From the sequence record PZ166176.1: a stretch of 64,000 bases of DNA. One strand, given 5' to 3'. Of this stretch, positions 1 to 64,000 are shown piece by piece (the stretch's first letter is position 1; every line of letters begins with the position of its first letter). This DNA comes from a phage. The notes below the pieces were generated by a model. It saw only the letters and a list, made by a program, of their open reading frames with translations, ran no database searches and was not told the origin of the DNA. The translations under genes and the position numbers were made by a program.

Positions 1-68
1 GAGTTATCTTGCATGGCCTCAATACAAAACATTTATAAACTTTATGGTGGAACATTACAGGAGGAAAC

Positions 69-434
69 ATGTTAGTTGACGTTCAAATTATGCGCAATGA
101 AAGGATGGACCTCTTTGAAGCAGTAGAGAAACATCTGATTCGATGGGACTATGAATTTGTTCCTGCTGGATGTGGACCAGTAGAGCATTTAGCGGAAGAC
201 GACGATGTATACATGATCATTCGTCAAGTGTACCAGACAGACCAGTGTGAAGAAACTCCCGAACTGATTTTGTTTGAGTGTAAAGATCTTGCAAAATATT
301 TTGACTATGGCGGAAAAGAGGGTCATAATCTCTCCAGATACAATAAACGTCTACTTATCTTAGACTACATGCGAAACAACAAACACAAACTCATCGACGC
401 AGACGCAGTTTATGGCTACTGGTGGATGGACTAA
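69..434 (+). CDS. hypothetical early protein (121 aa)
   Basis: Intact ORF with AGGAGG SD about 8 nt upstream of the ATG; no family recognised. Confidence 0.6.
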   Translation: MLVDVQIMRNERMDLFEAVEKHLIRWDYEFVPAGCGPVEHLAEDDDVYMIIRQVYQTDQCEETPELILFECKDLAKYFDYGGKEGHNLSRYNKRLLILDYMRNNKHKLIDADAVYGYWWMD

Positions 435-447
435 CAAAGGAGAAATT

Positions 448-636
448 ATGGCACGTTTAGCAGATAACCCTGTATTCTACCCCGTTCTTGATCTTTATGA
501 TGAATTGACATATGTTGTGGAGCGGTATAACTACAATGAAGATCTTTTGGAGACAAACCTTAAAGTGGTCCTGATGAAAGCCTATCAGCAAGGGCAACGT
601 GAAATTTTGGAGAGTATGAAAAATGCGAATAACTGA
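448..636 (+). CDS. hypothetical early protein (62 aa)
   Basis: ATG at 448 preceded by AAAGGAG; the ORF-track start at 412 lies inside the upstream gene. Confidence 0.55.
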   Translation: MARLADNPVFYPVLDLYDELTYVVERYNYNEDLLETNLKVVLMKAYQQGQREILESMKNANN

Positions 637-1165
637 TGATTACGTATTCTTCTTTTCACATAAAGATGTGTTTAGTAATTGGTATATTGCACCCTTTACA
701 GAAACCGAACCAGGTTACAATCAAACATTTAATTGTGTCGAACAATACATGATGTGGCGTAAAGCTTTGCTTTTTAATGACCACAACACTGCACAGGCTA
801 TTCTGACTCATAGTTTGATACGGAAAGATGAGAAGATCCAAGCTTATTACAAACGTATGGGTAGGGCAGTGTCGGATTTTGATAACAACGTATGGGAAGA
901 GAACCGTGAGCGTATTGTTATGCGAGGTTTATGCTTGAAATATGTACAGAATCCAGATTTGTATGCAGACTTACACCTTTACCAATACAAAACGTTTGTT
1001 GAAGCAAGCCCCTACGATAAGGTTTACGGAATTGGAATGGGGATGTATGAACCAGGGGTGCTAAACCCTGCCACCTGGAAAGGGCAGAATCTTTTAGGCA
1101 AATATCATAACAAACTGATCGAAATACTTTTCCCAGACAAAATACCGCAAAGACGATATTTGTGA
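623..1165 (+). CDS. NADAR-domain (YbiA-like) protein, putative ADP-ribose processing enzyme
   Basis: 180 aa; motifs FFFSHKDVFSNWY, CVEQYMMWRKALLF, MGRAVSDFDNNVWEENRERIVMRGL, LKYVQNPDL, VEASPYDKVYGIGMG align with NADAR/DUF1768 (E. coli YbiA) blocks. Confidence 0.7.
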   Translation: MRITDDYVFFFSHKDVFSNWYIAPFTETEPGYNQTFNCVEQYMMWRKALLFNDHNTAQAILTHSLIRKDEKIQAYYKRMGRAVSDFDNNVWEENRERIVMRGLCLKYVQNPDLYADLHLYQYKTFVEASPYDKVYGIGMGMYEPGVLNPATWKGQNLLGKYHNKLIEILFPDKIPQRRYL

Positions 1166-1221
1166 TATTTTAACTTTTTTCATTTTTAGAACAAAGGTGT
1201 CACTTTGTAGCACAGAAATAA

Positions 1222-1258
1222 GGCTCCTACAGCACCGTAGAGAGCCTGTTATTTTGTC
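1222..1258 (+). terminator. rho-independent terminator after the NADAR gene
   Basis: GGCTCCTACAG-cacc-GTAGAGAGCC hairpin followed by a T-rich tract. Confidence 0.55.
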
Positions 1259-1414
1259 TTATACAAACACTTATCTTTTTCAGTTTGCATCACTAGGATT
1301 CGATCTGGGTGGGTTCCTGAAGGTCTACCAATAAGATTAAAGGTTATATCAAATTCCCACTATCTTTTATCTCAAAAATCCCTCAAATTATTTAAACTTT
1401 TTAAGAATTTACAA

Positions 1415-1590
1415 AAGTGAAAGTTGAAAACCAAAATTTAAAGTTTAGGAAAATTATCTTAAAATGTTAGATACAAAACAAAACTCAAAAGTCAAGGAAA
1501 ATTTTAAAAATTTTGCGCGCCCACAGTATTTAAAGTTTTTTTGCTTTTACAAAAATGAAAGTACAAAAGCAAAATTTAAAGTTTACAAAA
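1415..1590. repeat. pair of ~40 bp direct repeats
   Basis: aaagtgaaagttgaaaaccaaaatttaaagtttaggaaaatt (1415-1456) and aaaatgaaagtacaaaagcaaaatttaaagtttacaaaaatt (1553-1594); a third partial copy near 1500. Confidence 0.6.
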
Positions 1591-1605
1591 ATTTATGCAG
1601 GTGAG

Positions 1606-1711
1606 AATGAGAAGAGTTCTCATGTGGAAATGCAAATGATAATGATTCGCATTTAGGTTTATAAATGAGATTGATTCTTATTTGATAAGGTAAATGATAA
1701 TCATTCTCATT
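1606..1711. promoter_or_regulatory. three palindromic operator-like sites resembling Fur boxes
   Basis: atgagaagagttctcat (1606-1623), aatgataatgattcgcatt (1635-1653), aatgataatcattctcatt (1693-1711); compare Fur consensus GATAATGATAATCATTATC. Confidence 0.45.
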
Positions 1712-1938
1712 TAGAGAATGACGCGCAGGGGTGGTGTTTGTCTCGCGCTCCCGTGTCCCCTCGCCATGTAATAAGAATAACAGATCCAGCCAGGAAAGCA
1801 AGCGATTATTTTATCTTTACATTTCTTTACAAATATATAGCGCCCAGCCTACCGGCGATCAACCTTCCAACCAGCGCCCTGGTATGTTAGCCCCGCCTTT
1901 ACGCCGTGGGGTGGCGCTTCCTCTTCTGTATGTAAAAC

Positions 1939-1967
1939 AGTATAAGCCCGATCCCTGGGCTTGTCAA
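1939..1967 (-). promoter_or_regulatory. consensus sigma70 promoter on minus strand (TTGACA-N17-TATACT)
   Basis: Reverse complement of 1939-1967 reads TTGACAagcccagggatcgggctTATACT; fires leftward into the GC-rich ORF-free segment. Confidence 0.55.
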
Positions 1968-1969
1968 GA

Positions 1970-2236
1970 TTATTTTTTGTTTTCTTGCCAGGATAGGACA
2001 CCTAACCAAAAATACATATCGCCCCGCGCCCCTGGTGGTATCTTGCTTTCCCCGCCGCCACTGCAAGCCCATAGATAACCATTTGCGAACGTATCAAAAT
2101 GATCTATCTCTTCCACCTTATGATCGCCCAGGTTGAGAACGGTTTCAACCTTTAAGCCCGTTGCGCTTGCTACCTGGTGCACCGTGCCGCCTTGCCAGCC
2201 CAATGAGTGCATAAGGTGTAATGTAGTAGTTGTCAT
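1970..2236 (-). CDS. hypothetical protein (88 aa), doubtful
   Basis: Only ORF in the GC-rich island with a plausible SD (gaaaggg, 8 nt upstream); no family recognised; may be spurious. Confidence 0.3.
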   Translation of the reverse strand: MTTTTLHLMHSLGWQGGTVHQVASATGLKVETVLNLGDHKVEEIDHFDTFANGYLWACSGGGESKIPPGARGDMYFWLGVLSWQENKK

Positions 2237-2345
2237 GGTATCGCCCTTTCTTTGTTGTGCGCCCTGGTTGGCGCGGTAGAAAGATGATAGCCTTTTCCTT
2301 TATATATAGCAAGCAAAAAGAAAATAAAAAAAGATTGAAAAAGTG

Positions 2346-2374
2346 GTTGACGTTCCTCACCTGGTAGCGTAGTA
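2346..2374 (+). promoter_or_regulatory. sigma70-like promoter (TTGACG-N17-TAGTAT)
   Basis: ttgacgttcctcacctggtagcgtagtat upstream of ORF 2511. Confidence 0.4.
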
Positions 2375-2510
2375 TTCATCTTGTCGAGGGGGGCGCGGCA
2401 CAACGACAATAAAAAACAGGAGGGCGCAATGTAGGACGGGCAAAGGTGAGGATCTCCATAATCCACCGTCAACCAACAAAAAACATCATTCATCACCTGG
2501 AGTTAAAATC

Positions 2511-2708
2511 ATGGCAACATTGCACATAGTAGCGAAAGCAGGACAAATCAGCGTCGTGGTAAACGGTTTTACTGAGTTCAGTCATCCCCAGGATGATCAT
2601 GAAACGGTTTTATCTTTCATTGATTCACTGTTAGAAATGGGAGTAATTACAGAAGACCAGCACGCTACAAAATGCAAACGCGTTAATCAGATTGCAGGAA
2701 TAGAATAA
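2511..2708 (+). CDS. hypothetical early protein (65 aa)
   Basis: ORF with GGAG upstream of ATG. Confidence 0.55.
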   Translation: MATLHIVAKAGQISVVVNGFTEFSHPQDDHETVLSFIDSLLEMGVITEDQHATKCKRVNQIAGIE

Positions 2709-2714
2709 AAAGTA

Positions 2715-2778
2715 TTGACAACAACCAACAACCTGATAAGATGTATCACATAGGGCGGCGGAATGGTCCACCGCTCAC
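2715..2778 (+). promoter_or_regulatory. PeSL-like cassette: promoter plus 5' stem-loop
   Basis: TTGACA 2715-2720, -10 TAAGAT, then tagggcggcggaatggtccaccgc hairpin, SD, ATG at 2800. Confidence 0.7.
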
Positions 2779-2799
2779 AACAGAAGAGAGATTATAATC

Positions 2800-3072
2800 A
2801 TGGCATCATATAGCGCAACAATGATCGTAGCTGGCACCACTGGTAAACCTATGAGCGGTGGCGGATCTTTCGCAAATATCAACATTGACGGGCGTTTATC
2901 CCTGGACGCAGCGATCACCGTGGCGCGGGAAACATTTAAGAAAGAATGTAAATTCAATAAACAAGATTATCTCGGTTTTGCTATTGAAAAAACCGCGCGT
3001 TTTGTTGATTATAAAAGCCCAAAAATGGTTGATACTACACTAAAAGCGCAAGATGTAGCGTTTTTGCTTTAA
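2800..3072 (+). CDS. hypothetical early protein (90 aa)
   Basis: First ORF after cassette; SD agagag. Confidence 0.65.
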   Translation: MASYSATMIVAGTTGKPMSGGGSFANINIDGRLSLDAAITVARETFKKECKFNKQDYLGFAIEKTARFVDYKSPKMVDTTLKAQDVAFLL

Positions 3073-3075
3073 GGC

Positions 3076-3131
3076 TTGACATTAACGAATAATTTGTTAA
3101 TATGTTACATAAAGCGGGAATAGTTCCCGCT
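3076..3131 (+). promoter_or_regulatory. PeSL-like cassette
   Basis: TTGACA 3076-3081, taatat -10, hairpin gcgggaatagttcccgc 3114-3130. Confidence 0.65.
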
Positions 3132-3148
3132 ATTTGTAAGGTGGTAGA

Positions 3149-3406
3149 ATGTTTTACATCAAATTAAAAGGTCACGTGATCGCGTTCAAAGATAACGCTT
3201 TTTACAGATTAGCAAAATATGCGTTAATACATCCCCACTATGTTTATATAAGGGGGCGTGATGAAATAAATATCTTTGATCAAACAACATGCGAAAACAT
3301 CGAGATCCGCAAGGTTGGCGTACGTGATTATCGTACATCTTTCTACCCTTGCAAGGATTCAGCAAGTCTTTTCAAAGTATGCCAATTGTTGAAAAAAGGT
3401 GGTTAA
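3149..3406 (+). CDS. hypothetical early protein (85 aa)
   Basis: ORF after cassette, SD aaggtgg. Confidence 0.6.
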   Translation: MFYIKLKGHVIAFKDNAFYRLAKYALIHPHYVYIRGRDEINIFDQTTCENIEIRKVGVRDYRTSFYPCKDSASLFKVCQLLKKGG

Positions 3407-3407
3407 T

Positions 3408-3965
3408 ATGGGCCGCGAATATGTGATCCAGTCTTGGGTAAAACATGAAGCAGATGATCCGCGCATCATTCCCGATCATCTTATCGATGAATCCACGGGA
3501 TATAGCGGTGAGCAAATAGGTAACAGGTTAGCACGTAGTAACGGCAACGTAAAAGCGCGTTATGTGCGCCCTGGCTGGCTGGCAAATGGTAACGCTGATT
3601 TATCCAGTGCGGAAGATGCGAGCGACGGCGCGAAAGATAATCCTTTGTACAAAATTGATCCGGCTTTTCGTGTCCTGGATGAATACCCCAACAAGATAGC
3701 GGCGCTCGATCAGGCCCTGGAAAGTAAGCGCATCACCTGGACCGCTTACAACATGGCAAAAAACGTACTTGATGGTAAATTGATTCAAGCCGAAAGAAAA
3801 TTAGCCAAAATTGCAGCCATAGCCCAGGAGGAAGACGAGGAGACAACGGAAGAGGAAGAGTACGAAGAGATCCCGCCGTTGTTGTGTGTTGATGCTTTTC
3901 CTGATTATCAGCCGACAGAGGAAGAAAAAAGGATCGCACTAGAAAACTTTGAAAATAGTCTTTGA
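3408..3965 (+). CDS. hypothetical early protein with acidic C-terminal region
   Basis: ATG at 3408 with SD aaggtgg; the track GTG start at 3399 overlaps the SD; Glu-rich tail EEDEETTEEEEYEE. Confidence 0.6.
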   Translation: MGREYVIQSWVKHEADDPRIIPDHLIDESTGYSGEQIGNRLARSNGNVKARYVRPGWLANGNADLSSAEDASDGAKDNPLYKIDPAFRVLDEYPNKIAALDQALESKRITWTAYNMAKNVLDGKLIQAERKLAKIAAIAQEEDEETTEEEEYEEIPPLLCVDAFPDYQPTEEEKRIALENFENSL

Positions 3966-4020
3966 CATATCGCCGCCACTGGCATAATATTTACCACGTA
4001 GGGCGGCAATGGTGCCGCTC
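3962..4020 (+). promoter_or_regulatory. PeSL-like cassette
   Basis: TTGACA 3962-3967, cataat -10, hairpin gggcggcaatggtgccgctc 4001-4020. Confidence 0.7.
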
Positions 4021-4047
4021 ATAGTGAAATTATGCAAGAGGTTTACA

Positions 4048-4143
4048 ATGATTAATAAAGAAAATAGCTTGACGGTTGGAACGATTAACGCTATCATTTT
4101 CGCCGTTCCATTTTGGGTTGTAGTAGCGGCTATTATTTTCTAA
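4048..4143 (+). CDS. 31-aa hydrophobic micro-protein (predicted single transmembrane helix)
   Basis: MINKENSLTVGTINAIIFAVPFWVVVAAIIF; SD caagagg 7 nt upstream; below the track length cut-off. Confidence 0.45.
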   Translation: MINKENSLTVGTINAIIFAVPFWVVVAAIIF

Positions 4144-4153
4144 AAAAATATTC

Positions 4154-4214
4154 TTGACAACGTTTTTTAATCTGATAAGATGTATCACATAGGGCGGCGG
4201 AATACTTCCCCGCC
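4154..4214 (+). promoter_or_regulatory. PeSL-like cassette
   Basis: TTGACA 4154-4159; same promoter sequence as the 2715 copy; hairpin gggcggcggaatacttccccgcc. Confidence 0.7.
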
Positions 4215-4235
4215 AAAACAAAAAAGGGTAACACA

Positions 4236-4598
4236 ATGAGCAAGCAAATCAATACTATCATGTTTAATCTGGTATCTTTCCGCGACGATATGAAAAATTT
4301 ACCACGTGAAACGGTTGATATTCATGTTTCAGCTTATCGCGCCCTTATTGATATGTTACCGCTAAAACGTGATCAACATGCCGCTAATATGATGCTTAAC
4401 GCTATGCTTAAAAAGATGATTCAAACGGATCTCACCCTGGCATATGAGTATCAAGGGTGCTTATATGCAACTTACAACAAGGCGGTACCTGGTCTGGGAA
4501 GTACCGAAGAATTGCACGGCTTAAACCTGGATCAAAACACTTGGGATAGTATGCGCCGCGTTATGGTATGGGCCGAAAGCGGTAAAATTTACGAATAA
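4236..4598 (+). CDS. hypothetical early protein (120 aa)
   Basis: ORF after cassette. Confidence 0.65.
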   Translation: MSKQINTIMFNLVSFRDDMKNLPRETVDIHVSAYRALIDMLPLKRDQHAANMMLNAMLKKMIQTDLTLAYEYQGCLYATYNKAVPGLGSTEELHGLNLDQNTWDSMRRVMVWAESGKIYE

Positions 4599-4604
4599 AA
4601 ACGG

Positions 4605-4664
4605 TTGACACTGTTTAAACTTCTGGTATAGTTTACCACATAGGGCGGGAAGTGGTTTCCCGCC
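4605..4664 (+). promoter_or_regulatory. PeSL-like cassette
   Basis: TTGACA 4605-4610, TATAGT -10, hairpin tagggcgggaagtggtttcccgcc 4641-4664. Confidence 0.7.
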
Positions 4665-4668
4665 AACA

Positions 4669-5052
4669 ATGAAAAAGGTTATCATCATGGCTATTAATAT
4701 TAATGTTTCCGCTTATGCTACCCTGGCTGACACGGCTAAAATTGAATTATCCAGCATTGAGGTGGTGCATATTAGCGCCCGTCGCTGGTTTCAACAGTCC
4801 TACGGTAACACATATTTTTCTTTAATGGTTGACGTTGAGATCGGCGGTAAACTGATCGAGGTGGTTAACGTTCCGTTTCAATATGGTTATGGTGATCATT
4901 TTGATACCGTCGCCCTGGAAGAATTTAGCAAGGTTGTTAATATGGAAGGCAAAGAGTTTTCACGCGGCGCGTATCTTTCCCGTTTTTGCCGTGACAATGG
5001 GATCACTGTATACAGTCATGCAAGCGATGTAAAACGTAAAAAAGATTTATAA
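4669..5052 (+). CDS. hypothetical early protein (127 aa)
   Basis: ORF after cassette; an alternative ATG at 4687 has the better SD. Confidence 0.6.
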   Translation: MKKVIIMAININVSAYATLADTAKIELSSIEVVHISARRWFQQSYGNTYFSLMVDVEIGGKLIEVVNVPFQYGYGDHFDTVALEEFSKVVNMEGKEFSRGAYLSRFCRDNGITVYSHASDVKRKKDL

Positions 5053-5058
5053 AAAGCA

Positions 5059-5118
5059 TTGACAGCAGGAAGAAAAAGCGTAAAATGTTTTATATCGAGA
5101 GCGGGAATAGTTCCCGCC
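5059..5118 (+). promoter_or_regulatory. PeSL-like cassette
   Basis: TTGACA 5059-5064, taaaat -10, hairpin gcgggaatagttcccgc 5101-5117. Confidence 0.65.
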
Positions 5119-5141
5119 TCACTGAAAAAGAGAGAAAAATC

Positions 5142-5381
5142 ATGGCTAAATCTAAAATGTATAACGGTCACAAAAATAAAACTCACTGGAATGTAAGCCT
5201 TTGGATTAATAACGATGAATCATTATACCGTTTGGCCCAAGATTTTATTAACGCTAATGCTAATCGTAATGATGCGGCGCGGGATATGATGCTTTTTCTG
5301 GAACAAACTGGACAAGATAAAACGCCTGACGGTTTCAAATATAGCACTACTGCGATCCGCGCCGCGATGGTTGGAATGTAA
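5142..5381 (+). CDS. hypothetical early protein (79 aa)
   Basis: ATG 5142 with SD agagag; the track start at 5085 would read through the hairpin. Confidence 0.6.
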   Translation: MAKSKMYNGHKNKTHWNVSLWINNDESLYRLAQDFINANANRNDAARDMMLFLEQTGQDKTPDGFKYSTTAIRAAMVGM

Positions 5382-5390
5382 TAAAAACAG

Positions 5391-5450
5391 TTGACAACGT
5401 TTAAAATTAGTGTAAGATGTATCACATAGGGCGGGAAGTGGTTTCCCGCC
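5391..5450 (+). promoter_or_regulatory. PeSL-like cassette
   Basis: TTGACA 5391-5396, taagat -10, hairpin 5427-5450. Confidence 0.7.
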
Positions 5451-5472
5451 AACAACAGAGAGATTAAAGAGT

Positions 5473-5700
5473 ATGGCTATCAATATTGTTCGCGTATCCG
5501 GCACCGTTGGCACTTCCCAGGTTATTGCAGTTGTAACAAACAAAAAGATTAATGATGCATGTGAAAGCTTGAATAAGTGGGCTATTGCTAATTTTGGGGA
5601 ATATGCAAGCGTCGAGTACATCGAATCCTACCAGGTGCCAACCATCAGCCTAACCGATCTCAACGTTGATCGCCTGTTATGCCTGGATGAATTAATCTGA
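5473..5700 (+). CDS. hypothetical early protein (75 aa)
   Basis: ORF after cassette. Confidence 0.65.
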   Translation: MAINIVRVSGTVGTSQVIAVVTNKKINDACESLNKWAIANFGEYASVEYIESYQVPTISLTDLNVDRLLCLDELI

Positions 5701-5708
5701 AAAAGATT

Positions 5709-5767
5709 GTTGACACGGGAAAGAAAAAGAGTAAACTGTATTACGTAGGGCGGCAATGGTGCCGCTC
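5709..5767 (+). promoter_or_regulatory. PeSL-like cassette
   Basis: TTGACA 5709-5714, hairpin gtagggcggcaatggtgccgc. Confidence 0.7.
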
Positions 5768-5790
5768 ACAACAGAAGAGAGATTATTACG

Positions 5791-6003
5791 ATGGCTAATA
5801 TCCGCACACTGTTAAAAAATGCAAGTCAAGTTTTATTTTCAGATGACGAGTATTTCAATAAAGACATTACAGGCGTGAAGAATATCAAAGATGTAAAAAG
5901 TGTTATGGGTATATATTGCAATGTTAAACGTGTTGGAACGTTCGGTGATAAAGTATTGTACCAATCAGGTGATTACAATTTTACTTTGACGATTATTTCA
6001 TAA
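5791..6003 (+). CDS. hypothetical early protein (70 aa)
   Basis: ORF after cassette. Confidence 0.65.
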   Translation: MANIRTLLKNASQVLFSDDEYFNKDITGVKNIKDVKSVMGIYCNVKRVGTFGDKVLYQSGDYNFTLTIIS

Positions 6004-6007
6004 AACG

Positions 6008-6070
6008 CTTGCAATACTGCAAAAATAAAGTAAACTGTATTACATCAAGGCGGCGGAATGGTCCACCGCC
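6008..6070 (+). promoter_or_regulatory. PeSL-like cassette (variant -35 CTTGCA)
   Basis: hairpin aaggcggcggaatggtccaccgcc 6047-6070. Confidence 0.6.
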
Positions 6071-6094
6071 TAAGAAAGAGAAGAGGAAAATATC

Positions 6095-6262
6095 ATGATC
6101 ACTTTCGCTACCCGTGAAGCCGCTCGCAACGTTGCACGTAAAGTTAACGCCGCCAACCTGGGCGCTACTTTTAAAGCCCCGGTGAAAGATGAATCAGGCA
6201 AATGGATCTTCCCTGGTCTGCGTCACGCTGATAAGCTAGGCACTTTAAGCCTTAAAAAATAA
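6095..6262 (+). CDS. 55-aa basic small protein
   Basis: MITFATREAARNVARKVNAANLGATFKAPVKDESGKWIFPGLRHADKLGTLSLKK; SD aagagg; below the track cut-off. Confidence 0.5.
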   Translation: MITFATREAARNVARKVNAANLGATFKAPVKDESGKWIFPGLRHADKLGTLSLKK

Positions 6263-6264
6263 TC

Positions 6265-6303
6265 GTTGACTTTTCGTTATAGCGCCTTATAATGGGCGCT
6301 ATA
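6265..6303 (+). promoter_or_regulatory. promoter plus variant stem-loop
   Basis: TTGACT 6265-6270, hairpin tatagcgcc-ttataatg-ggcgctata. Confidence 0.5.
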
Positions 6304-6336
6304 GAGAAGAGAAACCACTACTAACAAGGAAACATC

Positions 6337-6558
6337 ATGATCACTTTCGCTATTGTCGCCGTTGTCGCTGGTCAAGTTTACGTAAATGAGACATTTACTA
6401 CAGAAGACAAGGCCGCAGGAGACATAACCGCCGTTTACAATGAGTGCAAGGCAGTAGAAAGGATGTTAGCGCCTTGTATGTTAATGAGTGAACGCCAGGA
6501 CGGGATAACAGTGTTTACTAACATTGAGACAGGGTACCAAATGGTAGTAACAAAATAA
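6337..6558 (+). CDS. hypothetical early protein (73 aa)
   Basis: ORF; shares N-terminal MITFA with the 6095 ORF. Confidence 0.6.
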   Translation: MITFAIVAVVAGQVYVNETFTTEDKAAGDITAVYNECKAVERMLAPCMLMSERQDGITVFTNIETGYQMVVTK

Positions 6559-6561
6559 AGC

Positions 6562-6619
6562 TTGACACGGATTTAATTTTCAGTAAACTGTTACACGTAG
6601 GGCGGGAATAGTTCCCGCT
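6562..6619 (+). promoter_or_regulatory. PeSL-like cassette
   Basis: TTGACA 6562-6567, hairpin gtagggcgggaatagttcccgc. Confidence 0.7.
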
Positions 6620-6636
6620 AAAAAGAGAGAAAGACC

Positions 6637-6990
6637 ATGAAAGCACAAAATGCAATTAAAGAGTACATCCTTGCCGCTATCGATTTTAATGATTACGGTA
6701 TTACAACCGAAAAAGAGAAGATCGCGGAATTGATGCGCCGTTTTAATTCCGAGTACTGGTACCCTGATAACCAATCACGTTTTAATTATAGTATTGTTAA
6801 AGCACTTGCATCATGGTTACAAGGTTTGCCATCAAATATCAATATCGCTTTCGAATATTGGGAAATTGATCGTTTGTTAACATCCTGGGGATACATTAAA
6901 GAGAATAGCAGCGATGATAAAATCCAACGAGAAAGGGAAAATTATTGGCTTTATATTGCAGGCGTGATCCTTGCTTGCTCTTATGAATGA
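6637..6990 (+). CDS. hypothetical early protein (117 aa)
   Basis: ORF after cassette. Confidence 0.65.
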   Translation: MKAQNAIKEYILAAIDFNDYGITTEKEKIAELMRRFNSEYWYPDNQSRFNYSIVKALASWLQGLPSNINIAFEYWEIDRLLTSWGYIKENSSDDKIQRERENYWLYIAGVILACSYE

Positions 6991-6996
6991 TAAACC

Positions 6997-7052
6997 TTGA
7001 CAATTTTACAAAACAGTTTAAATTAACAATATAGCGGCAATGGTGCCGCTCA
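6997..7052 (+). promoter_or_regulatory. PeSL-like cassette
   Basis: TTGACA 6997-7002, hairpin atagcggcaatggtgccgct. Confidence 0.65.
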
Positions 7053-7069
7053 TATGAAGAGGAAACAAA

Positions 7070-7216
7070 ATGAATACATCTAATCGCGCAGAAAAAATTC
7101 AATCTTCCAAGATCCGCAAGGCCTGGAACGAGGAAGTGATCCGCAAAGGCGACAAGCGCAATAAAACAAAGCGCGGGAAGAGTGACAAATATAATTGGAT
7201 GGATTTAGAGGATTAA
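7070..7216 (+). CDS. 48-aa lysine/arginine-rich small protein
   Basis: MNTSNRAEKIQSSKIRKAWNEEVIRKGDKRNKTKRGKSDKYNWMDLED; SD agaggaaac; followed by a terminator. Confidence 0.5.
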   Translation: MNTSNRAEKIQSSKIRKAWNEEVIRKGDKRNKTKRGKSDKYNWMDLED

Positions 7217-7223
7217 CATAACA

Positions 7224-7250
7224 AGGGCGCACCAAGCGCCCTTTCTTTTT
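7224..7250 (+). terminator. rho-independent terminator (GGGCGCACCAAGCGCCC family)
   Basis: agggcgcaccaagcgccct plus ttctttttt; the same hairpin recurs at 12701 and 13265. Confidence 0.7.
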
Positions 7251-7271
7251 ACATGTAGAGGATAAACAAAA

Positions 7272-7457
7272 ATGACTTTAAACGAGCTTAAAACAGCCTA
7301 CAGCACAACATTAAAAATAGCCGTGCGCTACCGTGACGAATACGGTTTTATTGCGCAGGGCGTGATCCTGGGCTTTTCTGACGATGGTTTGATCTATGTT
7401 GATGCACATCATAACAAGGTAAAACCTGAAAACGTCATTAGCATAAAATATCTTTAA
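7272..7457 (+). CDS. hypothetical early protein (61 aa)
   Basis: ORF with SD gaggat. Confidence 0.55.
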   Translation: MTLNELKTAYSTTLKIAVRYRDEYGFIAQGVILGFSDDGLIYVDAHHNKVKPENVISIKYL

Positions 7458-7463
7458 AAGTGG

Positions 7464-7523
7464 TTGACACCATAACTGGACCTGTTAAACTGTATTACAT
7501 CAGGCGGGGAATAGTTCTCCACC
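7464..7523 (+). promoter_or_regulatory. PeSL-like cassette (degenerate hairpin)
   Basis: TTGACA 7464-7469, hairpin caggcggggaatagttctccacc. Confidence 0.55.
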
Positions 7524-7542
7524 ATACAAAAAGGTAAATATT

Positions 7543-7749
7543 ATGATCACCGCAAAACAAGAGAAAATCATTATCGACGTTGCAGCCGTTGCCGCTATTG
7601 CTATTATTGGATCTTATTATGATACCCGTTTCCCGTCGGCTATGCATGAGGTCGCCGCCGTTGCATCAGTTGGCGTACTGTTTTACGTTGGTAAACGCTA
7701 TTTATCACCAATGATTAACAAGCTGACACCGTGGAAAAATAAAGGTTGA
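7543..7749 (+). CDS. hypothetical membrane protein (68 aa)
   Basis: Two hydrophobic stretches (AAVAAIAIIGSYY, AAVASVGVLFYVG). Confidence 0.6.
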   Translation: MITAKQEKIIIDVAAVAAIAIIGSYYDTRFPSAMHEVAAVASVGVLFYVGKRYLSPMINKLTPWKNKG

Positions 7750-7800
7750 TCCTGTTTTATATTGTGTTATAGTTATCGTGTAGGGCGGCAATGGTGCCGT
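7746..7800 (+). promoter_or_regulatory. PeSL-like cassette (variant -35 TTGATC)
   Basis: hairpin gtagggcggcaatggtgccg 7779-7800. Confidence 0.55.
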
Positions 7801-7820
7801 GCCCCTTTGAGGATGCAATC

Positions 7821-8105
7821 ATGAGTAAAGCTAACACCGTGCTAATGTTTTCCCTGATTAATGATCTCGCTTACTTGTCCAACATGACGCAGGAGGGTAA
7901 CACATTAACGGCAACATTCACCAATAAGCTTGACCGAGTGATCATCATCTCACTGAAAACAGTTAGTAAAGGCTTTTACTCGTTAGCTTATCATTGGATC
8001 ACCGATACCAATGAGACAAGCCAGGACTATAGCGCCCCTTTCCCTGAATCAATGGCACGGGAGATCATCGCCGCCGTTGTAAATGATGGTTTGTTTACTG
8101 AATAA
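7821..8105 (+). CDS. hypothetical early protein (94 aa)
   Basis: ATG 7821 with SD gaggatg; the track start at 7791 lies inside the hairpin. Confidence 0.6.
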   Translation: MSKANTVLMFSLINDLAYLSNMTQEGNTLTATFTNKLDRVIIISLKTVSKGFYSLAYHWITDTNETSQDYSAPFPESMAREIIAAVVNDGLFTE

Positions 8106-8123
8106 AATAATTTAGAAAAAGGC

Positions 8124-8180
8124 TTGCAATCATTTTGAGATAGTGTATATTTAATTCATAGGGCGGCGGGAATAGTTCCC
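8124..8180 (+). promoter_or_regulatory. PeSL-like cassette
   Basis: -35 TTGCAA, hairpin catagggcggcgggaatagttccc. Confidence 0.6.
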
Positions 8181-8203
8181 AAAGCAAACGAGAGGATTAC
8201 ACG

Positions 8204-8323
8204 ATGAGCAAGTACACAGTAGAATACACGGTAGAAAATCCGGCAGTATCCGAAGGTAAAAAGATGACATTTGCCATCAGTATAATCGCTTTCGTTGTCA
8301 CTATCTTATCAATCATGTTATAA
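8204..8323 (+). CDS. 39-aa micro-protein with C-terminal transmembrane helix
   Basis: MSKYTVEYTVENPAVSEGKKMTFAISIIAFVVTILSIML; SD agagga. Confidence 0.45.
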   Translation: MSKYTVEYTVENPAVSEGKKMTFAISIIAFVVTILSIML

Positions 8324-8333
8324 GGTGCACACC

Positions 8334-8495
8334 ATGAAAACAACAGACATTATCAAAGAGATCGCCCTTGCCGCTGGCGTTGAAGTCGAGGAAGTGATCG
8401 CGCTCAATCTTACAGAAAAAGATCTGCGCAACTATGAAGCGGAAAGCGTGAAAGCAAGCGGCGCGGTCCTGGTATATGATCCGGCTAACAAGTAA
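8334..8495 (+). CDS. hypothetical early protein (53 aa)
   Basis: ATG 8334 (MKTTDIIKEIAL...) after SD aaggtg; the track start at 8295 overlaps the upstream micro-ORF. Confidence 0.5.
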   Translation: MKTTDIIKEIALAAGVEVEEVIALNLTEKDLRNYEAESVKASGAVLVYDPANK

Positions 8496-8504
8496 GGGGA
8501 TAAC

Positions 8505-8615
8505 ATGAATCCGAAAGATATGCAAGCATGGAAAGGGTACGACGATCTAAGCGCCTTGCGCAATAAGTCAAGCCGTAACCTTAGACGGTTGGAAGCAAAG
8601 AAAAAGAAAAAATAG
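8505..8615 (+). CDS. 36-aa basic small protein
   Basis: MNPKDMQAWKGYDDLSALRNKSSRNLRRLEAKKKKK; SD aagggga. Confidence 0.4.
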   Translation: MNPKDMQAWKGYDDLSALRNKSSRNLRRLEAKKKKK

Positions 8616-8675
8616 TTTGACAAGTCCGCCTAGTCTGATAATATGTATCTTGTAGGGCGGCAATGGTGCCGCTCA
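8616..8675 (+). promoter_or_regulatory. PeSL-like cassette
   Basis: TTGACA 8616-8621, hairpin tgtagggcggcaatggtgccgctc. Confidence 0.7.
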
Positions 8676-8693
8676 CAAGAAGAGAGAAAAATC

Positions 8694-8978
8694 ATGAAAA
8701 TCACAAAAAGCCTAACTAATTATGCAGCACGTCGCGGATTATGTTTAACCGTTGAAAACTTAGGGAAAGAAGACTTTTTGTGTTTTTGGGAGCTTGAAAA
8801 TGATTGCGAGTGGATGTTTTCTTATTCTATCTGCGAAGATCAAAACGGTTGTTTGTTAACCTGGCGCGGTAATATCTATTTACCGGAAGAAATTAAAGAA
8901 GAGTTACCAGGTACGATCATGACAGAGAGACAGCTTAAGGAAATGATTAATTTTGTAGGGCAAAACATTAAAAAATAA
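8694..8978 (+). CDS. hypothetical early protein (94 aa)
   Basis: ATG 8694 with SD agagag; the track start at 8643 reads through the hairpin. Confidence 0.6.
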   Translation: MKITKSLTNYAARRGLCLTVENLGKEDFLCFWELENDCEWMFSYSICEDQNGCLLTWRGNIYLPEEIKEELPGTIMTERQLKEMINFVGQNIKK

Positions 8979-9040
8979 TTTGACAGCACGCAAACAACGT
9001 AGTAAAGTTTACCACATAGGGCGGCGGAATGGTCCACCGC
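8979..9040 (+). promoter_or_regulatory. PeSL-like cassette
   Basis: TTGACA 8979-8984, hairpin identical to the 2751 copy. Confidence 0.7.
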
Positions 9041-9063
9041 TCACAACAGAAGAGAAACAAATC

Positions 9064-9234
9064 ATGATCCCGACTATGTTTTATGTATCGCGCAAAGGTC
9101 ACAATATTTTTTGGTCTGAAGATTTAAACGAAGCTATGACGTTTGCCCGTGATCGTGTTGCTATCGGTGGCGTTAACATCACCGTAACCGATGAAAACGG
9201 CATTGAATACTATAACGGCGACGATGAAGAGTAA
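9064..9234 (+). CDS. hypothetical early protein (56 aa)
   Basis: ATG 9064 (MIPTMFYVSRKG...) with SD agagaaac. Confidence 0.55.
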   Translation: MIPTMFYVSRKGHNIFWSEDLNEAMTFARDRVAIGGVNITVTDENGIEYYNGDDEE

Positions 9235-9240
9235 TTAATG

Positions 9241-9263
9241 AGGCGGGGAGTATTCCCCGCCGT
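9241..9263 (+). other. stand-alone GC stem-loop with no promoter upstream
   Basis: gaggcggggagtattccccgccg immediately before the SD of ORF 9281. Confidence 0.5.
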
Positions 9264-9280
9264 CAATAAAGAGGTAAATC

Positions 9281-9550
9281 ATGAAAATATCATTGGACGT
9301 TGCAATCAAGGCCATCGAATCCGGTTACATCCTGGTAAAAGATGATAAGGCTAAAATAGTGCATCATGTTAACAAGGAAACAGGCGAAAGCATGATCACA
9401 TATAAAGCCGCCTATTTTCTCCAATCAGTAGCAGATCCGCGCGTACAACGCCAGGTTACGGCGGCTATTGCTAAAAAATTGTGTTCCTTGCAGGGTGCAA
9501 GTTTTAACGAGATCCCGCCGTGTTTTGAGTGGTCAAGCTTGAAAAAATAA
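9281..9550 (+). CDS. hypothetical early protein (89 aa)
   Basis: ORF with SD agaggt. Confidence 0.65.
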   Translation: MKISLDVAIKAIESGYILVKDDKAKIVHHVNKETGESMITYKAAYFLQSVADPRVQRQVTAAIAKKLCSLQGASFNEIPPCFEWSSLKK

Positions 9551-9551
9551 T

Positions 9552-9613
9552 TTGACAACAATTATAAATCGGGTAGAATGTATTTCGTAGGGCGGGGCAA
9601 TAAGGCAACGCCC
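9552..9613 (+). promoter_or_regulatory. PeSL-like cassette
   Basis: TTGACA 9552-9557, hairpin tagggcggggcaataaggcaacgccc. Confidence 0.65.
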
Positions 9614-9631
9614 ATTAATGAGGGTAGAATC

Positions 9632-9736
9632 ATGTTAGAGAAAATTTTCACGGTTGTAATAGTGGGCCTGGCGTTATCGGTTGGAGTGGTTGCAACTATG
9701 GCTAACATGATCCTATCTTCCCACGGTATCGGTTAA
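9632..9736 (+). CDS. 34-aa hydrophobic micro-protein
   Basis: MLEKIFTVVIVGLALSVGVVATMANMILSSHGIG; SD gagggtag. Confidence 0.45.
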   Translation: MLEKIFTVVIVGLALSVGVVATMANMILSSHGIG

Positions 9737-9737
9737 G

Positions 9738-9962
9738 GTGAAACAAATGATCACGAACAAAACAGGCAAAACGGAATTTTTACGCGGCTTACAAGTTGGT
9801 AAGCCTGAGATCTGGCATTGCACGAAGTCCGCGCATAATGAAATGAAAGATTTTACCGCTACTTTACAACGTGTTAAAATATCTATCACACAGAAAAAAG
9901 CCTTGTTAGTAGTAGAAAACGAGATCCCGCAAACTATTATTATTGTCGAGCGTACAGCATGA
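9738..9962 (+). CDS. hypothetical early protein (74 aa)
   Basis: ORF with SD aaggtgaaac. Confidence 0.6.
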   Translation: MKQMITNKTGKTEFLRGLQVGKPEIWHCTKSAHNEMKDFTATLQRVKISITQKKALLVVENEIPQTIIIVERTA

Positions 9963-10345
9963 AAACAGAAATCATTATTGAAATCATCAACGGCTATAAA
10001 GAAGCCTTTATTTTTGCTGAATCAGCAAGGGATCATGAAGGTAATTTTATTGATAACTTAGACGATTATGATTTTTCTCCTAGCGCAGATCAACGGATCG
10101 CCCAGGATGTAACAGCCTTTATTAATGCTAATCTTGCCGCTATCTCTGAGGCAATGAGCGACGGCGCAACAGCCAACCAGATCGGGAATGATTTACATTT
10201 TACCCGTAACGGTCACGGCGTAGGCTTTTGGGATCGCCCTGAAATATACACCACTAACACAGCCAACCGCCTAACCAATGCAGCTAAGTTTATGCCGAAC
10301 GTGTCGGCTTACATTGGTGAAGATAATTTGATTTATATTGAATAA
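9959..10345 (+). CDS. hypothetical early protein (128 aa)
   Basis: Start overlaps the upstream stop (ATGA coupling). Confidence 0.65.
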   Translation: MKTEIIIEIINGYKEAFIFAESARDHEGNFIDNLDDYDFSPSADQRIAQDVTAFINANLAAISEAMSDGATANQIGNDLHFTRNGHGVGFWDRPEIYTTNTANRLTNAAKFMPNVSAYIGEDNLIYIE

Positions 10346-10351
10346 AAAGTA

Positions 10352-10410
10352 TTGACACAGATCGCCAGTGTGCTAATATTTACCACGTAGGGCGGCAATG
10401 GTGCCGCTCC
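10352..10410 (+). promoter_or_regulatory. PeSL-like cassette
   Basis: TTGACA 10352-10357, -10 taatat, hairpin gtagggcggcaatggtgccgctc. Confidence 0.7.
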
Positions 10411-10428
10411 CCGAAAAAGGTAAACATT

Positions 10429-10620
10429 ATGAAAACCATCTCCTACCTGGAATCGAATAACATGTTTTTTGCGCCCGTTGATGAAATCATCGAAGCATTA
10501 AACAACGAGGAAGGGATCAAAGGTTTATCTTATAGCCAACTTTTAGGAATGGTTGCAGCAAATGAAGAGCTTGCTTACTATGTTGAAAATTTTGATGAAG
10601 CTGTAATCTTTACAAAATAA
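10429..10620 (+). CDS. hypothetical early protein (63 aa)
   Basis: ORF after cassette. Confidence 0.65.
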   Translation: MKTISYLESNNMFFAPVDEIIEALNNEEGIKGLSYSQLLGMVAANEELAYYVENFDEAVIFTK

Positions 10621-10622
10621 TC

Positions 10623-10680
10623 CTTGATCTAATCTCTTAGATAACTTATATTTAATGCGTAGGGCGGCAATGGTGCCGCC
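10623..10680 (+). promoter_or_regulatory. PeSL-like cassette (variant -35 CTTGAT)
   Basis: hairpin gtagggcggcaatggtgccgcc. Confidence 0.55.
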
Positions 10681-10698
10681 GATAATGAGGAAAGTAAA

Positions 10699-10998
10699 AT
10701 GGAAACTATCGCTATTATTACCGTAGAAAAACTGGTTGTTGGTGATGTATTCGCGTTAATGGTGCCTAACAGTAGCAAGCTGGGCGCTTATGAAGTGATG
10801 GATCATAAAAATGAATCATTTGGCGACGGTTGCACAATGGCGGTAAAATCTTTAAAGGATGGAATCATCCGTCAAGCTAATTGGCACAAAGGAAATCAAG
10901 TCGGATTAATATCAGCTAATTTCTTGCCAGAAGAGCAAACGTTAGACCAACTATCAGGCGGTAAGACGTTAGCCGAACTACTGGAAACAGCGATCTAA
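10699..10998 (+). CDS. hypothetical early protein (99 aa)
   Basis: ORF with SD gaggaaag. Confidence 0.65.
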   Translation: METIAIITVEKLVVGDVFALMVPNSSKLGAYEVMDHKNESFGDGCTMAVKSLKDGIIRQANWHKGNQVGLISANFLPEEQTLDQLSGGKTLAELLETAI

Positions 10999-11042
10999 TC
11001 AACAAAGGGGCGGCAACGCCCCACATCAGAAAGGAAAAGATT

Positions 11043-11279
11043 ATGAGTATTGCAACAGTATTAACCGCCGTTAAAACCGCTGAATCATCCGGCTTGCATG
11101 TTGAGCTTATAGATCAACCAGGTGGCGATCTCCTTGTCCAGGTTTACCCGCCGAAAGTAGGGGATGATCATTATTGGTGCTATTCCGATACGTTCGAACA
11201 AGTAGACACGAAAGCGATCACGGCTTTTATTTTAAAAGCTATTGAAGAAAATAATTTTCATTATAACATCAATCAATAA
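11043..11279 (+). CDS. hypothetical early protein (78 aa)
   Basis: ORF; preceded by a promoter-less hairpin ggggcggcaacgcccc. Confidence 0.6.
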   Translation: MSIATVLTAVKTAESSGLHVELIDQPGGDLLVQVYPPKVGDDHYWCYSDTFEQVDTKAITAFILKAIEENNFHYNINQ

Positions 11280-11334
11280 ACCATAAGCGCGGCGGTAACG
11301 CCCCATTAAACGCAATAGGAAGAGGCTAGAAAGC

Positions 11335-11619
11335 ATGAAAAAGATGATCGCAGTAGTTGCCCTGGTTGTTGGTATTAACGCGCCTGTAATGGCGAAAGAG
11401 TTGCCAGAATCCATCACGTTAACCGATATTAACGCAGTGAACCGGATCGGCGTTAATTATCGCCTATGCCTTGCCGCTAAAACTTTCCAGGACGGCACAA
11501 CAGAGTACTACGGATTCGAGGGTATCCGCTGCGGTGAGCTTGCACGCGACCTTAAGGAAGATCCAGACCTTGAGGCCATACCGATGACCGTAAACGGTAA
11601 AGCTTACGTAAGCCGCTAA
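11335..11619 (+). CDS. secreted small protein with predicted signal peptide (94 aa)
   Basis: N-terminus MKKMIAVVALVVGINAPVMA is signal-peptide-like; SD aggaagagg. Confidence 0.6.
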   Translation: MKKMIAVVALVVGINAPVMAKELPESITLTDINAVNRIGVNYRLCLAAKTFQDGTTEYYGFEGIRCGELARDLKEDPDLEAIPMTVNGKAYVSR

Positions 11620-11621
11620 CC

Positions 11622-11756
11622 ATGAGAAAGGTAATCATCACAATGGGGATCGTAGTAGCAACGCTGGCGCTTATCCCTTTCATGGTTGAACATGTGCTGA
11701 TTAATGTTGTCCTGGTAGTCAGTGACCTATTGGAAACGGTTGGCAACTGGTTTTAA
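11622..11756 (+). CDS. 44-aa hydrophobic micro-protein
   Basis: MRKVIITMGIVVATLALIPFMVEHVLINVVLVVSDLLETVGNWF; followed by a terminator. Confidence 0.45.
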   Translation: MRKVIITMGIVVATLALIPFMVEHVLINVVLVVSDLLETVGNWF

Positions 11757-11765
11757 GATAAATAA

Positions 11766-11793
11766 ACAGGGCTTGTTTTTGTCCTGTTTTTTG
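11766..11793 (+). terminator. rho-independent terminator
   Basis: acagggcttgtttttgtcctgt plus tttttt. Confidence 0.7.
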
Positions 11794-11932
11794 TTATACT
11801 TATTGAACGGGCGGCACCTGGGAGCAGGGGGAAGATAATCACCGGACGACCCCGCTATATATTGATAGCTAACATCTATCAAACAACAAAACATCAAAGA
11901 GATAAACTATCAAATCTTTACAATCCTACCTA

Positions 11933-11991
11933 TTGACACCGGATCACGCTTACATTATCATTTATCACGTAGGGCGGGAATGTTTCCCGCC
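11933..11991 (+). promoter_or_regulatory. PeSL-like cassette
   Basis: TTGACA 11933-11938, hairpin gtagggcgggaatgtttcccgcc. Confidence 0.7.
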
Positions 11992-12009
11992 TGATTTAGG
12001 AGTTATATC

Positions 12010-12243
12010 ATGATCGAACAAATTAAAAGCACTAAACCAAATGTTAACGGTAATGTTTCTCACTTTATCGGGGATAATGAAAGAGGTACACCGTACGCCG
12101 CCGTAACCGTTCAACCGAACGGGGATTATTGGTTTACCGTGTACGGATCTTACTCTTTTGGACGTTCGGCACATGATAAGATCTTGCAAGTGGTTAAGCC
12201 TACTGGGAAGAATATCACAGCAGAAAAATTTTATAAAAAATAG
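12010..12243 (+). CDS. hypothetical early protein (77 aa)
   Basis: ORF after cassette, SD ttaggag. Confidence 0.65.
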   Translation: MIEQIKSTKPNVNGNVSHFIGDNERGTPYAAVTVQPNGDYWFTVYGSYSFGRSAHDKILQVVKPTGKNITAEKFYKK

Positions 12244-12303
12244 CTTGCTTTATTTCTCCTGTTAACTTATAGTTATTGCGTAGGGCGAGCAATACAGCAA
12301 GCC
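12244..12303 (+). promoter_or_regulatory. PeSL-like cassette (variant)
   Basis: -35 CTTGCT, hairpin gtagggcgagcaatacagcaagccc. Confidence 0.5.
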
Positions 12304-12321
12304 CACAAAGAGGAAAAGAAG

Positions 12322-12690
12322 ATGAGCAAATCAGCAATTAAAGCACTTGAAAAAGCACAAGAAGTGATCGCAACGTCAACCACTGGCGCAAAGGTTAATC
12401 TCGTTGGTTATCTGGCAGATGAAACTATCCGTAAAAATTGGCGTAATGCTGATTTACTGGCTTGCTTATTGATTAATAGTGTCGCTAATGCTTTCCAGTG
12501 TGAAACAGCCGAGAGCCTGGAGGAAAACTTGTTTGATAATATGGATCAAGCCATTGAAACCTATATACAGTCAAACCTGGATAGCTGGAACAGTAAAACA
12601 TGGCCCGACAATTTACGCGATACAACTGATCAACTGATCCGCCTTGCCGTGATGGTTGAACGCGATAACGTTTACAACAGCACAAAGTAA
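12322..12690 (+). CDS. hypothetical early protein (122 aa)
   Basis: ORF with SD agaggaaaag. Confidence 0.65.
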   Translation: MSKSAIKALEKAQEVIATSTTGAKVNLVGYLADETIRKNWRNADLLACLLINSVANAFQCETAESLEENLFDNMDQAIETYIQSNLDSWNSKTWPDNLRDTTDQLIRLAVMVERDNVYNSTK

Positions 12691-12700
12691 GATTATACAA

Positions 12701-12722
12701 GGGCGCACCAAGCGCCCTTTAA
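12701..12722 (+). terminator. terminator hairpin (GGGCGCACCAAGCGCCC family)
   Basis: gggcgcaccaagcgccc plus ttt; weak T tract. Confidence 0.55.
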
Positions 12723-12747
12723 CGTAAAGAAATGTAAATAATGCGCT

Positions 12748-12782
12748 ATCCCCTATTGACAGGGGATCGGCGTTATATTATA
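12748..12782 (+). promoter_or_regulatory. promoter with -35 hexamer inside a hairpin loop
   Basis: atcccctaTTGACAggggat with -10 tatatt downstream. Confidence 0.45.
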
Positions 12783-12829
12783 TTTAACTCACTGGCAGCA
12801 AACAACAAAACGAAACAAAGGATAACACT

Positions 12830-13249
12830 ATGAACATTAAATCAAATAATCCAGCTTACTCCTTCGATAACGCTTTTTGTCACGGTAGCGCCGCCAAAGG
12901 CTTCGAAATCGATGGTAAATTGGTTATCGTGAACGTTGACGGGGAAGAGGTTGCAGTGTATCCGGTAAACGATGTTAAAAGCCGTTTACAATGCCGCATG
13001 GATGTTACCGCATATCAGCTTGATCCGATCCGTGTAGTTGCCCTGGTATTAGAGGAAGAGATCAAAGCAATGCATCACAGTAATAAGTTTATTGGTGACG
13101 CGCAGGATAATATGAACGTTTGCCGCCATAAAGTTAATGAAGCACTGAAAGAATGCGGTTTTAAGGATCTGATGATCAAACGTGATGAAAAATTCCGCTT
13201 TCGTAATGACCTGGCAAACCGGATCTACTCAATCTATGAAGCGTTATAA
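12830..13249 (+). CDS. hypothetical early protein (139 aa)
   Basis: ORF with SD aaaggat; terminator downstream. Confidence 0.65.
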   Translation: MNIKSNNPAYSFDNAFCHGSAAKGFEIDGKLVIVNVDGEEVAVYPVNDVKSRLQCRMDVTAYQLDPIRVVALVLEEEIKAMHHSNKFIGDAQDNMNVCRHKVNEALKECGFKDLMIKRDEKFRFRNDLANRIYSIYEAL

Positions 13250-13264
13250 TTGACAACAAAACAA

Positions 13265-13291
13265 GGGGCGCACCAAGCGCCCTTTCTTTTT
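13265..13291 (+). terminator. rho-independent terminator (GGGCGCACCAAGCGCCC family)
   Basis: gggcgcaccaagcgccc plus tttcttttt. Confidence 0.7.
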
Positions 13292-13498
13292 GCCCGAACA
13301 ATGTTGATAGCTTTCGCCTATGAAAAACCGACACAGAACAAAATTGAATAAATCGCGGTATCGAGCTAATCAACCATTAAACGAATAACCATACCTCCCA
13401 GGGTAACAGGCTGTTAGAGAGCCATTTATAGCGGTTAAAATCGATCAACAACCAACAACAAACCATCAAAAACACCCTTTTACCTCCTTTCTAGTGCA

Positions 13499-13516
13499 AT
13501 GATAACCATTATCATC
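13499..13516. promoter_or_regulatory. Fur-box-like palindrome
   Basis: aatgataaccattatcat. Confidence 0.4.
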
Positions 13517-14056
13517 TATCCATGTTTATCTATGCAATATAAGTGCATAACTATAATGTTGATAATAGTTCGCAACAACTAACTAACCAACAACCTAAAA
13601 CAATAAGCAAACTAATCATAATCAAAGGAATAATAGCAAGATGATTGATAACGACAAACAATCAAACCATGATGAATACTAAGCAAGATAACGATAACAC
13701 GACAAAACAACCAACTAACGAACAATAACAAACGAAACCATTAAAATAATAACTATTGCCATAATAGTGACTGAATGAAATCATTACAAAACGAATCATT
13801 CCCAGGATCATCATTAGCACGCTATGCCGGACACATAGCGAGCTAATAATAAGCCAACTACACCCCAACAATCATAACCATCGGTGATGGTTATTTCTTG
13901 TTACTGCGTAGCTTGCAATGATTGCAAGCGTAATGACGCTTACACTCATTGCGCTGGCTTATTATTAGCATTATATGTAATTACCAAGATCATAACATTA
14001 GCGCAATAACAATAATCATTGTAATGGTTACAATATGAAATCATTAGCATGGCAAT

Positions 14057-14212
14057 AATTATTGGGGGCAATGGGAGGATGATTATCATCATTCCGATAC
14101 ATTGCACACTATGCACATAATAGAATAAAAGTCAATAATTTTGGGGGCGAATACTATCGCGTAGCGATATGTTGAGCACTAAGAAAAGAGATAAACCTTA
14201 ATCATGGGGGCG
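14057..14212. repeat. three direct repeats of a TGGGGGC core
   Basis: attattgggggcaatggg (14057), aattttgggggcgaatac (14135), aatcatgggggcgtaaat (14198); a second direct repeat ATGTTGAGCA at 14165 and 14248. Confidence 0.5.
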
Positions 14213-14330
14213 TAAATATCCGAGGATTGCCAACGGCGATCCGGTAGGATGTTGAGCATCTTCTCTTAAACGTAAATAAAATCAGAAAATTCTTGATTTA
14301 TTATGGTTTTTATGTTAATAAATGTTTAAA

Positions 14331-14349
14331 TAATAATCATTCTCATATG
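14331..14349. promoter_or_regulatory. Fur-box-like palindrome
   Basis: taataatcattctcatatg. Confidence 0.4.
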
Positions 14350-14420
14350 AATAATAGTCTGCTTGTCATGAGCGGGATTAATTGACATTGTTCCGTCATA
14401 TGATGAAGTTGCCAAGCCAT

Positions 14421-14451
14421 TGATAAATAAGTGTTTGTGTGATTTATAATC
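14421..14451 (+). promoter_or_regulatory. sigma70-like promoter (TTGATA-N18-TATAAT)
   Basis: ttgataaataagtgtttgtgtgatttataat; candidate promoter for the block starting at 14868. Confidence 0.4.
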
Positions 14452-14507
14452 AAGTGGCCCACCTTGTCGCTATGTTGGCATGAGCCTTGCATAAGTCATT
14501 GAATACG

Positions 14508-14526
14508 AATGATAATTATTCTCATT
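14508..14526. promoter_or_regulatory. Fur-box-like palindrome
   Basis: aatgataattattctcatt, about 55 nt downstream of the candidate promoter. Confidence 0.45.
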
Positions 14527-14867
14527 CGCATGATATTTGGGAATTGTCGCTGCGTGGACCTGACGGCCCGAAAATTCGCGTTAAGCACTTCTTACGTATG
14601 CGCCATGATTTTTGCCATATCATATTGATTCTATTAGATATTCTTGCCGTGATTGCCATGAAACAGGGTGTCCCGAAATAATCTCTCCCCGTAGATATTT
14701 TGGGTTACTTTTTATACAAGAGTGGGGTGTCAAAAATAATCGGTATATATGGGATAATTGATAGGGAATACCAATGATAAATGAATTGTAATTGTCGAGG
14801 ATTGATCGTAGGATGTTGGTGATTGATGATTGCCATGAAAGATGGCTAACGATGAGAGGAGATTATC

Positions 14868-15242
14868 ATGCAAGAGAGTAAAAATGTTCCGTTGAGTAGT
14901 GCAACATTGCTTCGCTTCTATAAAGCATGGATTGCTAACTACCCTGCAATGAATCGCACAACGAGTGGCTTATGTGGTTGTCTGGTAGATTATGTAGATG
15001 ATTTTGTTGGTGAGACAACTAGAGAAGAAGATAGAAGATGGCGGGATAGTTTGTTAGACCGTTTGAAATATGAAATGAGGAAACAATTTACATGTGCAGG
15101 GCTGGACTACAATCTTCCGTTCAATGCAGATTGCATGGATTACCTTTCAGAGTGTATAAACTTGGCGTGTCATACCAACACGTTACGTCTTCAATGGGTG
15201 AAAGATCGTATTGAAGATGCAAATAATGCTTGCATTGAATAA
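14868..15242 (+). CDS. member A of a five-copy paralogous early family (GLC...PF...WVK motif)
   Basis: 124 aa; FYKAWI...GLCGCL...LPFN...RLQWVKD; paralogs at 18770, 22108, 24953, 26258. Confidence 0.7.
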   Translation: MQESKNVPLSSATLLRFYKAWIANYPAMNRTTSGLCGCLVDYVDDFVGETTREEDRRWRDSLLDRLKYEMRKQFTCAGLDYNLPFNADCMDYLSECINLACHTNTLRLQWVKDRIEDANNACIE

Positions 15243-15301
15243 AAATGTCTGTATGATAGTTTGCATACCGCGCATAACAAACAGCTAATGAGGAGATTGG
15301 A

Positions 15302-15550
15302 ATGCATAACATGAAACGCATGAAAGTTCGTATAGAAGATCCGTGTGGGTATGAGGGATTAGAAGGTGCAACATTCCCACTCATCCTTGATGCTAAACTG
15401 GGTGACAAGGGGCTTGCCTATGTGCGATTCTCAACTATGATGCAAGTGGAAGGCTGGTGGTGGGATGAGGAAGATACGAAAGAAGGTCATGATTATAGTT
15501 TCTTCTCTCATGAGTATACGATTGTAGAGGAGACGAGTGATGATCTGTAA
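15302..15550 (+). CDS. small paralog family 2, member 1 (82 aa)
   Basis: KVRIEDPCGYEGL...FPLILDA...VEGWWWDEED..EG.DY.FF..EY.IV; paralogs at 15540 and 19480. Confidence 0.65.
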   Translation: MHNMKRMKVRIEDPCGYEGLEGATFPLILDAKLGDKGLAYVRFSTMMQVEGWWWDEEDTKEGHDYSFFSHEYTIVEETSDDL

Positions 15551-15758
15551 AATTCGTATTGAGCATAATTGTGGTTACTTAGGATTGCTTCATGTAGATT
15601 TTCCTGTTATATTGGATGCACATATTGGTTATGGCAGAAATGCATACGTGCAATTCACAACGATGAGCCATGTGCAAGGTTGGAAATGGGAAGAAGGGGA
15701 TACTGTTGAAGGAGGTGAGTATGTTTTCCTTCGTGATGAATATGAAATTGTCTATTAA
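15540..15758 (+). CDS. small paralog family 2, member 2 (72 aa)
   Basis: MICKIRIEHNCGYLGL...FPVILDA...VQGWKWEEGD..EG.EYVFL.DEYEIV. Confidence 0.65.
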   Translation: MICKIRIEHNCGYLGLLHVDFPVILDAHIGYGRNAYVQFTTMSHVQGWKWEEGDTVEGGEYVFLRDEYEIVY

Positions 15759-15761
15759 AGG

Positions 15762-16010
15762 TTGTGTGCAATGATCACACCACAACAGAATGAAGCAGCA
15801 ATGGATCTTCTTGATAGTTTGTATTTCGATAATTGGTACTCTGAATGTGAATGGATGAATATGCAAACTCTGAAAGAGAAGACAGAAGCGTTGATTACAG
15901 TAGATCAATTTCTTGCAGAGACGGAAAGAATGAATTATGATATGGCATCTCGCGCACGCCGCGCTTCCATCTTTAATAAAATGGTGGCATTATGGGGAGG
16001 TAGAAAATGA
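15762..16010 (+). CDS. hypothetical early protein (82 aa)
   Basis: ORF with SD. Confidence 0.6.
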   Translation: MCAMITPQQNEAAMDLLDSLYFDNWYSECEWMNMQTLKEKTEALITVDQFLAETERMNYDMASRARRASIFNKMVALWGGRK

Positions 16011-16474
16011 GCGAAAAACCAGTGAGAGCTTCCACAATATTGGAAGCATACCTGCAATGCGTTGTAGATTACGTCAAGAGAAACTCCAGCCTACTGGACG
16101 TCTACCGTGCAGATGATGGCGATGTTGGTATTGTCTATGTGAAACACACTTTATCCGCGCGTAATGAGGTTTTCCGTGCAAGTATGTTAGGGTGTGATCG
16201 TGTTCGTGTGAACTATTTGGACCCGAATTATCGCCATGCTCTTGAAGATATTGAAGATTATCTTCCTCGCTGCCCGACAGGTAATGCAAAAGTGGCAGAA
16301 GAAGCCCCACAAGGTGTTGATTATCGTGTAGCCTTGTGGAAAAAGGCACGTCAACTACAAGTGCTGAATGAAATGAAAGAAGAGATTGAAAAAGAACTGA
16401 AAGAAGATTTTGGTATGCTTCCAAAAGACGCTTTGAAATGGTATGATGAACTAGGAGGAGAAAGTTATGAATAA
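16007..16474 (+). CDS. hypothetical early protein (155 aa)
   Basis: Start overlaps the upstream stop. Confidence 0.65.
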   Translation: MSEKPVRASTILEAYLQCVVDYVKRNSSLLDVYRADDGDVGIVYVKHTLSARNEVFRASMLGCDRVRVNYLDPNYRHALEDIEDYLPRCPTGNAKVAEEAPQGVDYRVALWKKARQLQVLNEMKEEIEKELKEDFGMLPKDALKWYDELGGESYE

Positions 16475-16661
16475 AGGAACTACTGTATATTTAGTAACAA
16501 AGAATACCCCAGGCTGGAGCCAATGCAGCACTGTCCCTTACAAGATCTGTGCAACATTAGAACTAGCACAACGTGCAGAAGCAGAAGTGGATGCCATGCA
16601 ATACAGCTATGGTGAGATCATTCCTTTTACTCTTGAACAAGAAGGAGCACATCATGTTTAA
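16467..16661 (+). CDS. hypothetical early protein (64 aa)
   Basis: Overlap-coupled ORF. Confidence 0.55.
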   Translation: MNKGTTVYLVTKNTPGWSQCSTVPYKICATLELAQRAEAEVDAMQYSYGEIIPFTLEQEGAHHV

Positions 16662-17109
16662 AGTAGGGTTTACTTATAAATTCAAAAGCGTTGCTGACCA
16701 AGGAGATATGGCAACACATGACAAAGCAAATATTGCTGTTTGCCAAGCGATTGGAAACGAAGTTTTCAAAGTTATGAATACAGATGATAAGTATGGTCAT
16801 GTTCTTGAGTTTTATATCAATGGTACCCTCTATACAGCAGGTGTTACCCCAGGGTTTAATTCGTATACTTATTTGATTGATAACGAAGAATTTAAATATT
16901 TTGAAGAAGTAAAGGAGGAAACAATGGGTAAAGCAGAACCACAATGGCATGTTGTGATTGTAGGATCAGAGTGTGTAGATGTTTGTTCTAGTTTTGAAAA
17001 AGCTTCTGAAGTCGCTACAAAAGCTAAGAAGGATTATCCGTCGAAGACGGTTGAGATTTACGCTCGTGTTGCAGTAGCAAACGCCACAATCACTATTGAT
17101 AAGGAGTAA
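16654..17109 (+). CDS. tandem MFK-family protein 1 (151 aa)
   Basis: ATG 16654 with SD gaaggag; N-terminus MFKVGFTYKF shared with the two downstream genes. Confidence 0.65.
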   Translation: MFKVGFTYKFKSVADQGDMATHDKANIAVCQAIGNEVFKVMNTDDKYGHVLEFYINGTLYTAGVTPGFNSYTYLIDNEEFKYFEEVKEETMGKAEPQWHVVIVGSECVDVCSSFEKASEVATKAKKDYPSKTVEIYARVAVANATITIDKE

Positions 17110-17114
17110 AGCCA

Positions 17115-17570
17115 ATGTTCAAAGAAGGTCATGTCTACCGTTTCCAGGACGAAGATTATATGCGATTATATTCTACCTTTGATAACAGTATGGCTGCTAT
17201 CATTGGAGAGAATTTTTTCGAAGTGTTGAGCACTGATGCAAATGGTAATATCTTGTCAATTGTTGTGATAGGGAGAGACGGTGTTATCACTGCTAGTGAT
17301 GGGGATCGTTACATAATCAATTCTGCTCATATAGATTATTTTGTTGACGGTGGTATTCGTGGTGGTCGTGGAAAACCCCAAGAAGAACCTGTTGATACAA
17401 CAAAAGAAGAGTGGTATGTTGTAATGACTGATGACACCTGTATTTCTGGATTTGAAAGTTATGAAGAAGCTTTGAAAGAAGCAGCAGAGCATAAAATGGC
17501 TAATCCTACAGAAGAGGTTGAAGTTTATAAACGTTTGGTTGTTGCTACCATCGGCGTATCTTTTGTTTAA
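17115..17570 (+). CDS. tandem MFK-family protein 2 (151 aa)
   Basis: MFKEGHVYRF...; C-terminal W(H/Y)VV...V(E)VY block similar to gene 1. Confidence 0.65.
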   Translation: MFKEGHVYRFQDEDYMRLYSTFDNSMAAIIGENFFEVLSTDANGNILSIVVIGRDGVITASDGDRYIINSAHIDYFVDGGIRGGRGKPQEEPVDTTKEEWYVVMTDDTCISGFESYEEALKEAAEHKMANPTEEVEVYKRLVVATIGVSFV

Positions 17571-17581
17571 AAGGAGCTATT

Positions 17582-18019
17582 ATGTTCAAAGTTAATGCTG
17601 TTTACTGTTTCAAAAGTAAAGCTGCATGTGAAGCTTTCTCTATGATCTCTGATGAAAATTTCAAAATGGCAGCTTTGATTGAAGGGTCTTGTTTCCGCGT
17701 CGAAGATGTTAGTGAATCAGGGTCTGTTTGCTCATTGACTTTATTGGACAGCGGGGATATTATTGAAGCTGGACAGTATCCGTTCAGGAGTTGGGAGATA
17801 TTGTTAGCTCGCGGAGAGCGTAACTTTTTTATGTGCGTGTCTGCGGGGGAAGTTGTGAAAGAAACTAAGGATGTTTCTGTTTACAATTCTGAATTTATAA
17901 GTTATAGTGAGTATCAACATTTGGAAGGCATTGTTGGTCACTTGTTATCTCTGATTGACATTGAATGTGACCTGCCTGAATCATTGAAAGAAGAGTTGAA
18001 AGCATTAGATCTGTTATAA
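17582..18019 (+). CDS. tandem MFK-family protein 3 (145 aa)
   Basis: MFKVNAVYCF...; SD aaaggag. Confidence 0.65.
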   Translation: MFKVNAVYCFKSKAACEAFSMISDENFKMAALIEGSCFRVEDVSESGSVCSLTLLDSGDIIEAGQYPFRSWEILLARGERNFFMCVSAGEVVKETKDVSVYNSEFISYSEYQHLEGIVGHLLSLIDIECDLPESLKEELKALDLL

Positions 18020-18046
18020 TGTTTCGCACAACGAAAGGAGAATAAG

Positions 18047-18346
18047 ATGAATCTGACTGAACAGTTACGCCGTATTGCAAAAGAAGCTTCCTTCAACTTC
18101 CCTGTTGAAGAAGTGATCGAGACTTGTTTTGCTGAAGCACGAGCGGGAAACTCTTCAAGGAATTTCACGCCATCCGATTTTGGTTTGGATAATTCTCCTA
18201 CTCACCCAGGGGAAATCTACAATCAGGTGAAATGGATGGATGAAGCAGTAGCAATTCTTCGTGAGCGTGGGCTTATTGTTTATAAAGAAATGGATCTGAA
18301 CGGGGCATACGAGTGGATCACTATTGATTGGTCCGAGGTGAAATGA
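18047..18346 (+). CDS. hypothetical early protein (99 aa)
   Basis: SD aaaggagaat. Confidence 0.65.
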   Translation: MNLTEQLRRIAKEASFNFPVEEVIETCFAEARAGNSSRNFTPSDFGLDNSPTHPGEIYNQVKWMDEAVAILRERGLIVYKEMDLNGAYEWITIDWSEVK

Positions 18347-18579
18347 TGAAAGGTAACAAGATGAAAGTTAATCAAGTGCCGAGCGCATACACTTTATGGC
18401 TTGCGCGAGCGTTACACCAGACGATCAAAGACCCTAAGAAGCCAATGAAGAGTGGGAAGAAGTTTATGTCTAAGGGCAAAACAACCTTTGGCTTCACTCG
18501 TATGTCTGTCAAGATGAAAAGGCTGGGGTACAAGCCAAACTACGCTCGTTACCCTTCTGAATACAACTGGTTTGACTAA
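18343..18579 (+). CDS. hypothetical basic protein (78 aa)
   Basis: ATG 18343 with SD gaggtgaa; Lys-rich. Confidence 0.55.
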   Translation: MMKGNKMKVNQVPSAYTLWLARALHQTIKDPKKPMKSGKKFMSKGKTTFGFTRMSVKMKRLGYKPNYARYPSEYNWFD

Positions 18580-18592
18580 AAGGAGAAAGATT

Positions 18593-18769
18593 ATGGCTAC
18601 TTTTCAACAATTGAAAGATGTTTCACGTTTAGTAAGAAAAATCCGAGAAGCAGACGCTGCTGTGCGGAATGCATTAACGCCAGCAGAGCGTGAAGATCTT
18701 GAAGAGGAGGTGAAAACAGCCGAGAATGCTTTTGCTGTGTATCTTTCAACACTGTACACAGGAGGTTAA
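18593..18769 (+). CDS. hypothetical early protein (58 aa)
   Basis: ATG 18593 with SD aaaggagaaag. Confidence 0.55.
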   Translation: MATFQQLKDVSRLVRKIREADAAVRNALTPAEREDLEEEVKTAENAFAVYLSTLYTGG

Positions 18770-19084
18770 ATGTCAGAAGAACTTAAAGAGTTTTATCAGG
18801 CATATCATAACTGGCTGTTAGCTGGTGCTCCAGATAATAATCCTTTCTGGCATGATAAAGGATTATGTAGTTGCCTCTACCTTTGGACTGGTGGTTACGA
18901 TGATCTAAATTATGAAATGCAAATGCAATTTCGAGAAGCAGGGTTGTCTGAAGAATACCCGTTTGATGACGGAGACTGGTTTAAATATGATTTTGCACAA
19001 AGAAACGGGCTATTGCATTTGAATGCTGCCCGTATAAAATGGGTAAAAGATCATGCTACACAGGAGGATGTGCAATGCCAATAG
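18770..19084 (+). CDS. member B of the five-copy paralogous early family
   Basis: FYQAYHNWLLAGAP...GLCSCL...YPFD...RIKWVKD. Confidence 0.7.
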   Translation: MSEELKEFYQAYHNWLLAGAPDNNPFWHDKGLCSCLYLWTGGYDDLNYEMQMQFREAGLSEEYPFDDGDWFKYDFAQRNGLLHLNAARIKWVKDHATQEDVQCQ

Positions 19085-19275
19085 TGTTTAGTTTCTTGAT
19101 AATTGTTATGGTTGTTCTTTTCGCGGCATGGCTTTGGGATTTTGACCCAGGAGCAGCGCAGCAAAGAGCTACAGACTGGAAAGAACAATGTATTGTGCTC
19201 AAACATGAACGAAATGCGGAGAAATTTCTTGACCTAGAGTGTGATCGCCTTGTAAGATACAAGCAAGATAAATAA
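19075..19275 (+). CDS. small membrane-anchored protein (66 aa)
   Basis: ATG 19075 with SD caggagg; N-terminal transmembrane helix PIVFSFLIIVMVVLFAAWLW. Confidence 0.55.
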   Translation: MPIVFSFLIIVMVVLFAAWLWDFDPGAAQQRATDWKEQCIVLKHERNAEKFLDLECDRLVRYKQDK

Positions 19276-19289
19276 CCTTGAGGTGCAAA

Positions 19290-19478
19290 ATGGTAATAGA
19301 GATTAAACTTGAATATGCTGGGGCTGTTGCCCTGATCGCACAAACGCTTGGAGCAAAGATTGAAGAAGTGTATATCAATGCCTGGAGCGTAGAGATTGAT
19401 GTTCCTATGGACAACATCGCTAATCGCTTGCTGGTGGCAGAGTGTGAACGCACCAACATAATCTACAAAGGAGCATAA
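19290..19478 (+). CDS. hypothetical early protein (62 aa)
   Basis: ATG 19290 with SD gaggtgcaaa. Confidence 0.55.
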   Translation: MVIEIKLEYAGAVALIAQTLGAKIEEVYINAWSVEIDVPMDNIANRLLVAECERTNIIYKGA

Positions 19479-19479
19479 T

Positions 19480-19701
19480 ATGAAAATTAGAGTTTGCGAT
19501 GTATTGGGTTATGTTGGTTTTGAGAATGTTCAGATTCCTTTTGTTGTTGAAGCACATCTTGTTAGTGATGATATGACAACATTCTTTGTTACGATAGAAG
19601 AAATGTCCAAAGTTGAGGGATGGGAGTGGTTTGAAGAAGATGTTTGGGAAGGTTGTGATTACGTATTTTTCTCTGATGAAGTGAATGTTCTTTCGGAGTA
19701 G
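19480..19701 (+). CDS. small paralog family 2, member 3 (73 aa)
   Basis: MKIRVCDVLGYVGF...VEGWEWFEEDVWEGCDYVFFSDEV. Confidence 0.65.
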   Translation: MKIRVCDVLGYVGFENVQIPFVVEAHLVSDDMTTFFVTIEEMSKVEGWEWFEEDVWEGCDYVFFSDEVNVLSE

Positions 19702-19703
19702 GT

Positions 19704-19910
19704 ATGTCTTGTTTTACAAAAGCAGTGTCCATATGTAAGAAACAGTATGAAAGTGATTACGGAATATTTAATATTCCAGCAGATCATACGGAGTATTGTT
19801 CATGTGGTGGCAGGATGAAGAAAACAGTGATTTATGCGGATAGTGGAGACGAACTTGTTCCGGTTATGGTTTGCAAAGCTTGTCATTCTGTTAAAACATT
19901 AAAAGCGTAA
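19704..19910 (+). CDS. small Cys-rich protein, possible zinc ribbon (68 aa)
   Basis: C..C at the N-terminus, CSCGG and CKAC pairs. Confidence 0.55.
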   Translation: MSCFTKAVSICKKQYESDYGIFNIPADHTEYCSCGGRMKKTVIYADSGDELVPVMVCKACHSVKTLKA

Positions 19911-20005
19911 GGAGTCGGGACACCCGACGATTGGAGCTAAAAATTTTGCGTACAACCCTTTCCGCCCAACAGGGGCGCGTCGGGTAAATAAAGAGGAGAG
20001 TTTAT

Positions 20006-20404
20006 ATGAAAAAGATCATCGTAGGTTTCTTGTTACTCATTGCATCACTTGGAACAGCAAATGCGTCTCAAGTTTATGAGTGTGTGTCAGATGTGGTTGT
20101 TAAAAATCTGAAAGGTGAAGTGATTTCTGGTCCTAAGAAAATGGCTTCTGTTGTCATTAATAAAGATAACTCCTTTATCCTTAAAAATTCAGGTGGTGCT
20201 TTGATGAGTGGCATTCTGCAATACACAGGAGAAAAAAGTAAAGATGGTAGTGCTATGTACGGTTCACAACAGTTTATTGGCACTACTGAAGTAGTAATGA
20301 TGCGCACAGAGTATCGAGACACTTTGGCTTGGTTTGCATTTCTAAAAAATGATAAAACAATAACAAATGTTCTTACTCTAGAAGCTGATTGTACGCAACG
20401 ATAA
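20006..20404 (+). CDS. secreted or periplasmic protein with signal peptide (132 aa)
   Basis: MKKIIVGFLLLIASLGTANA signal-peptide-like; SD agaggagag. Confidence 0.65.
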   Translation: MKKIIVGFLLLIASLGTANASQVYECVSDVVVKNLKGEVISGPKKMASVVINKDNSFILKNSGGALMSGILQYTGEKSKDGSAMYGSQQFIGTTEVVMMRTEYRDTLAWFAFLKNDKTITNVLTLEADCTQR

Positions 20405-20414
20405 GGGGGTATTT

Positions 20415-20870
20415 GTGACTAAAGTGCGACATTATGCTGTAAACTGCAACGATGCTTGGCGTTTGTGTCCTGATGATCCGACAGAAGGCACGTTTGTAAG
20501 ATATGAGGATTATAAAGAGTTATCGGATGCTGTGATCGCATTGTTAACTGATATCCGTTCACGTTATCCAGGACAAGATTTCACTTGCCCTCACATCAAA
20601 CTTCTTGCCCTTCTGGTAGAAGGGGAGGAACAAGTAGAAGATGGATTCAAGCGTGTAGAGTATCAAGGTGAAACTTTAGAGGTTCCTGAATTTGTTAATT
20701 ATATTGCAACAGATTCGAATGGCGAGCGTTATGGTTACAGTCATAAACCGGAGATTCCAGATTTCGCTTATGCGTGGCGTATTCCTTATCAAGTTTTTAA
20801 TGCTGCGGATTACTGGTATTTAGGAGAAGGAGATAGCCGTAATTGGCGTGACTCCTTGGCTCAGGTTTAA
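20415..20870 (+). CDS. hypothetical early protein (151 aa)
   Basis: GTG start after SD aagggggt. Confidence 0.6.
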   Translation: MTKVRHYAVNCNDAWRLCPDDPTEGTFVRYEDYKELSDAVIALLTDIRSRYPGQDFTCPHIKLLALLVEGEEQVEDGFKRVEYQGETLEVPEFVNYIATDSNGERYGYSHKPEIPDFAYAWRIPYQVFNAADYWYLGEGDSRNWRDSLAQV

Positions 20871-20874
20871 TACT

Positions 20875-21138
20875 ATGAAAGAGACATTGCCAGCAGCATA
20901 CCGTTTGAATGATGAACGTATTTGGGAGTGGACCGACGTTTCTTGTTTTTACCCTGAAATAGTTCAATATTGGCGAGCGAAAGGGTGTGTTGTAGTTATC
21001 AACCCTTGTGGACCAGTAGATGAAGATTGTTTGTATCTCAATGGAAAGTGGCACAGTTATTGTCGCTGGCCTTTTGAGTGGATGTGTAAAGAAGATCTCC
21101 CAGAAGGTTGGGAGTATCCAAAAGCAAATAGGAGATAA
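20875..21138 (+). CDS. hypothetical Cys/Trp-rich protein (87 aa)
   Basis: ORF; start uncertain (ATG 20875 or GTG 20848). Confidence 0.5.
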   Translation: MKETLPAAYRLNDERIWEWTDVSCFYPEIVQYWRAKGCVVVINPCGPVDEDCLYLNGKWHSYCRWPFEWMCKEDLPEGWEYPKANRR

Positions 21139-21139
21139 T

Positions 21140-21502
21140 ATGTCTAAAGATTTTGTTGAAGTGTTTGTCAAAGACGAAGAAACTGGTTTAGGCACAGGTT
21201 TCATTTGCGAAGAAACCTTTAAGCGTGAACAAGAAAAAGCTATTCTTATGCACCGCTATGATCACGCATTAGAACAATGGAAAAATGCAGAACAAAAATG
21301 CAAAAACCTTTACGCAGAAAATAGAAAACTACAAGATCAAATGGAGTTGTTAGCTATCAGTTTACGATCTCTCATTTTGGCTGTAGAAGATGGTTTTAAA
21401 AATCCAGATGGTTTTCCTGTGAGCGATATTGAGCATGATTTGTATCTTGCTCGTGGTGCTTACTTTTATGTTAAACAGAAGCCTGTAGAAGGAGAGAAAT
21501 GA
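21140..21502 (+). CDS. hypothetical early protein (120 aa)
   Basis: ATG 21140 with SD aataggag; possible coiled-coil. Confidence 0.6.
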   Translation: MSKDFVEVFVKDEETGLGTGFICEETFKREQEKAILMHRYDHALEQWKNAEQKCKNLYAENRKLQDQMELLAISLRSLILAVEDGFKNPDGFPVSDIEHDLYLARGAYFYVKQKPVEGEK

Positions 21503-21678
21503 TGGAAGAAAAACTGGAACGTATTATCGAGTTAGCCATGTCTATTGGCTACGACGATTGTTTTCTCCAAACTATTGGAGAAACACAGGACGATTACGAC
21601 TCTTGGGTGAAAGAGTTGGAAGAACTCAAAACTTCCTTGATTGCTGACTTTGCTGAAGCAGAGGAGGATGAATAATGT
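21502..21678 (+). CDS. 58-aa acidic small protein
   Basis: MMEEKLERIIELAMSIGYDD...; ATGA overlaps at both ends; below the track cut-off. Confidence 0.5.
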
Positions 21679-21902
21679 CGGATTATAACTGGTATGAACT
21701 TGAAGCTGTTTGTCAGTTTTATGATTCAATAGTTCTACGTGATCCAATCTGTCAAGAATTGAGTCGCCGTGCAAGTGCATTGGCAATCAATGTTAAAGTG
21801 CACGATTGGAACGCAGATCTGGAAAAAGAATTGGAATTCCTTTTGGAAACAACCCGTGTCTTCCATAAAGTGTTCCCTGAATGGTTTGAGATGGAGGAAT
21901 AA
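21675..21902 (+). CDS. hypothetical early protein (75 aa)
   Basis: Overlap-coupled ORF. Confidence 0.6.
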   Translation: MSDYNWYELEAVCQFYDSIVLRDPICQELSRRASALAINVKVHDWNADLEKELEFLLETTRVFHKVFPEWFEMEE

Positions 21903-21904
21903 GC

Positions 21905-22117
21905 ATGTGGATTGTCCGTCTTAAGTATGATGGCAAGTTTCCGTGGGAGAAAGATGTTTGTGCCTGTGATTCAGCAGCACATGCCAAAGCAGCGGGTCAG
22001 GCAGTAGTTGACATGTATAACAACACTTCCGTTGATCCAGAAATGGCAGGTGTTACAATGAGCATGTTCACTTACTATTCTTTTGAGGTTTACTATCATG
22101 AAGGAGAGTGGAAATGA
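21905..22117 (+). CDS. hypothetical early protein (70 aa)
   Basis: SD ggaggaataag. Confidence 0.6.
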   Translation: MWIVRLKYDGKFPWEKDVCACDSAAHAKAAGQAVVDMYNNTSVDPEMAGVTMSMFTYYSFEVYYHEGEWK

Positions 22118-22434
22118 GCGAAGAACTATTAACATTTTACCGCACGTATTTGGCATGGTTGGAAGCTGGTGCTCCTGAAGGTGAACCGTTCACCCGTCGC
22201 ACAGGCTTGTGCTCAAACCTCTATGATTTTTACGACATGGGAGAAAGCGAACGATACGAACATGTACTGGATGAAATGCATGAGCAGTTCTACCTCAAAG
22301 ATTTGGTTATGGTGTTGCCTTTCAACAGTAATTTTGGAAAGTACACCTTAGAAGCGGAAAAAAGCCGTTGTCATTTGAATGTGGATCGTGTGAACTGGGT
22401 AAAAGAACGTGTAGCAGAAGAAATAATTGGTTGA
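22108..22434 (+). CDS. member C of the five-copy paralogous early family
   Basis: FYRTYLAWLEAGAP...GLCSNL...LPFN...RVNWVKE. Confidence 0.7.
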   Translation: MEMSEELLTFYRTYLAWLEAGAPEGEPFTRRTGLCSNLYDFYDMGESERYEHVLDEMHEQFYLKDLVMVLPFNSNFGKYTLEAEKSRCHLNVDRVNWVKERVAEEIIG

Positions 22435-22461
22435 CAGAAGGATCTGTCTTTGTCATAATCA
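22431..22461 (+). promoter_or_regulatory. internal sigma70-like promoter (TTGACAGAAG...)
   Basis: ttgacagaaggatctgtctttgtcataat. Confidence 0.45.
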
Positions 22462-22488
22462 TCTCATCGAAACAGAGAGGAGAAAATC

Positions 22489-22902
22489 ATGAAAAAGTTT
22501 ATTTGCACCCGTTCCACTAACAGTGATATCCTTGTAGGTAAGGTTATCAAAGGAGAACTCTTCCATGCAAACGGTAAGAAATATATTCTGCTGAAAGATT
22601 CTTTCAACGGGGAATATCCGCGCTGCACTTTCTTCAATTACAACACTCCATTTGCTTTAGAAGGAGATGCTTGGGAATGGGCTGAACTCAATCCTTGTTG
22701 TGAGGAAGAAGAATCTATGTTCTTAGGTTTAAACGTTTACCGTGTAGATTACACCATGTGCGGAGCGGAACATTCTGTTCGCGTAGAAGCCGAATCCAAA
22801 CTACAAGCACCTTTCAAGGCAGGATTGACTTTGGGTCATTGTTTGGCAAACATTGAAGATGTTGTGATCCAAAGGGTTGTTTTAGAGAAAGAGGCTATTT
22901 GA
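22489..22902 (+). CDS. hypothetical early protein (137 aa)
   Basis: SD agagaggag. Confidence 0.65.
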   Translation: MKKFICTRSTNSDILVGKVIKGELFHANGKKYILLKDSFNGEYPRCTFFNYNTPFALEGDAWEWAELNPCCEEEESMFLGLNVYRVDYTMCGAEHSVRVEAESKLQAPFKAGLTLGHCLANIEDVVIQRVVLEKEAI

Positions 22903-22931
22903 CAGAAGACGGCACAATATTTAAAATATAA
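22902..22931 (+). promoter_or_regulatory. internal sigma70-like promoter (TTGACAGAAG-N-TAAAAT)
   Basis: ttgacagaagacggcacaatatttaaaat; shares TTGACAGAAG with the 22431 promoter. Confidence 0.45.
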
Positions 22932-22955
22932 AGATTAACCACAAAGGAGATAGAT

Positions 22956-23255
22956 ATGCAAGTTGAAGACCTAATCAAAATTTTGAATCAAGCCAAAGAG
23001 AAAGGGGCTATTAAGGATTGGAAACGTGAAACAAGTGAAGACTTATCTCACTGTTGCCGAGAGTTTTACATCGAAGGTATTGCTGACGATCATTATACTA
23101 TTGAATGGTATATTAACTTAATGACTCTTAAACACGGTTCATTTGAGGTTTGGTTTGATGACATTGATGTAAATGGTTTTCATCCTGGCTATAAAATCGC
23201 TATGCAGTTATCTTATCGTAGAGAAGTTGTAGCACATTTGGGTTTACATAACTAA
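22956..23255 (+). CDS. hypothetical early protein (99 aa)
   Basis: SD acaaaggag. Confidence 0.65.
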   Translation: MQVEDLIKILNQAKEKGAIKDWKRETSEDLSHCCREFYIEGIADDHYTIEWYINLMTLKHGSFEVWFDDIDVNGFHPGYKIAMQLSYRREVVAHLGLHN

Positions 23256-23265
23256 GGAGAAAAGA

Positions 23266-23589
23266 ATGCAAGCAGTTGTTAACGAAGCTATTATGAACTT
23301 ATCCTTCTTGTTAGCTGGTTTAGGAGGTGTCCTCATAGGTTTGGCTCTTATCTGGTGTATTCGTCGATTAATCGGGTACCGACAAAAAGGTGTTTCATGT
23401 TTTGTATCTTACAATTTTACAACTGCTTACAGCAATGAGGTGGGGTCTGGTAACGCTCAAGCATTTTTACCAACATATCCTCCTACAGTGGAAGATATTC
23501 GAAACTTGGAAGTAGAACTTATGGAACTAAGTGATAATTATACATCTCTCGTTATTCAAAATATTTTTCGACTAAAACAGGAGTCGTGA
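23266..23589 (+). CDS. membrane protein (107 aa)
   Basis: Hydrophobic helix LSFLLAGLGGVLIGLALIWCI. Confidence 0.6.
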   Translation: MQAVVNEAIMNLSFLLAGLGGVLIGLALIWCIRRLIGYRQKGVSCFVSYNFTTAYSNEVGSGNAQAFLPTYPPTVEDIRNLEVELMELSDNYTSLVIQNIFRLKQES

Positions 23590-23802
23590 ATGAAGGCACA
23601 TTACCCTCATCCCTTTGATCCTAAAAACAAAGCCGTAATTCTTCGTCAGTGGCAACGGGTTTGTCGTACTAAATGTCCAATCAATAGCCCACACAATGTA
23701 AACAAGGACTATCTTGGGACATTTGTTGAATACACTTACATAGACAAAAACAAGCGTAAACAACATGTCGAGGAATACTGCTTAAGAGTAGAATGGCTGT
23801 AA
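23590..23802 (+). CDS. hypothetical early protein (70 aa)
   Basis: Overlap-coupled ORF. Confidence 0.6.
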   Translation: MKAHYPHPFDPKNKAVILRQWQRVCRTKCPINSPHNVNKDYLGTFVEYTYIDKNKRKQHVEEYCLRVEWL

Positions 23803-23814
23803 ATAATAAATACC

Positions 23815-23845
23815 TTGACAAGTGTTTATTCGTTTTGTAAAGTGA
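23815..23845 (+). promoter_or_regulatory. sigma70-like promoter upstream of the recombinase gene
   Basis: ttgacaagtgtttattcgttttgtaaagt. Confidence 0.45.
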
Positions 23846-23872
23846 GAATACAGCAATAGTTTAGGAGTGGTT

Positions 23873-24544
23873 ATGAAAAAGTTTGTTGTTTACAGTCGTC
23901 TTTCTAAACAGAAAAAAGGTGAGGCACAATATGGTATGGAGAGCCAAGAGAACGATATTCGTTACTTCTTAGACTCTGTGCCTGATGCTGAAGTTATTGG
24001 TCAATTTTCTGAATACTATTCGGGTAAGGGCGATTGGAAGCAACGTAAGGAACTGGTCAAAGCGGTTGAAATGTGTAAAGCTACCGGAGCAACTTTATTG
24101 GTAGCTAAAGTTGACCGCTTGGGTCGTAACAACGCCTCCGTAGCAACTCTTCTAGAAATGATCGATGTTAAGATAGCCATTATGCCAGACGCAGATAAAA
24201 TGGTTATACAGCTTCTGTCTGTTCTGGCTGAACAAGAAGTTAGAGGTATTGCTGATCGTATTAAAAAGGGTCTTGCTGTAGCAAAAAGCAAAGGTGTTTT
24301 ATTAGGTAGTGCTAATCCTAAAACTGCCGCTGCACGTAGAAAAGGAAAAATGGAATACAACTCTGTTAAAGCAGACGCTTTTGCAGAGACATTCCGTGAA
24401 CGTTTGGAGATCCTTAGAGATTTAAATACACCTTACAAAACTATTGCTGAAAAATTCAATAGTAAGAAAATAGCAACAGCACGTGGTGGTAAATGGGATG
24501 CTAAAACTGTTTCTCGTTTGTGTGCCAGACTTAACATTAAATAG
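23873..24544 (+). CDS. serine recombinase (resolvase/invertase catalytic domain)
   Basis: VYSRLSKQ (catalytic Ser region), LLVAKVDRLGRN, LLSVLAEQEVRGIADRIKKGLAVAKSKG resemble the Gin/Hin/TnpR catalytic domain; C-terminal GGKWDAKTVSRL resembles the recombinase domain of large serine recombinases. Confidence 0.75.
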   Translation: MKKFVVYSRLSKQKKGEAQYGMESQENDIRYFLDSVPDAEVIGQFSEYYSGKGDWKQRKELVKAVEMCKATGATLLVAKVDRLGRNNASVATLLEMIDVKIAIMPDADKMVIQLLSVLAEQEVRGIADRIKKGLAVAKSKGVLLGSANPKTAAARRKGKMEYNSVKADAFAETFRERLEILRDLNTPYKTIAEKFNSKKIATARGGKWDAKTVSRLCARLNIK

Positions 24545-24552
24545 GAGAGGAT

Positions 24553-24975
24553 ATGAAACAAGAAAATGAATCTGTAGATCACTTAATCATGCTGTCAGCC
24601 CTTTTTGCAGGATGGGACGTATTTTTTGAAAATTTGTTCAATTCTGCTACAGATGGTTCCGATTTTATGCGCCAATTTAAACAACGAACTGTTGAGGACT
24701 ATACCTTCTATTCAGGTCTGATTGAAAAAGGTTACGAAGATACAAATACAACACTCACCATTAAAGTTTTAGATGTGATGTTTAGTGTTATAGATGCTAT
24801 CGACGAAAGTCTTCCGATCCTAGACAATTGTAATACGAAAGTTTATGTTTACAAAATAGCTCGTGCTTATGTGTCTGCAAACAGTTGTCTTCTTTCCACC
24901 CAGATTGCCGTGAACAATCTTGCCAACTTGTTTGATGAAGGAGAAACTTTTTATGACAATCGATTTGAAGTGTAA
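24553..24975 (+). CDS. hypothetical early protein (140 aa)
   Basis: SD ataggagagg. Confidence 0.65.
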   Translation: MKQENESVDHLIMLSALFAGWDVFFENLFNSATDGSDFMRQFKQRTVEDYTFYSGLIEKGYEDTNTTLTIKVLDVMFSVIDAIDESLPILDNCNTKVYVYKIARAYVSANSCLLSTQIAVNNLANLFDEGETFYDNRFEV

Positions 24976-25318
24976 GAGGATTCTTTTAGATTTCTATAAT
25001 AATTGGTTAGAACACCTCCGTCTCTTTCCAAGAGAAAGTGGTTACGCTGATGTTGGCTTATGCCGAGGTCTGCGTATGTATATAAGTGATGAATTTCGGG
25101 CAGAGCATTCTTTAGCATATTCTGTTTATGGTATGCAATTAGCCAGTTTTGAAAACGCTGGCTTAGATACAACTTTCCCATTTAACACAGCAAAATCTTT
25201 TGAGCAAGAGTGTAAGGAAAAACGTTGCATGTTTAATGAAAAACGTGTACAGTGGGTTAAGGATCAAGTTAAACAACTGGAACAAGAGTTGGATTTCTTC
25301 TATGATGAGGCAGAATAA
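24953..25318 (+). CDS. member D of the five-copy paralogous early family
   Basis: ATG 24953 with SD gaaggag; LDFYNNWLEH...GLCRGL...FPFN...RVQWVKD. Confidence 0.65.
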   Translation: MTIDLKCKRILLDFYNNWLEHLRLFPRESGYADVGLCRGLRMYISDEFRAEHSLAYSVYGMQLASFENAGLDTTFPFNTAKSFEQECKEKRCMFNEKRVQWVKDQVKQLEQELDFFYDEAE

Positions 25319-25590
25319 TGGATAGACAAACCTTAAAAACAATGGCAGATGCCACTAATTCCCCGTACTTTGAAAAAGTAAGTAAATTGGTAGCTCAAGC
25401 CGCAGAGGAAGGATATTATAACATAAACATCCACAACCCAAGTCTTATACTAGAAATGCCAAGTGATAAGAAGATACAAGAGAGTATCTGTGAAGGTATT
25501 GTTAGTTACTGGCGCGAGCGTGGGTGTGGTGCAAACATGGCTTTAGACAGTGCAAACATTGTAAGATATATAAATATTTCTTGGGGGTGA
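25318..25590 (+). CDS. hypothetical early protein (90 aa)
   Basis: Overlap-coupled ORF. Confidence 0.6.
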   Translation: MDRQTLKTMADATNSPYFEKVSKLVAQAAEEGYYNINIHNPSLILEMPSDKKIQESICEGIVSYWRERGCGANMALDSANIVRYINISWG

Positions 25591-25594
25591 TTTT

Positions 25595-26206
25595 ATGATT
25601 CAATGCACTCATATCCAAATTACTTGGAGAGATGAACTTTACCATTTGGGGCAATTTACTGTAGGGGAAACATACCCTATCATTAAACATAATCCTAACA
25701 TCGCAAACTTTGACAGGATGGTTCTTGTTGAGGACGATCTAGGTCAAACTTATTCTTTAGATCTAAAATATCCGTTTTCTTACGGCTACGATTGGATCGT
25801 TACTTTTGAAGACGCGGAGGAAAATAAAACAATGAACGAAAAAAATTCTTGGTATTATCGTTGTGAACTGCCGCCAGTAGGTGAAAAGGTTATCTTTGTT
25901 CCTGATTTGGAAAGATATTCTTGGGACAGTTCTTATTCTATTCCTAAAGAAGGAACAGAAGTTGAAGTTATTGCACATCGCACAACTTCGCATGGTAACG
26001 ATGTAGCAGTTGTTTTCTGGGATGATGAAGGCGCTGCTTGTGCAGGTGGCTTTGTTGCAGGTAATTTTGAACCCCTGCCAGATCCTTTGAAGGAGGCAAT
26101 TTTAGGCGTAGCTTCTTTTGGACTCTCTTACACATCTGCACAAGAGATTGTAGAAGGTATTTTAAACGGTACCGTTCCAAACGAAATTTTTAAACAGATT
26201 AAATAA
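25595..26206 (+). CDS. hypothetical early protein (203 aa)
   Basis: SD ttgggggtga. Confidence 0.65.
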   Translation: MIQCTHIQITWRDELYHLGQFTVGETYPIIKHNPNIANFDRMVLVEDDLGQTYSLDLKYPFSYGYDWIVTFEDAEENKTMNEKNSWYYRCELPPVGEKVIFVPDLERYSWDSSYSIPKEGTEVEVIAHRTTSHGNDVAVVFWDDEGAACAGGFVAGNFEPLPDPLKEAILGVASFGLSYTSAQEIVEGILNGTVPNEIFKQIK

Positions 26207-26257
26207 TAGTTGCACCCCGTTCTGCGGGGTGTTATTGTATATGTAAAGGAGGCGCTA

Positions 26258-26596
26258 ATGTATTACACTGAAGACTACATACTGTATAACTTTTTTAAAG
26301 GCTGGTTGAAATGGGCTGAACAAGCTCCTGTCGGAGATTGTGTTTTTCCTTGGGATTCTCGTCAAGGTTTGTGTCGTTGTTTGGAAGATTGGCTTATAAC
26401 CACAAACTACAATTCAGAAACTAAGAAATCTACATCAAATCGATTAAAAATGTTGTTTGAAGAAGATGGTTTAGATCCAATTTATCCTTTCGGTGAGGAA
26501 AGTTTCCACAATGGTCTTTTCCTTGGCACTCAACATTATGATAAAGATCGTGTAGATTGGGTAAAAGAAAAGGTAGCACAGTATGAATGGGGTTAA
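26258..26596 (+). CDS. member E of the five-copy paralogous early family
   Basis: ATG 26258 with SD aaaggaggcg; FFKGWLKWAEQAP...GLCRCL...YPFG...RVDWVKE; hairpin caccccgttctgcggggtg upstream. Confidence 0.65.
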   Translation: MYYTEDYILYNFFKGWLKWAEQAPVGDCVFPWDSRQGLCRCLEDWLITTNYNSETKKSTSNRLKMLFEEDGLDPIYPFGEESFHNGLFLGTQHYDKDRVDWVKEKVAQYEWG

Positions 26597-26786
26597 GAAT
26601 TATCACCGCTGGTTAGAAAGCTATCTTAAGAAATGTGAACTTGGTGTTCCAGGTTATACTTACGACACGGACGAGATCCTTGATGAAATGGAAGTTTGGT
26701 TTAAAGAGCCTCGTGAACTATTGGAAAACATTCTAATGGCTTGGGATGGTACGGCACAAAGCATTGAAGGAGGTAGAAATGAGTAA
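26583..26786 (+). CDS. hypothetical early protein (67 aa)
   Basis: Overlap-coupled ORF. Confidence 0.55.
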   Translation: MNGVKNYHRWLESYLKKCELGVPGYTYDTDEILDEMEVWFKEPRELLENILMAWDGTAQSIEGGRNE

Positions 26787-26913
26787 GAAATTGTTTAATA
26801 TTCGTGAGAACCGTGATGGATCGTTCTCTGTAGTCAATGAGTTTAACGTTTCGGTTGGGACTTTTATTACTAAACGTCAAGCAGAACAAGTAAGAGATAC
26901 TTTAAACAAGTAA
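26779..26913 (+). CDS. 44-aa small protein
   Basis: MSKKLFNIRENRDGSFSVVNEF...; SD gaaggaggtag. Confidence 0.45.
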   Translation: MSKKLFNIRENRDGSFSVVNEFNVSVGTFITKRQAEQVRDTLNK

Positions 26914-26930
26914 ATTTTTAAGGGGGACTT

Positions 26931-27350
26931 ATGTTAGGTAAGATCAAAGCCTTTTTCAAACGTATTATCGAAGGAAGTCCAACAGAAGGTGCATTAGGAA
27001 GATCCCTAACAGGAGAACCACTTGCCATAATTTCTATCAGTCGGCATGGTGGATATTCCATTCGACAAACACCTTTAGGTATAAAAGGTAGTATGCTTTC
27101 TTGGACAATATCTCAAGTTGGTGATAACAGGCTTGCAGCTATAGCGTTACTTCGTGGGGAGTATGACTACTGTTTATCAGCATCTTCTAAAAAGCACCTC
27201 ATAGAGCACATTAGAGACAGAGTAGAAAGAGAAGGCGGATACTTCTTCGAAACTAAGAGAAACGAACAAGGAACTCTTGACTTCACTAAGGTTTACTGGG
27301 ACAATCATACTCGTCAAACTGTTGAACAACTTCTGGAGGAAAGATGTTAA
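26931..27350 (+). CDS. hypothetical early protein (139 aa)
   Basis: SD ttaaggggga. Confidence 0.65.
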   Translation: MLGKIKAFFKRIIEGSPTEGALGRSLTGEPLAIISISRHGGYSIRQTPLGIKGSMLSWTISQVGDNRLAAIALLRGEYDYCLSASSKKHLIEHIRDRVEREGGYFFETKRNEQGTLDFTKVYWDNHTRQTVEQLLEERC

Positions 27351-27553
27351 AAGCTTTTGCTGTATACTCTACTGTAGGATTCTTTTATTGGATTATAGTT
27401 GTTGTTGGATGTTGGTTGGGTTCTTCTGTTGTGATGGGAGAATGGTTAACATACAATGTATTTGAATGGGATGTAGTTTGTAGATCATTACTTGTTATAT
27501 GGACTGCTATTGTTTGTTGGATAACTGTTAGTCTAACATTAGATCTATATTGA
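27344..27553 (+). CDS. small membrane protein (69 aa)
   Basis: Two hydrophobic helices, Trp-rich. Confidence 0.6.
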   Translation: MLKAFAVYSTVGFFYWIIVVVGCWLGSSVVMGEWLTYNVFEWDVVCRSLLVIWTAIVCWITVSLTLDLY

Positions 27554-27720
27554 TTAATAGATGGTAGATAGATGATCATAGTTTATCTACCTTCACTTAC
27601 GTTTCATACCTCACTATCGTGAGTAACATGAAACATTATTATATAGAAATCTACTACTCGCTATCGCTCGTAAACATATGTTTAGGGTACCATATTTTTT
27701 TGAAAAAGTCAATGCTGATT

Positions 27721-27810
27721 CACCTATCAATTATCTGTTTAAGATAAGTCTTACCTATCAATCTAAGTCTTAATTAGTATTGCACCTATAGTAAGACTAT
27801 TCCTATAGTT
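27721..27810. repeat. four iteron-like direct repeats (CCTATCAAT/CCTATAGT core)
   Basis: cacctatcaat (27721), tacctatcaat (27752), gcacctatagt (27782), ttcctatagtt (27801). Confidence 0.5.
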
Positions 27811-27845
27811 ATTAACCCTCTTCTTCTGTAGAATGTAATTAGATC

Positions 27846-27876
27846 CTTGACAAACTCACAAAACTTGTGTTACATT
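27846..27876 (+). promoter_or_regulatory. sigma70-like promoter
   Basis: ttgacaaactcacaaaacttgtgttacatt. Confidence 0.4.
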
Positions 27877-27913
27877 GTGTCTCACAGGTGAATAATACCG
27901 AACAGGAGGAAGA

Positions 27914-28129
27914 ATGAGTTCCAATTTTCTATACAAAGCAAAAGATTCACGAGATGGAGAGAACCATTGGTGGTTGATCACAGAAGATGGTGTTATCATC
28001 CTACCGTGGGACGGAGAGACGAAAGTTCAAATATTAGAGAAAGTAAAAGGTGTTAGTTTTAATGTTAGTCATGACATAACAACTTTCAAAGCTTTTGCTA
28101 TGAATCCTAATCTTGTTGCTGAATGGTAA
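27914..28129 (+). CDS. hypothetical early protein (71 aa)
   Basis: SD aacaggaggaag. Confidence 0.65.
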   Translation: MSSNFLYKAKDSRDGENHWWLITEDGVIILPWDGETKVQILEKVKGVSFNVSHDITTFKAFAMNPNLVAEW

Positions 28130-28142
28130 TCCAGGAGAAAAT

Positions 28143-28361
28143 ATGACTAAAATGTATGCAGCCGTTGATAAGCTGGATGGGTCTGATTCTGTTTTTATTT
28201 TGAATAAAATGGGTGTCTTAGTTTATGCCCGAACTTCTCAAAACATAGAACACCAAGTGGAAGCAGCACAAATTTTAGAGCAAATAACCCCTCCATACCT
28301 ATACTCAAATGTTGAGCGTTTTAACGATGCACTTGGTTTGACGTTAATAGCGGAATGGTAA
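28143..28361 (+). CDS. hypothetical early protein (72 aa)
   Basis: ATG 28143 with SD ccaggag. Confidence 0.6.
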   Translation: MTKMYAAVDKLDGSDSVFILNKMGVLVYARTSQNIEHQVEAAQILEQITPPYLYSNVERFNDALGLTLIAEW

Positions 28362-28561
28362 TAATGGCGAAAATGTTGGAAATTGATAATGTCGTAACAA
28401 TCACTACGTCCATACCTTGCCATCCTATGCCTTGCCCCTATTGTGGTGGTGCAGGATATGTTATGGCGGATGTAGGTCAAATTTACGAGTGTAACCCGTG
28501 CAAAACCACAGGTTATATCGAAATAGAATCAGAGGAGAAACACTATGAGCCAAAACGCTAA
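28355..28561 (+). CDS. small zinc-ribbon-like protein (68 aa)
   Basis: CPYCGG...CNPCKTTG pairs. Confidence 0.6.
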   Translation: MVIMAKMLEIDNVVTITTSIPCHPMPCPYCGGAGYVMADVGQIYECNPCKTTGYIEIESEEKHYEPKR

Positions 28562-28994
28562 AGAAAAAGAAGTAATCACGGTAATCCGTCAGATGGAAGG
28601 TGCCGAAAACAATGCTTTTGTTACTAAGATTCTTCTTAATATCTTTGAAGATATTATTTTAAACAATCCTGGTCATAAAGATTATCAGTATGATGTTATG
28701 ATGGGTGCTTTGCTTGAGATTAACAAAAACACTTTTGCTGAATATGAGCAACACATGCTTTTACCAGAGGAAGATCAGGATTATTTGTTATCTGGTGCTT
28801 TAAGTGCACAAGAAAATTTCTACCACGTTCTTAATATGGCTTATGCAGATGAACTTGCTGTTTCCCTTGAAGAGCGTATTCAAATGGTTCGTGATGTGAT
28901 GAATGAACAAATCCAAGAAGTTGAAGACTTGGTGGCAGAACCTTTAGCAGAAATTCGTGCAGCTATTGAAAAACAAAAAGGAACTCAATCATGA
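28545..28994 (+). CDS. hypothetical early protein (149 aa)
   Basis: Overlap-coupled ORF. Confidence 0.65.
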   Translation: MSQNAKEKEVITVIRQMEGAENNAFVTKILLNIFEDIILNNPGHKDYQYDVMMGALLEINKNTFAEYEQHMLLPEEDQDYLLSGALSAQENFYHVLNMAYADELAVSLEERIQMVRDVMNEQIQEVEDLVAEPLAEIRAAIEKQKGTQS

Positions 28995-29158
28995 TGCAAG
29001 TAGGTGATGTGGTTTGTCTTAAAGGTGCAAACAAACAAATGACAGTAATAGAAAGTTATGGTGAATCTTGTAAAGTAACTTGGTTCGATGAAAACGGGGA
29101 ATTGCAACACGCCATATTCGATCAAAAAGCTTTGAGGAAGGTTGAAGAAAAAGAATGA
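28991..29158 (+). CDS. 55-aa small protein, DUF2158/YodC-like
   Basis: MMQVGDVVCLKGANKQMTVIES...CKVTWFDENGEL fits my recollection of the GDVV-LKSGGP-MTV pattern of that family; below the track cut-off. Confidence 0.45.
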   Translation: MMQVGDVVCLKGANKQMTVIESYGESCKVTWFDENGELQHAIFDQKALRKVEEKE

Positions 29159-29418
29159 GACATCCGCCAATATTTTTCTGTTTTGTCGATCTTGAAAACG
29201 AGTCTTTAATCGTTGATAGTGAGGGTTACTTCACTTATTGGGAATCCGAGCACGAAACTATAAGTGTAGTGAAAGAAATTATGCAAACCAATCCAAATCT
29301 ACCAGCGCATAAGTACGGTATTGCAAAAGTGTTTGTTACTAAAACAGAGTACACAAAAGAGCGAAGCACTTTGTACCATAATATTGAAGTGATTCACTAT
29401 TTCAAAGATGTTATTTAG
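29155..29418 (+). CDS. hypothetical early protein (87 aa)
   Basis: Overlap-coupled ORF. Confidence 0.6.
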   Translation: MRHPPIFFCFVDLENESLIVDSEGYFTYWESEHETISVVKEIMQTNPNLPAHKYGIAKVFVTKTEYTKERSTLYHNIEVIHYFKDVI

Positions 29419-29426
29419 GAGGTTAT

Positions 29427-30035
29427 ATGGAAGAGAAGATTTGGGATGGTAAAGATCCTTTAGAAGTTGGACACGTAGCGCGTGTCAAAAAATCTACTAC
29501 AGGTCCTGGTTTTTCTGGTTTGTATCATATACCAGAAGAAGGTCAGCACGTTACAATTTTGGCTCGTGACAAACAAAACGGAGCAACGCCTGTGTGGATT
29601 GTTCGTTGGTATGACAAAGATCTTAACATTTGCTTGTCACCTATTATGGCTCATTTGCTGGAAGCCCCTTGCTCTGAAGAAGCTCTAATTTTTGTTTCAG
29701 CTTTTCAGAAAGCCACAGGTTTAACATTAGATGCAAAAGATGTGCAAAAAGCATTTGACATTATTCAGGAAGACAACGATACTACATCTAACGACGAACT
29801 GGTTGAAGTTACAATCTTATCTTCAGCAGATATCCGAGAGATTGATAATTGTGATTTTCCAATCACATTTAAAATGTCGCAGAAAGACATACAGTCATCT
29901 GGAAGTTGTTTTGGTATACCTCGTTGGTTTTTTGATTCTATCAAAAATTCTACTACAGAGGGATCAGACTATGATCAAGATGACATGCTTTGGTTCTTAA
30001 AAAACCGAGAGATTGTTCTCTCACCACTTAAATAA
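29427..30035 (+). CDS. hypothetical early protein (202 aa)
   Basis: SD ttaggagg. Confidence 0.65.
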   Translation: MEEKIWDGKDPLEVGHVARVKKSTTGPGFSGLYHIPEEGQHVTILARDKQNGATPVWIVRWYDKDLNICLSPIMAHLLEAPCSEEALIFVSAFQKATGLTLDAKDVQKAFDIIQEDNDTTSNDELVEVTILSSADIREIDNCDFPITFKMSQKDIQSSGSCFGIPRWFFDSIKNSTTEGSDYDQDDMLWFLKNREIVLSPLK

Positions 30036-30044
30036 GGAGAAATA

Positions 30045-30146
30045 ATGGTTTCATTTATCGTAGGTGTAGTTGTAGGCTATCTTATTAACAAATATCAAGA
30101 CGTTATCACGGCAAAAGTAAAAGACATTTTAGACTCATCTAAATAA
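30045..30146 (+). CDS. 33-aa hydrophobic micro-protein
   Basis: MVSFIVGVVVGYLINKYQDVITAKVKDILDSSK; SD aaggagaaat. Confidence 0.45.
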   Translation: MVSFIVGVVVGYLINKYQDVITAKVKDILDSSK

Positions 30147-30198
30147 TCTATCAAAGCTGCATCTTCAATAGGTGCAGCCTTTTAAAAGGAGATATGGC

Positions 30199-30372
30199 AT
30201 GACTAAACGCACTGATTTTAAATGTATGCATTGTGGGAAATCTTTTGGGGATCATCAAGCTCGCACATTCAACTGTCCACGTAAAGGTCGCGGAAATTTT
30301 AAAGGTTTTAATCCCGCACATGTTTATTCTCCAGATTACGATAAGCCAGAAGAAGAAAAATTTGTTATTTAA
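30199..30372 (+). CDS. small Cys/His protein, putative zinc finger (57 aa)
   Basis: ATG 30199 with SD aaaaggag; CMHCG...H...NCPRKG. Confidence 0.55.
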   Translation: MTKRTDFKCMHCGKSFGDHQARTFNCPRKGRGNFKGFNPAHVYSPDYDKPEEEKFVI

Positions 30373-30384
30373 TAAGGAGGTCAT

Positions 30385-30666
30385 ATGGAACTCGTTCAAG
30401 AATTGTATAATGCTTTAGGAGCAAAAGGAAAAGATTGGCCCGAACATGCGCTTATTGCTATAAGAGACTCCGATGGTGAGATTAAGTTTTCAAGCGTAAG
30501 TAAAGAGCACATCGTAGAAACAAAACTGGGTATTTACATGCGTGGAACTTATTGCTTATTCAACACCAGAATGGTAGAAGCTCCTGTTATTGAAGATGGG
30601 ACAAAAGATTGCCCCACAATCGTAACAAAAGCTGAATATGAGAAGTTTTTCTACGCTAAGGCTTGA
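30385..30666 (+). CDS. hypothetical early protein (93 aa)
   Basis: SD ataaggaggtc. Confidence 0.65.
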   Translation: MELVQELYNALGAKGKDWPEHALIAIRDSDGEIKFSSVSKEHIVETKLGIYMRGTYCLFNTRMVEAPVIEDGTKDCPTIVTKAEYEKFFYAKA

Positions 30667-30710
30667 CACAGAAACAATACTATAGGATAGTGATCCTATC
30701 GTAGCAATAG

Positions 30711-30733
30711 AACCCGCTTCGGCGGGTTTTTTC
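30711..30733 (+). terminator. rho-independent terminator
   Basis: aacccgcttcggcgggtt plus tttttc. Confidence 0.75.
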
Positions 30734-30757
30734 ATATCTGTAGCAATAGGAGGTCGT

Positions 30758-30988
30758 GTGTTAAATAAAATCGAAGAAGGTTGTATGGCATTTTTGGTAG
30801 ATAACCCGTTTCCCTTTATGGTTAAGGTCCATGTAGGAGAGTATTTAGGTTACGACGAATGGGATTGTAGTATCAATAGTGAAATGCACCACTACCAACC
30901 AACAATACTTAAGACGGATCAAATGGCGCGTATTACAGTAGAGGATGAATTGATCATTGAGTTATACGAGAGAGCACTACACAAGTAA
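30758..30988 (+). CDS. hypothetical protein (76 aa), last plus-strand gene
   Basis: GTG start after SD aggagg. Confidence 0.55.
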   Translation: MLNKIEEGCMAFLVDNPFPFMVKVHVGEYLGYDEWDCSINSEMHHYQPTILKTDQMARITVEDELIIELYERALHK

Positions 30989-31031
30989 GCTAGAACCCAC
31001 CTAAATCGAACAGAGACGCTCTAAAATAGAA

Positions 31032-31060
31032 AAGGCACCCACTTGGGTGCCTTTGTTTTA
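31032..31060. terminator. bidirectional terminator at the convergence of plus and minus transcription
   Basis: aaggcacccacttgggtgcctt with T/A runs on both sides. Confidence 0.7.
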
Positions 31061-31330
31061 TTCTTCGTTAGATTGCGTCTCAGACGCGTTAAATTCGATT
31101 TCAGTACAACTTGCTAGGTAACTTATATTTTGCATCACTACAACTACAGGTGTTTGAAGTTTATCTTCTAACCCCGCAGCCACTTGAGCCAAGGCATTAT
31201 CAATATTTGATTTCCTAACGCCTGTTCCATGTCCTGTTGCCAAGTAAAGATTACCTTCCCCTTTTTGTGTAGCATTGGCAAAGTAGTAAACGTAATGTGC
31301 AAGGTAGTAATCACGGATTTCTTCAGTCAT
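31058..31330 (-). CDS. hypothetical protein (90 aa)
   Basis: SD aggagaat upstream on minus. Confidence 0.6.
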   Translation of the reverse strand: MTEEIRDYYLAHYVYYFANATQKGEGNLYLATGHGTGVRKSNIDNALAQVAAGLEDKLQTPVVVVMQNISYLASCTEIEFNASETQSNEE

Positions 31331-31337
31331 TTTATTC

Positions 31338-31366
31338 TCCTAATAAGAAAGGGGCCGAAGCCCCTT
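31338..31366 (-). terminator. UUCG-tetraloop GC hairpin with T-rich tail (terminator or attenuator after Sir2)
   Basis: Minus strand reads GGGGCTTCGGCCCC then tttcttatt. Confidence 0.5.
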
Positions 31367-31373
31367 GAGTGGT

Positions 31374-32189
31374 TTATTTGTTTAAGTGGTCTTCGACCAT
31401 TTTAATGAAACCTTCATTGCTGAAGGCTGTTGCAGCTTTTTCTCGGTAAACAAAAACTCCACGATCTTCATAGAGAAGTGTTTCTTCGTAATTAACTCCA
31501 GGGTTAACTACAACCATTTTTGTACCCATACTAAGTGCAGGAAATAATTCCCAATTAAAATTGATAACTTGGTTTGAACACCCTACTACTACAACCAAAT
31601 CTTGCATGGTCAAAGTATCGAACAAGTGAGCCATATCTGCATACAAAGGTGCAGCCTCACCAAAAAATACAACATTAGGCTTCACCCAGTTATAATCATC
31701 TATGTTTATACTATTGTAACCAATATCTACCAGTGTTTTGTAATCTCCAGGATGCATACGGTAAACTACTTCAGGAAGATATCCGTGCACGTGAATAACA
31801 GAATCTCTGTCTACACCTGCTCGCTCTAGTAGATCATCAACGTTTGTTGTCAAGTTTACTACTTGGTTAGGATATTCTTTAAACCATTTTGCTATTTGAA
31901 TATGTGCAGCATTAGGCTGTACATCTTTAAGTTCAACACGTCTTTTGTTATAAAATTCGTGTGTTTTGGCATACAAATCCATACCGTTCTCGTCTACACC
32001 ACCGACCACTGGAAGATCTGGAGATGTTCTAACACGATAACCTGCCTGGAAAGCTCCAATATCGCAGACCTCTTCTAAATCATATTCTTCCCATAAGGCA
32101 CGACCACTATCGGTGTCTGTTCGGAATGTTCTAATCCCACTATCTGCACTTAAACCTGCACCGCTTACAAAAATCACTCGTCTTGGCAT
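31374..32189 (-). CDS. Sir2-family protein (CobB-like NAD-dependent deacylase or NADase)
   Basis: VIFVSGAGLSADSGIRTFR, ALWEE, NLTTNVDDLLERAG, VIHVHG match sirtuin/CobB motifs; the Cys4 zinc-ribbon module appears absent. Confidence 0.8.
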   Translation of the reverse strand: MPRRVIFVSGAGLSADSGIRTFRTDTDSGRALWEEYDLEEVCDIGAFQAGYRVRTSPDLPVVGGVDENGMDLYAKTHEFYNKRRVELKDVQPNAAHIQIAKWFKEYPNQVVNLTTNVDDLLERAGVDRDSVIHVHGYLPEVVYRMHPGDYKTLVDIGYNSINIDDYNWVKPNVVFFGEAAPLYADMAHLFDTLTMQDLVVVVGCSNQVINFNWELFPALSMGTKMVVVNPGVNYEETLLYEDRGVFVYREKAATAFSNEGFIKMVEDHLNK

Positions 32190-32677
32190 TCTTCCTCCTC
32201 ATAATCATCATAATCTTCGTCATCCAAATCGTACACTTCGTCTTGAGAATAACTCACTTCAAAGTAAATATCAAACTCCGCAAACAAACGTAGAATGTTG
32301 GACATGCTATAATAATTATCGTAGGCAGATTCAGCTTCATAGTAAACATAAAGCAAATGGTTAGCCTTATCATCTTCCAAATATTTCCCGTCTGCATACG
32401 CATAGTCTGCATATGCTTTACCTGCATCTTCCACAAGAGAACGATCAAGCAGAGTAGGAAATGGTTTCTCTTTTTCTTTTAGTTTGCTCACCAACCAGTG
32501 TGCAATATTATGCCAATCTGCATCCTCTCCGCTGAAGCAGCTTGCGACTTCGCCAAACTTGGCATCTCCTAAGTCCCCGCTGATAGTGATCATGGTTGAA
32601 CTATTGTAACCACAAGTTTCGCAATTTGAACAACTGTTGTGCACATGAATTTCTACTTGAAACATATTTCCTCCCAT
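32174..32677 (-). CDS. hypothetical protein with strongly acidic C-terminal tail (167 aa)
   Basis: Tail VYDLDDEDYDDYEEEECQDE. Confidence 0.6.
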   Translation of the reverse strand: MGGNMFQVEIHVHNSCSNCETCGYNSSTMITISGDLGDAKFGEVASCFSGEDADWHNIAHWLVSKLKEKEKPFPTLLDRSLVEDAGKAYADYAYADGKYLEDDKANHLLYVYYEAESAYDNYYSMSNILRLFAEFDIYFEVSYSQDEVYDLDDEDYDDYEEEECQDE

Positions 32678-32723
32678 AAAAGAAAAGCCCCCTGAAACAG
32701 GAGGCTTTGTTCAGATGCTGGCA

Positions 32724-33377
32724 CTATACCAGACTTTGTAGGTATTTGTCAAGGGCTTCTTGATCGCCTTGACAAACATAGCAACGGAAGTCTTGAGCCG
32801 AAGGTTGTTTATTTTCATCCCAGTCCCAATAAACATTACCCTTATAACGTGAACCAGGAAACTCAAAAGAGGCTGTATGTGTAATGTATCCTGGGCCACC
32901 AGTGAAATCACAGAATGAGAATTGGGGGTATGCCGCCTTTACTGCCTCAATAAACCAAGCTTTACGATCTAAAGCTTCATTGATGCTATACGCATGTCTC
33001 TCCATTTCTTCCCACGTTTTCCAGACACTTCTCTCATCAGGAGAAAAGACAAGCCATTCTGGAAGGTATAGAGTGTCATAGTAATCATCATATTCGATCT
33101 CGGAGGCGCACGAAGCTGACTCCTCCAGTTTTGAGTAATCAAAAGCAGAATATACCCACCAACCATCTTCCAGTAACGCTTTGATAGGGACGAAGCCTTT
33201 ATCAGCATATTGATCGAATTGTTTGACACGGTGGCTTGTGCAGTCTTCAAACTCACATTCTAAACGATATGCACCTTTTCGACGAGCCTCAAGACCGTGT
33301 GTACTGAAAATAACAACACTTCCTTCACCATCATTACGATCTACTTGATAAGCAACCACTGGTTTTGAATTTGACAT
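32724..33377 (-). CDS. hypothetical protein (217 aa)
   Basis: ORF with SD. Confidence 0.65.
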   Translation of the reverse strand: MSNSKPVVAYQVDRNDGEGSVVIFSTHGLEARRKGAYRLECEFEDCTSHRVKQFDQYADKGFVPIKALLEDGWWVYSAFDYSKLEESASCASEIEYDDYYDTLYLPEWLVFSPDERSVWKTWEEMERHAYSINEALDRKAWFIEAVKAAYPQFSFCDFTGGPGYITHTASFEFPGSRYKGNVYWDWDENKQPSAQDFRCYVCQGDQEALDKYLQSLV

Positions 33378-34060
33378 TATTTCTCCTTATCTAGAAGATT
33401 GTTAGACAAAAACACTGCACGAGCAAAACCACGTGCGGTTAGTGATCTAAGTTGTTTTGTTTTTGCACTAGCTCCACCTAAGCTTTTCCAACCCCAGAAG
33501 CAGCCTATATGATCTACTGGTTTCTTCACTGGTTGAACAAAACCATTGCCGTGCCAAATACAAGTTTTCTTTGTATACCCATCACGGGTAGGCATTTTAG
33601 GATGAAAGCTTCCTTCCTCTTCAAACAAATACCCACCATACTCATAAGGATCAAAGTAAAAATCGGGTTTACGCCATAAGGTTGAAAGTTTACCTACTGG
33701 GTTCTCAATCATCCAAGGAACATTATATTTGTTACCCAAAGCTTCCACTACACGAATATTAGCTAAAGCTTCATCCAATTCCTCTGTGCTGCGTTCGTGT
33801 TTGCTACCACTACCTGCTAACATAGTGCAAGGTGGAAATCCAAAAATAATATCGGGTTTAGGTATCCCATGATCTTCAGGGTTGAATGTAGAATCTATCC
33901 AGGCATTCACATAGGTTATGTTTGGGTGCTCCATCCTAACCTCGTATTTACCGTGATCCCCTTCATCAGCGTTTACACAAAAACACTTGTGACCTGCTTC
34001 GGCATAACGTAACACCATGATCCCAGATCCGTCAAACATAGACAAAACTGTTTTACTCAT
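33377..34060 (-). CDS. putative DNA (cytosine-5) methyltransferase, compact
   Basis: ATG at 34060 with SD ggagggg; motif I FDGSG, motif IV GFPPC, motif VI ENPVG; no obvious target-recognition domain. Confidence 0.55.
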   Translation of the reverse strand: MSKTVLSMFDGSGIMVLRYAEAGHKCFCVNADEGDHGKYEVRMEHPNITYVNAWIDSTFNPEDHGIPKPDIIFGFPPCTMLAGSGSKHERSTEELDEALANIRVVEALGNKYNVPWMIENPVGKLSTLWRKPDFYFDPYEYGGYLFEEEGSFHPKMPTRDGYTKKTCIWHGNGFVQPVKKPVDHIGCFWGWKSLGGASAKTKQLRSLTARGFARAVFLSNNLLDKEK

Positions 34061-34466
34061 TACCCCTCCATTCAAGACAAGCCATAACTTTACGCCAATC
34101 ACTTTCTGTAAGAAAAATCTCGTTTGCTTTCTTCCACAAATCTAAATCGTGAAGGGTTGGAATACGATATGTTAGTTCACAGAATCTATGCTCTTCTTCT
34201 GTAATATAACCAAAATGCAGAGCCACATCGTGAAACCAACACCAACCATGCATCTCTCGAACAACATGGTCATGTTGAGACATTATTTTATGCCGTAAAC
34301 CTAACCAACAAGGAACAGATACTTTAGTAGTCTTTAATCTGTGATCAACAGTATTAGAGTATTCAATAATAGCTGTCAGTTTCAATCGTGCTTTTTCTAA
34401 ATCCTCATGCGTCACTTTGAAATAACTTTCTGAAAGATATCCACACATATTAATAACCTCCTTCAA
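34053..34466 (-). CDS. hypothetical protein (137 aa)
   Basis: Overlap-coupled ORF. Confidence 0.6.
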   Translation of the reverse strand: MKEVINMCGYLSESYFKVTHEDLEKARLKLTAIIEYSNTVDHRLKTTKVSVPCWLGLRHKIMSQHDHVVREMHGWCWFHDVALHFGYITEEEHRFCELTYRIPTLHDLDLWKKANEIFLTESDWRKVMACLEWRGNE

Positions 34467-35391
34467 AAGGCTTTACTACATGTTGATTAGCTTTAAAACG
34501 TTCAACATAGTCGTTTTCGCCCATGTTTTCATATAGCTTAATAACAACATAAAAGTTTTCCCAAGCATATTCCCTAAACCAACCACTAGTGATGGACGTG
34601 CAGACTTTAGATAAAGCCATTATAAAACTTTGCTTAGGGGTTGGACCTCCGATCTCTCCACCGAAAGGAATTTGTGAACGTTCCAAAGCCAAAACACACG
34701 CTTCTTCATAAACACCTAACAGGCGCACATGTTTTGGTTGAGCAAAAAACTTTTCTTTGCTGGTCATAACTTCACTTCCATCTTTCATATAAGATTTATA
34801 TGCCGGAGCATCCATTACCGCGATTGCTTCATGGATAGAATCATGATCATAAACATACGGAACCTCATCACCTTTAAAAAAGTCTTTACTTTTTACGTTT
34901 AAGTTCGGATGAGAGTAAGTGTATGTTTCTTTCTCACGCAACTCATAAATACTCTTAAGATTTTCTGGGATCTTTGCGCCCAGTGACCGCATGAAATGAA
35001 TATCTTTCATAGTTTTAAAGAAGTGAGGACTATCCTTTTTAAAACGATGACTCATTTTAAGAAGGTAGAGCACATCTAAAGGAGCAACAACATGTCCAGC
35101 GTAAGTTCGACGAACATCATCAGAATCTTCACAATAACTAATCAAAGCTTCTGTGCTATCTCCTTGAGAAGCAATATCGTATTCCAAATGTGCACCAGCT
35201 ATCATTTTGACATGGCCTTTGTTTCCTTTACGTTCTACAAGTTCAACAAACTCATCTTGAGAGAACATTTTTGATAATTCTTCCCACTCTTGTTCTGTAC
35301 ACAGGTAATCTAAATCTACACAAGGGCGATACAAGTCTTTTCCCATATCCATAGCATGAATTTGTAATGCACGGCTACCAATTAACACCAT
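34450..35391 (-). CDS. hypothetical protein, possible minimal nucleotidyltransferase fold (313 aa)
   Basis: N-terminal LIGSRALQ...CVDLDYL resembles a GS...DxD nucleotidyltransferase motif; weak. Confidence 0.6.
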   Translation of the reverse strand: MVLIGSRALQIHAMDMGKDLYRPCVDLDYLCTEQEWEELSKMFSQDEFVELVERKGNKGHVKMIAGAHLEYDIASQGDSTEALISYCEDSDDVRRTYAGHVVAPLDVLYLLKMSHRFKKDSPHFFKTMKDIHFMRSLGAKIPENLKSIYELREKETYTYSHPNLNVKSKDFFKGDEVPYVYDHDSIHEAIAVMDAPAYKSYMKDGSEVMTSKEKFFAQPKHVRLLGVYEEACVLALERSQIPFGGEIGGPTPKQSFIMALSKVCTSITSGWFREYAWENFYVVIKLYENMGENDYVERFKANQHVVKPFEGGY

Positions 35392-35421
35392 AATATTTCT
35401 CCTCTATTGGTTGATAGGTTA

Positions 35422-35474
35422 AGTTTATCAAGCTTCCAGATTCCTGTCAATAAAAAACCCGCCGAAGCGGGTTA
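35422..35474 (-). promoter_or_regulatory. minus-strand terminator plus promoter unit
   Basis: Minus strand: aacccgcttcggcgggtt plus ttttttatt, then TTGACA-N17-TAAACT. Confidence 0.55.
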
Positions 35475-35481
35475 TTATTTA

Positions 35482-35754
35482 CTAACACATTGAGGAAGAA
35501 GAGATCCAAACACCTCTTGTGGTTAAACCATTTTCATCCAACTCTACACCATAATCTTCACAAATGAAATCAATATAGTGATCTGCGGCTGGCGTTCCTG
35601 TAGGGTAATAAGTTTCTCCGTTACCGTAGTCACCTATCCAAGCTTGTTCCTGAAACTGTTCACAAAGTTCTTCAATCTCCTTACGAAACTTTCTTTGTGC
35701 TTGTTCCATCTCTTTAACTTTCTTTTTTATCAGCAGTTCGCCTTCAGACTCCAC
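35482..35754 (-). CDS. small paralog with C-terminal W-x-SS-x-C motif, member 1
   Basis: Ends GVWISSSSMC; coiled-coil-like N-terminus. Confidence 0.6.
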   Translation of the reverse strand: MESEGELLIKKKVKEMEQAQRKFRKEIEELCEQFQEQAWIGDYGNGETYYPTGTPAADHYIDFICEDYGVELDENGLTTRGVWISSSSMC

Positions 35755-35763
35755 AATCTCTCC

Positions 35764-35982
35764 TTAACAGCTACTACTGTGCCAAACGCCTTGAGAATTA
35801 ACGACGAAACCATCATCACCTTCACCATAACAAGAAGAGGATTGCCAATCTTCAAAACAGATTGCGTCATTTTCTAAACTAAGACCAAAACCAGCATCTT
35901 CAGCTTCTTTTGTAAGTTCGTCCACTAAAGCCATAATAGCTTGGGCTTTTTCAGTTAATTCTTCAACATTACGATCACTCAT
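35764..35982 (-). CDS. small paralog with C-terminal W-x-SS-x-C motif, member 2
   Basis: Ends GVWHSSSC; internal ATG (MSDRNVEEL...) taken as start. Confidence 0.55.
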   Translation of the reverse strand: MSDRNVEELTEKAQAIMALVDELTKEAEDAGFGLSLENDAICFEDWQSSSCYGEGDDGFVVNSQGVWHSSSC

Positions 35983-36296
35983 TAGTATTTCTCCTCTGGT
36001 TGGAAAACTGAACGACAAGCCCACATACTAGCTTCTTTTAAATGTTTAATAGCACAACGGATTTGATCAATACGTTCGTATGTAAGATCTAATTCTTTTT
36101 CTGTGCCGTCAAAAGACCCATGATATGCTTCACAATACTCTTCCTCTAAAGCTTTGAAGATTAAACCTAAACGCTCTTCTGCATCTTTAATAGCGTTAAC
36201 CTTGCCAATCTTATCGTCAGTATGCGCCTTATAACCTTTGATATCTTCGATTCCCACTTTACCTCCTATTAACAACTTAAAGAAGATGGATGCCAA
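35982..36296 (-). CDS. hypothetical protein (104 aa)
   Basis: ORF. Confidence 0.6.
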   Translation of the reverse strand: MASIFFKLLIGGKVGIEDIKGYKAHTDDKIGKVNAIKDAEERLGLIFKALEEEYCEAYHGSFDGTEKELDLTYERIDQIRCAIKHLKEASMWACRSVFQPEEKY

Positions 36297-36466
36297 TTTG
36301 TTCCAGTATTCTCATTTTCATCTTCTGGATCATAATAGCCACCCATCCCATATTCAGGGGAGAAACGGAAACCTTTACCAGTCTCATCTGCTAACTGCTC
36401 TGCTTCCGCTAAAGCCTCATAAGCTGCTTTTACGGCTTCTTCTACTGTTTTAAACTTGGTCGTCAT
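36269..36466 (-). CDS. small paralog with C-terminal W-x-SS-x-C motif, member 3
   Basis: Ends NWHPSSLSC. Confidence 0.55.
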   Translation of the reverse strand: MTTKFKTVEEAVKAAYEALAEAEQLADETGKGFRFSPEYGMGGYYDPEDENENTGTNWHPSSLSC

Positions 36467-36740
36467 AAAATTTCTCCTCTCCTAAAGACATGTTGACATG
36501 AAATGCACGATATGTAAATTCGTTGTCCGTTGTGTTTGAATAAAACTCAAATTGAACAACACCGTCTTGAGAAGACAGATACATGCCAATTTGAACTGTT
36601 CCTTCTGGTACCAGGTAAGCATACTCTGGACGTAGTGTTACATTGTAAAAATAAAGTTCCCCAACACCCATTTCATCCCAAGCTTCCCAAGCGGTAACGA
36701 AGTTACTTTCAAAACTTGTTACTGATCCGAACTCTGCCAT
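36450..36740 (-). CDS. hypothetical protein (96 aa)
   Basis: ORF. Confidence 0.6.
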   Translation of the reverse strand: MAEFGSVTSFESNFVTAWEAWDEMGVGELYFYNVTLRPEYAYLVPEGTVQIGMYLSSQDGVVQFEFYSNTTDNEFTYRAFHVNMSLGEEKFYDDQV

Positions 36741-37231
36741 AAAACCTCCTCAATCTTGTAGTTTGACTCCATCTCCAACACATTTCCACGAACGTCTCTC
36801 CGAAGAAAGGCATAAGCTTTATTAGGTATTGTAGACTCATATTTAACCATATCTGGTACAGCAAAAGATACTACTACTCCTGCTGGGCTTCTGTCAAGAG
36901 CCTTATTAATATTTCTAAGGATATCGTTAGCCAAGATTTCTGCCAATTCTCCAAGAACGGTTTCGGTTATATCTTTATATCCCATTAAGTATTTGTTGAT
37001 ATCTTTCATCTCTGTATTGTTCAGAGTATAATCCAAAGGATAGAAATTCAAAGCGGAGTCACTTTTATGTGTCCACATGAAATGCACCCGATCCGAGCAG
37101 AATCGTAACCCTCTTTGAAGAATATCTTCTACAACAGGCAGAATTTCTTTTGTCACATCATTAACCATGTTGTAATCTAAGATTTCTGCCAAGTTTGTTC
37201 TTTGTTCACCACGTTTACGTTTAGGAATCAC
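36719..37231 (-). CDS. hypothetical protein (170 aa)
   Basis: ORF. Confidence 0.6.
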   Translation of the reverse strand: MIPKRKRGEQRTNLAEILDYNMVNDVTKEILPVVEDILQRGLRFCSDRVHFMWTHKSDSALNFYPLDYTLNNTEMKDINKYLMGYKDITETVLGELAEILANDILRNINKALDRSPAGVVVSFAVPDMVKYESTIPNKAYAFLRRDVRGNVLEMESNYKIEEVLWQSSDQ

Positions 37232-37802
37232 TTGTTATTGCCCTCATTACCAAAGGTCGTAGAAAATCGTAAATCTCTTGTTTTGTTTTCCCACGAATGT
37301 TTAAACAAGGAACATTATTGGCTTTAGCTATCTTCCAAGCCGTAGCTGTTCCACCTTTTGCATCTCCATGTTTATCAGTATTAGCACAAGCCAACAAGAA
37401 ACATGATGGAGCAGGATTCTCCAAATCTCTACCTAACACTTGATGCACATTACGTTGGTGCAATTTTCTAGCACCCTGCTTAAGCTTTTCATAGGCTGGG
37501 TGAACATCTTTGATCCATTGCACAGAAATAGCATAGTTCATTGTATCTGGTTTTGCAAGAACAATAACATCCCCTGGAATCTGATTACCTTTGAAATTTT
37601 CCCAAGGAACATAAATCTCCTTGTTAGTAGGATTTTCAGACTCTTGGACACCTGTTTCAAAAGCAGAATCACTACCCTCTGCCTTCCCAGACCTTAATTT
37701 AAACCCAAGGTTTGAAAGCCATTTCCCTATGCCTACCATCAAAGCCCACTCTTCTTCGGATATGTCTCTACTTCCAACTCCCGTATAGAACAGTTCTGCC
37801 AT
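37221..37802 (-). CDS. possible SLOG/DprA-LOG-like Rossmann-fold protein
   Basis: ATG at 37802 with SD gaggtga; motifs YTGVGSRD and RSGKAEGSDSAFETG resemble the GxGxR / SGGAxGxD signature; weak. Confidence 0.4.
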   Translation of the reverse strand: MAELFYTGVGSRDISEEEWALMVGIGKWLSNLGFKLRSGKAEGSDSAFETGVQESENPTNKEIYVPWENFKGNQIPGDVIVLAKPDTMNYAISVQWIKDVHPAYEKLKQGARKLHQRNVHQVLGRDLENPAPSCFLLACANTDKHGDAKGGTATAWKIAKANNVPCLNIRGKTKQEIYDFLRPLVMRAITSDS

Positions 37803-37809
37803 AATCACC

Positions 37810-38118
37810 TCAACAAGTAATTTCAAAAGGTGTATAGGGTTCCGTATTTCTCATGATCCAAGGACTGCTAGGATTGCTCGGATCATAAGGGCCAAAAGGT
37901 TTTATGGTAGGTTGTGTTTCTTTCTTCTGAATCTCTTCAAAAATACGACGAAGTTCAGAATATTCTTGATCCACCATAAGATTCGGTGCATCTGATTCTA
38001 CAGCTTGCAGGTTATCTTCCTTAAGAACAATCTCACGAACAAGATTAACATCTTCTGTTTCTAAGATAACTTCTTTACGGATATTGCCTACACTTTGAAT
38101 AATTGTAATCTTATACAT
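37810..38118 (-). CDS. hypothetical protein (102 aa)
   Basis: ORF. Confidence 0.6.
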   Translation of the reverse strand: MYKITIIQSVGNIRKEVILETEDVNLVREIVLKEDNLQAVESDAPNLMVDQEYSELRRIFEEIQKKETQPTIKPFGPYDPSNPSSPWIMRNTEPYTPFEITC

Positions 38119-38861
38119 TAATCCTCCTCAAGAGTTGAATAAAATTGAAGACCACCGTCCATATCGAAATAAGCAAATGTTAAGTTATTATTGAACACAG
38201 ATCCAGTATCCATATAAACACGATTCGCATTGATAATAGGTGTTTTTACATAAGAGTGTCCATGAAACACATAATCCACACCCATCACAACAGGAAGTTT
38301 CATTCCCTCTTTAGCACAATCCACCATATCTCTGTCCCACATAAGTGCTTCAGCAAAACGGTTTTCCTGTGTTTTTGTCATCTTCGAAGTGTATTCTGGA
38401 ATATCTGTTACAGGGAGATATTCCAAAGAAGACGGATACCCACCATGAATAAACGCAAGTTTCATGCCTCTGTAGTTAACAATGAGAACAACAGGTAAAT
38501 CTTCTGTCATCATTGCTAAGGCTGTAGCTCCTTCTTCACCACATTCTTCAAGGACCGTATATCCTCCATTTTGATACCAACACTCGAAGTAGCTACGATC
38601 TCCTTCCAGCATACCTTTAATCATCATGTCTTCATGATTTCCACGAATAGCGTAGCGATTGTGTTTACGAGTAAATTCTAAAACACAACGAAAGTTTTGC
38701 TTTCCACGGTCAGTAAGATCTCCTAGAGATACAACCACATCTGTATCTCGGATACCTAACTTTGCCTTTCCTTTTTCATACAAATTATAACAACCGTGTA
38801 GATCTCCAATTATAAAAAGATCTTGATCGCTTTTAACAGTAATTTCTCTGTGTATGATCAC
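38118..38861 (-). CDS. Ser/Thr protein phosphatase (calcineurin-like metallophosphoesterase)
   Basis: GDLHG, GDLTDRG, GNHE, GH motifs in canonical order. Confidence 0.8.
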   Translation of the reverse strand: MIIHREITVKSDQDLFIIGDLHGCYNLYEKGKAKLGIRDTDVVVSLGDLTDRGKQNFRCVLEFTRKHNRYAIRGNHEDMMIKGMLEGDRSYFECWYQNGGYTVLEECGEEGATALAMMTEDLPVVLIVNYRGMKLAFIHGGYPSSLEYLPVTDIPEYTSKMTKTQENRFAEALMWDRDMVDCAKEGMKLPVVMGVDYVFHGHSYVKTPIINANRVYMDTGSVFNNNLTFAYFDMDGGLQFYSTLEED

Positions 38862-39187
38862 TTATCCTCCTCAAAATCTAAGAAAATAAAAATATTCACC
38901 TTTCCTTCAATCTCTTGTTCTAAAACAAGATCGGCAAATTCTGCATAAGCTTTCTCTTCAACTTTTTCAATATGTTCTGCGGCATCTTTAAAAGGCGTAT
39001 CCCCATCCACCTTTACTAATAAGAAAAGAGATCGCATTTCGACGCTTTTACTGTTACGAGGAAGGAAATCTACAGCTTCAACAATTCTCCAACCCAAATA
39101 GCCAGGGGTTTTATGAATCTCCCCTAAATACTTTTCTAAGATTTTACGACCCTCGTCGATAAGGGCTTGTTCTGTAGTAATTTCCAT
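38858..39187 (-). CDS. hypothetical protein (109 aa)
   Basis: ORF. Confidence 0.6.
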   Translation of the reverse strand: MEITTEQALIDEGRKILEKYLGEIHKTPGYLGWRIVEAVDFLPRNSKSVEMRSLFLLVKVDGDTPFKDAAEHIEKVEEKAYAEFADLVLEQEIEGKVNIFIFLDFEEDK

Positions 39188-39197
39188 TCCTTCCTCC

Positions 39198-39788
39198 TCA
39201 AATTATTAACGAAACCGCATGACTAAATCTTGGTTCAGATATAACCTCTGCTACAGTCACATATGTATCGTGCAGCCAAAAAGATTCTACTCTACAAACA
39301 CAAATACCGTTGATAATGAAATCTATACAGGCTTTATTATTTTCGCACACTTGTTGACTATAAACAACTCCTAAAGAGTCATAAAGTGATCTCACTGTTG
39401 CTACCATTTCATCTGTTTCGTCTTCCTGTGAAACAAAGAAAACGAATACAGACAAGTTATTAGCGAAAGTATTGCTATTCTCTACTTCAACCGACTTACA
39501 AGGTAAAAAGGAGTAATATTTACCGTTAGGTATCAATTTCGCCTCAACCTGGTTAAGTACGCTTTGAGATGGTTTTGTTACATAAAAAAGATTTTCTGTT
39601 GGGTTTTCAACATTACTCCTTACTATGCAACGAGTGGGGTTCGAAGGATCAAAAACATGATCGAAATCGACACACACAGGTAAGTTAACAACTTTAAACT
39701 TTTTGCTAAGAATGCTTACTGCTGTAAAAATCAAACCAGCATTTATTTTGCCAGTGAAAGTTGAACGCATAACTACTCCTCGGATCAT
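39198..39788 (-). CDS. hypothetical protein (196 aa)
   Basis: ORF. Confidence 0.6.
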   Translation of the reverse strand: MIRGVVMRSTFTGKINAGLIFTAVSILSKKFKVVNLPVCVDFDHVFDPSNPTRCIVRSNVENPTENLFYVTKPSQSVLNQVEAKLIPNGKYYSFLPCKSVEVENSNTFANNLSVFVFFVSQEDETDEMVATVRSLYDSLGVVYSQQVCENNKACIDFIINGICVCRVESFWLHDTYVTVAEVISEPRFSHAVSLII

Positions 39789-39979
39789 TCTACCAAAGAG
39801 AATTCCGCCTCTTCCAGGTAGATTACAGACCTTGTTGCATGATATTTAACGCTCCAGAAATTACCTTCGCGCCGTAAAAGTATCTCATTCACATCAAGAT
39901 TGCTTAGAAAAACCATATAACTTAAAGCTTGTTGACGCGTTGAGAATTGTTTCTCTAAAAGTTCTTCTCCGCTCTGCAT
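39785..39979 (-). CDS. hypothetical protein (64 aa)
   Basis: ORF. Confidence 0.55.
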   Translation of the reverse strand: MQSGEELLEKQFSTRQQALSYMVFLSNLDVNEILLRREGNFWSVKYHATRSVIYLEEAEFSLVE

Positions 39980-40024
39980 AATCCCTCCTTAAAATACTCC
40001 CTCCGAAAAGGGAGTATAAGTATA

Positions 40025-40228
40025 TCACGTAGTTGTTATGTTGTCTTCTTGGATACTAGAATCCACTTCTGCAAACATATCTTCTGCACTGTAATTATTT
40101 CCAGTCCAGCGTGATAAAAGGATAGCACCAATCTCTTTTGCATGAGATTCGGACTCTGCATAAACGTTAGTCCCAGTGTCACCTTTTTTCTTTTCATGTG
40201 CATAAATGCAGTAATAATTGTAAGCCAT
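40025..40228 (-). CDS. hypothetical protein (67 aa)
   Basis: ORF. Confidence 0.55.
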   Translation of the reverse strand: MAYNYYCIYAHEKKKGDTGTNVYAESESHAKEIGAILLSRWTGNNYSAEDMFAEVDSSIQEDNITTT

Positions 40229-40464
40229 TAATCTTCCCAGTCATTGCCCTCGGTAGAGTGAACTAAAGCTCGCACGATACCACCGTAATCTACTGCCTGA
40301 TTTGCAGCATGTTCGGCATAAACTTCAATGGCTTTTTTGAAGAAAAGAGCAGTAGCTGCTTCAATATTATCCATTTCGCCATCTACGTCAGTAGAAAGTG
40401 AAAGGTTGAGGCTTTCATCTACTTCATCAAAATCAATAGCCACTGTCATAATTAGTTTACCCAT
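40228..40464 (-). CDS. hypothetical acidic protein (78 aa)
   Basis: ORF. Confidence 0.55.
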   Translation of the reverse strand: MGKLIMTVAIDFDEVDESLNLSLSTDVDGEMDNIEAATALFFKKAIEVYAEHAANQAVDYGGIVRALVHSTEGNDWED

Positions 40465-40476
40465 AGTTCACACTCC

Positions 40477-40986
40477 TTAAACAAAATAAAATGGTTGAGA
40501 GAGGCCCAAACGATTCTTTGGGTCGTATACATACCAAGCGTATGCTGTCTTATCTGTTCCACCTGCAACAAACGAAGGCCGTTCTGAAAGGACTATAAGG
40601 TTTGTTGGTGGATTCTTTTGATGGAACTCTCGTCGTTTCTTTGACTCCAAGAAGCCCAACCGAAGAAGATAAATACAAACATCCGCCTCTTTTAAGCTCT
40701 TTTCCAAGAACTCCATTGCTAACTTAAATGGAGGATTTGTGATTATAATGTCGGGACGATTTTCCCATTCATGACTAAAATAATCTTTACCTTCTTCAAG
40801 TTCGCAATATTCTGAACCTTCAGGAAAATGGCGATAAATCGCTTCAGCTTCACCTCTGCAAGGTTCTGCAAAAACCCAACCTTCTTCCTTTAGATTTTTG
40901 AAATCTATAACACTAAACAAACTATTGATTGCTTTTTGCGGTGTCGGATAATAATCGCTCGTTGGGCGATCATAATCTAATGCCAT
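40477..40986 (-). CDS. putative phage Dam-type DNA N6-adenine methyltransferase
   Basis: YYPTP, EPCRGE, DIIITNPPF (motif IV NPPF), ERPSF; size typical of the small phage Dam family. Confidence 0.6.
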   Translation of the reverse strand: MALDYDRPTSDYYPTPQKAINSLFSVIDFKNLKEEGWVFAEPCRGEAEAIYRHFPEGSEYCELEEGKDYFSHEWENRPDIIITNPPFKLAMEFLEKSLKEADVCIYLLRLGFLESKKRREFHQKNPPTNLIVLSERPSFVAGGTDKTAYAWYVYDPKNRLGLSQPFYFV

Positions 40987-41404
40987 CTAAAATCTCCTCT
41001 TTTGTAATATTATCCAACTCTTTAAAGGATGAAATCTCGTTTAATAATCCTATTTGATCAGCTTCTAGAGGATAAGTGTTTTTATCTGTTTTTCTAGACA
41101 GAATATCTTCAACAAACTTATCAATAGCCAAAGAAGAATCATAAAATTTTAAAAGTTGGTAATCCATAGGAGATATTTTGTCATCTCTTAGAAATATTTC
41201 TAACATGTTTTCAGGAGTGTCATGGTTTAGTTTATGTTCACCAAAAATATTAACTTCATAAACATCTTTGCCAAACCAACGTTTCTTCTTTTCAACAGTA
41301 TAGGTTTTTGCCACCAGACCATCTAAACAGTTTCTTGCCCTCTTACATGTTTGACGGTAAGAGTGGATAGCGCCTTCAACAAACTTAGCAGGAACTTGTA
41401 ACAT
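40970..41404 (-). CDS. hypothetical protein (144 aa)
   Basis: ORF. Confidence 0.6.
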   Translation of the reverse strand: MLQVPAKFVEGAIHSYRQTCKRARNCLDGLVAKTYTVEKKKRWFGKDVYEVNIFGEHKLNHDTPENMLEIFLRDDKISPMDYQLLKFYDSSLAIDKFVEDILSRKTDKNTYPLEADQIGLLNEISSFKELDNITKEEILDGIRL

Positions 41405-41427
41405 TATTAATCTCCTATGTTTAAGAA

Positions 41428-41445
41428 ATGCCCCCGAAGGGGCAG
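41428..41445 (-). other. UUCG-tetraloop GC hairpin between genes
   Basis: Minus strand reads GCCCCTTCGGGGGC. Confidence 0.45.
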
Positions 41446-41449
41446 TTTG

Positions 41450-42142
41450 TTAAATAGCGGTTCCTTCGAAATCCGCCACATTTACGAGATTAATATTTTC
41501 AGATTTAGAAGTCAAGTTGTTTTCTGCAACAGATTTTTCTTCAGTATCCGCCTCGTTACCTGCCACGTTACGAGGTTCTTCTTCACCGTAGGGATTACCG
41601 AATTTCAAAAGATTGATCAATTCTTCTTTGGAGAAGTTTTCTAAATCATCATCTGTTAATTCAATAATCTCGTCTTGTTCTTCAATAAATGTTTCACCAC
41701 CAGAAAAAGCATCTCGCTTTTTAGCTACTTCCATAGCCTGTTCTGGTGTTGCCCCTGCATCAAGAGCAGCTAAAGCAAAATCTGACCCACTCCCTACTGC
41801 ATAATATTCTTCATCAATCGGGTATGCACGTGTTGGGTTGTTACCTTCGTGCAGGAAAATACGTCCGTCTGGATGAACAACAAGTGCAATAAACTCTTCA
41901 TCTTCTTTATCTGGATCAGAGTGAATCATCAAACCAGGGACAGCATCACGTGCTGCTTCGCACTGTAGATTTTGTTCAAACCATTGAAAGAAAGAAAGCA
42001 CGGAGGTCAGACGACCAGCACCACCTACAAGGTAATCTCCAATTTTTCGGACCTTTTTGAAATTAATAGAATCTACACGCCCACCAAAAGTTACCTTACC
42101 GTCACTCAAAATCTTATTTTTGGTTGCAATAATTGTCGTCAC
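41450..42142 (-). CDS. HslV-like N-terminal-Thr peptidase with acidic C-terminal extension
   Basis: MTTIIATKNK (Thr2), KKVRKIGDYLVGGAG, AVGSGSDFALAALDAG match HslV blocks; about 60 extra acidic residues. Confidence 0.7.
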   Translation of the reverse strand: MTTIIATKNKILSDGKVTFGGRVDSINFKKVRKIGDYLVGGAGRLTSVLSFFQWFEQNLQCEAARDAVPGLMIHSDPDKEDEEFIALVVHPDGRIFLHEGNNPTRAYPIDEEYYAVGSGSDFALAALDAGATPEQAMEVAKKRDAFSGGETFIEEQDEIIELTDDDLENFSKEELINLLKFGNPYGEEEPRNVAGNEADTEEKSVAENNLTSKSENINLVNVADFEGTAI

Positions 42143-42645
42143 TATTCTTCCTCCTCTGTTAATGTTTTAAGAACCGCTTTCCCGCCATTCACATATTTGC
42201 AGATGTATTCTATCGCACGTAGTGTCTCTTTGTCAACAAAAATTTGATCAGACGTTGCGAGCGGGTTATTAAGAAGATCACTGCAATCACGAACAAGCAG
42301 TGCTTTCTTATTAAACAAATTACTTAAGAACAGTAACTTCGCCTCTTCTTCTGTTATGTGCAGAAGGCTAGGATCGGAGCCAGCTATTCCTATTATACAA
42401 TCAAACAAGCTTTCTTTACTATCAGAAAGTTCTTGAAAATGGTTTAAAAGCCAATCTTCTCCTAGACACCAACATTTAAACATTTCCAGTTTATCTCGGA
42501 GGGTCATATTCTCTAAAGTAAGAGCAATCTCTTTTTCAATATGGTTTACACAAATTTGACGAAATTCGTTAGGTTTTACGAGTCCCGTTTGATAGCACTC
42601 ATCTATACCGCTTCTTCCGATAGCTATTGTTGCTACACCCATCAA
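42142..42645 (-). CDS. hypothetical protein (167 aa)
   Basis: ORF. Confidence 0.6.
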   Translation of the reverse strand: MMGVATIAIGRSGIDECYQTGLVKPNEFRQICVNHIEKEIALTLENMTLRDKLEMFKCWCLGEDWLLNHFQELSDSKESLFDCIIGIAGSDPSLLHITEEEAKLLFLSNLFNKKALLVRDCSDLLNNPLATSDQIFVDKETLRAIEYICKYVNGGKAVLKTLTEEEE

Positions 42646-42677
42646 TCCTCCTTATAAATGGCTTCCCTGCCACATTA

Positions 42678-43436
42678 TTAAATAAACACTTCAGTAATCA
42701 GTTTAGACAAACGTCCACGTTTATTATCGTCCGTTGTCAGTTCAACATATCCAATAAAATCTACAATTGGCTCACGAACACCTTCTTCATTCTCTGGATA
42801 TAAAAGTTCCAAAATTTGATGCAGACCATTGCTACGTTTTTTAATTGCATATGTCTGGCGAACATCGCCTAATACAATAACATGCGTATTAATACCTGCA
42901 CGTTCAATAAGAAGTTTAAGTGTTTCTGTTGACATAAGTTGTGCTTCGTCAATAATGACGATTGTATTATCCAGGGTGGCCCCCAACAAATAGTTAGGAA
43001 TATTCAATTCGATCTTACCTGATCCAATATCGTTTTCCAATTTGTTGGCTGTCATGAATTGCTGGAAAATACGTTTTGTAGATTCATAGTGTGCTGCTAG
43101 TTTATCTGTTTTATCCCCAGACAAGAAACCAATCTGGTCATCTCCGACTTCAGTAGGGTTCTTGATAAAAAGTAGTTTACGGAAGTCTCCTGAACGAAGC
43201 ATCTGCAAAGCTTTCCATAAAGCAACAGAGGTTTTACCAGTCCCTGCCGGAGCATTTACAACAGTCAGATCATTCCAAATCATGCTTTGAACAATCTTAT
43301 TTTGGTCCCCTTCAGGCATAAATTCATCTAAACGGTAATCGTCATTACCTACCGCTTTTGCTGCATAACGGCTTTCAATCTTTGCTGAATTAGCCAGTTT
43401 CTGCCGTTGTGTTTTAGCTGCGGTTTTATTTCCCAT
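42678..43436 (-). CDS. phoH: PhoH-like ATPase
   Basis: Walker A NAPAGTGKT, Walker B VIIDEAQ; ATG at 43436 with SD aaaggag downstream of the hairpin. Confidence 0.8.
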   Translation of the reverse strand: MGNKTAAKTQRQKLANSAKIESRYAAKAVGNDDYRLDEFMPEGDQNKIVQSMIWNDLTVVNAPAGTGKTSVALWKALQMLRSGDFRKLLFIKNPTEVGDDQIGFLSGDKTDKLAAHYESTKRIFQQFMTANKLENDIGSGKIELNIPNYLLGATLDNTIVIIDEAQLMSTETLKLLIERAGINTHVIVLGDVRQTYAIKKRSNGLHQILELLYPENEEGVREPIVDFIGYVELTTDDNKRGRLSKLITEVFI

Positions 43437-43451
43437 AGTAGCACTCCTTTT

Positions 43452-43472
43452 AGAAGGGGCCGAAGCCCCTTT
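43452..43472 (-). other. UUCG-tetraloop GC hairpin between lysozyme and phoH
   Basis: Minus strand reads GGGGCTTCGGCCCC with no U tract after it. Confidence 0.45.
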
Positions 43473-43473
43473 A

Positions 43474-43974
43474 TTAGTTGTAAGCATCTAAAGTTCCAGA
43501 AGTCAGAACTTTAATTACTCGTTCAGCACGGTTTGGCGTCTGGCTATACCATCGGCTTTTACGCATGTTTTTACCTGCTTGAGTATAATATGCATTGCTG
43601 ATTAAAGTCAAGCTATTTTGAAACCCTTCAGCACCTTTTAACCCCAACTGGAAAACCATGTTAATTATTCCCAATTTACGAGTATCACTAACCTTATCAT
43701 AGATTGGTGATAAGATAGTACTGTTTTTTATGTCTCTCTTCACTTTTGCAACATCGTCAGCAAAGATTTGACGGGCTTCTTTTTCCGTGATAACTCCATT
43801 AGTCTTACGACCAAGAAGATTATCTAAGATTTGAATAGCCTTTGCTTTATCTTTTATTTTAGTCAGAAGGTGTCCTATGCCGACTGTCCAATAACCAAGA
43901 TGGTCTTGATAAACAGTAAGCTTCAGTCCTTCATCGACTCGTAGCATATCAAACTCATCTACTACTTTAGCCAT
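43474..43974 (-). CDS. e: T4-type lysozyme (endolysin)
   Basis: MLRVDEGLKLTVYQDHLGYWTVGIGHLLTK, GRKTNGVITEKEA, INMVFQLG, KSRWYSQTPNRAERVIKVLTSGTLDAY parallel T4 lysozyme. Confidence 0.9.
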   Translation of the reverse strand: MAKVVDEFDMLRVDEGLKLTVYQDHLGYWTVGIGHLLTKIKDKAKAIQILDNLLGRKTNGVITEKEARQIFADDVAKVKRDIKNSTILSPIYDKVSDTRKLGIINMVFQLGLKGAEGFQNSLTLISNAYYTQAGKNMRKSRWYSQTPNRAERVIKVLTSGTLDAYN

Positions 43975-43981
43975 TTACTTC

Positions 43982-44131
43982 CTATTCGTCGTCTCCTACT
44001 CCGTGATCCAACTCGTTAAACAACAGATGTTCTGGAGAAGTTTCACGTTTTGGTTTCGTTTTCTTTATGTTGGACTTCAGCTCATTTGCCAAAGCACGAG
44101 AAAAGATCTTACGTTTCTGTTTACTTTTCAT
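43982..44131 (-). CDS. 49-aa basic small protein
   Basis: MKSKQKRKIFSRALANELKSNIKKTKPKRE...; SD gcggag. Confidence 0.4.
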   Translation of the reverse strand: MKSKQKRKIFSRALANELKSNIKKTKPKRETSPEHLLFNELDHGVGDDE

Positions 44132-44136
44132 AATTG

Positions 44137-44397
44137 TTACTCCGCAATTTGAGCCATGAGATCACGCAGTTCGGTAAAACCGCCTACGTATGTTACCTCC
44201 CCGTTCACTTCGGACAGAATTTGTGGAAATGTGCGTGGAGGAACTCCGGTAAGATCAACAACTGTTTTAGTCATTGATTCTAAATCATAGTCTTGATCAA
44301 GACTTAAATATTCAAACTGTTTATTGCGCATGGTTAATAGTTGTTTTGACATTTCACAAAATTGACAGTTAGGTTTACCAAAAATTACAAATTCCAT
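44137..44397 (-). CDS. glutaredoxin-like protein
   Basis: 86 aa, CQFC active-site motif near the N-terminus; sits with nrdAB. Confidence 0.7.
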   Translation of the reverse strand: MEFVIFGKPNCQFCEMSKQLLTMRNKQFEYLSLDQDYDLESMTKTVVDLTGVPPRTFPQILSEVNGEVTYVGGFTELRDLMAQIAE

Positions 44398-45239
44398 TAC
44401 CTCTCCTTATTAAGTAATACTGCTAAAGACTGTTCAATACCTTTATTTAAATCTGATTTTGTAAGATAGTGACTGGTTACTAGTTGTGACTTCACCGGAC
44501 GTGCTGCTGGAGCATTATAGGTTGAAGCTGATACCGCCGATATCTTAACAGGTTCTGGCATCTGTGTCAAGATCTTTTCCGCAAACTCCGCCCAAGAAAT
44601 AAGATGGCTTCCTGCAAAATGGTAAGTCTTAACAGACCTTGACCAACCTGTTTTTAATACTTCAAAAATAGCTTCTGCTAAATCTGGAGCATATGTTGGA
44701 CAAGAGAACTGATCAGCAACAATAATAAAATCACGTTGTCCATCATTATAGCGAGACAACATGGTTTTTAGAAAGTTATTTCCAAATTCGCTATATACCG
44801 AGGCTGTTCGAATAATATATGCATTTGGGTTAACTCCTCGCACCATTTTTTCACCAAGTTCTTTCGTATACCCATAATTGTTTATTGGGTTAGGTGTAGT
44901 ATCTTCAAAAATAGGATGAGAATAATTAAAAATATAGTCTGTGGAAATATGCACAAAATCGATTTTAAGTTTGCTGCACACTGCCGCAATATTTGCAGGT
45001 CCATACGCATTAACAGCCAAAGCAGTAGCAAAATCATGTTCTGCTTTATCTACAGCCGTATAAGCGGCGCAATTAATAACCCCATCTACATAATCTTCAA
45101 CAATAGCGTTTCGCACAGCTTCAAAATTTGTAATATCTACACGTTCTTTAGGATAAATTAAAGATACATTTGAAGGAACCACTTTACGTAAAGCTTGTCC
45201 CAGTTGTCCATTACCACCCAATACCAGATATGTTAGCAT
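44397..45239 (-). CDS. rmlD: dTDP-4-dehydrorhamnose reductase (RmlD)
   Basis: GGNGQLG, AAYTAVDKAE, STDYIF, YGYTK, GNNFLKTML, ADQFSCPT, ARPVKSQL align with E. coli RmlD blocks. Confidence 0.8.
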   Translation of the reverse strand: MLTYLVLGGNGQLGQALRKVVPSNVSLIYPKERVDITNFEAVRNAIVEDYVDGVINCAAYTAVDKAEHDFATALAVNAYGPANIAAVCSKLKIDFVHISTDYIFNYSHPIFEDTTPNPINNYGYTKELGEKMVRGVNPNAYIIRTASVYSEFGNNFLKTMLSRYNDGQRDFIIVADQFSCPTYAPDLAEAIFEVLKTGWSRSVKTYHFAGSHLISWAEFAEKILTQMPEPVKISAVSASTYNAPAARPVKSQLVTSHYLTKSDLNKGIEQSLAVLLNKER

Positions 45240-45799
45240 ACACCCTCGCTACGTAACTGTTGAAAAGATTTAGCCATTGCATCTTTTGTTGATAAAATAG
45301 GTTTAAAACCTTCGTCAAAAATCATATCGAAGCCCCAATCAATCCCTATATCAGGATCATCCCAACGTAAACTTTGTTCACTAGAAGGGTCGTATGGAGT
45401 TGTGCATTTGTATTCAAAGATCGCATCCATACTCAAAACTATGAAACCATGTGCCAAACCAGGAGGAAGCCAAAACTGCGTATGGTGTCGTGCACGAAGA
45501 ACAACACCGTCCCAAGCACCGTAAGTTGGGCTATCTTTACGTAAATCTACAGCGAAATCCAATACTTCCCCACTTACACAACGAACAAGCTTACCTTGCG
45601 GATTATTTGTTTGAAAATGCATTCCTCGCAAAACACCGAAGTTTGATTTAGACATATTATCTTGAACGAAAGTTTGTTTACCAATGATATCTTCGTATTT
45701 TTGTTCATTGTATGTTTCTAAAAAGAAACCACGATCATCTTTATAAACGTCTGGTTTGATAATTACCGCACCTTCAATTTTTGTTTTTTCTACTTTCAT
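45233..45799 (-). CDS. rmlC: dTDP-4-dehydrorhamnose 3,5-epimerase (RmlC)
   Basis: DDRGFFLET, RGMHFQ, QGKLVRCVSGEVLDFAVDLRKDSPTYG, PPGLAHGF, RWDDPDIGIDW align with RmlC. Confidence 0.85.
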   Translation of the reverse strand: MKVEKTKIEGAVIIKPDVYKDDRGFFLETYNEQKYEDIIGKQTFVQDNMSKSNFGVLRGMHFQTNNPQGKLVRCVSGEVLDFAVDLRKDSPTYGAWDGVVLRARHHTQFWLPPGLAHGFIVLSMDAIFEYKCTTPYDPSSEQSLRWDDPDIGIDWGFDMIFDEGFKPILSTKDAMAKSFQQLRSEGVC

Positions 45800-45808
45800 T
45801 TTCTCTCC

Positions 45809-46135
45809 TTACCAGACGTGTTGAGAAATAATAGTTTCCGTTTTAATATTATATTTTTCAAGTAGCTCTGCATAGGCTTCTTTTGCATTCTCATTCAATT
45901 GCTCAAGATCTACAGCTATGCTTCCTTCTCCGCCTTCTAAATCAAGGCCGTATATGCAATAAGACTCATCCGCATCGTAGAAAGGAGAGATGCGGCTTAA
46001 GTCCAGACCTTCTTGTAAGAACCAGTTAAAATCTCCATCAAATTCTTCTTCAATTCTAGGATCTTCTCCTACAGCCTCTTCCCACTTATTAAAAGGTGCA
46101 CCCTGTAACATACGCCATTCGATATCAATACCCAT
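45809..46135 (-). CDS. hypothetical acidic protein (108 aa)
   Basis: SD gaggag. Confidence 0.6.
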   Translation of the reverse strand: MGIDIEWRMLQGAPFNKWEEAVGEDPRIEEEFDGDFNWFLQEGLDLSRISPFYDADESYCIYGLDLEGGEGSIAVDLEQLNENAKEAYAELLEKYNIKTETIISQHVW

Positions 46136-46289
46136 TTTTCATCTCCTCCTCTTCTTGAGCAGCTTTAATAATTGCTTCATAAATATCGTAAGCAATGCCT
46201 CCACAACATCTAGCTTCGAAAGCTATTGCTTCTGCAATGTGATCTGTTAATTCTCGTGGAATGCGGACATACTCTTTTTCACTCTCCAT
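46125..46289 (-). CDS. 54-aa small protein
   Basis: MESEKEYVRIPRELTDHIAEAIAFEARCCGG...; overlap-coupled on both sides. Confidence 0.4.
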   Translation of the reverse strand: MESEKEYVRIPRELTDHIAEAIAFEARCCGGIAYDIYEAIIKAAQEEEEMKNGY

Positions 46290-46431
46290 CTTCTACCTCC
46301 AACCCTTCTTTTTCAAAGACTACTACTCGTCCCTCACCATGACAATTCAGGCAAGGAAATGTTACCATAATTTCCACTTCCATCTGTCCAGTCCCACCGC
46401 ACACAGGACAAAAAATAAGTTTTTCAGCCAT
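46279..46431 (-). CDS. 50-aa zinc-ribbon small protein
   Basis: MAEKLIFCPVCGGTGQMEVEIMVTFPCLNCHGEGRVVVFEKEG; TAATG overlap with the upstream gene. Confidence 0.5.
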   Translation of the reverse strand: MAEKLIFCPVCGGTGQMEVEIMVTFPCLNCHGEGRVVVFEKEGLEVEDGE

Positions 46432-46640
46432 TATTCCTCCTTAATTATTTCAAACTTGGCAACACCATTTACAATAATATGACCACAAGACATAACTCCT
46501 AGCCAAGGATCGCCGTTTTTCTTCCGGCGTTTACCGAATACATCACAAAAACCATTCTTCATTTCGGAGGCTTCATAAGAAGCCCCTTTGTCAAAAACGT
46601 CTTTGAATGTGTCGATTATACCAACACATCTCAAAATCAT
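46431..46640 (-). CDS. hypothetical protein (69 aa)
   Basis: ORF coupled to nrdB. Confidence 0.55.
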   Translation of the reverse strand: MILRCVGIIDTFKDVFDKGASYEASEMKNGFCDVFGKRRKKNGDPWLGVMSCGHIIVNGVAKFEIIKEE

Positions 46641-47725
46641 TAGAAGTCAAGCTCCTCATCATCAGAGAGATCTTTGTTAGCTGAATTCAATTTGTAATTA
46701 GTTAACTGAATCTCTTGGGCTGCTGACTGAATCAAATCAGGATTCAACCATTTTTCCATCCAAGCTAAAGGACTATGTTTAGGTGCTTTAAACTTGGCTT
46801 TCATTTTCAATCGACGATAAATAGGAGCAGCATTGAAATAAACCCACTGTTTAGACAATTCGGCGTTAAGACCTACAATAAAACGACCTTCACTAAACAG
46901 GTAGTCACACCACTGTTCCTCTTGTTCAACAACAGTGTCGAGGATCAAAGTCAACTCTTCAATATTGTCTTCGTAAATTTTACGCCAAATTGGGTCATGC
47001 ATCAATGCATCAATTACAGCATAATCCATCTTAACATGCAAGATTTCATCTAGCATAATTTTCTGGATCAGTTTACAAGCCCCAACAAACAGTTGTTGTT
47101 CTGCCATAGCAAAAGTAGCAGAGAAGGAAGATATAAACTGAATACCTTCTAATCCAATCAGGGCTACCATCCCTTTAAGAATCAGCAATCGAAGTTCATC
47201 GTTAGCTTCAATCAATCCTAGAGCATACTTATGACCAGCTTCTTCCAACTGACCCATGATATCAGCAATGATACCCATACGATTGAAAATTTTATCATTA
47301 ATCATAATCTGATTGATGACTTCAATTGGATCTGGAGTACATTGACGGATTATTTCAGAATACGTTAACGCATGGAGAACTTCCATTTCACTCTGCTTCA
47401 TCATCATAGCACAGGCTTCATTGTTACTCAAGAATGGAGAGAACAAAGTGATGATTGATTTTGCAAGAGAATCATTTTCCCATTGGAACGATAAGTTTTT
47501 AATCATAACATCGTAGTTGTTTTTAGAACAAGCTACGAAATCTTTACGTGTCTGATCCAGATTAACTTCGTTTTCATCCCAATCTTGTGCTTTTTGAAGC
47601 TTGTAGAGTTTGTGCATTTCTGGGTAAGTTACGTTAACAGAATCAAAGATCCCTAATTGCTCCCCCAAAAATACTGGATATTTTCCTGTTTTGTAAACTT
47701 CATTGTGTAAATTAATTGCTGCCAT
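46640..47725 (-). CDS. nrdB: ribonucleotide reductase class Ia small subunit (NrdB)
   Basis: 361 aa, ferritin-like family; C-terminal acidic tail DDEELDF typical of the R2 tail; SD ggagga. Confidence 0.85.
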   Translation of the reverse strand: MAAINLHNEVYKTGKYPVFLGEQLGIFDSVNVTYPEMHKLYKLQKAQDWDENEVNLDQTRKDFVACSKNNYDVMIKNLSFQWENDSLAKSIITLFSPFLSNNEACAMMMKQSEMEVLHALTYSEIIRQCTPDPIEVINQIMINDKIFNRMGIIADIMGQLEEAGHKYALGLIEANDELRLLILKGMVALIGLEGIQFISSFSATFAMAEQQLFVGACKLIQKIMLDEILHVKMDYAVIDALMHDPIWRKIYEDNIEELTLILDTVVEQEEQWCDYLFSEGRFIVGLNAELSKQWVYFNAAPIYRRLKMKAKFKAPKHSPLAWMEKWLNPDLIQSAAQEIQLTNYKLNSANKDLSDDEELDF

Positions 47726-48050
47726 TTAAATCCTCCACTATTTCACAAAAACCTCTTAAGCTTAAAATATCTTCTTCCTCAAAATCATTGCTCCGGTAGA
47801 AAGCTTCCAGTGCTTCCCATACGCTTCTACCAAGTATAACAGTCACTGTTTCTTCACTTCTTGCCCTTGTTATTGCGTAAGCCGTGGCTTCTGGATAAAA
47901 AGATTCCCAAATCTGCATGTTAGCTATTTCAAGACCGCCAAGATAATGGTGGCACCAAGTAGGGGTAAAATCTTCAGGGCGAATCAACAGAGGCTTAAAC
48001 CCAGGTCGGTAGATTGGGGTTACTCCAGGTAAAACTATAAGTGTGCTCAT
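47712..48050 (-). CDS. hypothetical protein between nrdA and nrdB (113 aa)
   Basis: ATG at 48050 with SD gaggagg; the track start at 48119 would overlap the nrdA 3' end and the hairpin. Confidence 0.55.
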   Translation of the reverse strand: MSTLIVLPGVTPIYRPGFKPLLIRPEDFTPTWCHHYLGGLEIANMQIWESFYPEATAYAITRARSEETVTVILGRSVWEALEAFYRSNDFEEEDILSLRGFCEIVEDLNGSN

Positions 48051-48059
48051 AATCCTCCT

Positions 48060-48085
48060 CAATAAAAAGGGGCTGAAGCCCCTAG
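48060..48085 (-). terminator. GC hairpin with U-run after nrdA (terminator or attenuator)
   Basis: Minus strand reads GGGGCTTCAGCCCC then tttttatt. Confidence 0.5.
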
Positions 48086-48090
48086 TTTCA

Positions 48091-50331
48091 TCACATTTTG
48101 CAAGCTTCACAACCACCATCAGAATCTTCTTGTGCTAAAGAGTCTGCTGATTTTGTTCTACTATTAAGGTAATACAATGACTTGCCACCCAGTCTGGCAA
48201 AATTCAGAATAAACTGCATCTCAGCTTTCACTGATAAACGTCCACCTACCAATTTAGAATAATCTAGCCAAGAATCACAAGAAATTCCTTGGTCCGTGAA
48301 TTTGGTAAAGATACCATACATTTCTGCAAGATCTTTAGCCGGAGTATCCCAGGCGGATTGGTAGAACATTTTCAGTTTTTCGTAGTCTGGAACAATAAAT
48401 AATACACTACCTTTCTGACTTTGTTTATACATGATAGTATCACGAACAGGATACAGAGAGTTAGTAGTATTGCTTACCAAACTGCTGGACTCATTAGGTG
48501 CAATAGCAGCCAAGACACTGTTACGGATACCACCTTGTTCAATGATTTCAGCACGTAAGCCTTCCCAGTCCATTTTAAGATCAAAATTACCGATACTATC
48601 TACTGTTTTAGCATAAGTGTCAATTGGTAGCCAACCTTGAGGCCATTTGGTCTTATCGATCCACTCTGCATTACCTTTTTCCTTAGCCAGACGCAGAGAG
48701 GCTTTTGCCAACCAAAAGTAATGACGTTCTGCAAGTTCATGCATTAATTTTTTAGCATAAGCATCTGAATAATTTACAAAATTACTTGCCAAGTAATGCG
48801 CTAAGTTTGTAATGCCTACACCAATAGATCTACGTGCTTTAGCAGTTATTTCGTTATGTTTAAATGGATAATCCATTGTTTCAATAACGTTGTCAATTGT
48901 CAATACAGTGTAGTATGCAACATCCTCATATTCTTCAGGTAAGACACGACCAGCCACAATAGAAGATAAGAAGCATAAAGCCAATTCTTGATCTTCTGTA
49001 TTCTCACCAGTAAAGAGATCCGGCATACTGTGGAAAGCTTTAGTTGGTAAGAAGATCTCTTGACACAGGTTTGATTGATACACCGTATCCAGGAAAGGTG
49101 TATGGTTGTTAACGTTGTCAGCAAAGAACATGTAAATACGTCCTGTTTCTGCACGTTGAACAATAATCTCTGTCAGAAGATCACGAGCCTTAACAAATTT
49201 TTTCTTAATGCGACGACGGCTTACTTTGTCATAAACTGCATCAAACTCTTCTTCACTTTTATACAAAGCTTCATAAAGTTCAGGAGCATCATCACAACTA
49301 ACTAACATCCAATCTTCGTTTTTTGCTGCTCGACGCAAGAACGAACGGTTAACAACAATAGAATAATCCAGTTTGTCTACTCGTTTATCTATAGGTGTTG
49401 TTGGATTCTTCAGTCGAATCAGATCGTCGAAGTCTGGTTCAAGTATGGTAAAGGTAACTGTAGCACTACCTCCACGACTTGCTTGCTTCGAAGCTCCAAC
49501 ACTATCTTCCATCCATTTCAGATACGGAAGAAGACCACCATGAATAATACGATTATTCTTAACACCTTGACCTGTGGCACGAGTTTGAAGATTAACACCA
49601 ATACCTGCGTTATTCAACGTATACTCATGAGCTAAGTAATTAGCAATGGCTAAAGACTCTGCCGTATCGTCTGCACGGAATAAACAACAAGACGCACTTC
49701 CTTTGATTGGAGTTCGTAGAGTTGTCAGATACGGCGATGGCAGATTAATCTTAAGATCGCTAACATAAGTATAAAGTTTTTTAATATCTTCTATACGGCG
49801 TTCTTTTGGTTGGATCTCCATAACCTTCATTGCGATACCAATGAAAAGAAACTGTGGAGACTCATGCACCACATCGTTTACTGCATCTCGAATAAGATAT
49901 TTATCTACCATCTGGCGTAAAACAGAATAACCATAAGTTAGATTTTTATTATGCTTTACAATCTTACCGATTTCTTTGATCTCTTCATCAGTATAATCCA
50001 TTTTAGCCCAATGTCCACGTTCTACCATATCATGATAAAAGGTATTCAGTGAAGGGATACTGTGGTATCCCCCATGAGCCTGTTTGTAAATCATACCCAG
50101 AAGAAGTCTTCCTGCCATATCACTGTAAGCTTGTGTTTTCTTGTCAATACACGCTGCAATCATTGCTTTATGCAGATCACGTGTAGACACACCGTCATAA
50201 CACCGCTTCACAGCTTCTAATTCAATTTCAGACCAGTTTAGTTTACCTGCTGCAAATTCAGACCACTTGCGAAGTTTTTCTGGATTAAACTCCTCTGTCT
50301 TACCATTAGATTTAGTTACAAAACGAATCAA
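48091..50331 (-). CDS. nrdA: ribonucleotide reductase class Ia large subunit (NrdA)
   Basis: 746 aa; N-terminal ATP-cone region, SASCCLFRAD-type block, C-terminal CEACKM redox pair; TTG start after GGGAGGAG. Confidence 0.9.
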   Translation of the reverse strand: MIRFVTKSNGKTEEFNPEKLRKWSEFAAGKLNWSEIELEAVKRCYDGVSTRDLHKAMIAACIDKKTQAYSDMAGRLLLGMIYKQAHGGYHSIPSLNTFYHDMVERGHWAKMDYTDEEIKEIGKIVKHNKNLTYGYSVLRQMVDKYLIRDAVNDVVHESPQFLFIGIAMKVMEIQPKERRIEDIKKLYTYVSDLKINLPSPYLTTLRTPIKGSASCCLFRADDTAESLAIANYLAHEYTLNNAGIGVNLQTRATGQGVKNNRIIHGGLLPYLKWMEDSVGASKQASRGGSATVTFTILEPDFDDLIRLKNPTTPIDKRVDKLDYSIVVNRSFLRRAAKNEDWMLVSCDDAPELYEALYKSEEEFDAVYDKVSRRRIKKKFVKARDLLTEIIVQRAETGRIYMFFADNVNNHTPFLDTVYQSNLCQEIFLPTKAFHSMPDLFTGENTEDQELALCFLSSIVAGRVLPEEYEDVAYYTVLTIDNVIETMDYPFKHNEITAKARRSIGVGITNLAHYLASNFVNYSDAYAKKLMHELAERHYFWLAKASLRLAKEKGNAEWIDKTKWPQGWLPIDTYAKTVDSIGNFDLKMDWEGLRAEIIEQGGIRNSVLAAIAPNESSSLVSNTTNSLYPVRDTIMYKQSQKGSVLFIVPDYEKLKMFYQSAWDTPAKDLAEMYGIFTKFTDQGISCDSWLDYSKLVGGRLSVKAEMQFILNFARLGGKSLYYLNSRTKSADSLAQEDSDGGCEACKM

Positions 50332-50347
50332 CTTCTCCTCCCTATTA

Positions 50348-50590
50348 TTAATGCATATTCAAAACATCTACATCATAACCGAACTTCATTTCATTAAAAA
50401 GTCCATTAGCATATAGAAAACCTTCAAAATGAGTTATGTCATCAAACCCTTTTGCTTTTGCTCGACGGTCTGCTTCTTGTCTTTTAGGAGATAAACGTTT
50501 TGAAGTGTCTAGAATTACAGTTACATTACAACCAACAGTTTCATCAAAATAGACTTCGATTTCACAGCCTTCATATTTATTATCAGTCAT
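50348..50590 (-). CDS. hypothetical protein (80 aa)
   Basis: ATG at 50590 with SD gagaggg. Confidence 0.55.
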   Translation of the reverse strand: MTDNKYEGCEIEVYFDETVGCNVTVILDTSKRLSPKRQEADRRAKAKGFDDITHFEGFLYANGLFNEMKFGYDVDVLNMH

Positions 50591-50598
50591 TGTCCCTC

Positions 50599-51008
50599 TC
50601 ATTGATTAGTATCATCTGCTTTCGCAGGATCATAAGAGTTACCGAAATCATCCATCTTAATATGTGACGCACCCCAACCTGTAAATTCTTCATCACCAAA
50701 ATGAAAAATATCATTTTCTTGATAGATTCGTTTAAAACCACAATTAGGTGAAACAGGGAAAGTGAAAAGTGTTGTATTTGCAAACACTACTCGCTTACCG
50801 TTATTGCTTCGGATATTCACATTACGCTCAACAGAATAGTGTGAATCTTCAGCCATACCCAGCATTACAAGCGACGCTCTAATAACAGCACTTTGTTTCT
50901 CGTGTGGGATATTGCCATTGTGTTTATTTGATTCTAGTTTCCAGATAGGGGTAGACATTACAGTAGACATGCTTACGGTAGCCCAAGTTGTAGTATTTAC
51001 TAATGACA
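50599..51008 (-). CDS. hypothetical protein (136 aa)
   Basis: ATG at 51008 with SD aaggagaaaa. Confidence 0.6.
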
Positions 51009-51030
51009 TATTTTCTCCTTCATTTTGAAT

Positions 51031-51091
51031 GGGAGGACTCACCTCCTCCCAGTATTGTGCTATATTATACTAAAACTAATACTAAAGTCAA
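51031..51091 (-). promoter_or_regulatory. minus-strand promoter plus 5' stem-loop (PeSL-like architecture)
   Basis: Minus strand: TTGACT-N16-TATAAT then gggaggaggtgagtcctccc hairpin, SD, ATG. Confidence 0.5.
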
Positions 51092-51107
51092 TAACTATTT
51101 AAACAGA

Positions 51108-52106
51108 TCACCATTTAGTATGATTTGTTAAAAGTTGACGATGTTGAATCCAGCCTTTGAAATTGCCAGACCAAAACTTACCATTACGATCTACATGGGT
51201 AATACCTGGTTCCCAAGAGTTAAAATCCCAAGGAGCATTGATAAACAAATCTTCAAAACAGTTCTCTCCATATTGTTCGTATGTTTCTTGAATTGGAGTG
51301 GCCTGATGTTCAAACGGAGAAGCATGAACCTTGCGCCCAGTCAGCAAGCGACCATAAATATCTAAAGCTTTATCTTTAGTTGCATTTAAACGACGATAGC
51401 TAACCTGTGCACAACATGAAGCTGAAATAGCTTTGGCTTCTTCCAAAGTAAGCACAACAACTTCTCCAGATTCATCTTGAACGTAGTATCCACCAAAAAC
51501 AAAATGATCGTCACCTTCTGTGCCAATATTATCGTAGAAATGGTCTACATAAGGTGTGTGCCATTGCCCTGGTTTCAGCACTTCTGGTGTAGATCCTTCA
51601 TACTCTTTGTGCATCTCTTTAGCCAAAGCTTCGATAGTAGGATCGGCTTCTTTGTCATCACGTAGCCACCAGAAATTTTCATATTCTGTTGCTGTCAGAA
51701 CTGTTTTAATTCGTTGGAAAGGTTCCAGAAGACGGTTTGCAACTTGTTTGTGGTACCCTGCCAAAGAGAATTCTTCTGCAAAACGTGCTGCACTAAGCGC
51801 GGCAAGATCCCACCACTCTTGAGCAGTATAACCTGCATCAATAAGAGCGTCATGATCAACACCTTTATCCTGCATACCAGGTTGGTTAGCCCCAAAACGA
51901 TAAGGACGAGCAGGTTGATTTCGCACCATTTCAATCAGTGTTTTAACAGGTATAGCACGGCTAGAAGCAGCATTACGACTAAACAGGCGGTGAGTCATCA
52001 ATTCTGAATGAATAATACGTGGATATTCTAGTTCAAAAGTTACAATCTCTTTTCCGTCTTCAGTGATGGAATGCGCAATAATACTAGCCGAAATCTGTTT
52101 TGTCAT
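51108..52106 (-). CDS. ThyX-like flavin-dependent thymidylate synthase family protein
   Basis: SELMTHRLFSRNAASSRAIP fits the ThyX RHR-x7-S-x-R signature except Thr replaces the first Arg; 332 aa is long for ThyX. Confidence 0.5.
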   Translation of the reverse strand: MTKQISASIIAHSITEDGKEIVTFELEYPRIIHSELMTHRLFSRNAASSRAIPVKTLIEMVRNQPARPYRFGANQPGMQDKGVDHDALIDAGYTAQEWWDLAALSAARFAEEFSLAGYHKQVANRLLEPFQRIKTVLTATEYENFWWLRDDKEADPTIEALAKEMHKEYEGSTPEVLKPGQWHTPYVDHFYDNIGTEGDDHFVFGGYYVQDESGEVVVLTLEEAKAISASCCAQVSYRRLNATKDKALDIYGRLLTGRKVHASPFEHQATPIQETYEQYGENCFEDLFINAPWDFNSWEPGITHVDRNGKFWSGNFKGWIQHRQLLTNHTKW

Positions 52107-52115
52107 TTTTTCTCC

Positions 52116-52724
52116 TTAGTTTTTAAAATTGTTCAAAGTGTTAAAAACATCCAAACATGTTAGCCACTGATCTTCTAAACCTGTGATCACAACATTTGGT
52201 TTTTTCTTTAGTTCTTCTAGATGGTTATCTTTATAAGGCGTATTAAAATATATTTTAACCACTTCATCTGGAAAATATAGTAGGTTATCAGCCCTGTCAT
52301 CTATTGCTATATCACAAGGCAATAAGTATTTTTCTTTCGTAGCAAAAAAGCCGTTACCAGATCCTTTGCTAAAATCAATCGTATCTAACGTTCTTAAAAC
52401 ATGCTTATGTTTAGAACTTAAGTGACCACCTTTTGTCACACTTGCGATCAAAAGATTGCTACCTTTCCTTGAAACATACTTTAAGAAATCTGGCATACCT
52501 GGAACAAAACCCATTGTATCATAGAGATGAGGATTATCCAGAAATCCGTAAGGATCTATATTGAACTCCTCCCTGAAACCAGGAAAGTAGTTGGTAAGAT
52601 CATAGTCTGCATTTTTTGTGAATGTGTCTATCTTAACACCAAGTCCACTAATCTTATTCAACCATTCTAACCAAGCAACATCTAATGGAGCCACAACTAA
52701 ATCCCAATCACATACTATCTGCAT
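52116..52724 (-). CDS. HAD-superfamily phosphatase, putative 5'(3')-deoxyribonucleotidase
   Basis: N-terminal VCDWDLV (DxDxV motif I), distal IDDR; context in a nucleotide-metabolism cluster. Confidence 0.45.
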   Translation of the reverse strand: MQIVCDWDLVVAPLDVAWLEWLNKISGLGVKIDTFTKNADYDLTNYFPGFREEFNIDPYGFLDNPHLYDTMGFVPGMPDFLKYVSRKGSNLLIASVTKGGHLSSKHKHVLRTLDTIDFSKGSGNGFFATKEKYLLPCDIAIDDRADNLLYFPDEVVKIYFNTPYKDNHLEELKKKPNVVITGLEDQWLTCLDVFNTLNNFKN

Positions 52725-52760
52725 AAAACCTCCTCTCTCTTTTAGTATAGTTATCTTATA

Positions 52761-53336
52761 CTAACTTTCAATTTCCTGCAATAGGATTTTGACTATTTGT
52801 TTACGGCGTTTTGCTACTGTGCTTTCAGGTTCTATTTTACGCTTCTTCAGCCACGCTTTATCTTTCTTAGCTCTACACAAAGCTATCGCTTCTTTTTCAG
52901 CTTTTGCTTCTTCAAAAGATATGCCTTGCTTGTCTGCATAAGCAAGAATAGAGTTGCACAATTTACAAACCATTCGCAAATCTTCTTCTTTCACATAGAT
53001 CAAACGGAAAACAAAAAGGGGAATATCCTCAAAACATTGAAGTTGTTTTGCTGCGTGAATATGATCCACTTGGAAGTCTTTCATTCCTCCTCTGTGTCCA
53101 CATATTTCGCACTCACAATTCCAAACTTGTTTTGGTTTTCCAGTTTTCTTGTCTATCATTACATTGCCGTCTTTATCTACACGATCAACTTTAAAACGCC
53201 TTGCATTGATAACCTTAATTTTATTAGGGTGTCTCATCCATGCTTTTCTAAAACATCCCCTAAGATAAGTATAAAATTCAGCTTGTGTTTTCCAGGGTGT
53301 TCCTTCACCCCACATTATTTTTGGTTCACCTGCCAA
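52761..53336 (-). CDS. HNH endonuclease (putative homing endonuclease)
   Basis: CECEICG...QVDHIHAAK...CKLCN arrangement typical of HNH; TTG start. Confidence 0.55.
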   Translation of the reverse strand: MAGEPKIMWGEGTPWKTQAEFYTYLRGCFRKAWMRHPNKIKVINARRFKVDRVDKDGNVMIDKKTGKPKQVWNCECEICGHRGGMKDFQVDHIHAAKQLQCFEDIPLFVFRLIYVKEEDLRMVCKLCNSILAYADKQGISFEEAKAEKEAIALCRAKKDKAWLKKRKIEPESTVAKRRKQIVKILLQEIES

Positions 53337-53382
53337 TATTGCTCACCTTTTTAGCTGTATATTCCCCTGGTGGGATATTATG

Positions 53383-53416
53383 TTTAAAAAACAAAAGGCG
53401 GTCTAACCCCGCCTTG
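53383..53416 (-). terminator. rho-independent terminator (minus strand)
   Basis: Minus strand: aaggcggggttagaccgcctt plus ttttgtttttt. Confidence 0.65.
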
Positions 53417-53503
53417 CACATTGTTTCTGGAATAGTCAAAGTTAGTAAAAGTTTATCACCTTTTCGGTTGAATATTTTATAAACTTCTCCTGCTCCATAT
53501 TGT

Positions 53504-53905
53504 TTAGTATTGCTCGCCACTAATACGTTCCTTAAGTTGTTTAATAGCTTCGATTGCATCTACATAAGAAGAGTTATACATGTGTTTCAGTGCTACTCGT
53601 ATTAAAGGATCTTTTGTGAAGAAATCAATAAGAAGCATAGCTTGATCATGTTTAGCTGCATTTGTCATAGATGGATAATTTTCACGAACCATATACGTGT
53701 TATTTTGCATAAGGGTTCTTTCTAGTTCAATACAATGAATAGCTTTATCTAGGTTAATCTGACGTTCACCTTTAATACGTGTTGCGTATTTTGCCAATTT
53801 GCAAAAACAAGGTGTGCCACCAACCAAATAAGCTAGTTCAATAGGTTGCATTGCCATTTTTGTGTAGTGATCACCGTCAACCTGATTATCAAAAGCATTA
53901 GACAT
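53504..53905 (-). CDS. conserved phage protein, DUF3310-like
   Basis: VDGDHY...QPIE near the N-terminus matches my recollection of the DUF3310 GxHY motif; unverified. Confidence 0.45.
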   Translation of the reverse strand: MSNAFDNQVDGDHYTKMAMQPIELAYLVGGTPCFCKLAKYATRIKGERQINLDKAIHCIELERTLMQNNTYMVRENYPSMTNAAKHDQAMLLIDFFTKDPLIRVALKHMYNSSYVDAIEAIKQLKERISGEQY

Positions 53906-54170
53906 AATTTTCCTCCTGAATTCCTACTGCACCTTCTTCTGGGTAGTCTGCATAATAAGCTACCCTACCTTGATAGATAATATCACCATCGTCATTATAA
54001 ATTGCTGTATCTTCTTGGATTGTTATTTCAACGTCAAGAAGATCTGGATCTTTATTGATGGTATAGTTCAAACCTAACATTTCAAACAGTTCGAAAATTT
54101 CGTTACCTGTTAATGTAATGCTCATATTTCCTCCTTTTATTGTGGTTAGCAGAGTATACACTAATATCAA
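53898..54170 (-). CDS. hypothetical protein (90 aa)
   Basis: SD aaaggagg; promoter upstream. Confidence 0.6.
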   Translation of the reverse strand: MILVYTLLTTIKGGNMSITLTGNEIFELFEMLGLNYTINKDPDLLDVEITIQEDTAIYNDDGDIIYQGRVAYYADYPEEGAVGIQEENYV

Positions 54171-54205
54171 ATTTTTGTCAATAAAAAAGGGAGCAATAAG
54201 CTCCC
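54153..54205 (-). promoter_or_regulatory. minus-strand terminator plus promoter unit
   Basis: Minus strand: gggagcttattgctccc plus ttttttatt, then TTGACA-N17-TATACT. Confidence 0.55.
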
Positions 54206-54211
54206 TGATTA

Positions 54212-55171
54212 TTAGATTCCAATGATAGTTGCTGCTCGTTTATCCTTGGATCTGGTGTTTGCTCTACTACGTGACAAACCTCCGCAAGATTCACAACGAA
54301 TGATATCGAAAGAACTTACCGCAGTGTGGTATTGTTTACCAGTAACAACGTGAACGTGATCACTGCCACAACGAGAACAACGGACCTTCTCATCTGGGTA
54401 ATAAGCGGATAAGTTAGGATGCTGTGGAATCCACGGAAGGATTTTCATATATAAATCACGGAGTGAAACAACATCACCATCATTGTAAATCTGCATACGT
54501 TCAAAAGCATCACGATCACCTTCACAACATGCTTTCCATAAAGGGAACCCCTCGTTATCCAGTTTTTCACTTTCTGTTTCGAAATATGCTCCCATTTCTT
54601 TAAGGGAGTTGGAAGGAAGTGCAAATTGTTTCTTAGCTGCCTTCAATGTATCAACAACTACATAATTAGAAGGAGGAGCCATATCGTGATATGCAAATCG
54701 TTGGTTAATGTATGCACGGTCAAACTTATATCCGTTGTGTGCCACAACTACATCTGCCTCATTCAGAAGGTTCCAAAGATCTTGGCAAAGCTCCCAATCA
54801 TCTGTATGATCAATATCAAAAAGAGGATAAGAAGACAAGTTCTTACCTTCCACTTCACCAGTATACAGGTCAGCAGAAGAGTAAGATAACAAATAACCCC
54901 TACGAATTACTTGATCTGGAGAAATGAAGGCTTTGAATCGACGGAAAGTATATGCAATCTCTGGTGCAGTTTCAACATCAATAATTTTAATAACTGGTTG
55001 TTTCTTTTTAACTGGCTCTTGTTTACTTGCTCCAAATCGTGCAAGGAAATCGTTCACTGTGCTTTTTCTTGTTGGACTACCTAAAACAATTGCTGCAATA
55101 TTACGAGAAGACATACCCTCTGCACTCATACTAAGGATATCTGCTTTCTGCTCTTCTGTTAATCTGCTCAC
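54212..55171 (-). CDS. DEDD-family 3'-5' exonuclease with N-terminal HTH and C-terminal zinc ribbon
   Basis: IIDVETAPE, AHNGYKFD, YNDGDVVSL (DEDDh-like); N-terminal LSMSAEGMSSRNIAAIV helix-turn-helix; CSRCG...CESCGG. Confidence 0.6.
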   Translation of the reverse strand: MSRLTEEQKADILSMSAEGMSSRNIAAIVLGSPTRKSTVNDFLARFGASKQEPVKKKQPVIKIIDVETAPEIAYTFRRFKAFISPDQVIRRGYLLSYSSADLYTGEVEGKNLSSYPLFDIDHTDDWELCQDLWNLLNEADVVVAHNGYKFDRAYINQRFAYHDMAPPSNYVVVDTLKAAKKQFALPSNSLKEMGAYFETESEKLDNEGFPLWKACCEGDRDAFERMQIYNDGDVVSLRDLYMKILPWIPQHPNLSAYYPDEKVRCSRCGSDHVHVVTGKQYHTAVSSFDIIRCESCGGLSRSRANTRSKDKRAATIIGI

Positions 55172-56283
55172 TCTGCCTCCTGTTGTGAGATGTATGATTG
55201 AAGCATACTCTCAAATGTTGTATCGTCATTATCCCAGCGTTTCATGTATACCAACTGGAAAATTGTTTCTATCCATTCATCTGTTGTCATATGGACTTCT
55301 TCTCCATCCCAAGAAGTAAAATTAACACCATCTGGGAACCACGAGTAGTAAGTATCTTTAACTGTTTGGAAAAGTTCTGCTTGAGTTTTACAAGCTGAAA
55401 GAAGATTAAAACAAGTAATATCTCCGAACTTAATATCAAAATCTTGATAAGGTCGGATACTATCTGTTTTATCTCCCATTAGCATCTGATATGCTAACCA
55501 GTAACTGCCCCAACCTTTAACTTCTTTCTTTTTACCTTTATCTACAATCCATATATCGCCAATAGACTCGTCAATAAGAATTATATCTGGATTTTTAAAT
55601 ACTCCATCCTCTTTGTAGAAATTAAAAAGGATACTAGGAGTATGTAAACTATCTTTATCTATAGACACTACGATATAAGAAAATTTACCCGTCCTTTTAT
55701 AATCTTTATAACCTTGGAAACCATACTTCTCTAACTCATCGTCAGCCTCTATTACAGTAACAACATCACCATTGTGGAACTCCACAAGATAATCTTTGGT
55801 TTCTGAAAGCTGAAGTGGTTTGATATCTAATCGTTCAGATTTATATTCTACAGGCATTTTGAAGGCGTGTCTGAAAGTTTTTCCTACGCCAATAACTCCG
55901 CAATATTTTTCTAAACGTAGATGTTTTAGAATACCTAAGACTTTTGTTTTAGCTGCTTGGAAGGTGTGTCCGATATCTTCTGGCGGGTATTGCTTATCAA
56001 TGATTTCGAACTCTTCCTTTGTGAAGGGACGTTTGTTTTTGGAGGCTCTTTCTGCATTTGTATCTCCTAGCCAACCTCCAATTTTAGTCTTGCTTTTACC
56101 CCAAAACTCTGTCTTATTTTTAAATTCCTTTTGAGCACCTGAAGGGATGTGCTTCGCAATGATTGTTCTTTTCTCTAATGCAGACGCTGCTTGGAAAGCG
56201 ATCTGATCATAATCAATTGCAGCTATTGTTTCTTCGTTGACATATAAATGAAGATCTTCAGGTTTAATTAAAATATAACCGCT
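55168..56283 (-). CDS. rnh: T4 RNase H-like 5'-3' exonuclease (FEN family), start codon unresolved
   Basis: Frame is open from 56298; upstream part TIAAIDYDQIAFQAASAL parallels T4 RNase H ICLIDFSQIALSTAL; EADDELEKYG and LMGDKTDSI match FEN motifs; no ATG/GTG/TTG before 55857. Confidence 0.6.
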   Translation of the reverse strand, partial: SGYILIKPEDLHLYVNEETIAAIDYDQIAFQAASALEKRTIIAKHIPSGAQKEFKNKTEFWGKSKTKIGGWLGDTNAERASKNKRPFTKEEFEIIDKQYPPEDIGHTFQAAKTKVLGILKHLRLEKYCGVIGVGKTFRHAFKMPVEYKSERLDIKPLQLSETKDYLVEFHNGDVVTVIEADDELEKYGFQGYKDYKRTGKFSYIVVSIDKDSLHTPSILFNFYKEDGVFKNPDIILIDESIGDIWIVDKGKKKEVKGWGSYWLAYQMLMGDKTDSIRPYQDFDIKFGDITCFNLLSACKTQAELFQTVKDTYYSWFPDGVNFTSWDGEEVHMTTDEWIETIFQLVYMKRWDNDDTTFESMLQSYISQQEAE

Positions 56284-56298
56284 AATATTTCCCCCTAA

Positions 56299-56508
56299 TT
56301 ATTCATCGTCATCCTCTGTTGAGAATGTTTTAGTATACGGACATTGACGACTTTTCGGGATTGCTATAACTTCATCTTGGTTAGCGTTAGAATAGTAGCA
56401 ATATTTTGTGTTGCCATTAACTTCAGAATCAGACAAGATTAAAGTAATTTGACCTGCTGCTACTGTGAAACTAAAAGCTAAAAGAACGACTGTCAGAATC
56501 TTTTTCAT
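56299..56508 (-). CDS. small secreted protein with signal peptide (69 aa)
   Basis: MKKILTVVLLAFSFTVAAG signal-peptide-like; acidic C-terminus. Confidence 0.6.
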   Translation of the reverse strand: MKKILTVVLLAFSFTVAAGQITLILSDSEVNGNTKYCYYSNANQDEVIAIPKSRQCPYTKTFSTEDDDE

Positions 56509-56518
56509 AACGCCTCCT

Positions 56519-56548
56519 AAAAAGCCTACCTCATTAAGTAGGTAGGCA
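56519..56548 (-). terminator. rho-independent terminator (minus strand)
   Basis: Minus strand: gcctacctacttaatgaggtaggc plus ttttt. Confidence 0.6.
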
Positions 56549-56580
56549 TAATATCATAACTAATCCCGCAAGTCAAGAAC

Positions 56581-57459
56581 TTATTTAAGGATTGTTGCTT
56601 TGGTTAAATCTTCCATCAGACCTCGAATCTCATTGAAGCACAGAAGGACTGAAGCTTCAATACTACCTTCTTCGTCTGCAAAATATTTCGGAAAACGTAG
56701 TTTAGAAAGTTTAAACTCTTTATCCACTACAAAATCTACAACACCATCATATTCAAGACCGATTGCAACCACATCTTTACCATCTTCTTTTAGTTCGACA
56801 GCTTTAGACTCGTATAGGGATTCTTTACTCCAAACAACAACGCCCTCGCTATCCTCCATTTTGATATAATTTCCGAGAGTAATACGATCTGCTTCGTGAT
56901 TCTCCAGCAATTCACCAAAACCTTTTACAATAGCTTCTTCGTGCACACTAAAACCTACCGAAGGGAAAGTCCCCAGAACGGAACGGAGGAAAGAAGTAAT
57001 CTCTTCTGCAACCTTTTTACTTCCATTAAGAACATAAAGAAGATTCGTAGTTTTATCTAAGACAACATAGTTAAAGAAATCTTCAGGTTCTGTTTCAGGC
57101 AATAGTGCAAATTCAATATCTTCCTTCATTGCTTTGACTACTTCTTTATCGACATAAAACTCTTTACCTTCGCTCTCCATGTCCTGACGCATTTCTTCTA
57201 GACGTTCATTCAGAATACGTTTAACTTTCTTTTTATCTACCTTCTTCACAGATTGACCTACATTAAGTAGTTCAAGATCTGAAAACTCTTTTACAAATTT
57301 AGAGTCATCTTCGAAACGAACAAGACCGATAGTATGTGACTGGGAGCCTTCTGCTGTTACAAATTCCAGAGGAATATCTGTAATGCTGTTAAGGGATGCT
57401 ACAGAAGCATTGTCACCAACAACCATAGGCAGAGCGGATTTAAAAGATTTTACAAACAT
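56581..57459 (-). CDS. hypothetical protein, possibly RdgC-like (292 aa)
   Basis: Size and N-terminus loosely resemble RdgC; weak. Confidence 0.55.
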   Translation of the reverse strand: MFVKSFKSALPMVVGDNASVASLNSITDIPLEFVTAEGSQSHTIGLVRFEDDSKFVKEFSDLELLNVGQSVKKVDKKKVKRILNERLEEMRQDMESEGKEFYVDKEVVKAMKEDIEFALLPETEPEDFFNYVVLDKTTNLLYVLNGSKKVAEEITSFLRSVLGTFPSVGFSVHEEAIVKGFGELLENHEADRITLGNYIKMEDSEGVVVWSKESLYESKAVELKEDGKDVVAIGLEYDGVVDFVVDKEFKLSKLRFPKYFADEEGSIEASVLLCFNEIRGLMEDLTKATILK

Positions 57460-57515
57460 GTTTCCTCCTATTTAATACATCTCACATTACCGCCCGTAAA
57501 GGGCGGCTTACAACA

Positions 57516-58241
57516 TTACTTATTAATAATACCTGCAATATTAGGTTTGACAAAGGTCGATGGTTTCATGATCTTACCTTTATCATCAAAGAACACATAC
57601 ACTTTCTGTTTTTCATTATAAACAGCATGAACACCAGTGTATGCCCCTTCTGGACGATTGGCATTTCGTTCTTCAATTGCAGCGCATTCTTGTGCAATGG
57701 CTGAATCGATATCTGAAGTTTTCCAAGTTTTCAGCAACTGTTGTTTAGTTGGATACTTGGAATCATTACTTTTCAATACCTCTTTAATAACTTTCTTTTC
57801 TGGATATTTTGAACGGATTAGAGTGTCACGAGACATACGCATAATACCAGCAGCCATTAGTGCCATTTGAACTGGCTCTGTAAATGTTTGTTCCAAAGCA
57901 TCAAAATCAGTATATACAGTTGGAGTAAAAACATCGCCTACAGCATAGTCCAAGAAATTCATCGTATGTTCTTCACCAAAGAACATGTAAGTAAGATAAC
58001 TGGATACTACAAAAATATCCGCTGCTGCATCCAAGAGTTCTACATGATCGTTTACTTTCGCGGCTGTTTCATACTCTTTAAGCTCTTCACGAACGAACCC
58101 GATTTGGGACATAAATAGCTCTTGAGTGAATTCAGGTTGTTCACCACCTCGTGCTTTGGCATTCCAATCAATCACGTGCTTTGCTGCATTTTTGAAAAAT
58201 TCAGTATCGAATTTAATATCTTTAAAAAAATTCTCGATCAT
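57516..58241 (-). CDS. protein with MazG/HisE-like NTP pyrophosphohydrolase N-terminal domain
   Basis: REELKEYETA and VELLDAAADIFVV resemble the paired-glutamate helices of all-alpha NTP-PPases; weak. Confidence 0.4.
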   Translation of the reverse strand: MIENFFKDIKFDTEFFKNAAKHVIDWNAKARGGEQPEFTQELFMSQIGFVREELKEYETAAKVNDHVELLDAAADIFVVSSYLTYMFFGEEHTMNFLDYAVGDVFTPTVYTDFDALEQTFTEPVQMALMAAGIMRMSRDTLIRSKYPEKKVIKEVLKSNDSKYPTKQQLLKTWKTSDIDSAIAQECAAIEERNANRPEGAYTGVHAVYNEKQKVYVFFDDKGKIMKPSTFVKPNIAGIINK

Positions 58242-58250
58242 TATAACTCC

Positions 58251-58433
58251 TTATTTAAAATAGCTTTCTAGAAAGTTGCTAATATTTACTACAGTCTCAC
58301 CCATGTAAATTCCTGCGAAACCGAAAACAAGCATACGTGGAATATTGAAATACCATTTATCCGCCGGAAAAGATGCCAGAATTACAATAGCAATGGCTAT
58401 CAACATCATAAGAATTGTTGCTAAAATTATCAT
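58251..58433 (-). CDS. small membrane protein (60 aa)
   Basis: MIILATILMMLIAIAIVILASF...; SD ggagg; abuts the upstream ORF. Confidence 0.5.
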   Translation of the reverse strand: MIILATILMMLIAIAIVILASFPADKWYFNIPRMLVFGFAGIYMGETVVNISNFLESYFK

Positions 58434-58624
58434 AAAAATGCCTCCAGGTATTTTGCACAATGATAAGCTAAGAAACAAGAAACTACCGCATACCCAACTC
58501 CAGACATACATGAATCAATCGCAATACATACGGTTCTTTTCTTTGAATTCTTAGGAAAGCTTTCCGAAGCATTCATACAATAAAAAGAAAGCACACTGAA
58601 AACGATTAAAATGGCTAAGAACAT
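58430..58624 (-). CDS. small membrane protein (64 aa)
   Basis: MFLAILIVFSVLSFY...; SD taaggagg. Confidence 0.55.
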   Translation of the reverse strand: MFLAILIVFSVLSFYCMNASESFPKNSKKRTVCIAIDSCMSGVGYAVVSCFLAYHCAKYLEAFL

Positions 58625-58633
58625 TTTTCCTCC

Positions 58634-59761
58634 TTATTCTGCTGGTTCCCAAGTGCCTGGGATCATTTCTCGAATACGAACACCAACAGGTTTTGTTGGA
58701 ATACCTTCATCTGAAAATTCTTCATACTCTATTTCAACAAACTGGTTAATCAAGGTAGAAGCATTCTCTGCTTTACGATAATTGATAGTCTCATGAGCAT
58801 CTTTACGCATTAAGAATTCGACTACTTTACCATTTTCCATCTCACCTGTCAACACTCCATCGCCATTTTTATCACTTTTTGAATTTGTTACTTTAACTTC
58901 AAGGGTATGGCGAGGCTTACGTTTAATAACGTCATAAGAACGTTTATCAAATTCGTAAACTCCGTGAGCATTACGATATACTACACCTTCAGCTTTCTCA
59001 AGTAAAGCTTTTTCATAGAAAGCATCAAACTGTTCTTGGTTTTCAATAAACTCTGTATGAACTACACAAATAAGCTCGTCAAGACCATAATCTTCAACTA
59101 CTGCCTTAAGAGCAGCAAGAACATCAACACGTTTTTCAAACGGTAGATCTGGAACTGGAATATCGTATACGTAATAGTTCAGCAAAGGTGTATTTGCATT
59201 ATGCTTCTTCCAGGCACTGTTAATTTGTTGTAGACTAAGGACACCTAACCCAGCAAACACTTCACCATCAAGAGGATGACCAACAACTTCACTAATAAAG
59301 TTTGGAATACCTTTCCAATGAGGTGGCAGGTTGTACACTTCCCCAGCTTTTGATAAACACTCCCCTTTCATGTTAATCATAGAACGCAACCCGTTCAGTT
59401 TGTACTGTGCATAACCAGGGAACACAACCCTTTCAGGATAATCTTTATAATCCTGGCATTTCATTGGTGTGGAAGGAACATGGTTTTCAGCTTCTTCTTT
59501 TGTTTTATAATAGCCATTCTTTAACTGTTTTGTCCATTTGGCAAAAGCTTCAAGTTCAGCTTGTTCTTCCGGTGTTGTTTCATTGGAACGACCAATGTTT
59601 TTTGCTTCTGCTGTATAAGATTTTTCTGTGATTTTTCCACCTACTCTTCCATGAGCTACAGTAACAACTGCACCATCTGTATACACTGTCCACTGTTTAA
59701 GTTTTCCTTTTGAATCTTTACCATACAGCGTTTGATTTGTTTGTTGCATTAGTCCTCCCAT
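58634..59761 (-). CDS. ATP-dependent nucleic-acid ligase (DNA/RNA ligase superfamily)
   Basis: Motif I KLNGLR (KxNGxR variant), motif III LDGEVF, motif IV EGVVYR, motif V DVIKRK. Confidence 0.6.
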   Translation of the reverse strand: MGGLMQQTNQTLYGKDSKGKLKQWTVYTDGAVVTVAHGRVGGKITEKSYTAEAKNIGRSNETTPEEQAELEAFAKWTKQLKNGYYKTKEEAENHVPSTPMKCQDYKDYPERVVFPGYAQYKLNGLRSMINMKGECLSKAGEVYNLPPHWKGIPNFISEVVGHPLDGEVFAGLGVLSLQQINSAWKKHNANTPLLNYYVYDIPVPDLPFEKRVDVLAALKAVVEDYGLDELICVVHTEFIENQEQFDAFYEKALLEKAEGVVYRNAHGVYEFDKRSYDVIKRKPRHTLEVKVTNSKSDKNGDGVLTGEMENGKVVEFLMRKDAHETINYRKAENASTLINQFVEIEYEEFSDEGIPTKPVGVRIREMIPGTWEPAE

Positions 59762-59970
59762 TTAAAAACTGAAATTTTCAATCTGTTACACACTTCATCC
59801 AAATCTGCGTCGAGTAACGTTGTAGATGTTGCCAACATGTAATCAATGCTTGTGAAACCTTGCCCTTTGGCATAGTCAAACATATCTTCATACATATCTT
59901 CAAGATCACCGTCATCAAAAGTAGCTAGAAAATCCTCGTCTCCGCTACGAACATAAAATGCAGTACTCAT
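59749..59970 (-). CDS. hypothetical acidic protein (73 aa)
   Basis: ORF. Confidence 0.55.
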   Translation of the reverse strand: MSTAFYVRSGDEDFLATFDDGDLEDMYEDMFDYAKGQGFTSIDYMLATSTTLLDADLDEVCNRLKISVFKWED

Positions 59971-60155
59971 TCTTCTTCATCCCAAGATTCAAAAGCACAA
60001 CAATCATCGGTTTCTATAATACCAACACGTCCGCAGGTATTGCAAGTGATTTTATCCCCGTAGAATAAATAATTTTTATCACCCTCTGTGTTTACAGTTA
60101 TGTCATTACTACCACAAGGGCAAGTCAGCCAACCAACAACGATATCTTTTTTCAT
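59967..60155 (-). CDS. zinc-ribbon small protein (62 aa)
   Basis: CPCG...CNTCG. Confidence 0.55.
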   Translation of the reverse strand: MKKDIVVGWLTCPCGSNDITVNTEGDKNYLFYGDKITCNTCGRVGIIETDDCCAFESWDEEE

Positions 60156-60164
60156 AATCCCTCC

Positions 60165-60491
60165 TTAAGCGTTAAGTTCGTTGTTGAGTTCGTAAATCTC
60201 TTCTTGAAGAGCATCAATCTCTTCCTCCAAACGGGAGATCTCTTCTTTTAGATATACCATTTCGGATTCTTTCTCTTCTAATTCATTTTCAAATTTTACT
60301 TTATTAGCCTCATTTTCATAATTCAGTTCAGCGTAATCATCACGCATTTGTTCAATAAGATGAATCAGAGACAAGATGTAATTGTCTCCCGTTTCATCAC
60401 GCCACTCTTCACCGTGACGGAGAACGGTAATTCGTCCAGTATCTTCATCTAAAATTGTCTCATATTTACGATCATCTGTATAAATCTGCAT
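60165..60491 (-). CDS. coiled-coil protein (108 aa)
   Basis: C-terminal heptad-like EEISRLEEEIDALQEEIYELNNEL. Confidence 0.6.
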   Translation of the reverse strand: MQIYTDDRKYETILDEDTGRITVLRHGEEWRDETGDNYILSLIHLIEQMRDDYAELNYENEANKVKFENELEEKESEMVYLKEEISRLEEEIDALQEEIYELNNELNA

Positions 60492-60500
60492 TATTTCTCC

Positions 60501-60905
60501 TTATTGAAGTTTAAGTGAACCACGAAGACGTTTCTCTTGCTGATCACGGATATATTGTGGAACCTCGTGAATTGAATCATTACCGTGCCTATTTTCAACA
60601 ACTAAAGAGATAACTTGATAACCAAACTCTTCAGCAAGAGCTAAATAAGGTTTAAGTTCTTTCTCTGTGGTTGAAGTATTAGAAACAATAATCTTGTTAA
60701 GATTAGATGCCATAGCATCACGAACAATACCCTGACACCATGCGTGTGCTTTACCTACATTTTCTGGCTTCCAATCGTAAACACCACTCTCTGTGTAATG
60801 ATATTGATCTGCCTCACAGATAGGCCAATAACCTTCAGAAATAATTTCTGCTACTGTAGATTTACCAGCACCTGAAACGCCACGTAAAATGATAAGTTGT
60901 TTCAT
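60501..60905 (-). CDS. P-loop kinase, putative polynucleotide 5'-kinase
   Basis: Walker A GVSGAGKST at the N-terminus; small size like the Pnk kinase domain; adjacent to ligase and phosphoesterase. Confidence 0.6.
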   Translation of the reverse strand: MKQLIILRGVSGAGKSTVAEIISEGYWPICEADQYHYTESGVYDWKPENVGKAHAWCQGIVRDAMASNLNKIIVSNTSTTEKELKPYLALAEEFGYQVISLVVENRHGNDSIHEVPQYIRDQQEKRLRGSLKLQ

Positions 60906-61838
60906 TTATCCTCCAAAAAAGTTTTCGATTTTTTCACGTCGTTCTTGCTGATTTAAAGCAGCCCATTGAATCTTCGTAAAATTATTTTGAATCCATTCTA
61001 ACAAAGCGTAATATTCTTCGTCAACCATTTGTTTGGCATTTTTTGGATTATCCCAAATCAGATCCCACTTTTTATCTCCACCGCGCATAAGAAACTTCTT
61101 AGTAAGATAGTGTGGTGATTTAATTTTTAAAAGTAAGTTGAACGGATAGTTTGTTTCACGAACTACAAACCCTTCGTGTTTACAATGTTTAGACATTTCA
61201 ACAACATCTGAAAACTTAACCATTGGATGAACTTCAGGACGCTTAAATTTGGTGACAGAAGCAATTCCATCAAGAGCACCTTCAGGTAACATAAAACTTG
61301 TCCCATCAGGATTTTGAATTCTGGCACCAATTAAGTATGCACCTGGTTCTTCTTCGACAATATGCGGATCAGAAGGATCACAGATTTCAAAAAGGAAAGT
61401 TGCTTTTGCACTCTCTGTCCATTTGATGAAATGTTCTATGTCATCACACTCTGAAACAATATGATTCTTTGCAATACTTGCAAAATCTGATTCAAGGCTT
61501 CCTGTTGTCGATACAATAAGTTGACCTTTATATACACCTACAGAGGCCATAAAACCATTTATTTTACGAACCACATCTACAAGTTCATCCGCTGGTAGAT
61601 CTGTGCCATTCTCAAAACGATTAAAAATCTTAGTGAAAGGCCAAATAACAACATTGTCATCAGCATCAACAACGATTCCGCGACATTCTAGAAGACGAGA
61701 ATCAATGCTCCATAAGTTATCCCAGAAAACTTTGTTCTTATACTTAAGAACAGATAGACCAGAATACTCTCCTTCTTTATATGTTTTCTTATGAACTAAA
61801 CCTTTTTCAACCAAATCGTCGCAATTAAATTTAGCCAC
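60906..61838 (-). CDS. RNA ligase (Rnl2-like nucleotidyltransferase)
   Basis: Motif I RKINGFMA (compare T4 Rnl2 KIHGTN), motif IV EGFVVRE, motif V LLLKIK. Confidence 0.6.
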   Translation of the reverse strand: MAKFNCDDLVEKGLVHKKTYKEGEYSGLSVLKYKNKVFWDNLWSIDSRLLECRGIVVDADDNVVIWPFTKIFNRFENGTDLPADELVDVVRKINGFMASVGVYKGQLIVSTTGSLESDFASIAKNHIVSECDDIEHFIKWTESAKATFLFEICDPSDPHIVEEEPGAYLIGARIQNPDGTSFMLPEGALDGIASVTKFKRPEVHPMVKFSDVVEMSKHCKHEGFVVRETNYPFNLLLKIKSPHYLTKKFLMRGGDKKWDLIWDNPKNAKQMVDEEYYALLEWIQNNFTKIQWAALNQQERREKIENFFGG

Positions 61839-61839
61839 A

Positions 61840-62391
61840 TTATTCTCCTTTGATTATTTTGTGATGGTCTACAGTCACGATATCTCGTTTACTCATCATA
61901 GAAATTATCTCATCAAAATGCAAGATTTTTCCGTGTGCATCCCAACCCACATCTAACATTTTACCATAAGCTTCATCAGGGAAAGATCCGTGGGAATGCC
62001 CGTGTAGCATGATTGATCCACGACCTTGTTTATTCCAGGAGGCCATAGGGTAATGGCTTAAGACGAAGAACAGCTTCTGATATTTCACTTCGTCATAATA
62101 CACCACTTCTCCATACTCTGCAAGCACTTCTCGGTGTTTGCTGTAGTCATGGTTCCCAACACAGTAGGTGATATCTCCTTGAAGACGGGAAGCAATTTTA
62201 CGGGTATCTTCTTCAGTTCCGAAACAGAAGTCGCCCAAATGCCACATCTTAACACCAGGAGTAGTAGCACATTTGTTCCATGCTTCGATCAAGGCTTCTG
62301 TCATGTGGTCCATATCTTCCCACGGACGATATTCAGGAGCAAACTCTCGAATACGTTTATGCATAAAATGCAAATCGCTTGTAATAAACAT
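61840..62391 (-). CDS. calcineurin-like metallophosphoesterase (candidate RNA end-healing phosphatase)
   Basis: SDLHFMH, LGDFCFG, VGNHD, LHGHSHG motifs. Confidence 0.7.
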   Translation of the reverse strand: MFITSDLHFMHKRIREFAPEYRPWEDMDHMTEALIEAWNKCATTPGVKMWHLGDFCFGTEEDTRKIASRLQGDITYCVGNHDYSKHREVLAEYGEVVYYDEVKYQKLFFVLSHYPMASWNKQGRGSIMLHGHSHGSFPDEAYGKMLDVGWDAHGKILHFDEIISMMSKRDIVTVDHHKIIKGE

Positions 62392-62747
62392 TAGTATAAT
62401 CCCTCGCTAAATAATTCATGGTCGTGACCATTACGCTCATGGTCGATCTGGTCAGCATTTTCCGCGATGATGTAAGCATCCGCACGACTCCACCAATTGT
62501 AATACTGATCGATAAAGCCTTGATTATCTGGTGTGCACAAAGTTTTGTTGATTACACCTGCTTCTTTCAACACGTTTAACTGTGCATATAGTACAGGATT
62601 TGCATGTCGAACACAAGGAATAATTAATTCTTCACCATTATTCAAAATATACTTATTTGCAGCACAGACGATAACACGTTGCGCATAATGACCCTCACCC
62701 ATCCAGGTAAGAGGTTGGTAACAAATGTTGTTTTCAATACCACTCAT
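62391..62747 (-). CDS. hypothetical protein (118 aa)
   Basis: ORF. Confidence 0.6.
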   Translation of the reverse strand: MSGIENNICYQPLTWMGEGHYAQRVIVCAANKYILNNGEELIIPCVRHANPVLYAQLNVLKEAGVINKTLCTPDNQGFIDQYYNWWSRADAYIIAENADQIDHERNGHDHELFSEGLY

Positions 62748-62754
62748 TGTTTCC

Positions 62755-62898
62755 TAATCCTCCTCTCTTAAATTATCCTCGAAAAAACTAGTATCTGGAA
62801 GTAAAAGATCATTGCTTGTGTCGGGCCAATCCTCTTCTTCTCTGTAGATAAAGTAACCTTCGTCCTCTTCTTGTTCCGACCAAACCGAATGATGCATG
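62755..62898 (-). CDS. roughly 47-aa acidic small protein
   Basis: MHHSVWSEQEEDEGYFIYREEEDWPDT...; SD aaggagaga. Confidence 0.35.
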
Positions 62899-62906
62899 TT
62901 CTCTCC

Positions 62907-63251
62907 TTAGTAGTGCACACGAATCATTTTAATACCATAACGCTGCATGAATTCTTTTGCAAGCATGAATTTATCCCCAGCGGCGGGATTAGAAGTATGC
63001 ACGAAAATGGTAGGTGAACCAAAGCAAGGTTTACCAAACGCCAGAAGTTCTTCCAGGTGCAGGAAAACATCATACCCATCTTGGTCTGACTCCATACCTA
63101 AATCATTGTCAAAAGACCACTCGGTTACTCTTCGATACAGTTTAGCAGGATCATTGAGAAAGGCCATAGCTTCTTGTGACGTTTTAAACCAAATTGCATC
63201 TTCCTGTCCATAGTCGGCTGGGTTCCGCATATCATCTATCCAAACTTTCAT
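62907..63251 (-). CDS. hypothetical protein (114 aa)
   Basis: N-terminal MKVWIDDMRNP; no family assigned. Confidence 0.6.
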   Translation of the reverse strand: MKVWIDDMRNPADYGQEDAIWFKTSQEAMAFLNDPAKLYRRVTEWSFDNDLGMESDQDGYDVFLHLEELLAFGKPCFGSPTIFVHTSNPAAGDKFMLAKEFMQRYGIKMIRVHY

Positions 63252-63261
63252 ATAACCTCCT

Positions 63262-63732
63262 TTAAGCTGGCATGATCAAAAAAGAACTTTCCACTTCAAA
63301 ATGCCAATCATCAACAAGTCCTGATTCCCAATCCTTCTCTTCATGGAAAGAGCAAATCCAACGGTACATACCTGGCGGTGTATTCTCAACATCTTCTGGC
63401 AACCCATAATCCAAAGCTGTCTTACCGTTCTCTGTAAAACCAGGGTGGAGATTAGGAGCTTTCAGTACAGAAACCATACCTCCAACATCCACAGCTACGA
63501 TCCACTCTGTCATGTATGGACTGTCATATTGAGGCTCATCATAACCTACCTCAACAGCCTCTGTGCGTAAGATGATAATAGGCTGCTCTGTGATTGGGGC
63601 TTTGACAATATACCCGTGGTCCTCAAAAAGATCGATAACCTCGAACTCATCACCGTTTTCGATACCATAGCTCTTATTCAAAGAGATAAACTTCGGGTTA
63701 TCATCGTAAGCTTTAGTTACTTTAATTTTCAT
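63262..63732 (-). CDS. hypothetical protein (156 aa)
   Basis: ORF. Confidence 0.6.
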   Translation of the reverse strand: MKIKVTKAYDDNPKFISLNKSYGIENGDEFEVIDLFEDHGYIVKAPITEQPIIILRTEAVEVGYDEPQYDSPYMTEWIVAVDVGGMVSVLKAPNLHPGFTENGKTALDYGLPEDVENTPPGMYRWICSFHEEKDWESGLVDDWHFEVESSFLIMPA

Positions 63733-63935
63733 TTTTCCTCCTTCACTTTAACCTCAAATTCTACAGGCTTGCCCTCAATGTAAAAACACTGATACTCTGA
63801 CTTATCATCCTCATCACGAGGCCAAGTTACCAAGGAGTTATAGCAATCTTCTGGTGCTTTGAAGATGGTTTTAGTCTCCACAGTAACATTCCCATTAAGT
63901 GTTGCCAATACCACCCACCCAGCTATAGGGATCAT
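63729..63935 (-). CDS. hypothetical protein (68 aa)
   Basis: ATG at 63935 with SD ggaggcact. Confidence 0.55.
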   Translation of the reverse strand: MIPIAGWVVLATLNGNVTVETKTIFKAPEDCYNSLVTWPRDEDDKSEYQCFYIEGKPVEFEVKVKEEK

Positions 63936-64000
63936 AGTGCCTCCACTTTCCACGTTTTACCCTTATCAACCAAGGTCTTTGCTACAGCATACTCCTTCCC

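Follow-up and report, generated by a model that had tools for sequence, protein, structure and literature searches.

Sigma70 promoter and 5' hairpin cassettes arrayed in a Phapecoctavirus, a probable PeSL-like system outside the T4 lineage

Reading of positions 2400-13200, together with the cassette tables, reveals 23 near-consensus sigma70 promoters on the + strand between 2715 and 12829 of the window (the whole 64-kb stretch of DNA analysed), each within a cassette (Table 1). This confirms the initial annotation, which had reported at least 23 promoter plus stem-loop cassettes in front of small genes. The best explanation, and in our judgement a probable one when taken as a whole, is that these are autonomous sigma70 plus 5'-hairpin cassettes that recombine at a common box and hairpin. 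According to this explanation the array is built from standardised expression cassettes with one small gene of unknown function behind each, and it makes up an early-gene region that is hyperplastic in this phAPEC8-like E. coli myovirus, where "early" is predicted from promoter geometry. The window belongs to Phapecoctavirus (Stephanstirmvirinae) and is not from a T4-type phage.

Architecture of the array

The cassettes are about 75-85 nt long and open with the stop codon of the previous gene inside an A-tract. The -35 hexamer is TTGACA in 17 of the 23 (the others have TTGACT, TTGCAA twice, TTGATC twice and TTGCTT), the spacer measures 16 nt in 17 cassettes and 17 nt in six, the -10 follows the pattern TAnnnT and the predicted start site, a Y|R step, lies 7-8 nt past it. 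In 21 of the 23 cassettes a GC hairpin of 6-10 bp, usually opening with RTAGGGCGG, stands 3' of the -10 and begins 0-5 nt (median 3) from the predicted start; the median folding energy of these 21 is -14.9 kcal/mol, compared with -5.6 +/- 2.7 in shuffles. An A-rich, U-poor linker (11% U in its first 10 nt) with a strong SD then places the ATG 17-27 nt from the hairpin end, and A occupies position -3 in all 21. In the remaining two cassettes the hairpin wraps the -10 (6266) or the -35 (12756), with z of about -4 to -6. The latter is the promoter inside a hairpin loop that had been annotated at 12748, and it was found as described: the -35 at 12756 lies in the loop of the hairpin 12743-12773 (z -4.2), and no hairpin is present downstream of this promoter in cassette 12743..12829.

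Two details of the initial annotation required correction. It named three hairpin subtypes, yet subtype B as given (GGCGGGAATAGTTCCCGCC) has no exact occurrence, GCGGGAATAGTTCCCGC is present in three copies, and the subtypes exceed three in number. Of its three promoterless hairpins, those at 9241 (z -4.2) and 11004 (z -4.3) stand, whereas at 11285 there is a degenerate copy with 4 bp (z 0.04).

With at most one mismatch allowed, RTAGGGCGG is found at 17 places, where shuffles give 4.9 +/- 2.3 and none of 100 reaches 17; 15 of the matches lie on the + strand between 2750 and 11977. No hairpin of the GGCGG box type was found at promoters elsewhere in the window; a stable hairpin also follows a few other promoter-like sites (for example 57553, 56576, 51091 and 32752 on the - strand), but the sequences there are unrelated. 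The 150-kb genome of the relative B15 carries 16 of 16 such boxes at 7366-16581 on a single strand, and one stray cassette at 136276 on the opposite strand; the array is confined there to a single region of 9-10 kb. The array's gene products fall into PHROGs of unknown function throughout, except the two most variable genes, which have no PHROG at all, and no Pfam domains were found in the array genes.

Table 1. Elements of the array, all on the + strand. From 2715 to 12245 the left coordinate of a promoter-bearing cassette is also its -35 start.
Position	Element	Hairpin	Gene	Remarks
2347..2510	24th, degenerate first cassette, TTGACG-17-TAGTAT		2511-2708	window-specific 113-nt segment (2376-2490) in the hairpin's place; relatives have GTAGGGCGGCAATGGTGCCGC there
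2715..2799	cassette TTGACA-16-TAAGAT	2753-2776 (C, dG -15.0)	2800-3072	SD
3076..3148	cassette TTGACA-16-TAATAT	3113-3131 (B)	3149-3406	
3962..4047	cassette TTGACA-17-TAATAT	4001-4020 (A)	4048-4143	31 aa
4154..4235	cassette TTGACA-16-TAAGAT	4193-4214	4236-4598	
4605..4686	cassette TTGACA-16-TATAGT	4644-4664 (B2)	4687-5052	additional inserted gene + cassette (238-267 nt) in relatives
5059..5141	cassette TTGACA-16-TAAAAT	5097-5120	5142-5381	
5391..5472	cassette TTGACA-16-TAAGAT	5430-5450 (B2)	5473-5700	
5710..5790	cassette TTGACA-16-TAAACT	5745-5769 (A)	5791-6003	
6009..6094	cassette TTGCAA-16-TAAACT	6048-6071 (C)	6095-6262	
6266..6336	variant cassette TTGACT-16-TATAAT	6277-6304 (z -5.7), -10 in loop	6337-6558	308-314 nt insertion in UTR in relatives
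6562..6636	cassette TTGACA-16-TAAACT	6601-6619 (B)	6637-6990	
6997..7069	cassette TTGACA-16-TAAATT	7033-7050 (A core)	7070-7216	
7223..7251	canonical intrinsic terminator, AAGGGCGCACCAAGCGCCCTT + T-run			copy 1 of three near-identical
7464..7542	cassette TTGACA-16-TAAACT	7503-7523	7543-7749	
7746..7820	cassette TTGATC-16-TATAGT	7783-7802 (A)	7821-8105	
8124..8203	cassette TTGCAA-16-TATATT	8163-8185 (weakest, dG -7.8)	from 8204	three-gene mini-operon
8617..8693	cassette TTGACA-16-TAATAT	8652-8676 (A)	8694-8978	
8980..9063	cassette TTGACA-17-TAAAGT	9019-9042 (C)	9064-9234	
9235..9269	promoterless hairpin	GAGGCGGGGAGTATTCCCCGCCGTC core	before 9281-9550	left edge of replacements in relatives
9552..9631	cassette TTGACA-16-TAGAAT	9590-9613	9632-9736	promoter half 93% identical to FV3 cassette
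10352..10428	cassette TTGACA-16-TAATAT	10390-10409 (A)	10429-10620	gene missing in four relatives
10624..10698	cassette TTGATC-17-TATATT	10663-10680 (A)	10699-10998	recombination partner of 10352
11007..11022	promoterless hairpin	GGGGCG-GCAA-CGCCCC	before 11043-11279	
11291..11302	degenerate promoterless hairpin	GGCG-GTAA-CGCC, alone not significant		recombination partner of 11007 in phage anhysbys
11764..11797	intrinsic terminator			insertion hot spot
11933..12009	cassette TTGACA-17-TATCAT	11972-11992	12010-12243	gene missing in four relatives, relocated in FV3
12245..12321	cassette TTGCTT-17-TATAGT	12283-12304	12322-12690	
12697..12719	terminator-type hairpin			copy 2 of three near-identical
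12743..12829	variant cassette, -35 TTGACA at 12756	12743-12773, -35 in loop	12830-13249	
13263..13293	intrinsic terminator			copy 3 of three; right boundary of the array

Conservation of promoter and hairpin

Divergence and variable sites were measured across nine relatives. The -35 diverges by 0.2%, the stem by 3.0%, the SD by 3.3% and the 5' tail by 3.7%, against 6.6% in the loop, 6.9% in the spacer, 7.4% in the linker and 7.5% at third codon positions; variable sites number 38/344 in stems, 22/111 in loops and 77/341 in spacers. Sequence comparison thus shows the signature of purifying selection on the -35, stem and SD and not on the loop, spacer and linker, although the reduced divergence of the stem could partly reflect gene conversion among the repeats instead of selection on structure.

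These data bear on the notion that the 20-nt repeat is itself a promoter, recognised by a phage-encoded or phage-modified RNA polymerase. The repeat is loosely similar to the CACTATAGGG of T7-type promoters. It lies upstream of many genes and is already marked in the phAPEC8 GenBank record as a "PHIRE promoter", where GTAGGGCGGCAATGGTGCCG is labelled "putative promoter determined with PHIRE". However, the repeat is always fixed 7-8 nt 3' of an excellent sigma70 -10, where the transcript would begin, and of all parts of the module the -35 hexamers diverge least, which argues that the sigma70 promoter is the one under selection. Among the four largest B15 ORFs (a tail spike, an RCC1/Big_2 fibre, a family A DNA polymerase and one without Pfam match) there was no match to an RNA polymerase family, and no B15 ORF exceeds 1017 aa. 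We therefore regard a phage-specific promoter as extremely improbable.

The search for covariation among hairpin variants, suggested by the initial annotation, gave a divided answer: conservation of stems is about double that of loops and pairing survives most changes in the stem, but true point-mutation covariation is scarce. Stem pairs are nearly invariant within one subtype and classical covariation is consequently nearly absent; apparent compensatory change consists mostly of whole-subtype swaps by recombination, which at orthologous positions always yield another stable hairpin. One would argue from this near absence, from the frequency of the swaps and from the identical blocks of 22-43 nt in non-adjacent cassettes with differing promoter halves that the repeats are functionless, a by-product of repeated duplication and gene conversion of one ancestral promoter-leader, homogenised by recombination. 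Yet conversion alone would hardly leave 11% of sites variable in stems but 20% in loops, with pairing kept in 44 of 58 changed stem-pair cells, many different sequences with loops of 3-8 nt all fold, and the element is kept in two phage subfamilies beside unrelated genes, so that this origin appears very improbable. The folding energy of the sense strand is only marginally different from that of the antisense strand (p 0.05), and thus a role at the RNA level is not distinguished from one at the DNA level.

Conservation of sequence, and not of structure only, may also indicate that box and hairpin are bound by a phage or host protein, such as a translational repressor, an RNA chaperone or a factor for early-to-middle shut-off or antitermination, which would co-regulate the cassette genes as a regulon. 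The single-stranded 5' tail and the stem base (RUAGGGCGG) are indeed conserved (3.7% and 3.0% against about 7% neutral), and the same box persists in the Vequintavirinae. On the other hand, there is free variation in loops and distal stems, with at least 20 versions of the loop, and this would be unusual where a protein binds RNA specifically; gene conversion and constraints on the start site and initial transcript also account for conservation of the box. The analysis identified no candidate binding protein, and for the Srd-like lead from rV5 there is no homolog here. A binding site is, in our view, an unlikely explanation.

Predicted role of the hairpin in early transcripts

The definition of PeSLs and their role in recombination have been described; in most of them the stem-loop is located within the promoter or spans it, and termination of transcription by PeSL stem-loops has been demonstrated. 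The stem-loops of RB49, G-tract/C-tract structures according to their authors, terminated transcription in vivo, and one lowered lacZ expression to the same degree as rrnB T1. By analogy, the hairpins here could be terminators or attenuators that damp read-through from upstream co-directional promoters and so guard against downstream over-expression. Some attenuation would make sense, since 23 co-directional promoters are accompanied by only four terminator-type hairpins, three of them with a clear T-run, and the promoterless hairpins 9241 and 11004 lie between genes. Contrastingly, the hairpin is 3' of its own promoter in nearly all cassettes, and the cassette's own transcripts would be attenuated too. 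The 8 nt after the stem hold a median of 0 T in the A-rich, U-poor sequence behind cassette hairpins, against 5-6 at three of the four terminator-type hairpins (the 12697 copy has 2); where termination is needed, the phage uses a different, canonical hairpin with a T-run. Judged by sequence, the cassette hairpins are not terminators, as they have no U-tract, and attenuation is an unlikely explanation of the array.

We rather propose that host RNA polymerase would fire all cassette promoters immediately after infection and that each primary transcript would carry the hairpin as its 5'-terminal structure. In that position the hairpin may hinder 5'-end-dependent decay by RppH/RNase E and may insulate the ribosome site from its sequence context, and any gene placed behind a cassette would thus be well expressed. 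Base-paired 5' ends are known to slow RNase E, and 5'-end protection or insulation of early mRNAs would be the most likely molecular role. A median of 3 nucleotides (range 0-5) would stay unpaired at the predicted 5' end, which makes protection from RppH/RNase E a plausible but borderline proposal, and read-through from upstream promoters would put most hairpins within polycistronic RNA and not at its end. The literature searched yielded no data on transcription start sites, transcript half-lives or timing for this phage group.

Gene exchange at the cassettes

The comparison of cassette flanks in related phages, also suggested by the initial annotation, was affirmative: nine relatives show whole-gene indels or replacements bounded by cassettes. 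Junction ends fall inside cassettes in 14 of 34 cases, while cassettes make up 20% of the region (p 0.004), although indels that disrupt genes are selected against, and part of such an excess in intergenic modules is expected for that reason. The indels 8494|8496 and 9736|9954 are without cassette bounds. Units inserted in relatives come with their own cassette, and in three-way alignments single hybrid cassettes change parental type within the common box or hairpin, the switch points lying within CGTAGGGCGGCAATGGTGCCGC, CGTAGGGCG or GGCGG(C/T)AACGCCCC. Changes are also seen at terminator-type hairpins: relatives carry insertions of 200-1028 nt at 11764..11797, and in anhysbys copies 12697 and 13263 recombined, deleting 12830-13249.

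Exact identity of at least 20 nt is found in 24 of 210 cassette pairs and is centred on box and hairpin, whereas the promoter halves differ; the 43-mer common to cassettes 8980 and 2715 covers the discriminator end, box/hairpin and linker. Box and hairpin, where exact matches between cassettes are longest (up to 43 nt), could provide the homology with which phage or host recombination would delete, insert, replace or relocate units of UTR, gene and next promoter. These alignments support the view that recombination within the repeated cassettes is how genes were gained, lost and exchanged among relatives.

The distant rV5-like phage FV3 shares only 4 genes, and these are ordered differently, yet the identity of its cassettes is still 74-93%; the same box is kept in the Vequintavirinae, and the element spans two phage subfamilies beside unrelated genes. 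Crossovers within the box or hairpin and FV3 cassettes beside different, reordered genes support the PeSL-like reading of modular shuffling put forward by the initial annotation, although the lineage is not that of the T4-like phages with which it had compared the array. Compared with the PeSLs of RB49 and phi1, the cassettes here occur in a different phage lineage, their hairpin is fixed in the 5' UTR, at the predicted mRNA start, and it has no terminator U-tract. Functionally, the array is probably a PeSL-like system in a non-T4 lineage.

Anatomy of the cassettes and constraint on their parts

We scanned the whole 64-kb window for a TTGACA-like -35 element separated by 15-18 nt from a TAnnnT -10 element, and folded the 45 nt downstream of each site. 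Such a promoter followed by a hairpin of the GGCGG-type box was found only at 2.7-12.3 kb on the + strand; the few promoter-like sites elsewhere in the window that have a stable downstream hairpin carry sequences unrelated to the box, and the top ranks of the consensus promoter scan were the same cassette sites. The box RTAGGGCGG, with which the cassette hairpins usually open, occurs 17 times in the window with at most one mismatch, compared with 4.9 +/- 2.3 times in shuffled sequences, and 15 of the 17 matches lie at 2750-11977 on the + strand. The array of promoter and stem-loop cassettes proposed in the initial annotation is thus real: 23 promoter-bearing modules recur through 2400-13200 on the + strand.

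The modules are built to one plan. An A-tract holding the stop codon of the preceding gene lies at most about 12 nt from the -35 element, which is TTGACA in 17 of the 23 modules and otherwise TTGACT, TTGCAA (twice), TTGATC (twice) or TTGCTT; the spacer to the TAnnnT -10 element measures 16 nt in 17 cassettes and 17 nt in six. The hairpin lies downstream of -10, inside the predicted transcript, in 21 of the 23 cassettes. In 21 modules the expected start, a Y-to-R step, is found 7-8 nt past -10, and a GC hairpin of 6-10 bp follows after an overhang of 0-5 nt (median 3), counted from this predicted start. The median folding energy of the cassette hairpins is -14.9 kcal/mol, against -5.6 +/- 2.7 in shuffles. 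The linker behind the hairpin has 17-27 nt and is 51% A, with just 11% U in its first 10 nt; its purine-rich SD stands at -12 to -8, and an A occupies -3 in 21 of 21 cases. Some details of the initial annotation had to be revised. It had placed one promoter in a hairpin loop, which holds for the -35 at 12756, and had reported three hairpins without promoter, of which the two at 9241 and 11004 are upheld and the one at 11285 is weak; its division into three hairpin subtypes does not hold, there being more than three, and its spelling of the subtype B sequence was not exact. A scan of the 64-kb window against Rfam at the gathering threshold gave 0 matches. The first cassette (2347-2510, TTGACG-17-TAGTAT) is without a hairpin; relatives have GTAGGGCGGCAATGGTGCCGC at its position, and the window has instead 113 nt of unrelated sequence (2376-2490), the fold of which is not significant (z +1.3).

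Hairpin features of the array region and of other records (window positions unless another record is named)
Feature	Position or locus	Strand	Remarks
Variant cassette	6266	+	-10 within hairpin loop (stem-loop across -10); z about -4 to -6 for variants
Variant cassette	12756	+	-35 within hairpin loop (stem-loop across -35); z about -4 to -6 for variants
Promoterless hairpin	9241	+	significant, z about -4.2
Promoterless hairpin	11004	+	significant, z about -4.2
Promoterless hairpin	11285	+	degenerate copy
Terminator-type hairpin	7223-7243	+	clear T-run; T in next 8 nt = 6
Terminator-type hairpin	11764	+	clear T-run; T in next 8 nt = 6
Terminator-type hairpin	12697-12719	+	no clear T-run; T in next 8 nt = 2
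Terminator-type hairpin	13263-13285	+	clear T-run; T in next 8 nt = 5
PHIRE-labelled 20-mers, phAPEC8	NC_020079.1 556-575, 937-956, 1787-1806, 3202-3221		box and hairpin
IMG/VR loci of analogous design	L019, L022, L050		
Related IMG/VR loci	L011, L017, L021, L035, L040, L042, L047, L051		

In the 8 nt that follow the cassette hairpins the median number of T is 0, which means that the U-run of an intrinsic terminator is missing. This absence of a U-tract, the location of the hairpin downstream of its own promoter and the use of canonical terminators elsewhere by the phage lead us to disfavour the reading that the cassette hairpins would be attenuators or terminators, a function that was shown for one RB49 stem-loop of the promoter-early stem-loop (PeSL) type; here the sequence argues against canonical intrinsic termination. 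The terminator-type hairpins of the region show two further features. Those at 7223-7243, 12697-12719 and 13263-13285 are near-identical copies of one hairpin, AAGGGCGCACCAAGCGCCCTT, and the one at 11764 is an insertion hot spot, exactly at which relatives bear 200-1028 nt of extra genes; about 140 nt without genes separate it from the next cassette (stretch 11764-11932).

Nine relatives were projected onto the window and the differences were counted for each cassette part. Divergence was lowest at the -35 element (0.2%), followed by the stem (3.0%), the SD region (3.3%), the 5' tail (3.7%) and the -10 element (4.1%), and it amounted to 6.6% in loops and bulges, 6.6% in the discriminator, 6.9% in the spacer, 7.4% in the linker and 7.5% at third codon positions. 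Of the stem sites 38 of 344 are variable, as are 22 of 111 loop sites and 77 of 341 spacer sites, and all fetched loci together contain about 65 distinct box-type hairpins, the loops of which take more than 20 forms. Because of this contrast in divergence and the many loop variants, we conclude that promoter, stem and ribosome site are constrained, unlike loop, spacer and linker. If the repeats were functionless and kept alike by conversion, the difference between stem and loop would be left unexplained. A common binding site of a regulator fits the conserved sequence of the tail and the stem base, but does not fit the loops, which vary freely.

The compensatory changes sought among the hairpin variants are present, but they are mostly swaps of subtype. 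Relative to the window, 58 stem-pair cells are changed; pairing is kept by a one-sided change in 33 and by a two-sided change in 11, and it is broken in 14. The two-sided changes are in large part replacements of the subtype at the orthologous position, each time by another stable hairpin. In the gap-free register of subtype A the core stem pairs almost never vary, and pair-count statistics are for this reason uninformative. Near invariance within a subtype combined with replacement between subtypes means that classical covariation is thin and that gene conversion has a part in the pattern. As the 3' arms of different subtypes are misaligned by MAFFT, the rates of substitution in stem and loop were used instead. 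The asymmetry of folding between sense and antisense, which bears on an RNA versus a DNA role, was marginal (32 vs 19 hairpins, p 0.05).

Exchange of cassette genes between relatives

Phapecoctavirus genomes (Stephanstirmvirinae) including Mt1B1_P17, P3322, EP57, tuntematon and ESCO13 match the region at 95-97% identity, and the best-matching phages are E. coli myoviruses of about 150 kb that belong to the phAPEC8/phi92 group and not to the T4 type. In the near-identical relative B15, the complete genome of which measures 150 kb, 16 of 16 RTAGGGCGG boxes are on one strand at 7366-16581, that is within 9.2 kb or 6% of the genome. The cassette genes encode 31-185 aa and all belong to PHROGs of unknown function except the two most variable between relatives, for which PHROGs gave no match; Pfam gave none for the ten largest cassette genes. 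B15 has, in addition, a stray cassette of the same family at 136276 (L057:36276) on the - strand, TTGACA-16-TAAGAT-...GAAGCGGGGAATAGTTCCCCGC, far from the array and on the opposite strand. Its record (MG065650.1, L055-L057; flagged UNVERIFIED), about 97% identical to the array of the window, is one of about 19 GenBank records titled Campylobacter phage (A150, A110a and others) that match the E. coli Phapecoctavirus array, and the Campylobacter host assignment of these records looks doubtful.

Pairwise blastn of the first 16 kb of the window against the nine relatives revealed about 18 distinct junctions in the array. Many of them are indels of whole genes, the flanks of which overlap by 8-38 nt in the relative, and this is the product expected from recombination between two repeats; the segments present only in a relative consist of a gene with its own promoter and hairpin. 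Exact identity between cassettes extends to up to 43 nt and reaches at least 20 nt in 24 of 210 pairs, and its centre is the box and hairpin, the promoter halves being dissimilar. Three-way alignments place the crossovers precisely. The gene 10429-10620 is absent in four relatives, and a single hybrid cassette stands in its place, the sequence of which is that of cassette 10352 as far as the common CGTAGGGCGGCAATGGTGCCGC and that of cassette 10624 from there on, both parts being identical to their parents. The parental switch lies within CGTAGGGCG in the loss of 12010-12243, and in the relative anhysbys it lies within two promoterless hairpins in the loss of 11043-11279 and within two identical terminators, copies of AAGGGCGCACCAAGCGCCCTT, in the loss of 12830-13249. 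Junction ends fall in cassettes in 14 of 34 cases against a coverage of 20% (p 0.004), which is a weak test, as viable indels would be intergenic anyway, and two indels have no cassette boundaries. The in-register hybrids are stronger evidence than this enrichment, and together with the cassette-bounded indels in relatives they support the modular gene shuffling through cassettes that had been suggested from the window.

Judged from the sequences, the exchange looks homology-driven and not site-specific, because crossovers also fall in the terminator repeats, which are unrelated to the box. The array resembles the integron attC system, in which small genes are likewise parted by hairpin-forming repeats where cassettes exchange. 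However, every unit here has its own promoter and crossovers occur wherever there is identity, including the unrelated terminator repeats, which speaks against an integron attC system.

The distant rV5-like phage FV3 (Vequintavirinae) has four of the array's genes at the nucleotide level in a changed order, and its cassettes are 74-93% identical to those of the window, with the layout of promoter and then hairpin kept. In FV3 (L054) the segment 8503-8732 is the homolog of window 12007-12239 (gene 12010-12243), and it is found upstream of the homologs of 9632-9962 and 11335-11619, which amounts to a relocation of a cassette gene between subfamilies.

The array is flanked by two gene-free stretches of 1.3 and 1.6 kb (1165-2510 and 13290-14860). 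The left one holds repeats within 1384-1715, namely 72-nt direct repeats (1384/1522) and a 29-nt tandem or iteron-like repeat (1606-1714), and the repeats at 1606-1747 are kept in FV3. Palindromes of the AATGATAATCATTCTCATT type, similar to the Fur box of E. coli, abound in both stretches, and 9 of the 13 Fur-box-like matches of the window (at least 14 of 19 positions) lie there. The flanks are possibly an origin, a regulatory region or a Fur decoy.

Predicted working of the leader

To the observed anatomy, selective constraint, confinement to one region and recombinant junctions we attach the following model. The host sigma70 RNA polymerase would fire the cassette promoters at once on infection, and the primary transcript would start with pppR-U-A and fold immediately into the hairpin. 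The A-rich, U-poor linker would leave the ribosome site open and would expose few unpaired nucleotides between the hairpin and the ribosome. RNase E is slowed by 5' ends that are base-paired (review PMC3997798), and in the account of that review the stem-loops of ompA and papA are the precedent of a 5'-terminal stabiliser (Emory, Bouvet and Belasco, 1992, via PMC3997798). Both designs have a stable hairpin a few nucleotides from the 5' end (here the predicted one) and then a short single-stranded leader, most of which the initiating ribosome covers; in contrast to those single-gene leaders, the hairpin is here repeated about 23 times in a mobile module, and its role is a predicted one. A standard leader would make expression independent of the gene behind it, as a region of cassette exchange needs, and the repeated leader may also supply the homology for exchange. 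Taken as a whole, this composite of early sigma70 promoters, a stabilising 5' hairpin and a standard leader that serves as exchange homology seems to us reasonably probable. Its promoter-cassette and recombination parts can be held with considerable confidence, and the role of the predicted 5' hairpin as a stabiliser is put forward tentatively.

The repeat already has a different label in a public record. In the phAPEC8 record NC_020079 (L053) the 20-mers GTAGGGCGGCAATGGTGCCG and GGGCGGCGGGAATAGTTCCC are annotated as 'putative promoter determined with PHIRE', and they stand directly downstream of a separate sigma70 label, 'host dependent promoter determined with MEME'. It is unlikely that the box is a phage-specific promoter, as that record labels exactly these 20-mers, since the repeat is positioned where the sigma70 transcript begins, the -35 is the most conserved element and the large ORFs yield no RNA polymerase: the largest ORF of the B15 genome has 1017 aa, and its four largest ORFs gave no RNA polymerase family in Pfam. 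The PHIRE promoter is probably a mislabelled 5'-leader hairpin behind a sigma70 promoter. The features of NC_020079 annotate neither the hairpin, nor its fixed position behind the sigma70 promoter, nor a role in recombination. The searchable literature on Phapecoctavirus and rV5-like phages, which does not cover the phAPEC8 announcement, gives generic promoter counts or lists of hexamers only and does not describe the hairpin, and no transcript mapping for Stephanstirmvirinae or Vequintavirinae was found in the literature searched. A lead to Srd was followed separately and given up: gp11 of rV5 is described as Srd-like and is an HNH endonuclease in RefSeq, and tblastn found no homolog in the window or in full B15.

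A more far-reaching idea, to which we give very little credence, is that the RTAGGGCGG hairpin is a selected dual-purpose joint, both an RNA mark or protector of early transcripts and a dedicated DNA exchange site. If it were true, the DNA hairpin could possibly be cut or paired by a structure-specific enzyme of the phage, yielding mini-circles, Stephanstirmvirinae and Vequintavirinae would trade host-takeover or anti-defence genes in a plug-and-play manner, and the array would be a lytic-phage counterpart of the integron common to both subfamilies.

Relation to known systems and meaning

Among described systems, the PeSL of T4-type phages comes closest; it is known from RB49/phi1, PST/T4 and nt-1/KVP40 (Arbiol et al., 2010, PMC2839356; Comeau et al., 2014, PMC4122927). 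Both are intergenic modules in which an AT-rich tract with a stop codon leads to a strong sigma70-type promoter and a stable stem-loop, and then to SD and start; both are clustered in a hyperplastic region of small ORFans, and in both the crossovers of indels and replacements between close relatives fall within the module. The likeness to PeSLs claimed in the initial annotation therefore stands for layout, clustering and crossovers, but not for the phage, which is a Phapecoctavirus and not T4-type, the design being found also in rV5-like Vequintavirinae. The PeSL stem-loop occurs in five position subclasses, the commonest being between -35 and -10 or across -10 (Arbiol et al., 2010; Comeau et al., 2014). 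Most stem-loops of phi1/RB49 lie inside the promoter or across it, whereas the position downstream of -10, taken by 21 of the 23 cassette hairpins, is the rarest described subclass; stem-loops across -10 (6266) or -35 (12756) occur here as minor variants. The hairpin opens here with the conserved RTAGGGCGG box in place of the G-tract/C-tract of PeSLs, and it lacks a U-tract. PeSLs are further described as giving rise to excised mini-circles when flanking elements recombine (Arbiol et al., 2010; Comeau et al., 2014). By this analogy the array would work like a PeSL array without being a strict member of the T4 PeSL family.

Outside these phages, a scan of IMG/VR for a promoter with a TAGGGCGG hairpin found about 20 unrelated families with the box in a hairpin in roughly half, and a composition-matched control with the reversed box yielded about 12 families, in roughly one quarter of which the reversed box lies in a hairpin. 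The difference was not convincing, and the notion of a universal promoter and TAGGGCGG hairpin element was dropped. Unrelated high-GC viral contigs from IMG/VR have an analogous design of terminator-like hairpin, TTGACA...TAGGGT promoter, GTAGGGCGGGAGAATCCCGCC hairpin, SD and ATG, and the same loci carry arrays of hairpin and SD modules at a spacing of 250-690 nt before small genes; the reversed-box control did not show more than chance sharing of the box in these high-GC contigs. Densely packed early genes of very small size, many of which have a strong host-type promoter and a strong SD to themselves, are also seen in the early regions of T4, whose early promoters have A-rich upstream tracts, and in the host-takeover module of the Bacillus phage SPO1, reportedly described by Stewart et al. 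in 1998. To our knowledge, a repeated conserved 5' hairpin acting as a recombination joint is absent from descriptions of the SPO1 and T4 early regions.

The finding is genuine and its main interpretation stands, although it is not categorically new. It extends beyond T4-type phages the PeSL idea that regulatory cassettes double as recombination joints and so drive the turnover of accessory genes, and it does so in a large group of therapeutically used coliphages (phAPEC8-, phi92- and rV5-like), the natural recombinants being resolved to single nucleotides. It probably corrects a database annotation as well, in that the "PHIRE promoter" should become a 5'-leader hairpin behind a sigma70 promoter, and it marks out about 35 small ORFan genes that are probably immediate-early and individually expressed and are candidates for host takeover or anti-defence. 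The cassettes also form a natural library of compact, insulated promoter-leader parts, the distinctive 5' hairpin of which is directly testable for mRNA stabilisation. The array shows clearly and at good resolution how regulatory cassettes act as recombination joints in a second group of phages, one of medical relevance.

Follow-up and report, generated by a model that had tools for sequence, protein, structure and literature searches.

Eleven conserved micro-protein genes, several encoding predicted membrane peptides, in two modules of a Phapecoctavirus genome

Results

Eleven short ORFs in two modules

The window analyzed here, a 64,000-nucleotide stretch of sequence record PZ166176.1, comes from a Phapecoctavirus, a phAPEC8-like E. 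coli myovirus of ~150 kb, as indicated by comparison with relatives. A sequence-only reading had proposed eleven short ORFs in this window, and we found all eleven at the proposed positions, each on the plus strand. A scan of plus-strand positions 1 to 31500 for stand-alone ORFs of 20 to 59 aa with an ATG and a Shine-Dalgarno sequence (SD), located in gaps between longer ORFs, returned only members of this set of eleven and one further ORF of 22 aa. The good SDs attributed to the ORFs were present for ten of them as purine-rich sequences 4 to 8 nt upstream of the start (GAGG, GAGGA, AAGG, AGGAG, or AGGAGG), with ORF 11622 lacking one. SDs are kept among relatives even when the surrounding upstream sequence differs. 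By composition, and not by homology to any characterized protein, the products fall into three classes: membrane peptides; strongly basic peptides from ORFs 6095, 7070, and 8505 (net charges of +7, +6, and +8, respectively); and acidic or small globular proteins from ORFs 21502 (-15), 26779, and 28991 (DUF2158).

In module 1 (~2750-12700), each short gene or mini-operon sits 3' of a repeated cassette with the order TTGACA, 16 to 17 nt, TAnnnT, ~7 nt, a GC-rich hairpin, an SD, and an ATG. This cassette occurs 18 times from 2751 to 12281, always on the plus strand, and every hairpin folds at -8 to -16 kcal/mol. ORFs 4048, 6095, 7070, 8204, and 9632 are each the first or sole gene behind a cassette, and ORFs 8505 and 11622 are coupled to their upstream genes. 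Module 2 (14868-30146) contains ORFs 21502, 26779, 28991, and 30045 within densely packed, overlapping or near-abutting genes. The phAPEC8 record already lists part of the cassette as promoters. Similarity breakpoints between relatives fell at cassettes in 40 of 76 cases versus 16.1 ± 3.5 expected, an excess that is confounded with the intergenic location of the cassettes. The window also contains two clusters of Fur-box-like motifs.

PeSL (promoter-early stem-loop) cassettes are known from T4-type phages and combine a strong sigma70-like promoter and an AT-rich upstream tract with an adjacent GC-rich stem-loop (PMC2839356, PMC4122927). The cassettes here share these features, including a conserved stem-loop next to the promoter, and likewise repeat between small orphan genes of a variable early region in a PeSL-type arrangement. 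Unlike the T4-type elements, they occur in another phage lineage and have another motif sequence (TAGGGCGG...CCGCC). Their hairpin also differs in lying downstream of the -10 hexamer with no U tract, and thus looks less like a terminator than like a hairpin at the 5' end of an mRNA.

Predicted membrane peptides

Five ORFs had been described as dominated by a hydrophobic helix. With a criterion of a hydrophobic segment of at least ~19 residues with transmembrane (TM)-grade hydropathy, this description held for ORFs 4048, 8204, 9632, and 11622, whose 19-mers have Kyte-Doolittle values of 2.48 to 2.59 and summed Hessa free energies of 0 or below, supporting their prediction as single-pass membrane peptides. 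The fifth, ORF 30045 (30045-30146; 33 aa, phrog_11666), proved borderline, with a 19-mer value of 1.19 and a hydrophobic N terminus of only 14 residues followed by a charged amphipathic tail; it is perhaps also a membrane peptide. ORF 30045 was found in 127 phage records, nearly always annotated, and is 58 to 100% identical in amino acids to its counterparts in relatives (p=0.002).

ORF 4048 (4048-4143) encodes a 31-aa peptide, MINKENSLTVGTINAIIFAVPFWVVVAAIIF, with a predicted C-terminal TM helix (Kyte-Doolittle 2.57) and the SD GAGG, behind a cassette with a -35 at 3962-3967, a -10 at 3985-3990, and a hairpin at ~4001-4020. It is intact in 9 relatives at 70 to 97% amino acid identity and was matched in 108 phage records. 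ORF 8204 (8204-8323; cassette at 8124-8151 with a hairpin from ~8163) heads an operon composed entirely of micro-protein genes (8204, 8334, and 8505) and encodes a predicted tail-anchored membrane protein of 39 aa, with the TM segment at residues 21 to 39 (Kyte-Doolittle 2.55). Its family, phrog_10979, is labeled "membrane protein" in the category moron, auxiliary metabolic gene and host takeover, and the gene carries the same "membrane protein" annotation in relatives L001, L002, and L004. Amino acid identity to relatives is 37 to 97% (p=0.005).

ORF 9632 (9632-9736; SD GAGG) encodes a predicted single-pass membrane peptide of 34 aa (phrog_14631) behind a cassette with hexamers at 9552-9557 and 9574-9579 and a hairpin at 9590-9613. 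Since an ATG at 9578 falls within the -10 hexamer, we place the start at 9632. The C-terminal motif ATMAN(M/V)ILSS(H/N)GIG is invariant across Stephanstirmvirinae and Vequintavirinae, and the ORF is present at full length in 228 phage records in two allele groups (≥90% and ~50 to 59%). Because ORF 9632 is nearly unchanged at the DNA level in most genomes, selection on it can be judged only from the divergent allele of Vequintavirus; comparison with RudolfGeigy (65% at the nucleotide level) gave a pS of 0.62 and a pN of 0.26 (p=0.0015).

ORF 11622 (11622-11756) encodes a predicted membrane peptide of 44 aa (phrog_16005) and begins 2 nt past the stop codon of the gene at 11335-11619 (TAA-CC-ATG), whose 94-aa product has a signal-peptide-like N terminus. 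As ORF 11622 lacks an SD, its translation must depend on coupling. A terminator-like hairpin (11764-11789) lies directly 3' of the ORF. Amino acid identity to relatives is 66 to 100% (p=0.022 and 0.0012), and the two genes are kept together in Vequintavirus.

Soluble peptides

The other six ORFs encode, by their composition, soluble and highly charged peptides. ORF 6095 (6095-6262; 55 aa, phrog_13689) follows a cassette with TTGCAA at 6009-6014, TAAACT at 6031-6036, and a hairpin from ~6048, and has a pooled pN/pS of 0.13. Its family consists only of small stand-alone proteins, and fold comparison with an AF2 model (pLDDT 76) gave no informative match. ORF 7070 (7070-7216; phrog_2490) forms a monocistronic unit of a promoter (6997-7024), a hairpin (7033-7050), the ORF, and a terminator-like hairpin (7223-7243) with a T run on its 3' side. 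At 48 aa and +6, its product has the size and charge of the Phage_1_1 family (~40 to 50 aa, strongly basic), and residues 5 to 44 align to positions 2 to 40 of the 40-position Pfam profile PF08200 (T7 gene 1.1 family) at 49.8 bits (cutoff of 21). Comparison with Justusliebigvirus gave a pS of 0.89 and a pN of 0.32 (p=8e-7). ORF 8505 (8505-8615; 36 aa, phrog_31652) starts 9 nt past the stop codon of the gene at 8334-8495 and ends 1 nt short of the next promoter. It has a pS of 0.53 and a pN of 0.07 (p=2e-5) and is annotated in phAPEC8 (phAPEC8_007), L001, L002, and L004.

In module 2, the ATG of ORF 21502 (21502-21675; phrog_25207) overlaps the upstream stop codon (ATGATG). Its product is a helical, very acidic protein of 57 aa, a short C-terminal variant of a family whose members are usually 65 aa; the most divergent pair gave p=1e-6, and the record of phage EF1-1 contains it as a 174-nt CDS. 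ORF 26779 (26779-26913; 44 aa, +3, phrog_27860, SD AGGAGG) shares 8 nt with the end of the upstream gene, has a pS of 0.96 and a pN of 0.19 (p=4e-14), and is annotated in L003, L004, and L008. ORF 28991 (28991-29158; 55 aa, phrog_3261) overlaps both flanking genes through ATGA and matches the DUF2158 (YodC-like) profile PF09926 over positions 1 to 50 of 50 at 35.9 bits (cutoff of 22.3). It is 48 to 100% identical in amino acids among relatives (p=1e-4) and is annotated in all six relatives that possess it.

Conservation and selection

We compared the ORFs across Phapecoctavirus, PsgM04F, one IMG/VR contig, Justusliebigvirus, and Vequintavirus. Two of the checks that had been suggested, frame conservation in related phages and synonymous constraint, favored coding function. 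Each ORF was intact with its ATG in all relatives containing it, and all eleven gave signatures of purifying selection with pooled pN/pS values of 0.13 to 0.50, although the pooled tests use related genomes repeatedly, so their significance is overstated. This range overlaps that of the neighboring long genes (0.04 to 0.26). Changes occurred mostly at third codon positions, and the +1 and +2 frames on the same strand contained 6 to 73 stops and gave ratios mostly near or above 1. Peptide lengths were near constant across the groups compared, and sequence motifs survive across genera at 37 to 60% identity. When each ORF was tested on its most divergent pair alone, p values ranged from 4e-14 to 0.04 in ten cases. 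The weakest case is ORF 4048, for which the pair with L010 gave p=0.18; its comparison with L004 shows 12.7 synonymous changes over 21.2 sites and 11.3 nonsynonymous changes over 71.8 sites, for a ratio of 0.26. As the sequence-only reading had held, the ORFs are real genes: these comparative data indicate that all eleven code for proteins and are kept by purifying selection at the amino acid level. In the literature searched, we found no ribosome-profiling, transcript, or proteomics studies of these phages.

Annotation in public records

The description of these genes as unannotated applies only relative to the 60-aa cutoff used in that reading, as each of the eleven carries a CDS annotation in the GenBank record of one or more relatives. 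Ten matched PHROG families over their full length by hmmscan (E values of ~1e-12 to 1e-38). ORF 4048 is the exception, with no PHROG v4 match for either the 31-aa peptide or a 44-aa extended version and no Pfam match. Only ORFs 7070 and 28991 passed Pfam thresholds. Annotation is inconsistent for ORFs 9632, 4048, 8204, 8505, and 11622, which are missing from many records; ORF 9632 has no feature in about half of the matching phage records listed, including phAPEC8 itself. Apart from the missing family for ORF 4048, we observed no substantive difference from the hypothetical CDSs of Phapecoctavirus, Justusliebigvirus, and Vequintavirus and from the PHROGs: these are the same proteins, with CDSs that are 70 to 100% identical. 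The eleven micro-genes are real but already cataloged as hypothetical proteins of unknown function, both in GenBank records of relatives and in libraries of phage protein families, which makes the finding sound but ordinary.

Discussion

Searches of Pfam, NCBIfam, and PHROGs found no characterized homologs of the eleven products, including exclusion or takeover proteins, toxins, and small-membrane-protein families. Two products resemble known families of small proteins. ORF 7070 is small and very basic like the T7 gene 1.1 protein, covering 39 of 40 profile positions, but it belongs to a 150-kb myovirus, not to a T7-like podovirus, and is monocistronic with its own sigma70-type promoter and terminator-like hairpin. 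T7 gp1.1 has no known function in T7 itself (PMC7064336). ORF 28991 covers the full 50-residue DUF2158 domain as a phage copy within an overlapping gene string, and a search for a solved structure or function of DUF2158/YodC-like proteins found none. The membrane class has precedents in small proteins with one TM segment that regulate larger membrane proteins and in small exclusion or takeover proteins of phages, such as AcrZ, MgrB, and MgtS, T4 Imm and Sp, and T7 gp0.4. The membrane micro-proteins here are like them in size (31 to 44 aa), in having one hydrophobic helix, and in their early or accessory genomic context, but they have no sequence similarity to these proteins.

The ORFs might have stayed open by chance in the spacers between genes, or they might be what is left of larger genes that cassettes interrupted on insertion. 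From a stop codon frequency of ~0.064 for this base composition, the probability that a frame stays open by chance is 0.02 to 0.13 per ORF by length only, so that length alone is weak evidence and the ORFs rise above chance because they are conserved. Gene callers also often skip the ORFs and disagree on starts, giving 34 to 84 aa for ORF 9632. We consider such an origin extremely improbable, as it is contradicted by the intact frames in all relatives examined and by the signatures of selection. Furthermore, the PHROG profiles are as long as the peptides for most ORFs, and exhaustive searches with ORFs 6095, 9632, and 21502 gave only equally small proteins and no longer parent gene. Alternatively, some ORFs may be regulatory upstream or coupling ORFs, for which the act of translation matters to the next start site or to neighbor stoichiometry and the peptide does not. 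ORFs 8204, 8505, 9632, 11622, 21502, 26779, and 28991 overlap or lie within 10 nt of a neighbor's start or stop codon, and the dependence of ORF 11622 on coupling fits this idea. A purely regulatory ORF is expected to tolerate nonsynonymous change, however, and the amino acid constraint with third-position bias, the motifs that persist between genera, and the conserved peptide lengths make this explanation very unlikely.

A third possibility, which follows the sequence-only reading, is that the hydrophobic micro-proteins enter the host inner membrane early in infection and bind host membrane proteins, such as transporters or parts of the division and respiration machinery, or prevent the DNA of superinfecting phages from entering the cell. 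Consistent with this idea are the four TM-grade helices, the sigma70-type promoter cassettes of ORFs 4048, 8204, and 9632, the host takeover category of the ORF 8204 family, the invariant motif of ORF 9632 across two phage subfamilies, and the conservation of ORF 11622 in a coupled pair with a signal-peptide-like protein. The database searches, however, matched no characterized protein of these kinds. ORF 30045 has no more than borderline hydrophobicity, and the six soluble products are not membrane proteins at all; we regard this role as possible but somewhat doubtful.

Considering the full set, we propose that the eleven ORFs are very probably conserved Phapecoctavirus micro-genes, arranged in two modules and already present in public records, that may serve as early host-takeover accessory factors. 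Based on the promoter consensus, host RNA polymerase would transcribe the micro-genes immediately after infection, with the mapped promoters lying outside 21502-30146, and the cassette hairpin would form the 5' end of the mRNA. Our best guess is that the products would be nonessential accessory factors whose binding modulates larger host proteins, with the membrane peptides perhaps acting on inner-membrane protein partners and the basic peptides on nucleic acids or acidic partners. More specifically, but in our estimate unlikely, the four or five membrane micro-proteins, each on or beside a putatively mobile promoter/hairpin cassette, could specifically inhibit or modulate conserved inner-membrane proteins of E. 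coli early in infection, or the gene at 11335-11619 and ORF 11622 could form a two-part envelope module, e.g., for superinfection exclusion. ORF 9632, with its motif ATMANxILSSxGIG, may be the prime inhibitor or modulator candidate. If true, either reading of the membrane micro-proteins would imply new families of phage "protein antibiotics" or exclusion factors.

The micro-ORFs and their start codons

The sequence-only reading proposed at least eleven micro-protein genes of 31 to 58 amino acids between positions 4048 and 30146, and all eleven ORFs that it listed, which we name by their starts (4048, 6095, 7070, 8204, 8505, 9632, 11622, 21502, 26779, 28991, and 30045), were found where it placed them. 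A systematic scan of the + strand from 1 to 31500 for stand-alone ORFs of 20 to 59 amino acids that lie in gaps and have an ATG and a Shine-Dalgarno sequence (SD) yielded these eleven and one 22-aa ORF; GC skew indicates that this is the coding strand to approximately 31 kb. The good SDs that had been claimed for all were present for ten, the exception being ORF 11622, which starts two bases past the stop of the upstream gene and lacks an SD. For four ORFs a longer frame is available, but the proposed start is preferable in each: 4009 (for ORF 4048) lies within a leader hairpin and lacks an SD, 9578 (for ORF 9632) lies within a -10 hexamer, 21499 (for ORF 21502) is a GTG in relatives, and 26746 was rejected in favour of 26779, where relatives have their annotated start and an AGGAGG SD precedes the ATG. 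Lack of conservation or of an SD counted against 26746 and 21499. Three more genes below 60 amino acids had been missed because their TTG- or GTG-extended frames exceed 60 amino acids: a phrog_35944 gene at 8334-8495 (53 aa), a phrog_20874 gene at 9064-9234 (56 aa), and a phrog_22766 gene at 18593-18769 (58 aa).

Conservation and selection across related phages

Megablast searches of GenBank phages with 4000-12500 and 3900-28800 showed that Phapecoctavirus genomes (Mt1B1_P17, ESCO13, P3322, nepoznato, and others) are 93-97% identical and largely collinear, with patchy matches of 82-90% in Justusliebigvirus and Vequintavirus. The closest genome in the GenBank phage collection is 97-98% identical to the window. 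IMG/VR scans with two neighbouring proteins returned one locus and zero, and GenBank phage records were used instead. Near-identical genomes have been deposited under other hosts, including Campylobacter (e.g., B15, 97% identical), Pseudomonas (PsgM04F), Acinetobacter (ABPW7), and Klebsiella (ZCKP1); in a lineage of coliphages such labels look doubtful or stem from contaminating phages.

Length alone is weak evidence for coding, with a chance of staying open that we estimated from base composition at approximately 2-13% per ORF. Strong evidence comes from comparison with relatives. In local tblastn searches of ten relatives' genomes, every peptide was recovered, always from an intact ORF that begins with ATG and differs little in length. 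Seven of the eleven (4048, 6095, 7070, 8204, 9632, 28991, and 30045) were also found across the genus boundary in Justusliebigvirus at 37-97% amino acid identity, and Vequintavirus also carries ORFs 9632 and 11622. Variable sites cluster at third codon positions, and pooled pN/pS (pairwise Nei-Gojobori counts) was 0.13-0.50, compared with 0.04-0.26 for seven long neighbour genes. The +1 and +2 frames of the ORFs contain many stops and gave ratios mostly around 1 or above.

Since pooled tests reuse related genomes, single most-divergent pairs were tested as well (one-sided Fisher). Synonymous differences were favoured most clearly for ORF 26779 (p = 4e-14), followed by ORFs 7070 (8e-7), 21502 (1e-6), 8505 (2e-5), 28991 (1e-4), 9632 (0.0015, with a divergent Vequintavirus allele), 30045 (0.002), 6095 (0.003), 8204 (0.005), and 11622 (0.022, and 0.0012 against RudolfGeigy). 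ORF 4048 was the weakest of the eleven (p = 0.18), with 12.7 synonymous differences over 21.2 sites and 11.3 non-synonymous over 71.8 relative to L004, one of the relatives' genomes. Judged by these sequence comparisons, in which the frames are kept and the amino acid sequences constrained, the eleven ORFs are shown to be conserved coding genes, and the comparative data exclude chance ORFs or gene fragments. A purely regulatory role as uORFs is disfavoured because it is the amino acid sequence that is under constraint.

Annotation in public records

These genes had been described as unannotated, which holds only relative to the 60-aa cut-off of that reading: placing tblastn coordinates on feature tables revealed each ORF to be annotated in at least one relative. 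ORFs 6095, 28991, 30045, 21502, and 26779 have an annotation in every relative that carries them, three records label ORF 8204 "membrane protein," and ten of the eleven match PHROG families of equal length. The shortest ORFs are unevenly annotated. Three of the fetched genomes (L001, L003, and L007) and the type phage phAPEC8 carry no annotation for ORF 9632, nor do about half of the matches listed out of 228 records, and ORF 4048 is absent from about one-third of the annotated records among the matches listed. The P3322 record lacks ORFs 8505 and 11622, and PaulScherrer and cardinal have a different, overlapping frame annotated in place of ORF 8204. Since public databases already list the proteins, whether as hypothetical proteins, as PHROG families, or in two Pfam families, the finding is known in kind and in instance.

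Properties of the encoded proteins

Five ORFs had been read as dominated by a hydrophobic helix. Hydropathy analysis bore this out for four, with transmembrane-grade 19-mers in ORFs 9632 and 11622, at the C terminus of ORF 4048, and at the C terminus of ORF 8204 behind a conserved YTVENPAVSEGKK head. It did not for ORF 30045, in which a charged amphipathic tail comes after a hydrophobic N terminus of only 14 residues. The remaining six are strongly charged: 6095 (+7), 7070 (+6), 8505 (+8), 21502 (-15), 26779 (+3), and 28991 (-3). By eye, larger early proteins encoded at 7543-7749, 23266-23589, and 27344-27553 (68, 107, and 69 aa) are also membrane-like, each having one or more hydrophobic stretches; if these three are membrane proteins, membrane-directed products would be frequent here beyond the micro-ORFs.

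At 11335-11756, stop/start coupling links ORF 11622 to the gene of a 94-aa phrog_9845 protein with an N terminus that by eye resembles a signal peptide (MKKMIAVVALVVGINAPVMA). Because this pair is kept in Vequintavirus (Mangalyan and RudolfGeigy), the arrangement suggests a putative two-part envelope module.

Two ORFs belong to Pfam families, 7070 to Phage_1_1, the T7 gene 1.1 protein family (49.8 bits; cut-off, 21), and 28991 to DUF2158/YodC-like proteins (35.9 bits; cut-off, 22.3). PDB sequence searches with both were empty, and we found no assigned function in the literature on T7 gene 1.1. ORF 21502, with 57 aa and the ending ...AEAEEDE, is a short-tail variant within a family whose usual length is 65 aa (...AEDKADRYNYLCR). 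The difference, at 21650-21680, coincides with a different downstream gene and marks a mosaic junction; the short-tail variant also occurs in phage EF1-1 and cluster P0035.

Large-database searches with ORFs 9632 (queried as the extended 52-aa frame), 6095, and 21502 retrieved only 14-16 clusters each, all from the same phage group. A profile of the 6095 family against 1.84 billion representatives retrieved 20 clusters, all but one of which are stand-alone proteins of 53-85 aa, and revealed no informative domain fusion; the exception, a 415-aa match, was weak and repetitive. The families of these three ORFs comprise 14-20 clusters of equally small proteins. For an AlphaFold2 model of 6095 (pLDDT 76), no PDB entry scored E <1 and the sole BFVD matches were to its own uncharacterised family, the model of 21502 is a medium-confidence helical bundle (pLDDT 71), and an NCBIfam search gave nothing but sub-threshold noise. 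None of these deeper searches of large databases, structure models, NCBIfam, or the PDB yielded a functional lead.

Promoter-hairpin cassettes and expression units

A cassette recurs 18 times, always on the + strand, between about 2751 and 12322 (e.g., 3962-4047, 6997-7069, and 9552-9631). Together with the GC skew, this orientation marks the + strand as the transcribed one. Each copy consists of an AT-rich tract, TTGACA or a close variant, 16-17 nt, TAnnnT, approximately 7 nt, a hairpin (TAGGGCGG...CCGCC, with the leading T optional), an SD, and an ATG. The hairpin has a folding energy of -8 to -16 kcal/mol in each copy (z -2 to -4.8), and pairing is kept among copies despite differing stem sequences. 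In the phAPEC8 GenBank record, the cassette halves are labelled "host dependent promoter (MEME)" and "PHIRE promoter," the latter (GTAGGGCGGCAATGGTGCCG) being the cassette hairpin. The closest described analogue is the promoter-early stem-loop (PeSL) element of T4-type phages (PMC2839356, PMC4122927). This likeness extends to breakpoint enrichment, as 40 of 76 similarity breakpoints with relatives lie within 60 nt of cassettes against 16.1 +/- 3.5 expected at random, an enrichment confounded with intergenic location.

ORFs 4048, 6095, 7070, 8204, and 9632 are first genes behind a cassette, with -10 hexamers at 3990, 6036, 7024, 8151, and 9579, respectively, as is the gene at 9064, which has its own. 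Five of the eleven ORFs are thus shown to have dedicated host-type promoter cassettes, and the other six are coupled to neighbours. ORF 7070 is a complete monocistronic unit with a terminator-like hairpin at its end (7223-7243), ORFs 8204 and 8505 form with the gene at 8334 an operon of micro-proteins only, and ORF 11622 is the last in its unit, closed by a hairpin at 11764-11789. From the cassette anatomy, we infer early timing and an mRNA with a 5'-terminal hairpin. Scans of the window revealed no tRNA gene and no Rfam family.

In a 1.6-kb stretch at 13250-14867 that has no + strand ORF of at least 60 aa, motifs of the AATGATAAYCATTATCAT type, similar to the E. coli Fur box, recur. Seventeen sites have at least 13 of 19 matches, compared with 1.1 +/- 1.3 in shuffles, and another tight cluster occupies 1632-1700 (16 of 19 at 1690). 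Justusliebigvirus genomes have clusters at equivalent positions though the surrounding DNA is only 70-80% identical. These clusters could serve in Fur binding or titration or as an iteron-type origin.

Implications for early phage genes

Literature searches on these phages turned up no work on the expression, ribosome profiling, or function of their micro-proteins. The products would probably be expressed early in infection and may be small binders of larger host components, with the membrane peptides presumably acting in the inner membrane. That the latter target host membrane proteins or act in superinfection exclusion, as had been proposed, fits the data for four or five ORFs; we regard this as possible but rather unlikely. 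Overall, the genes proposed from sequence stand and their interpretation is partly supported.

The practical lesson is one of annotation: in this phage, a 60-aa ORF cut-off conceals about a dozen real genes within 26 kb, the smallest genes are inconsistently annotated in public records, and the cassette is a reliable signpost of the true start codon. The presence in a myovirus of a T7 gp1.1 homologue that has a promoter and terminator of its own adds a little to the old puzzle of gp1.1 function. The ORFs are early orphan genes of a kind typical of large lytic phages; they give no pointer here to a new mechanism and are candidates for host-takeover screens.
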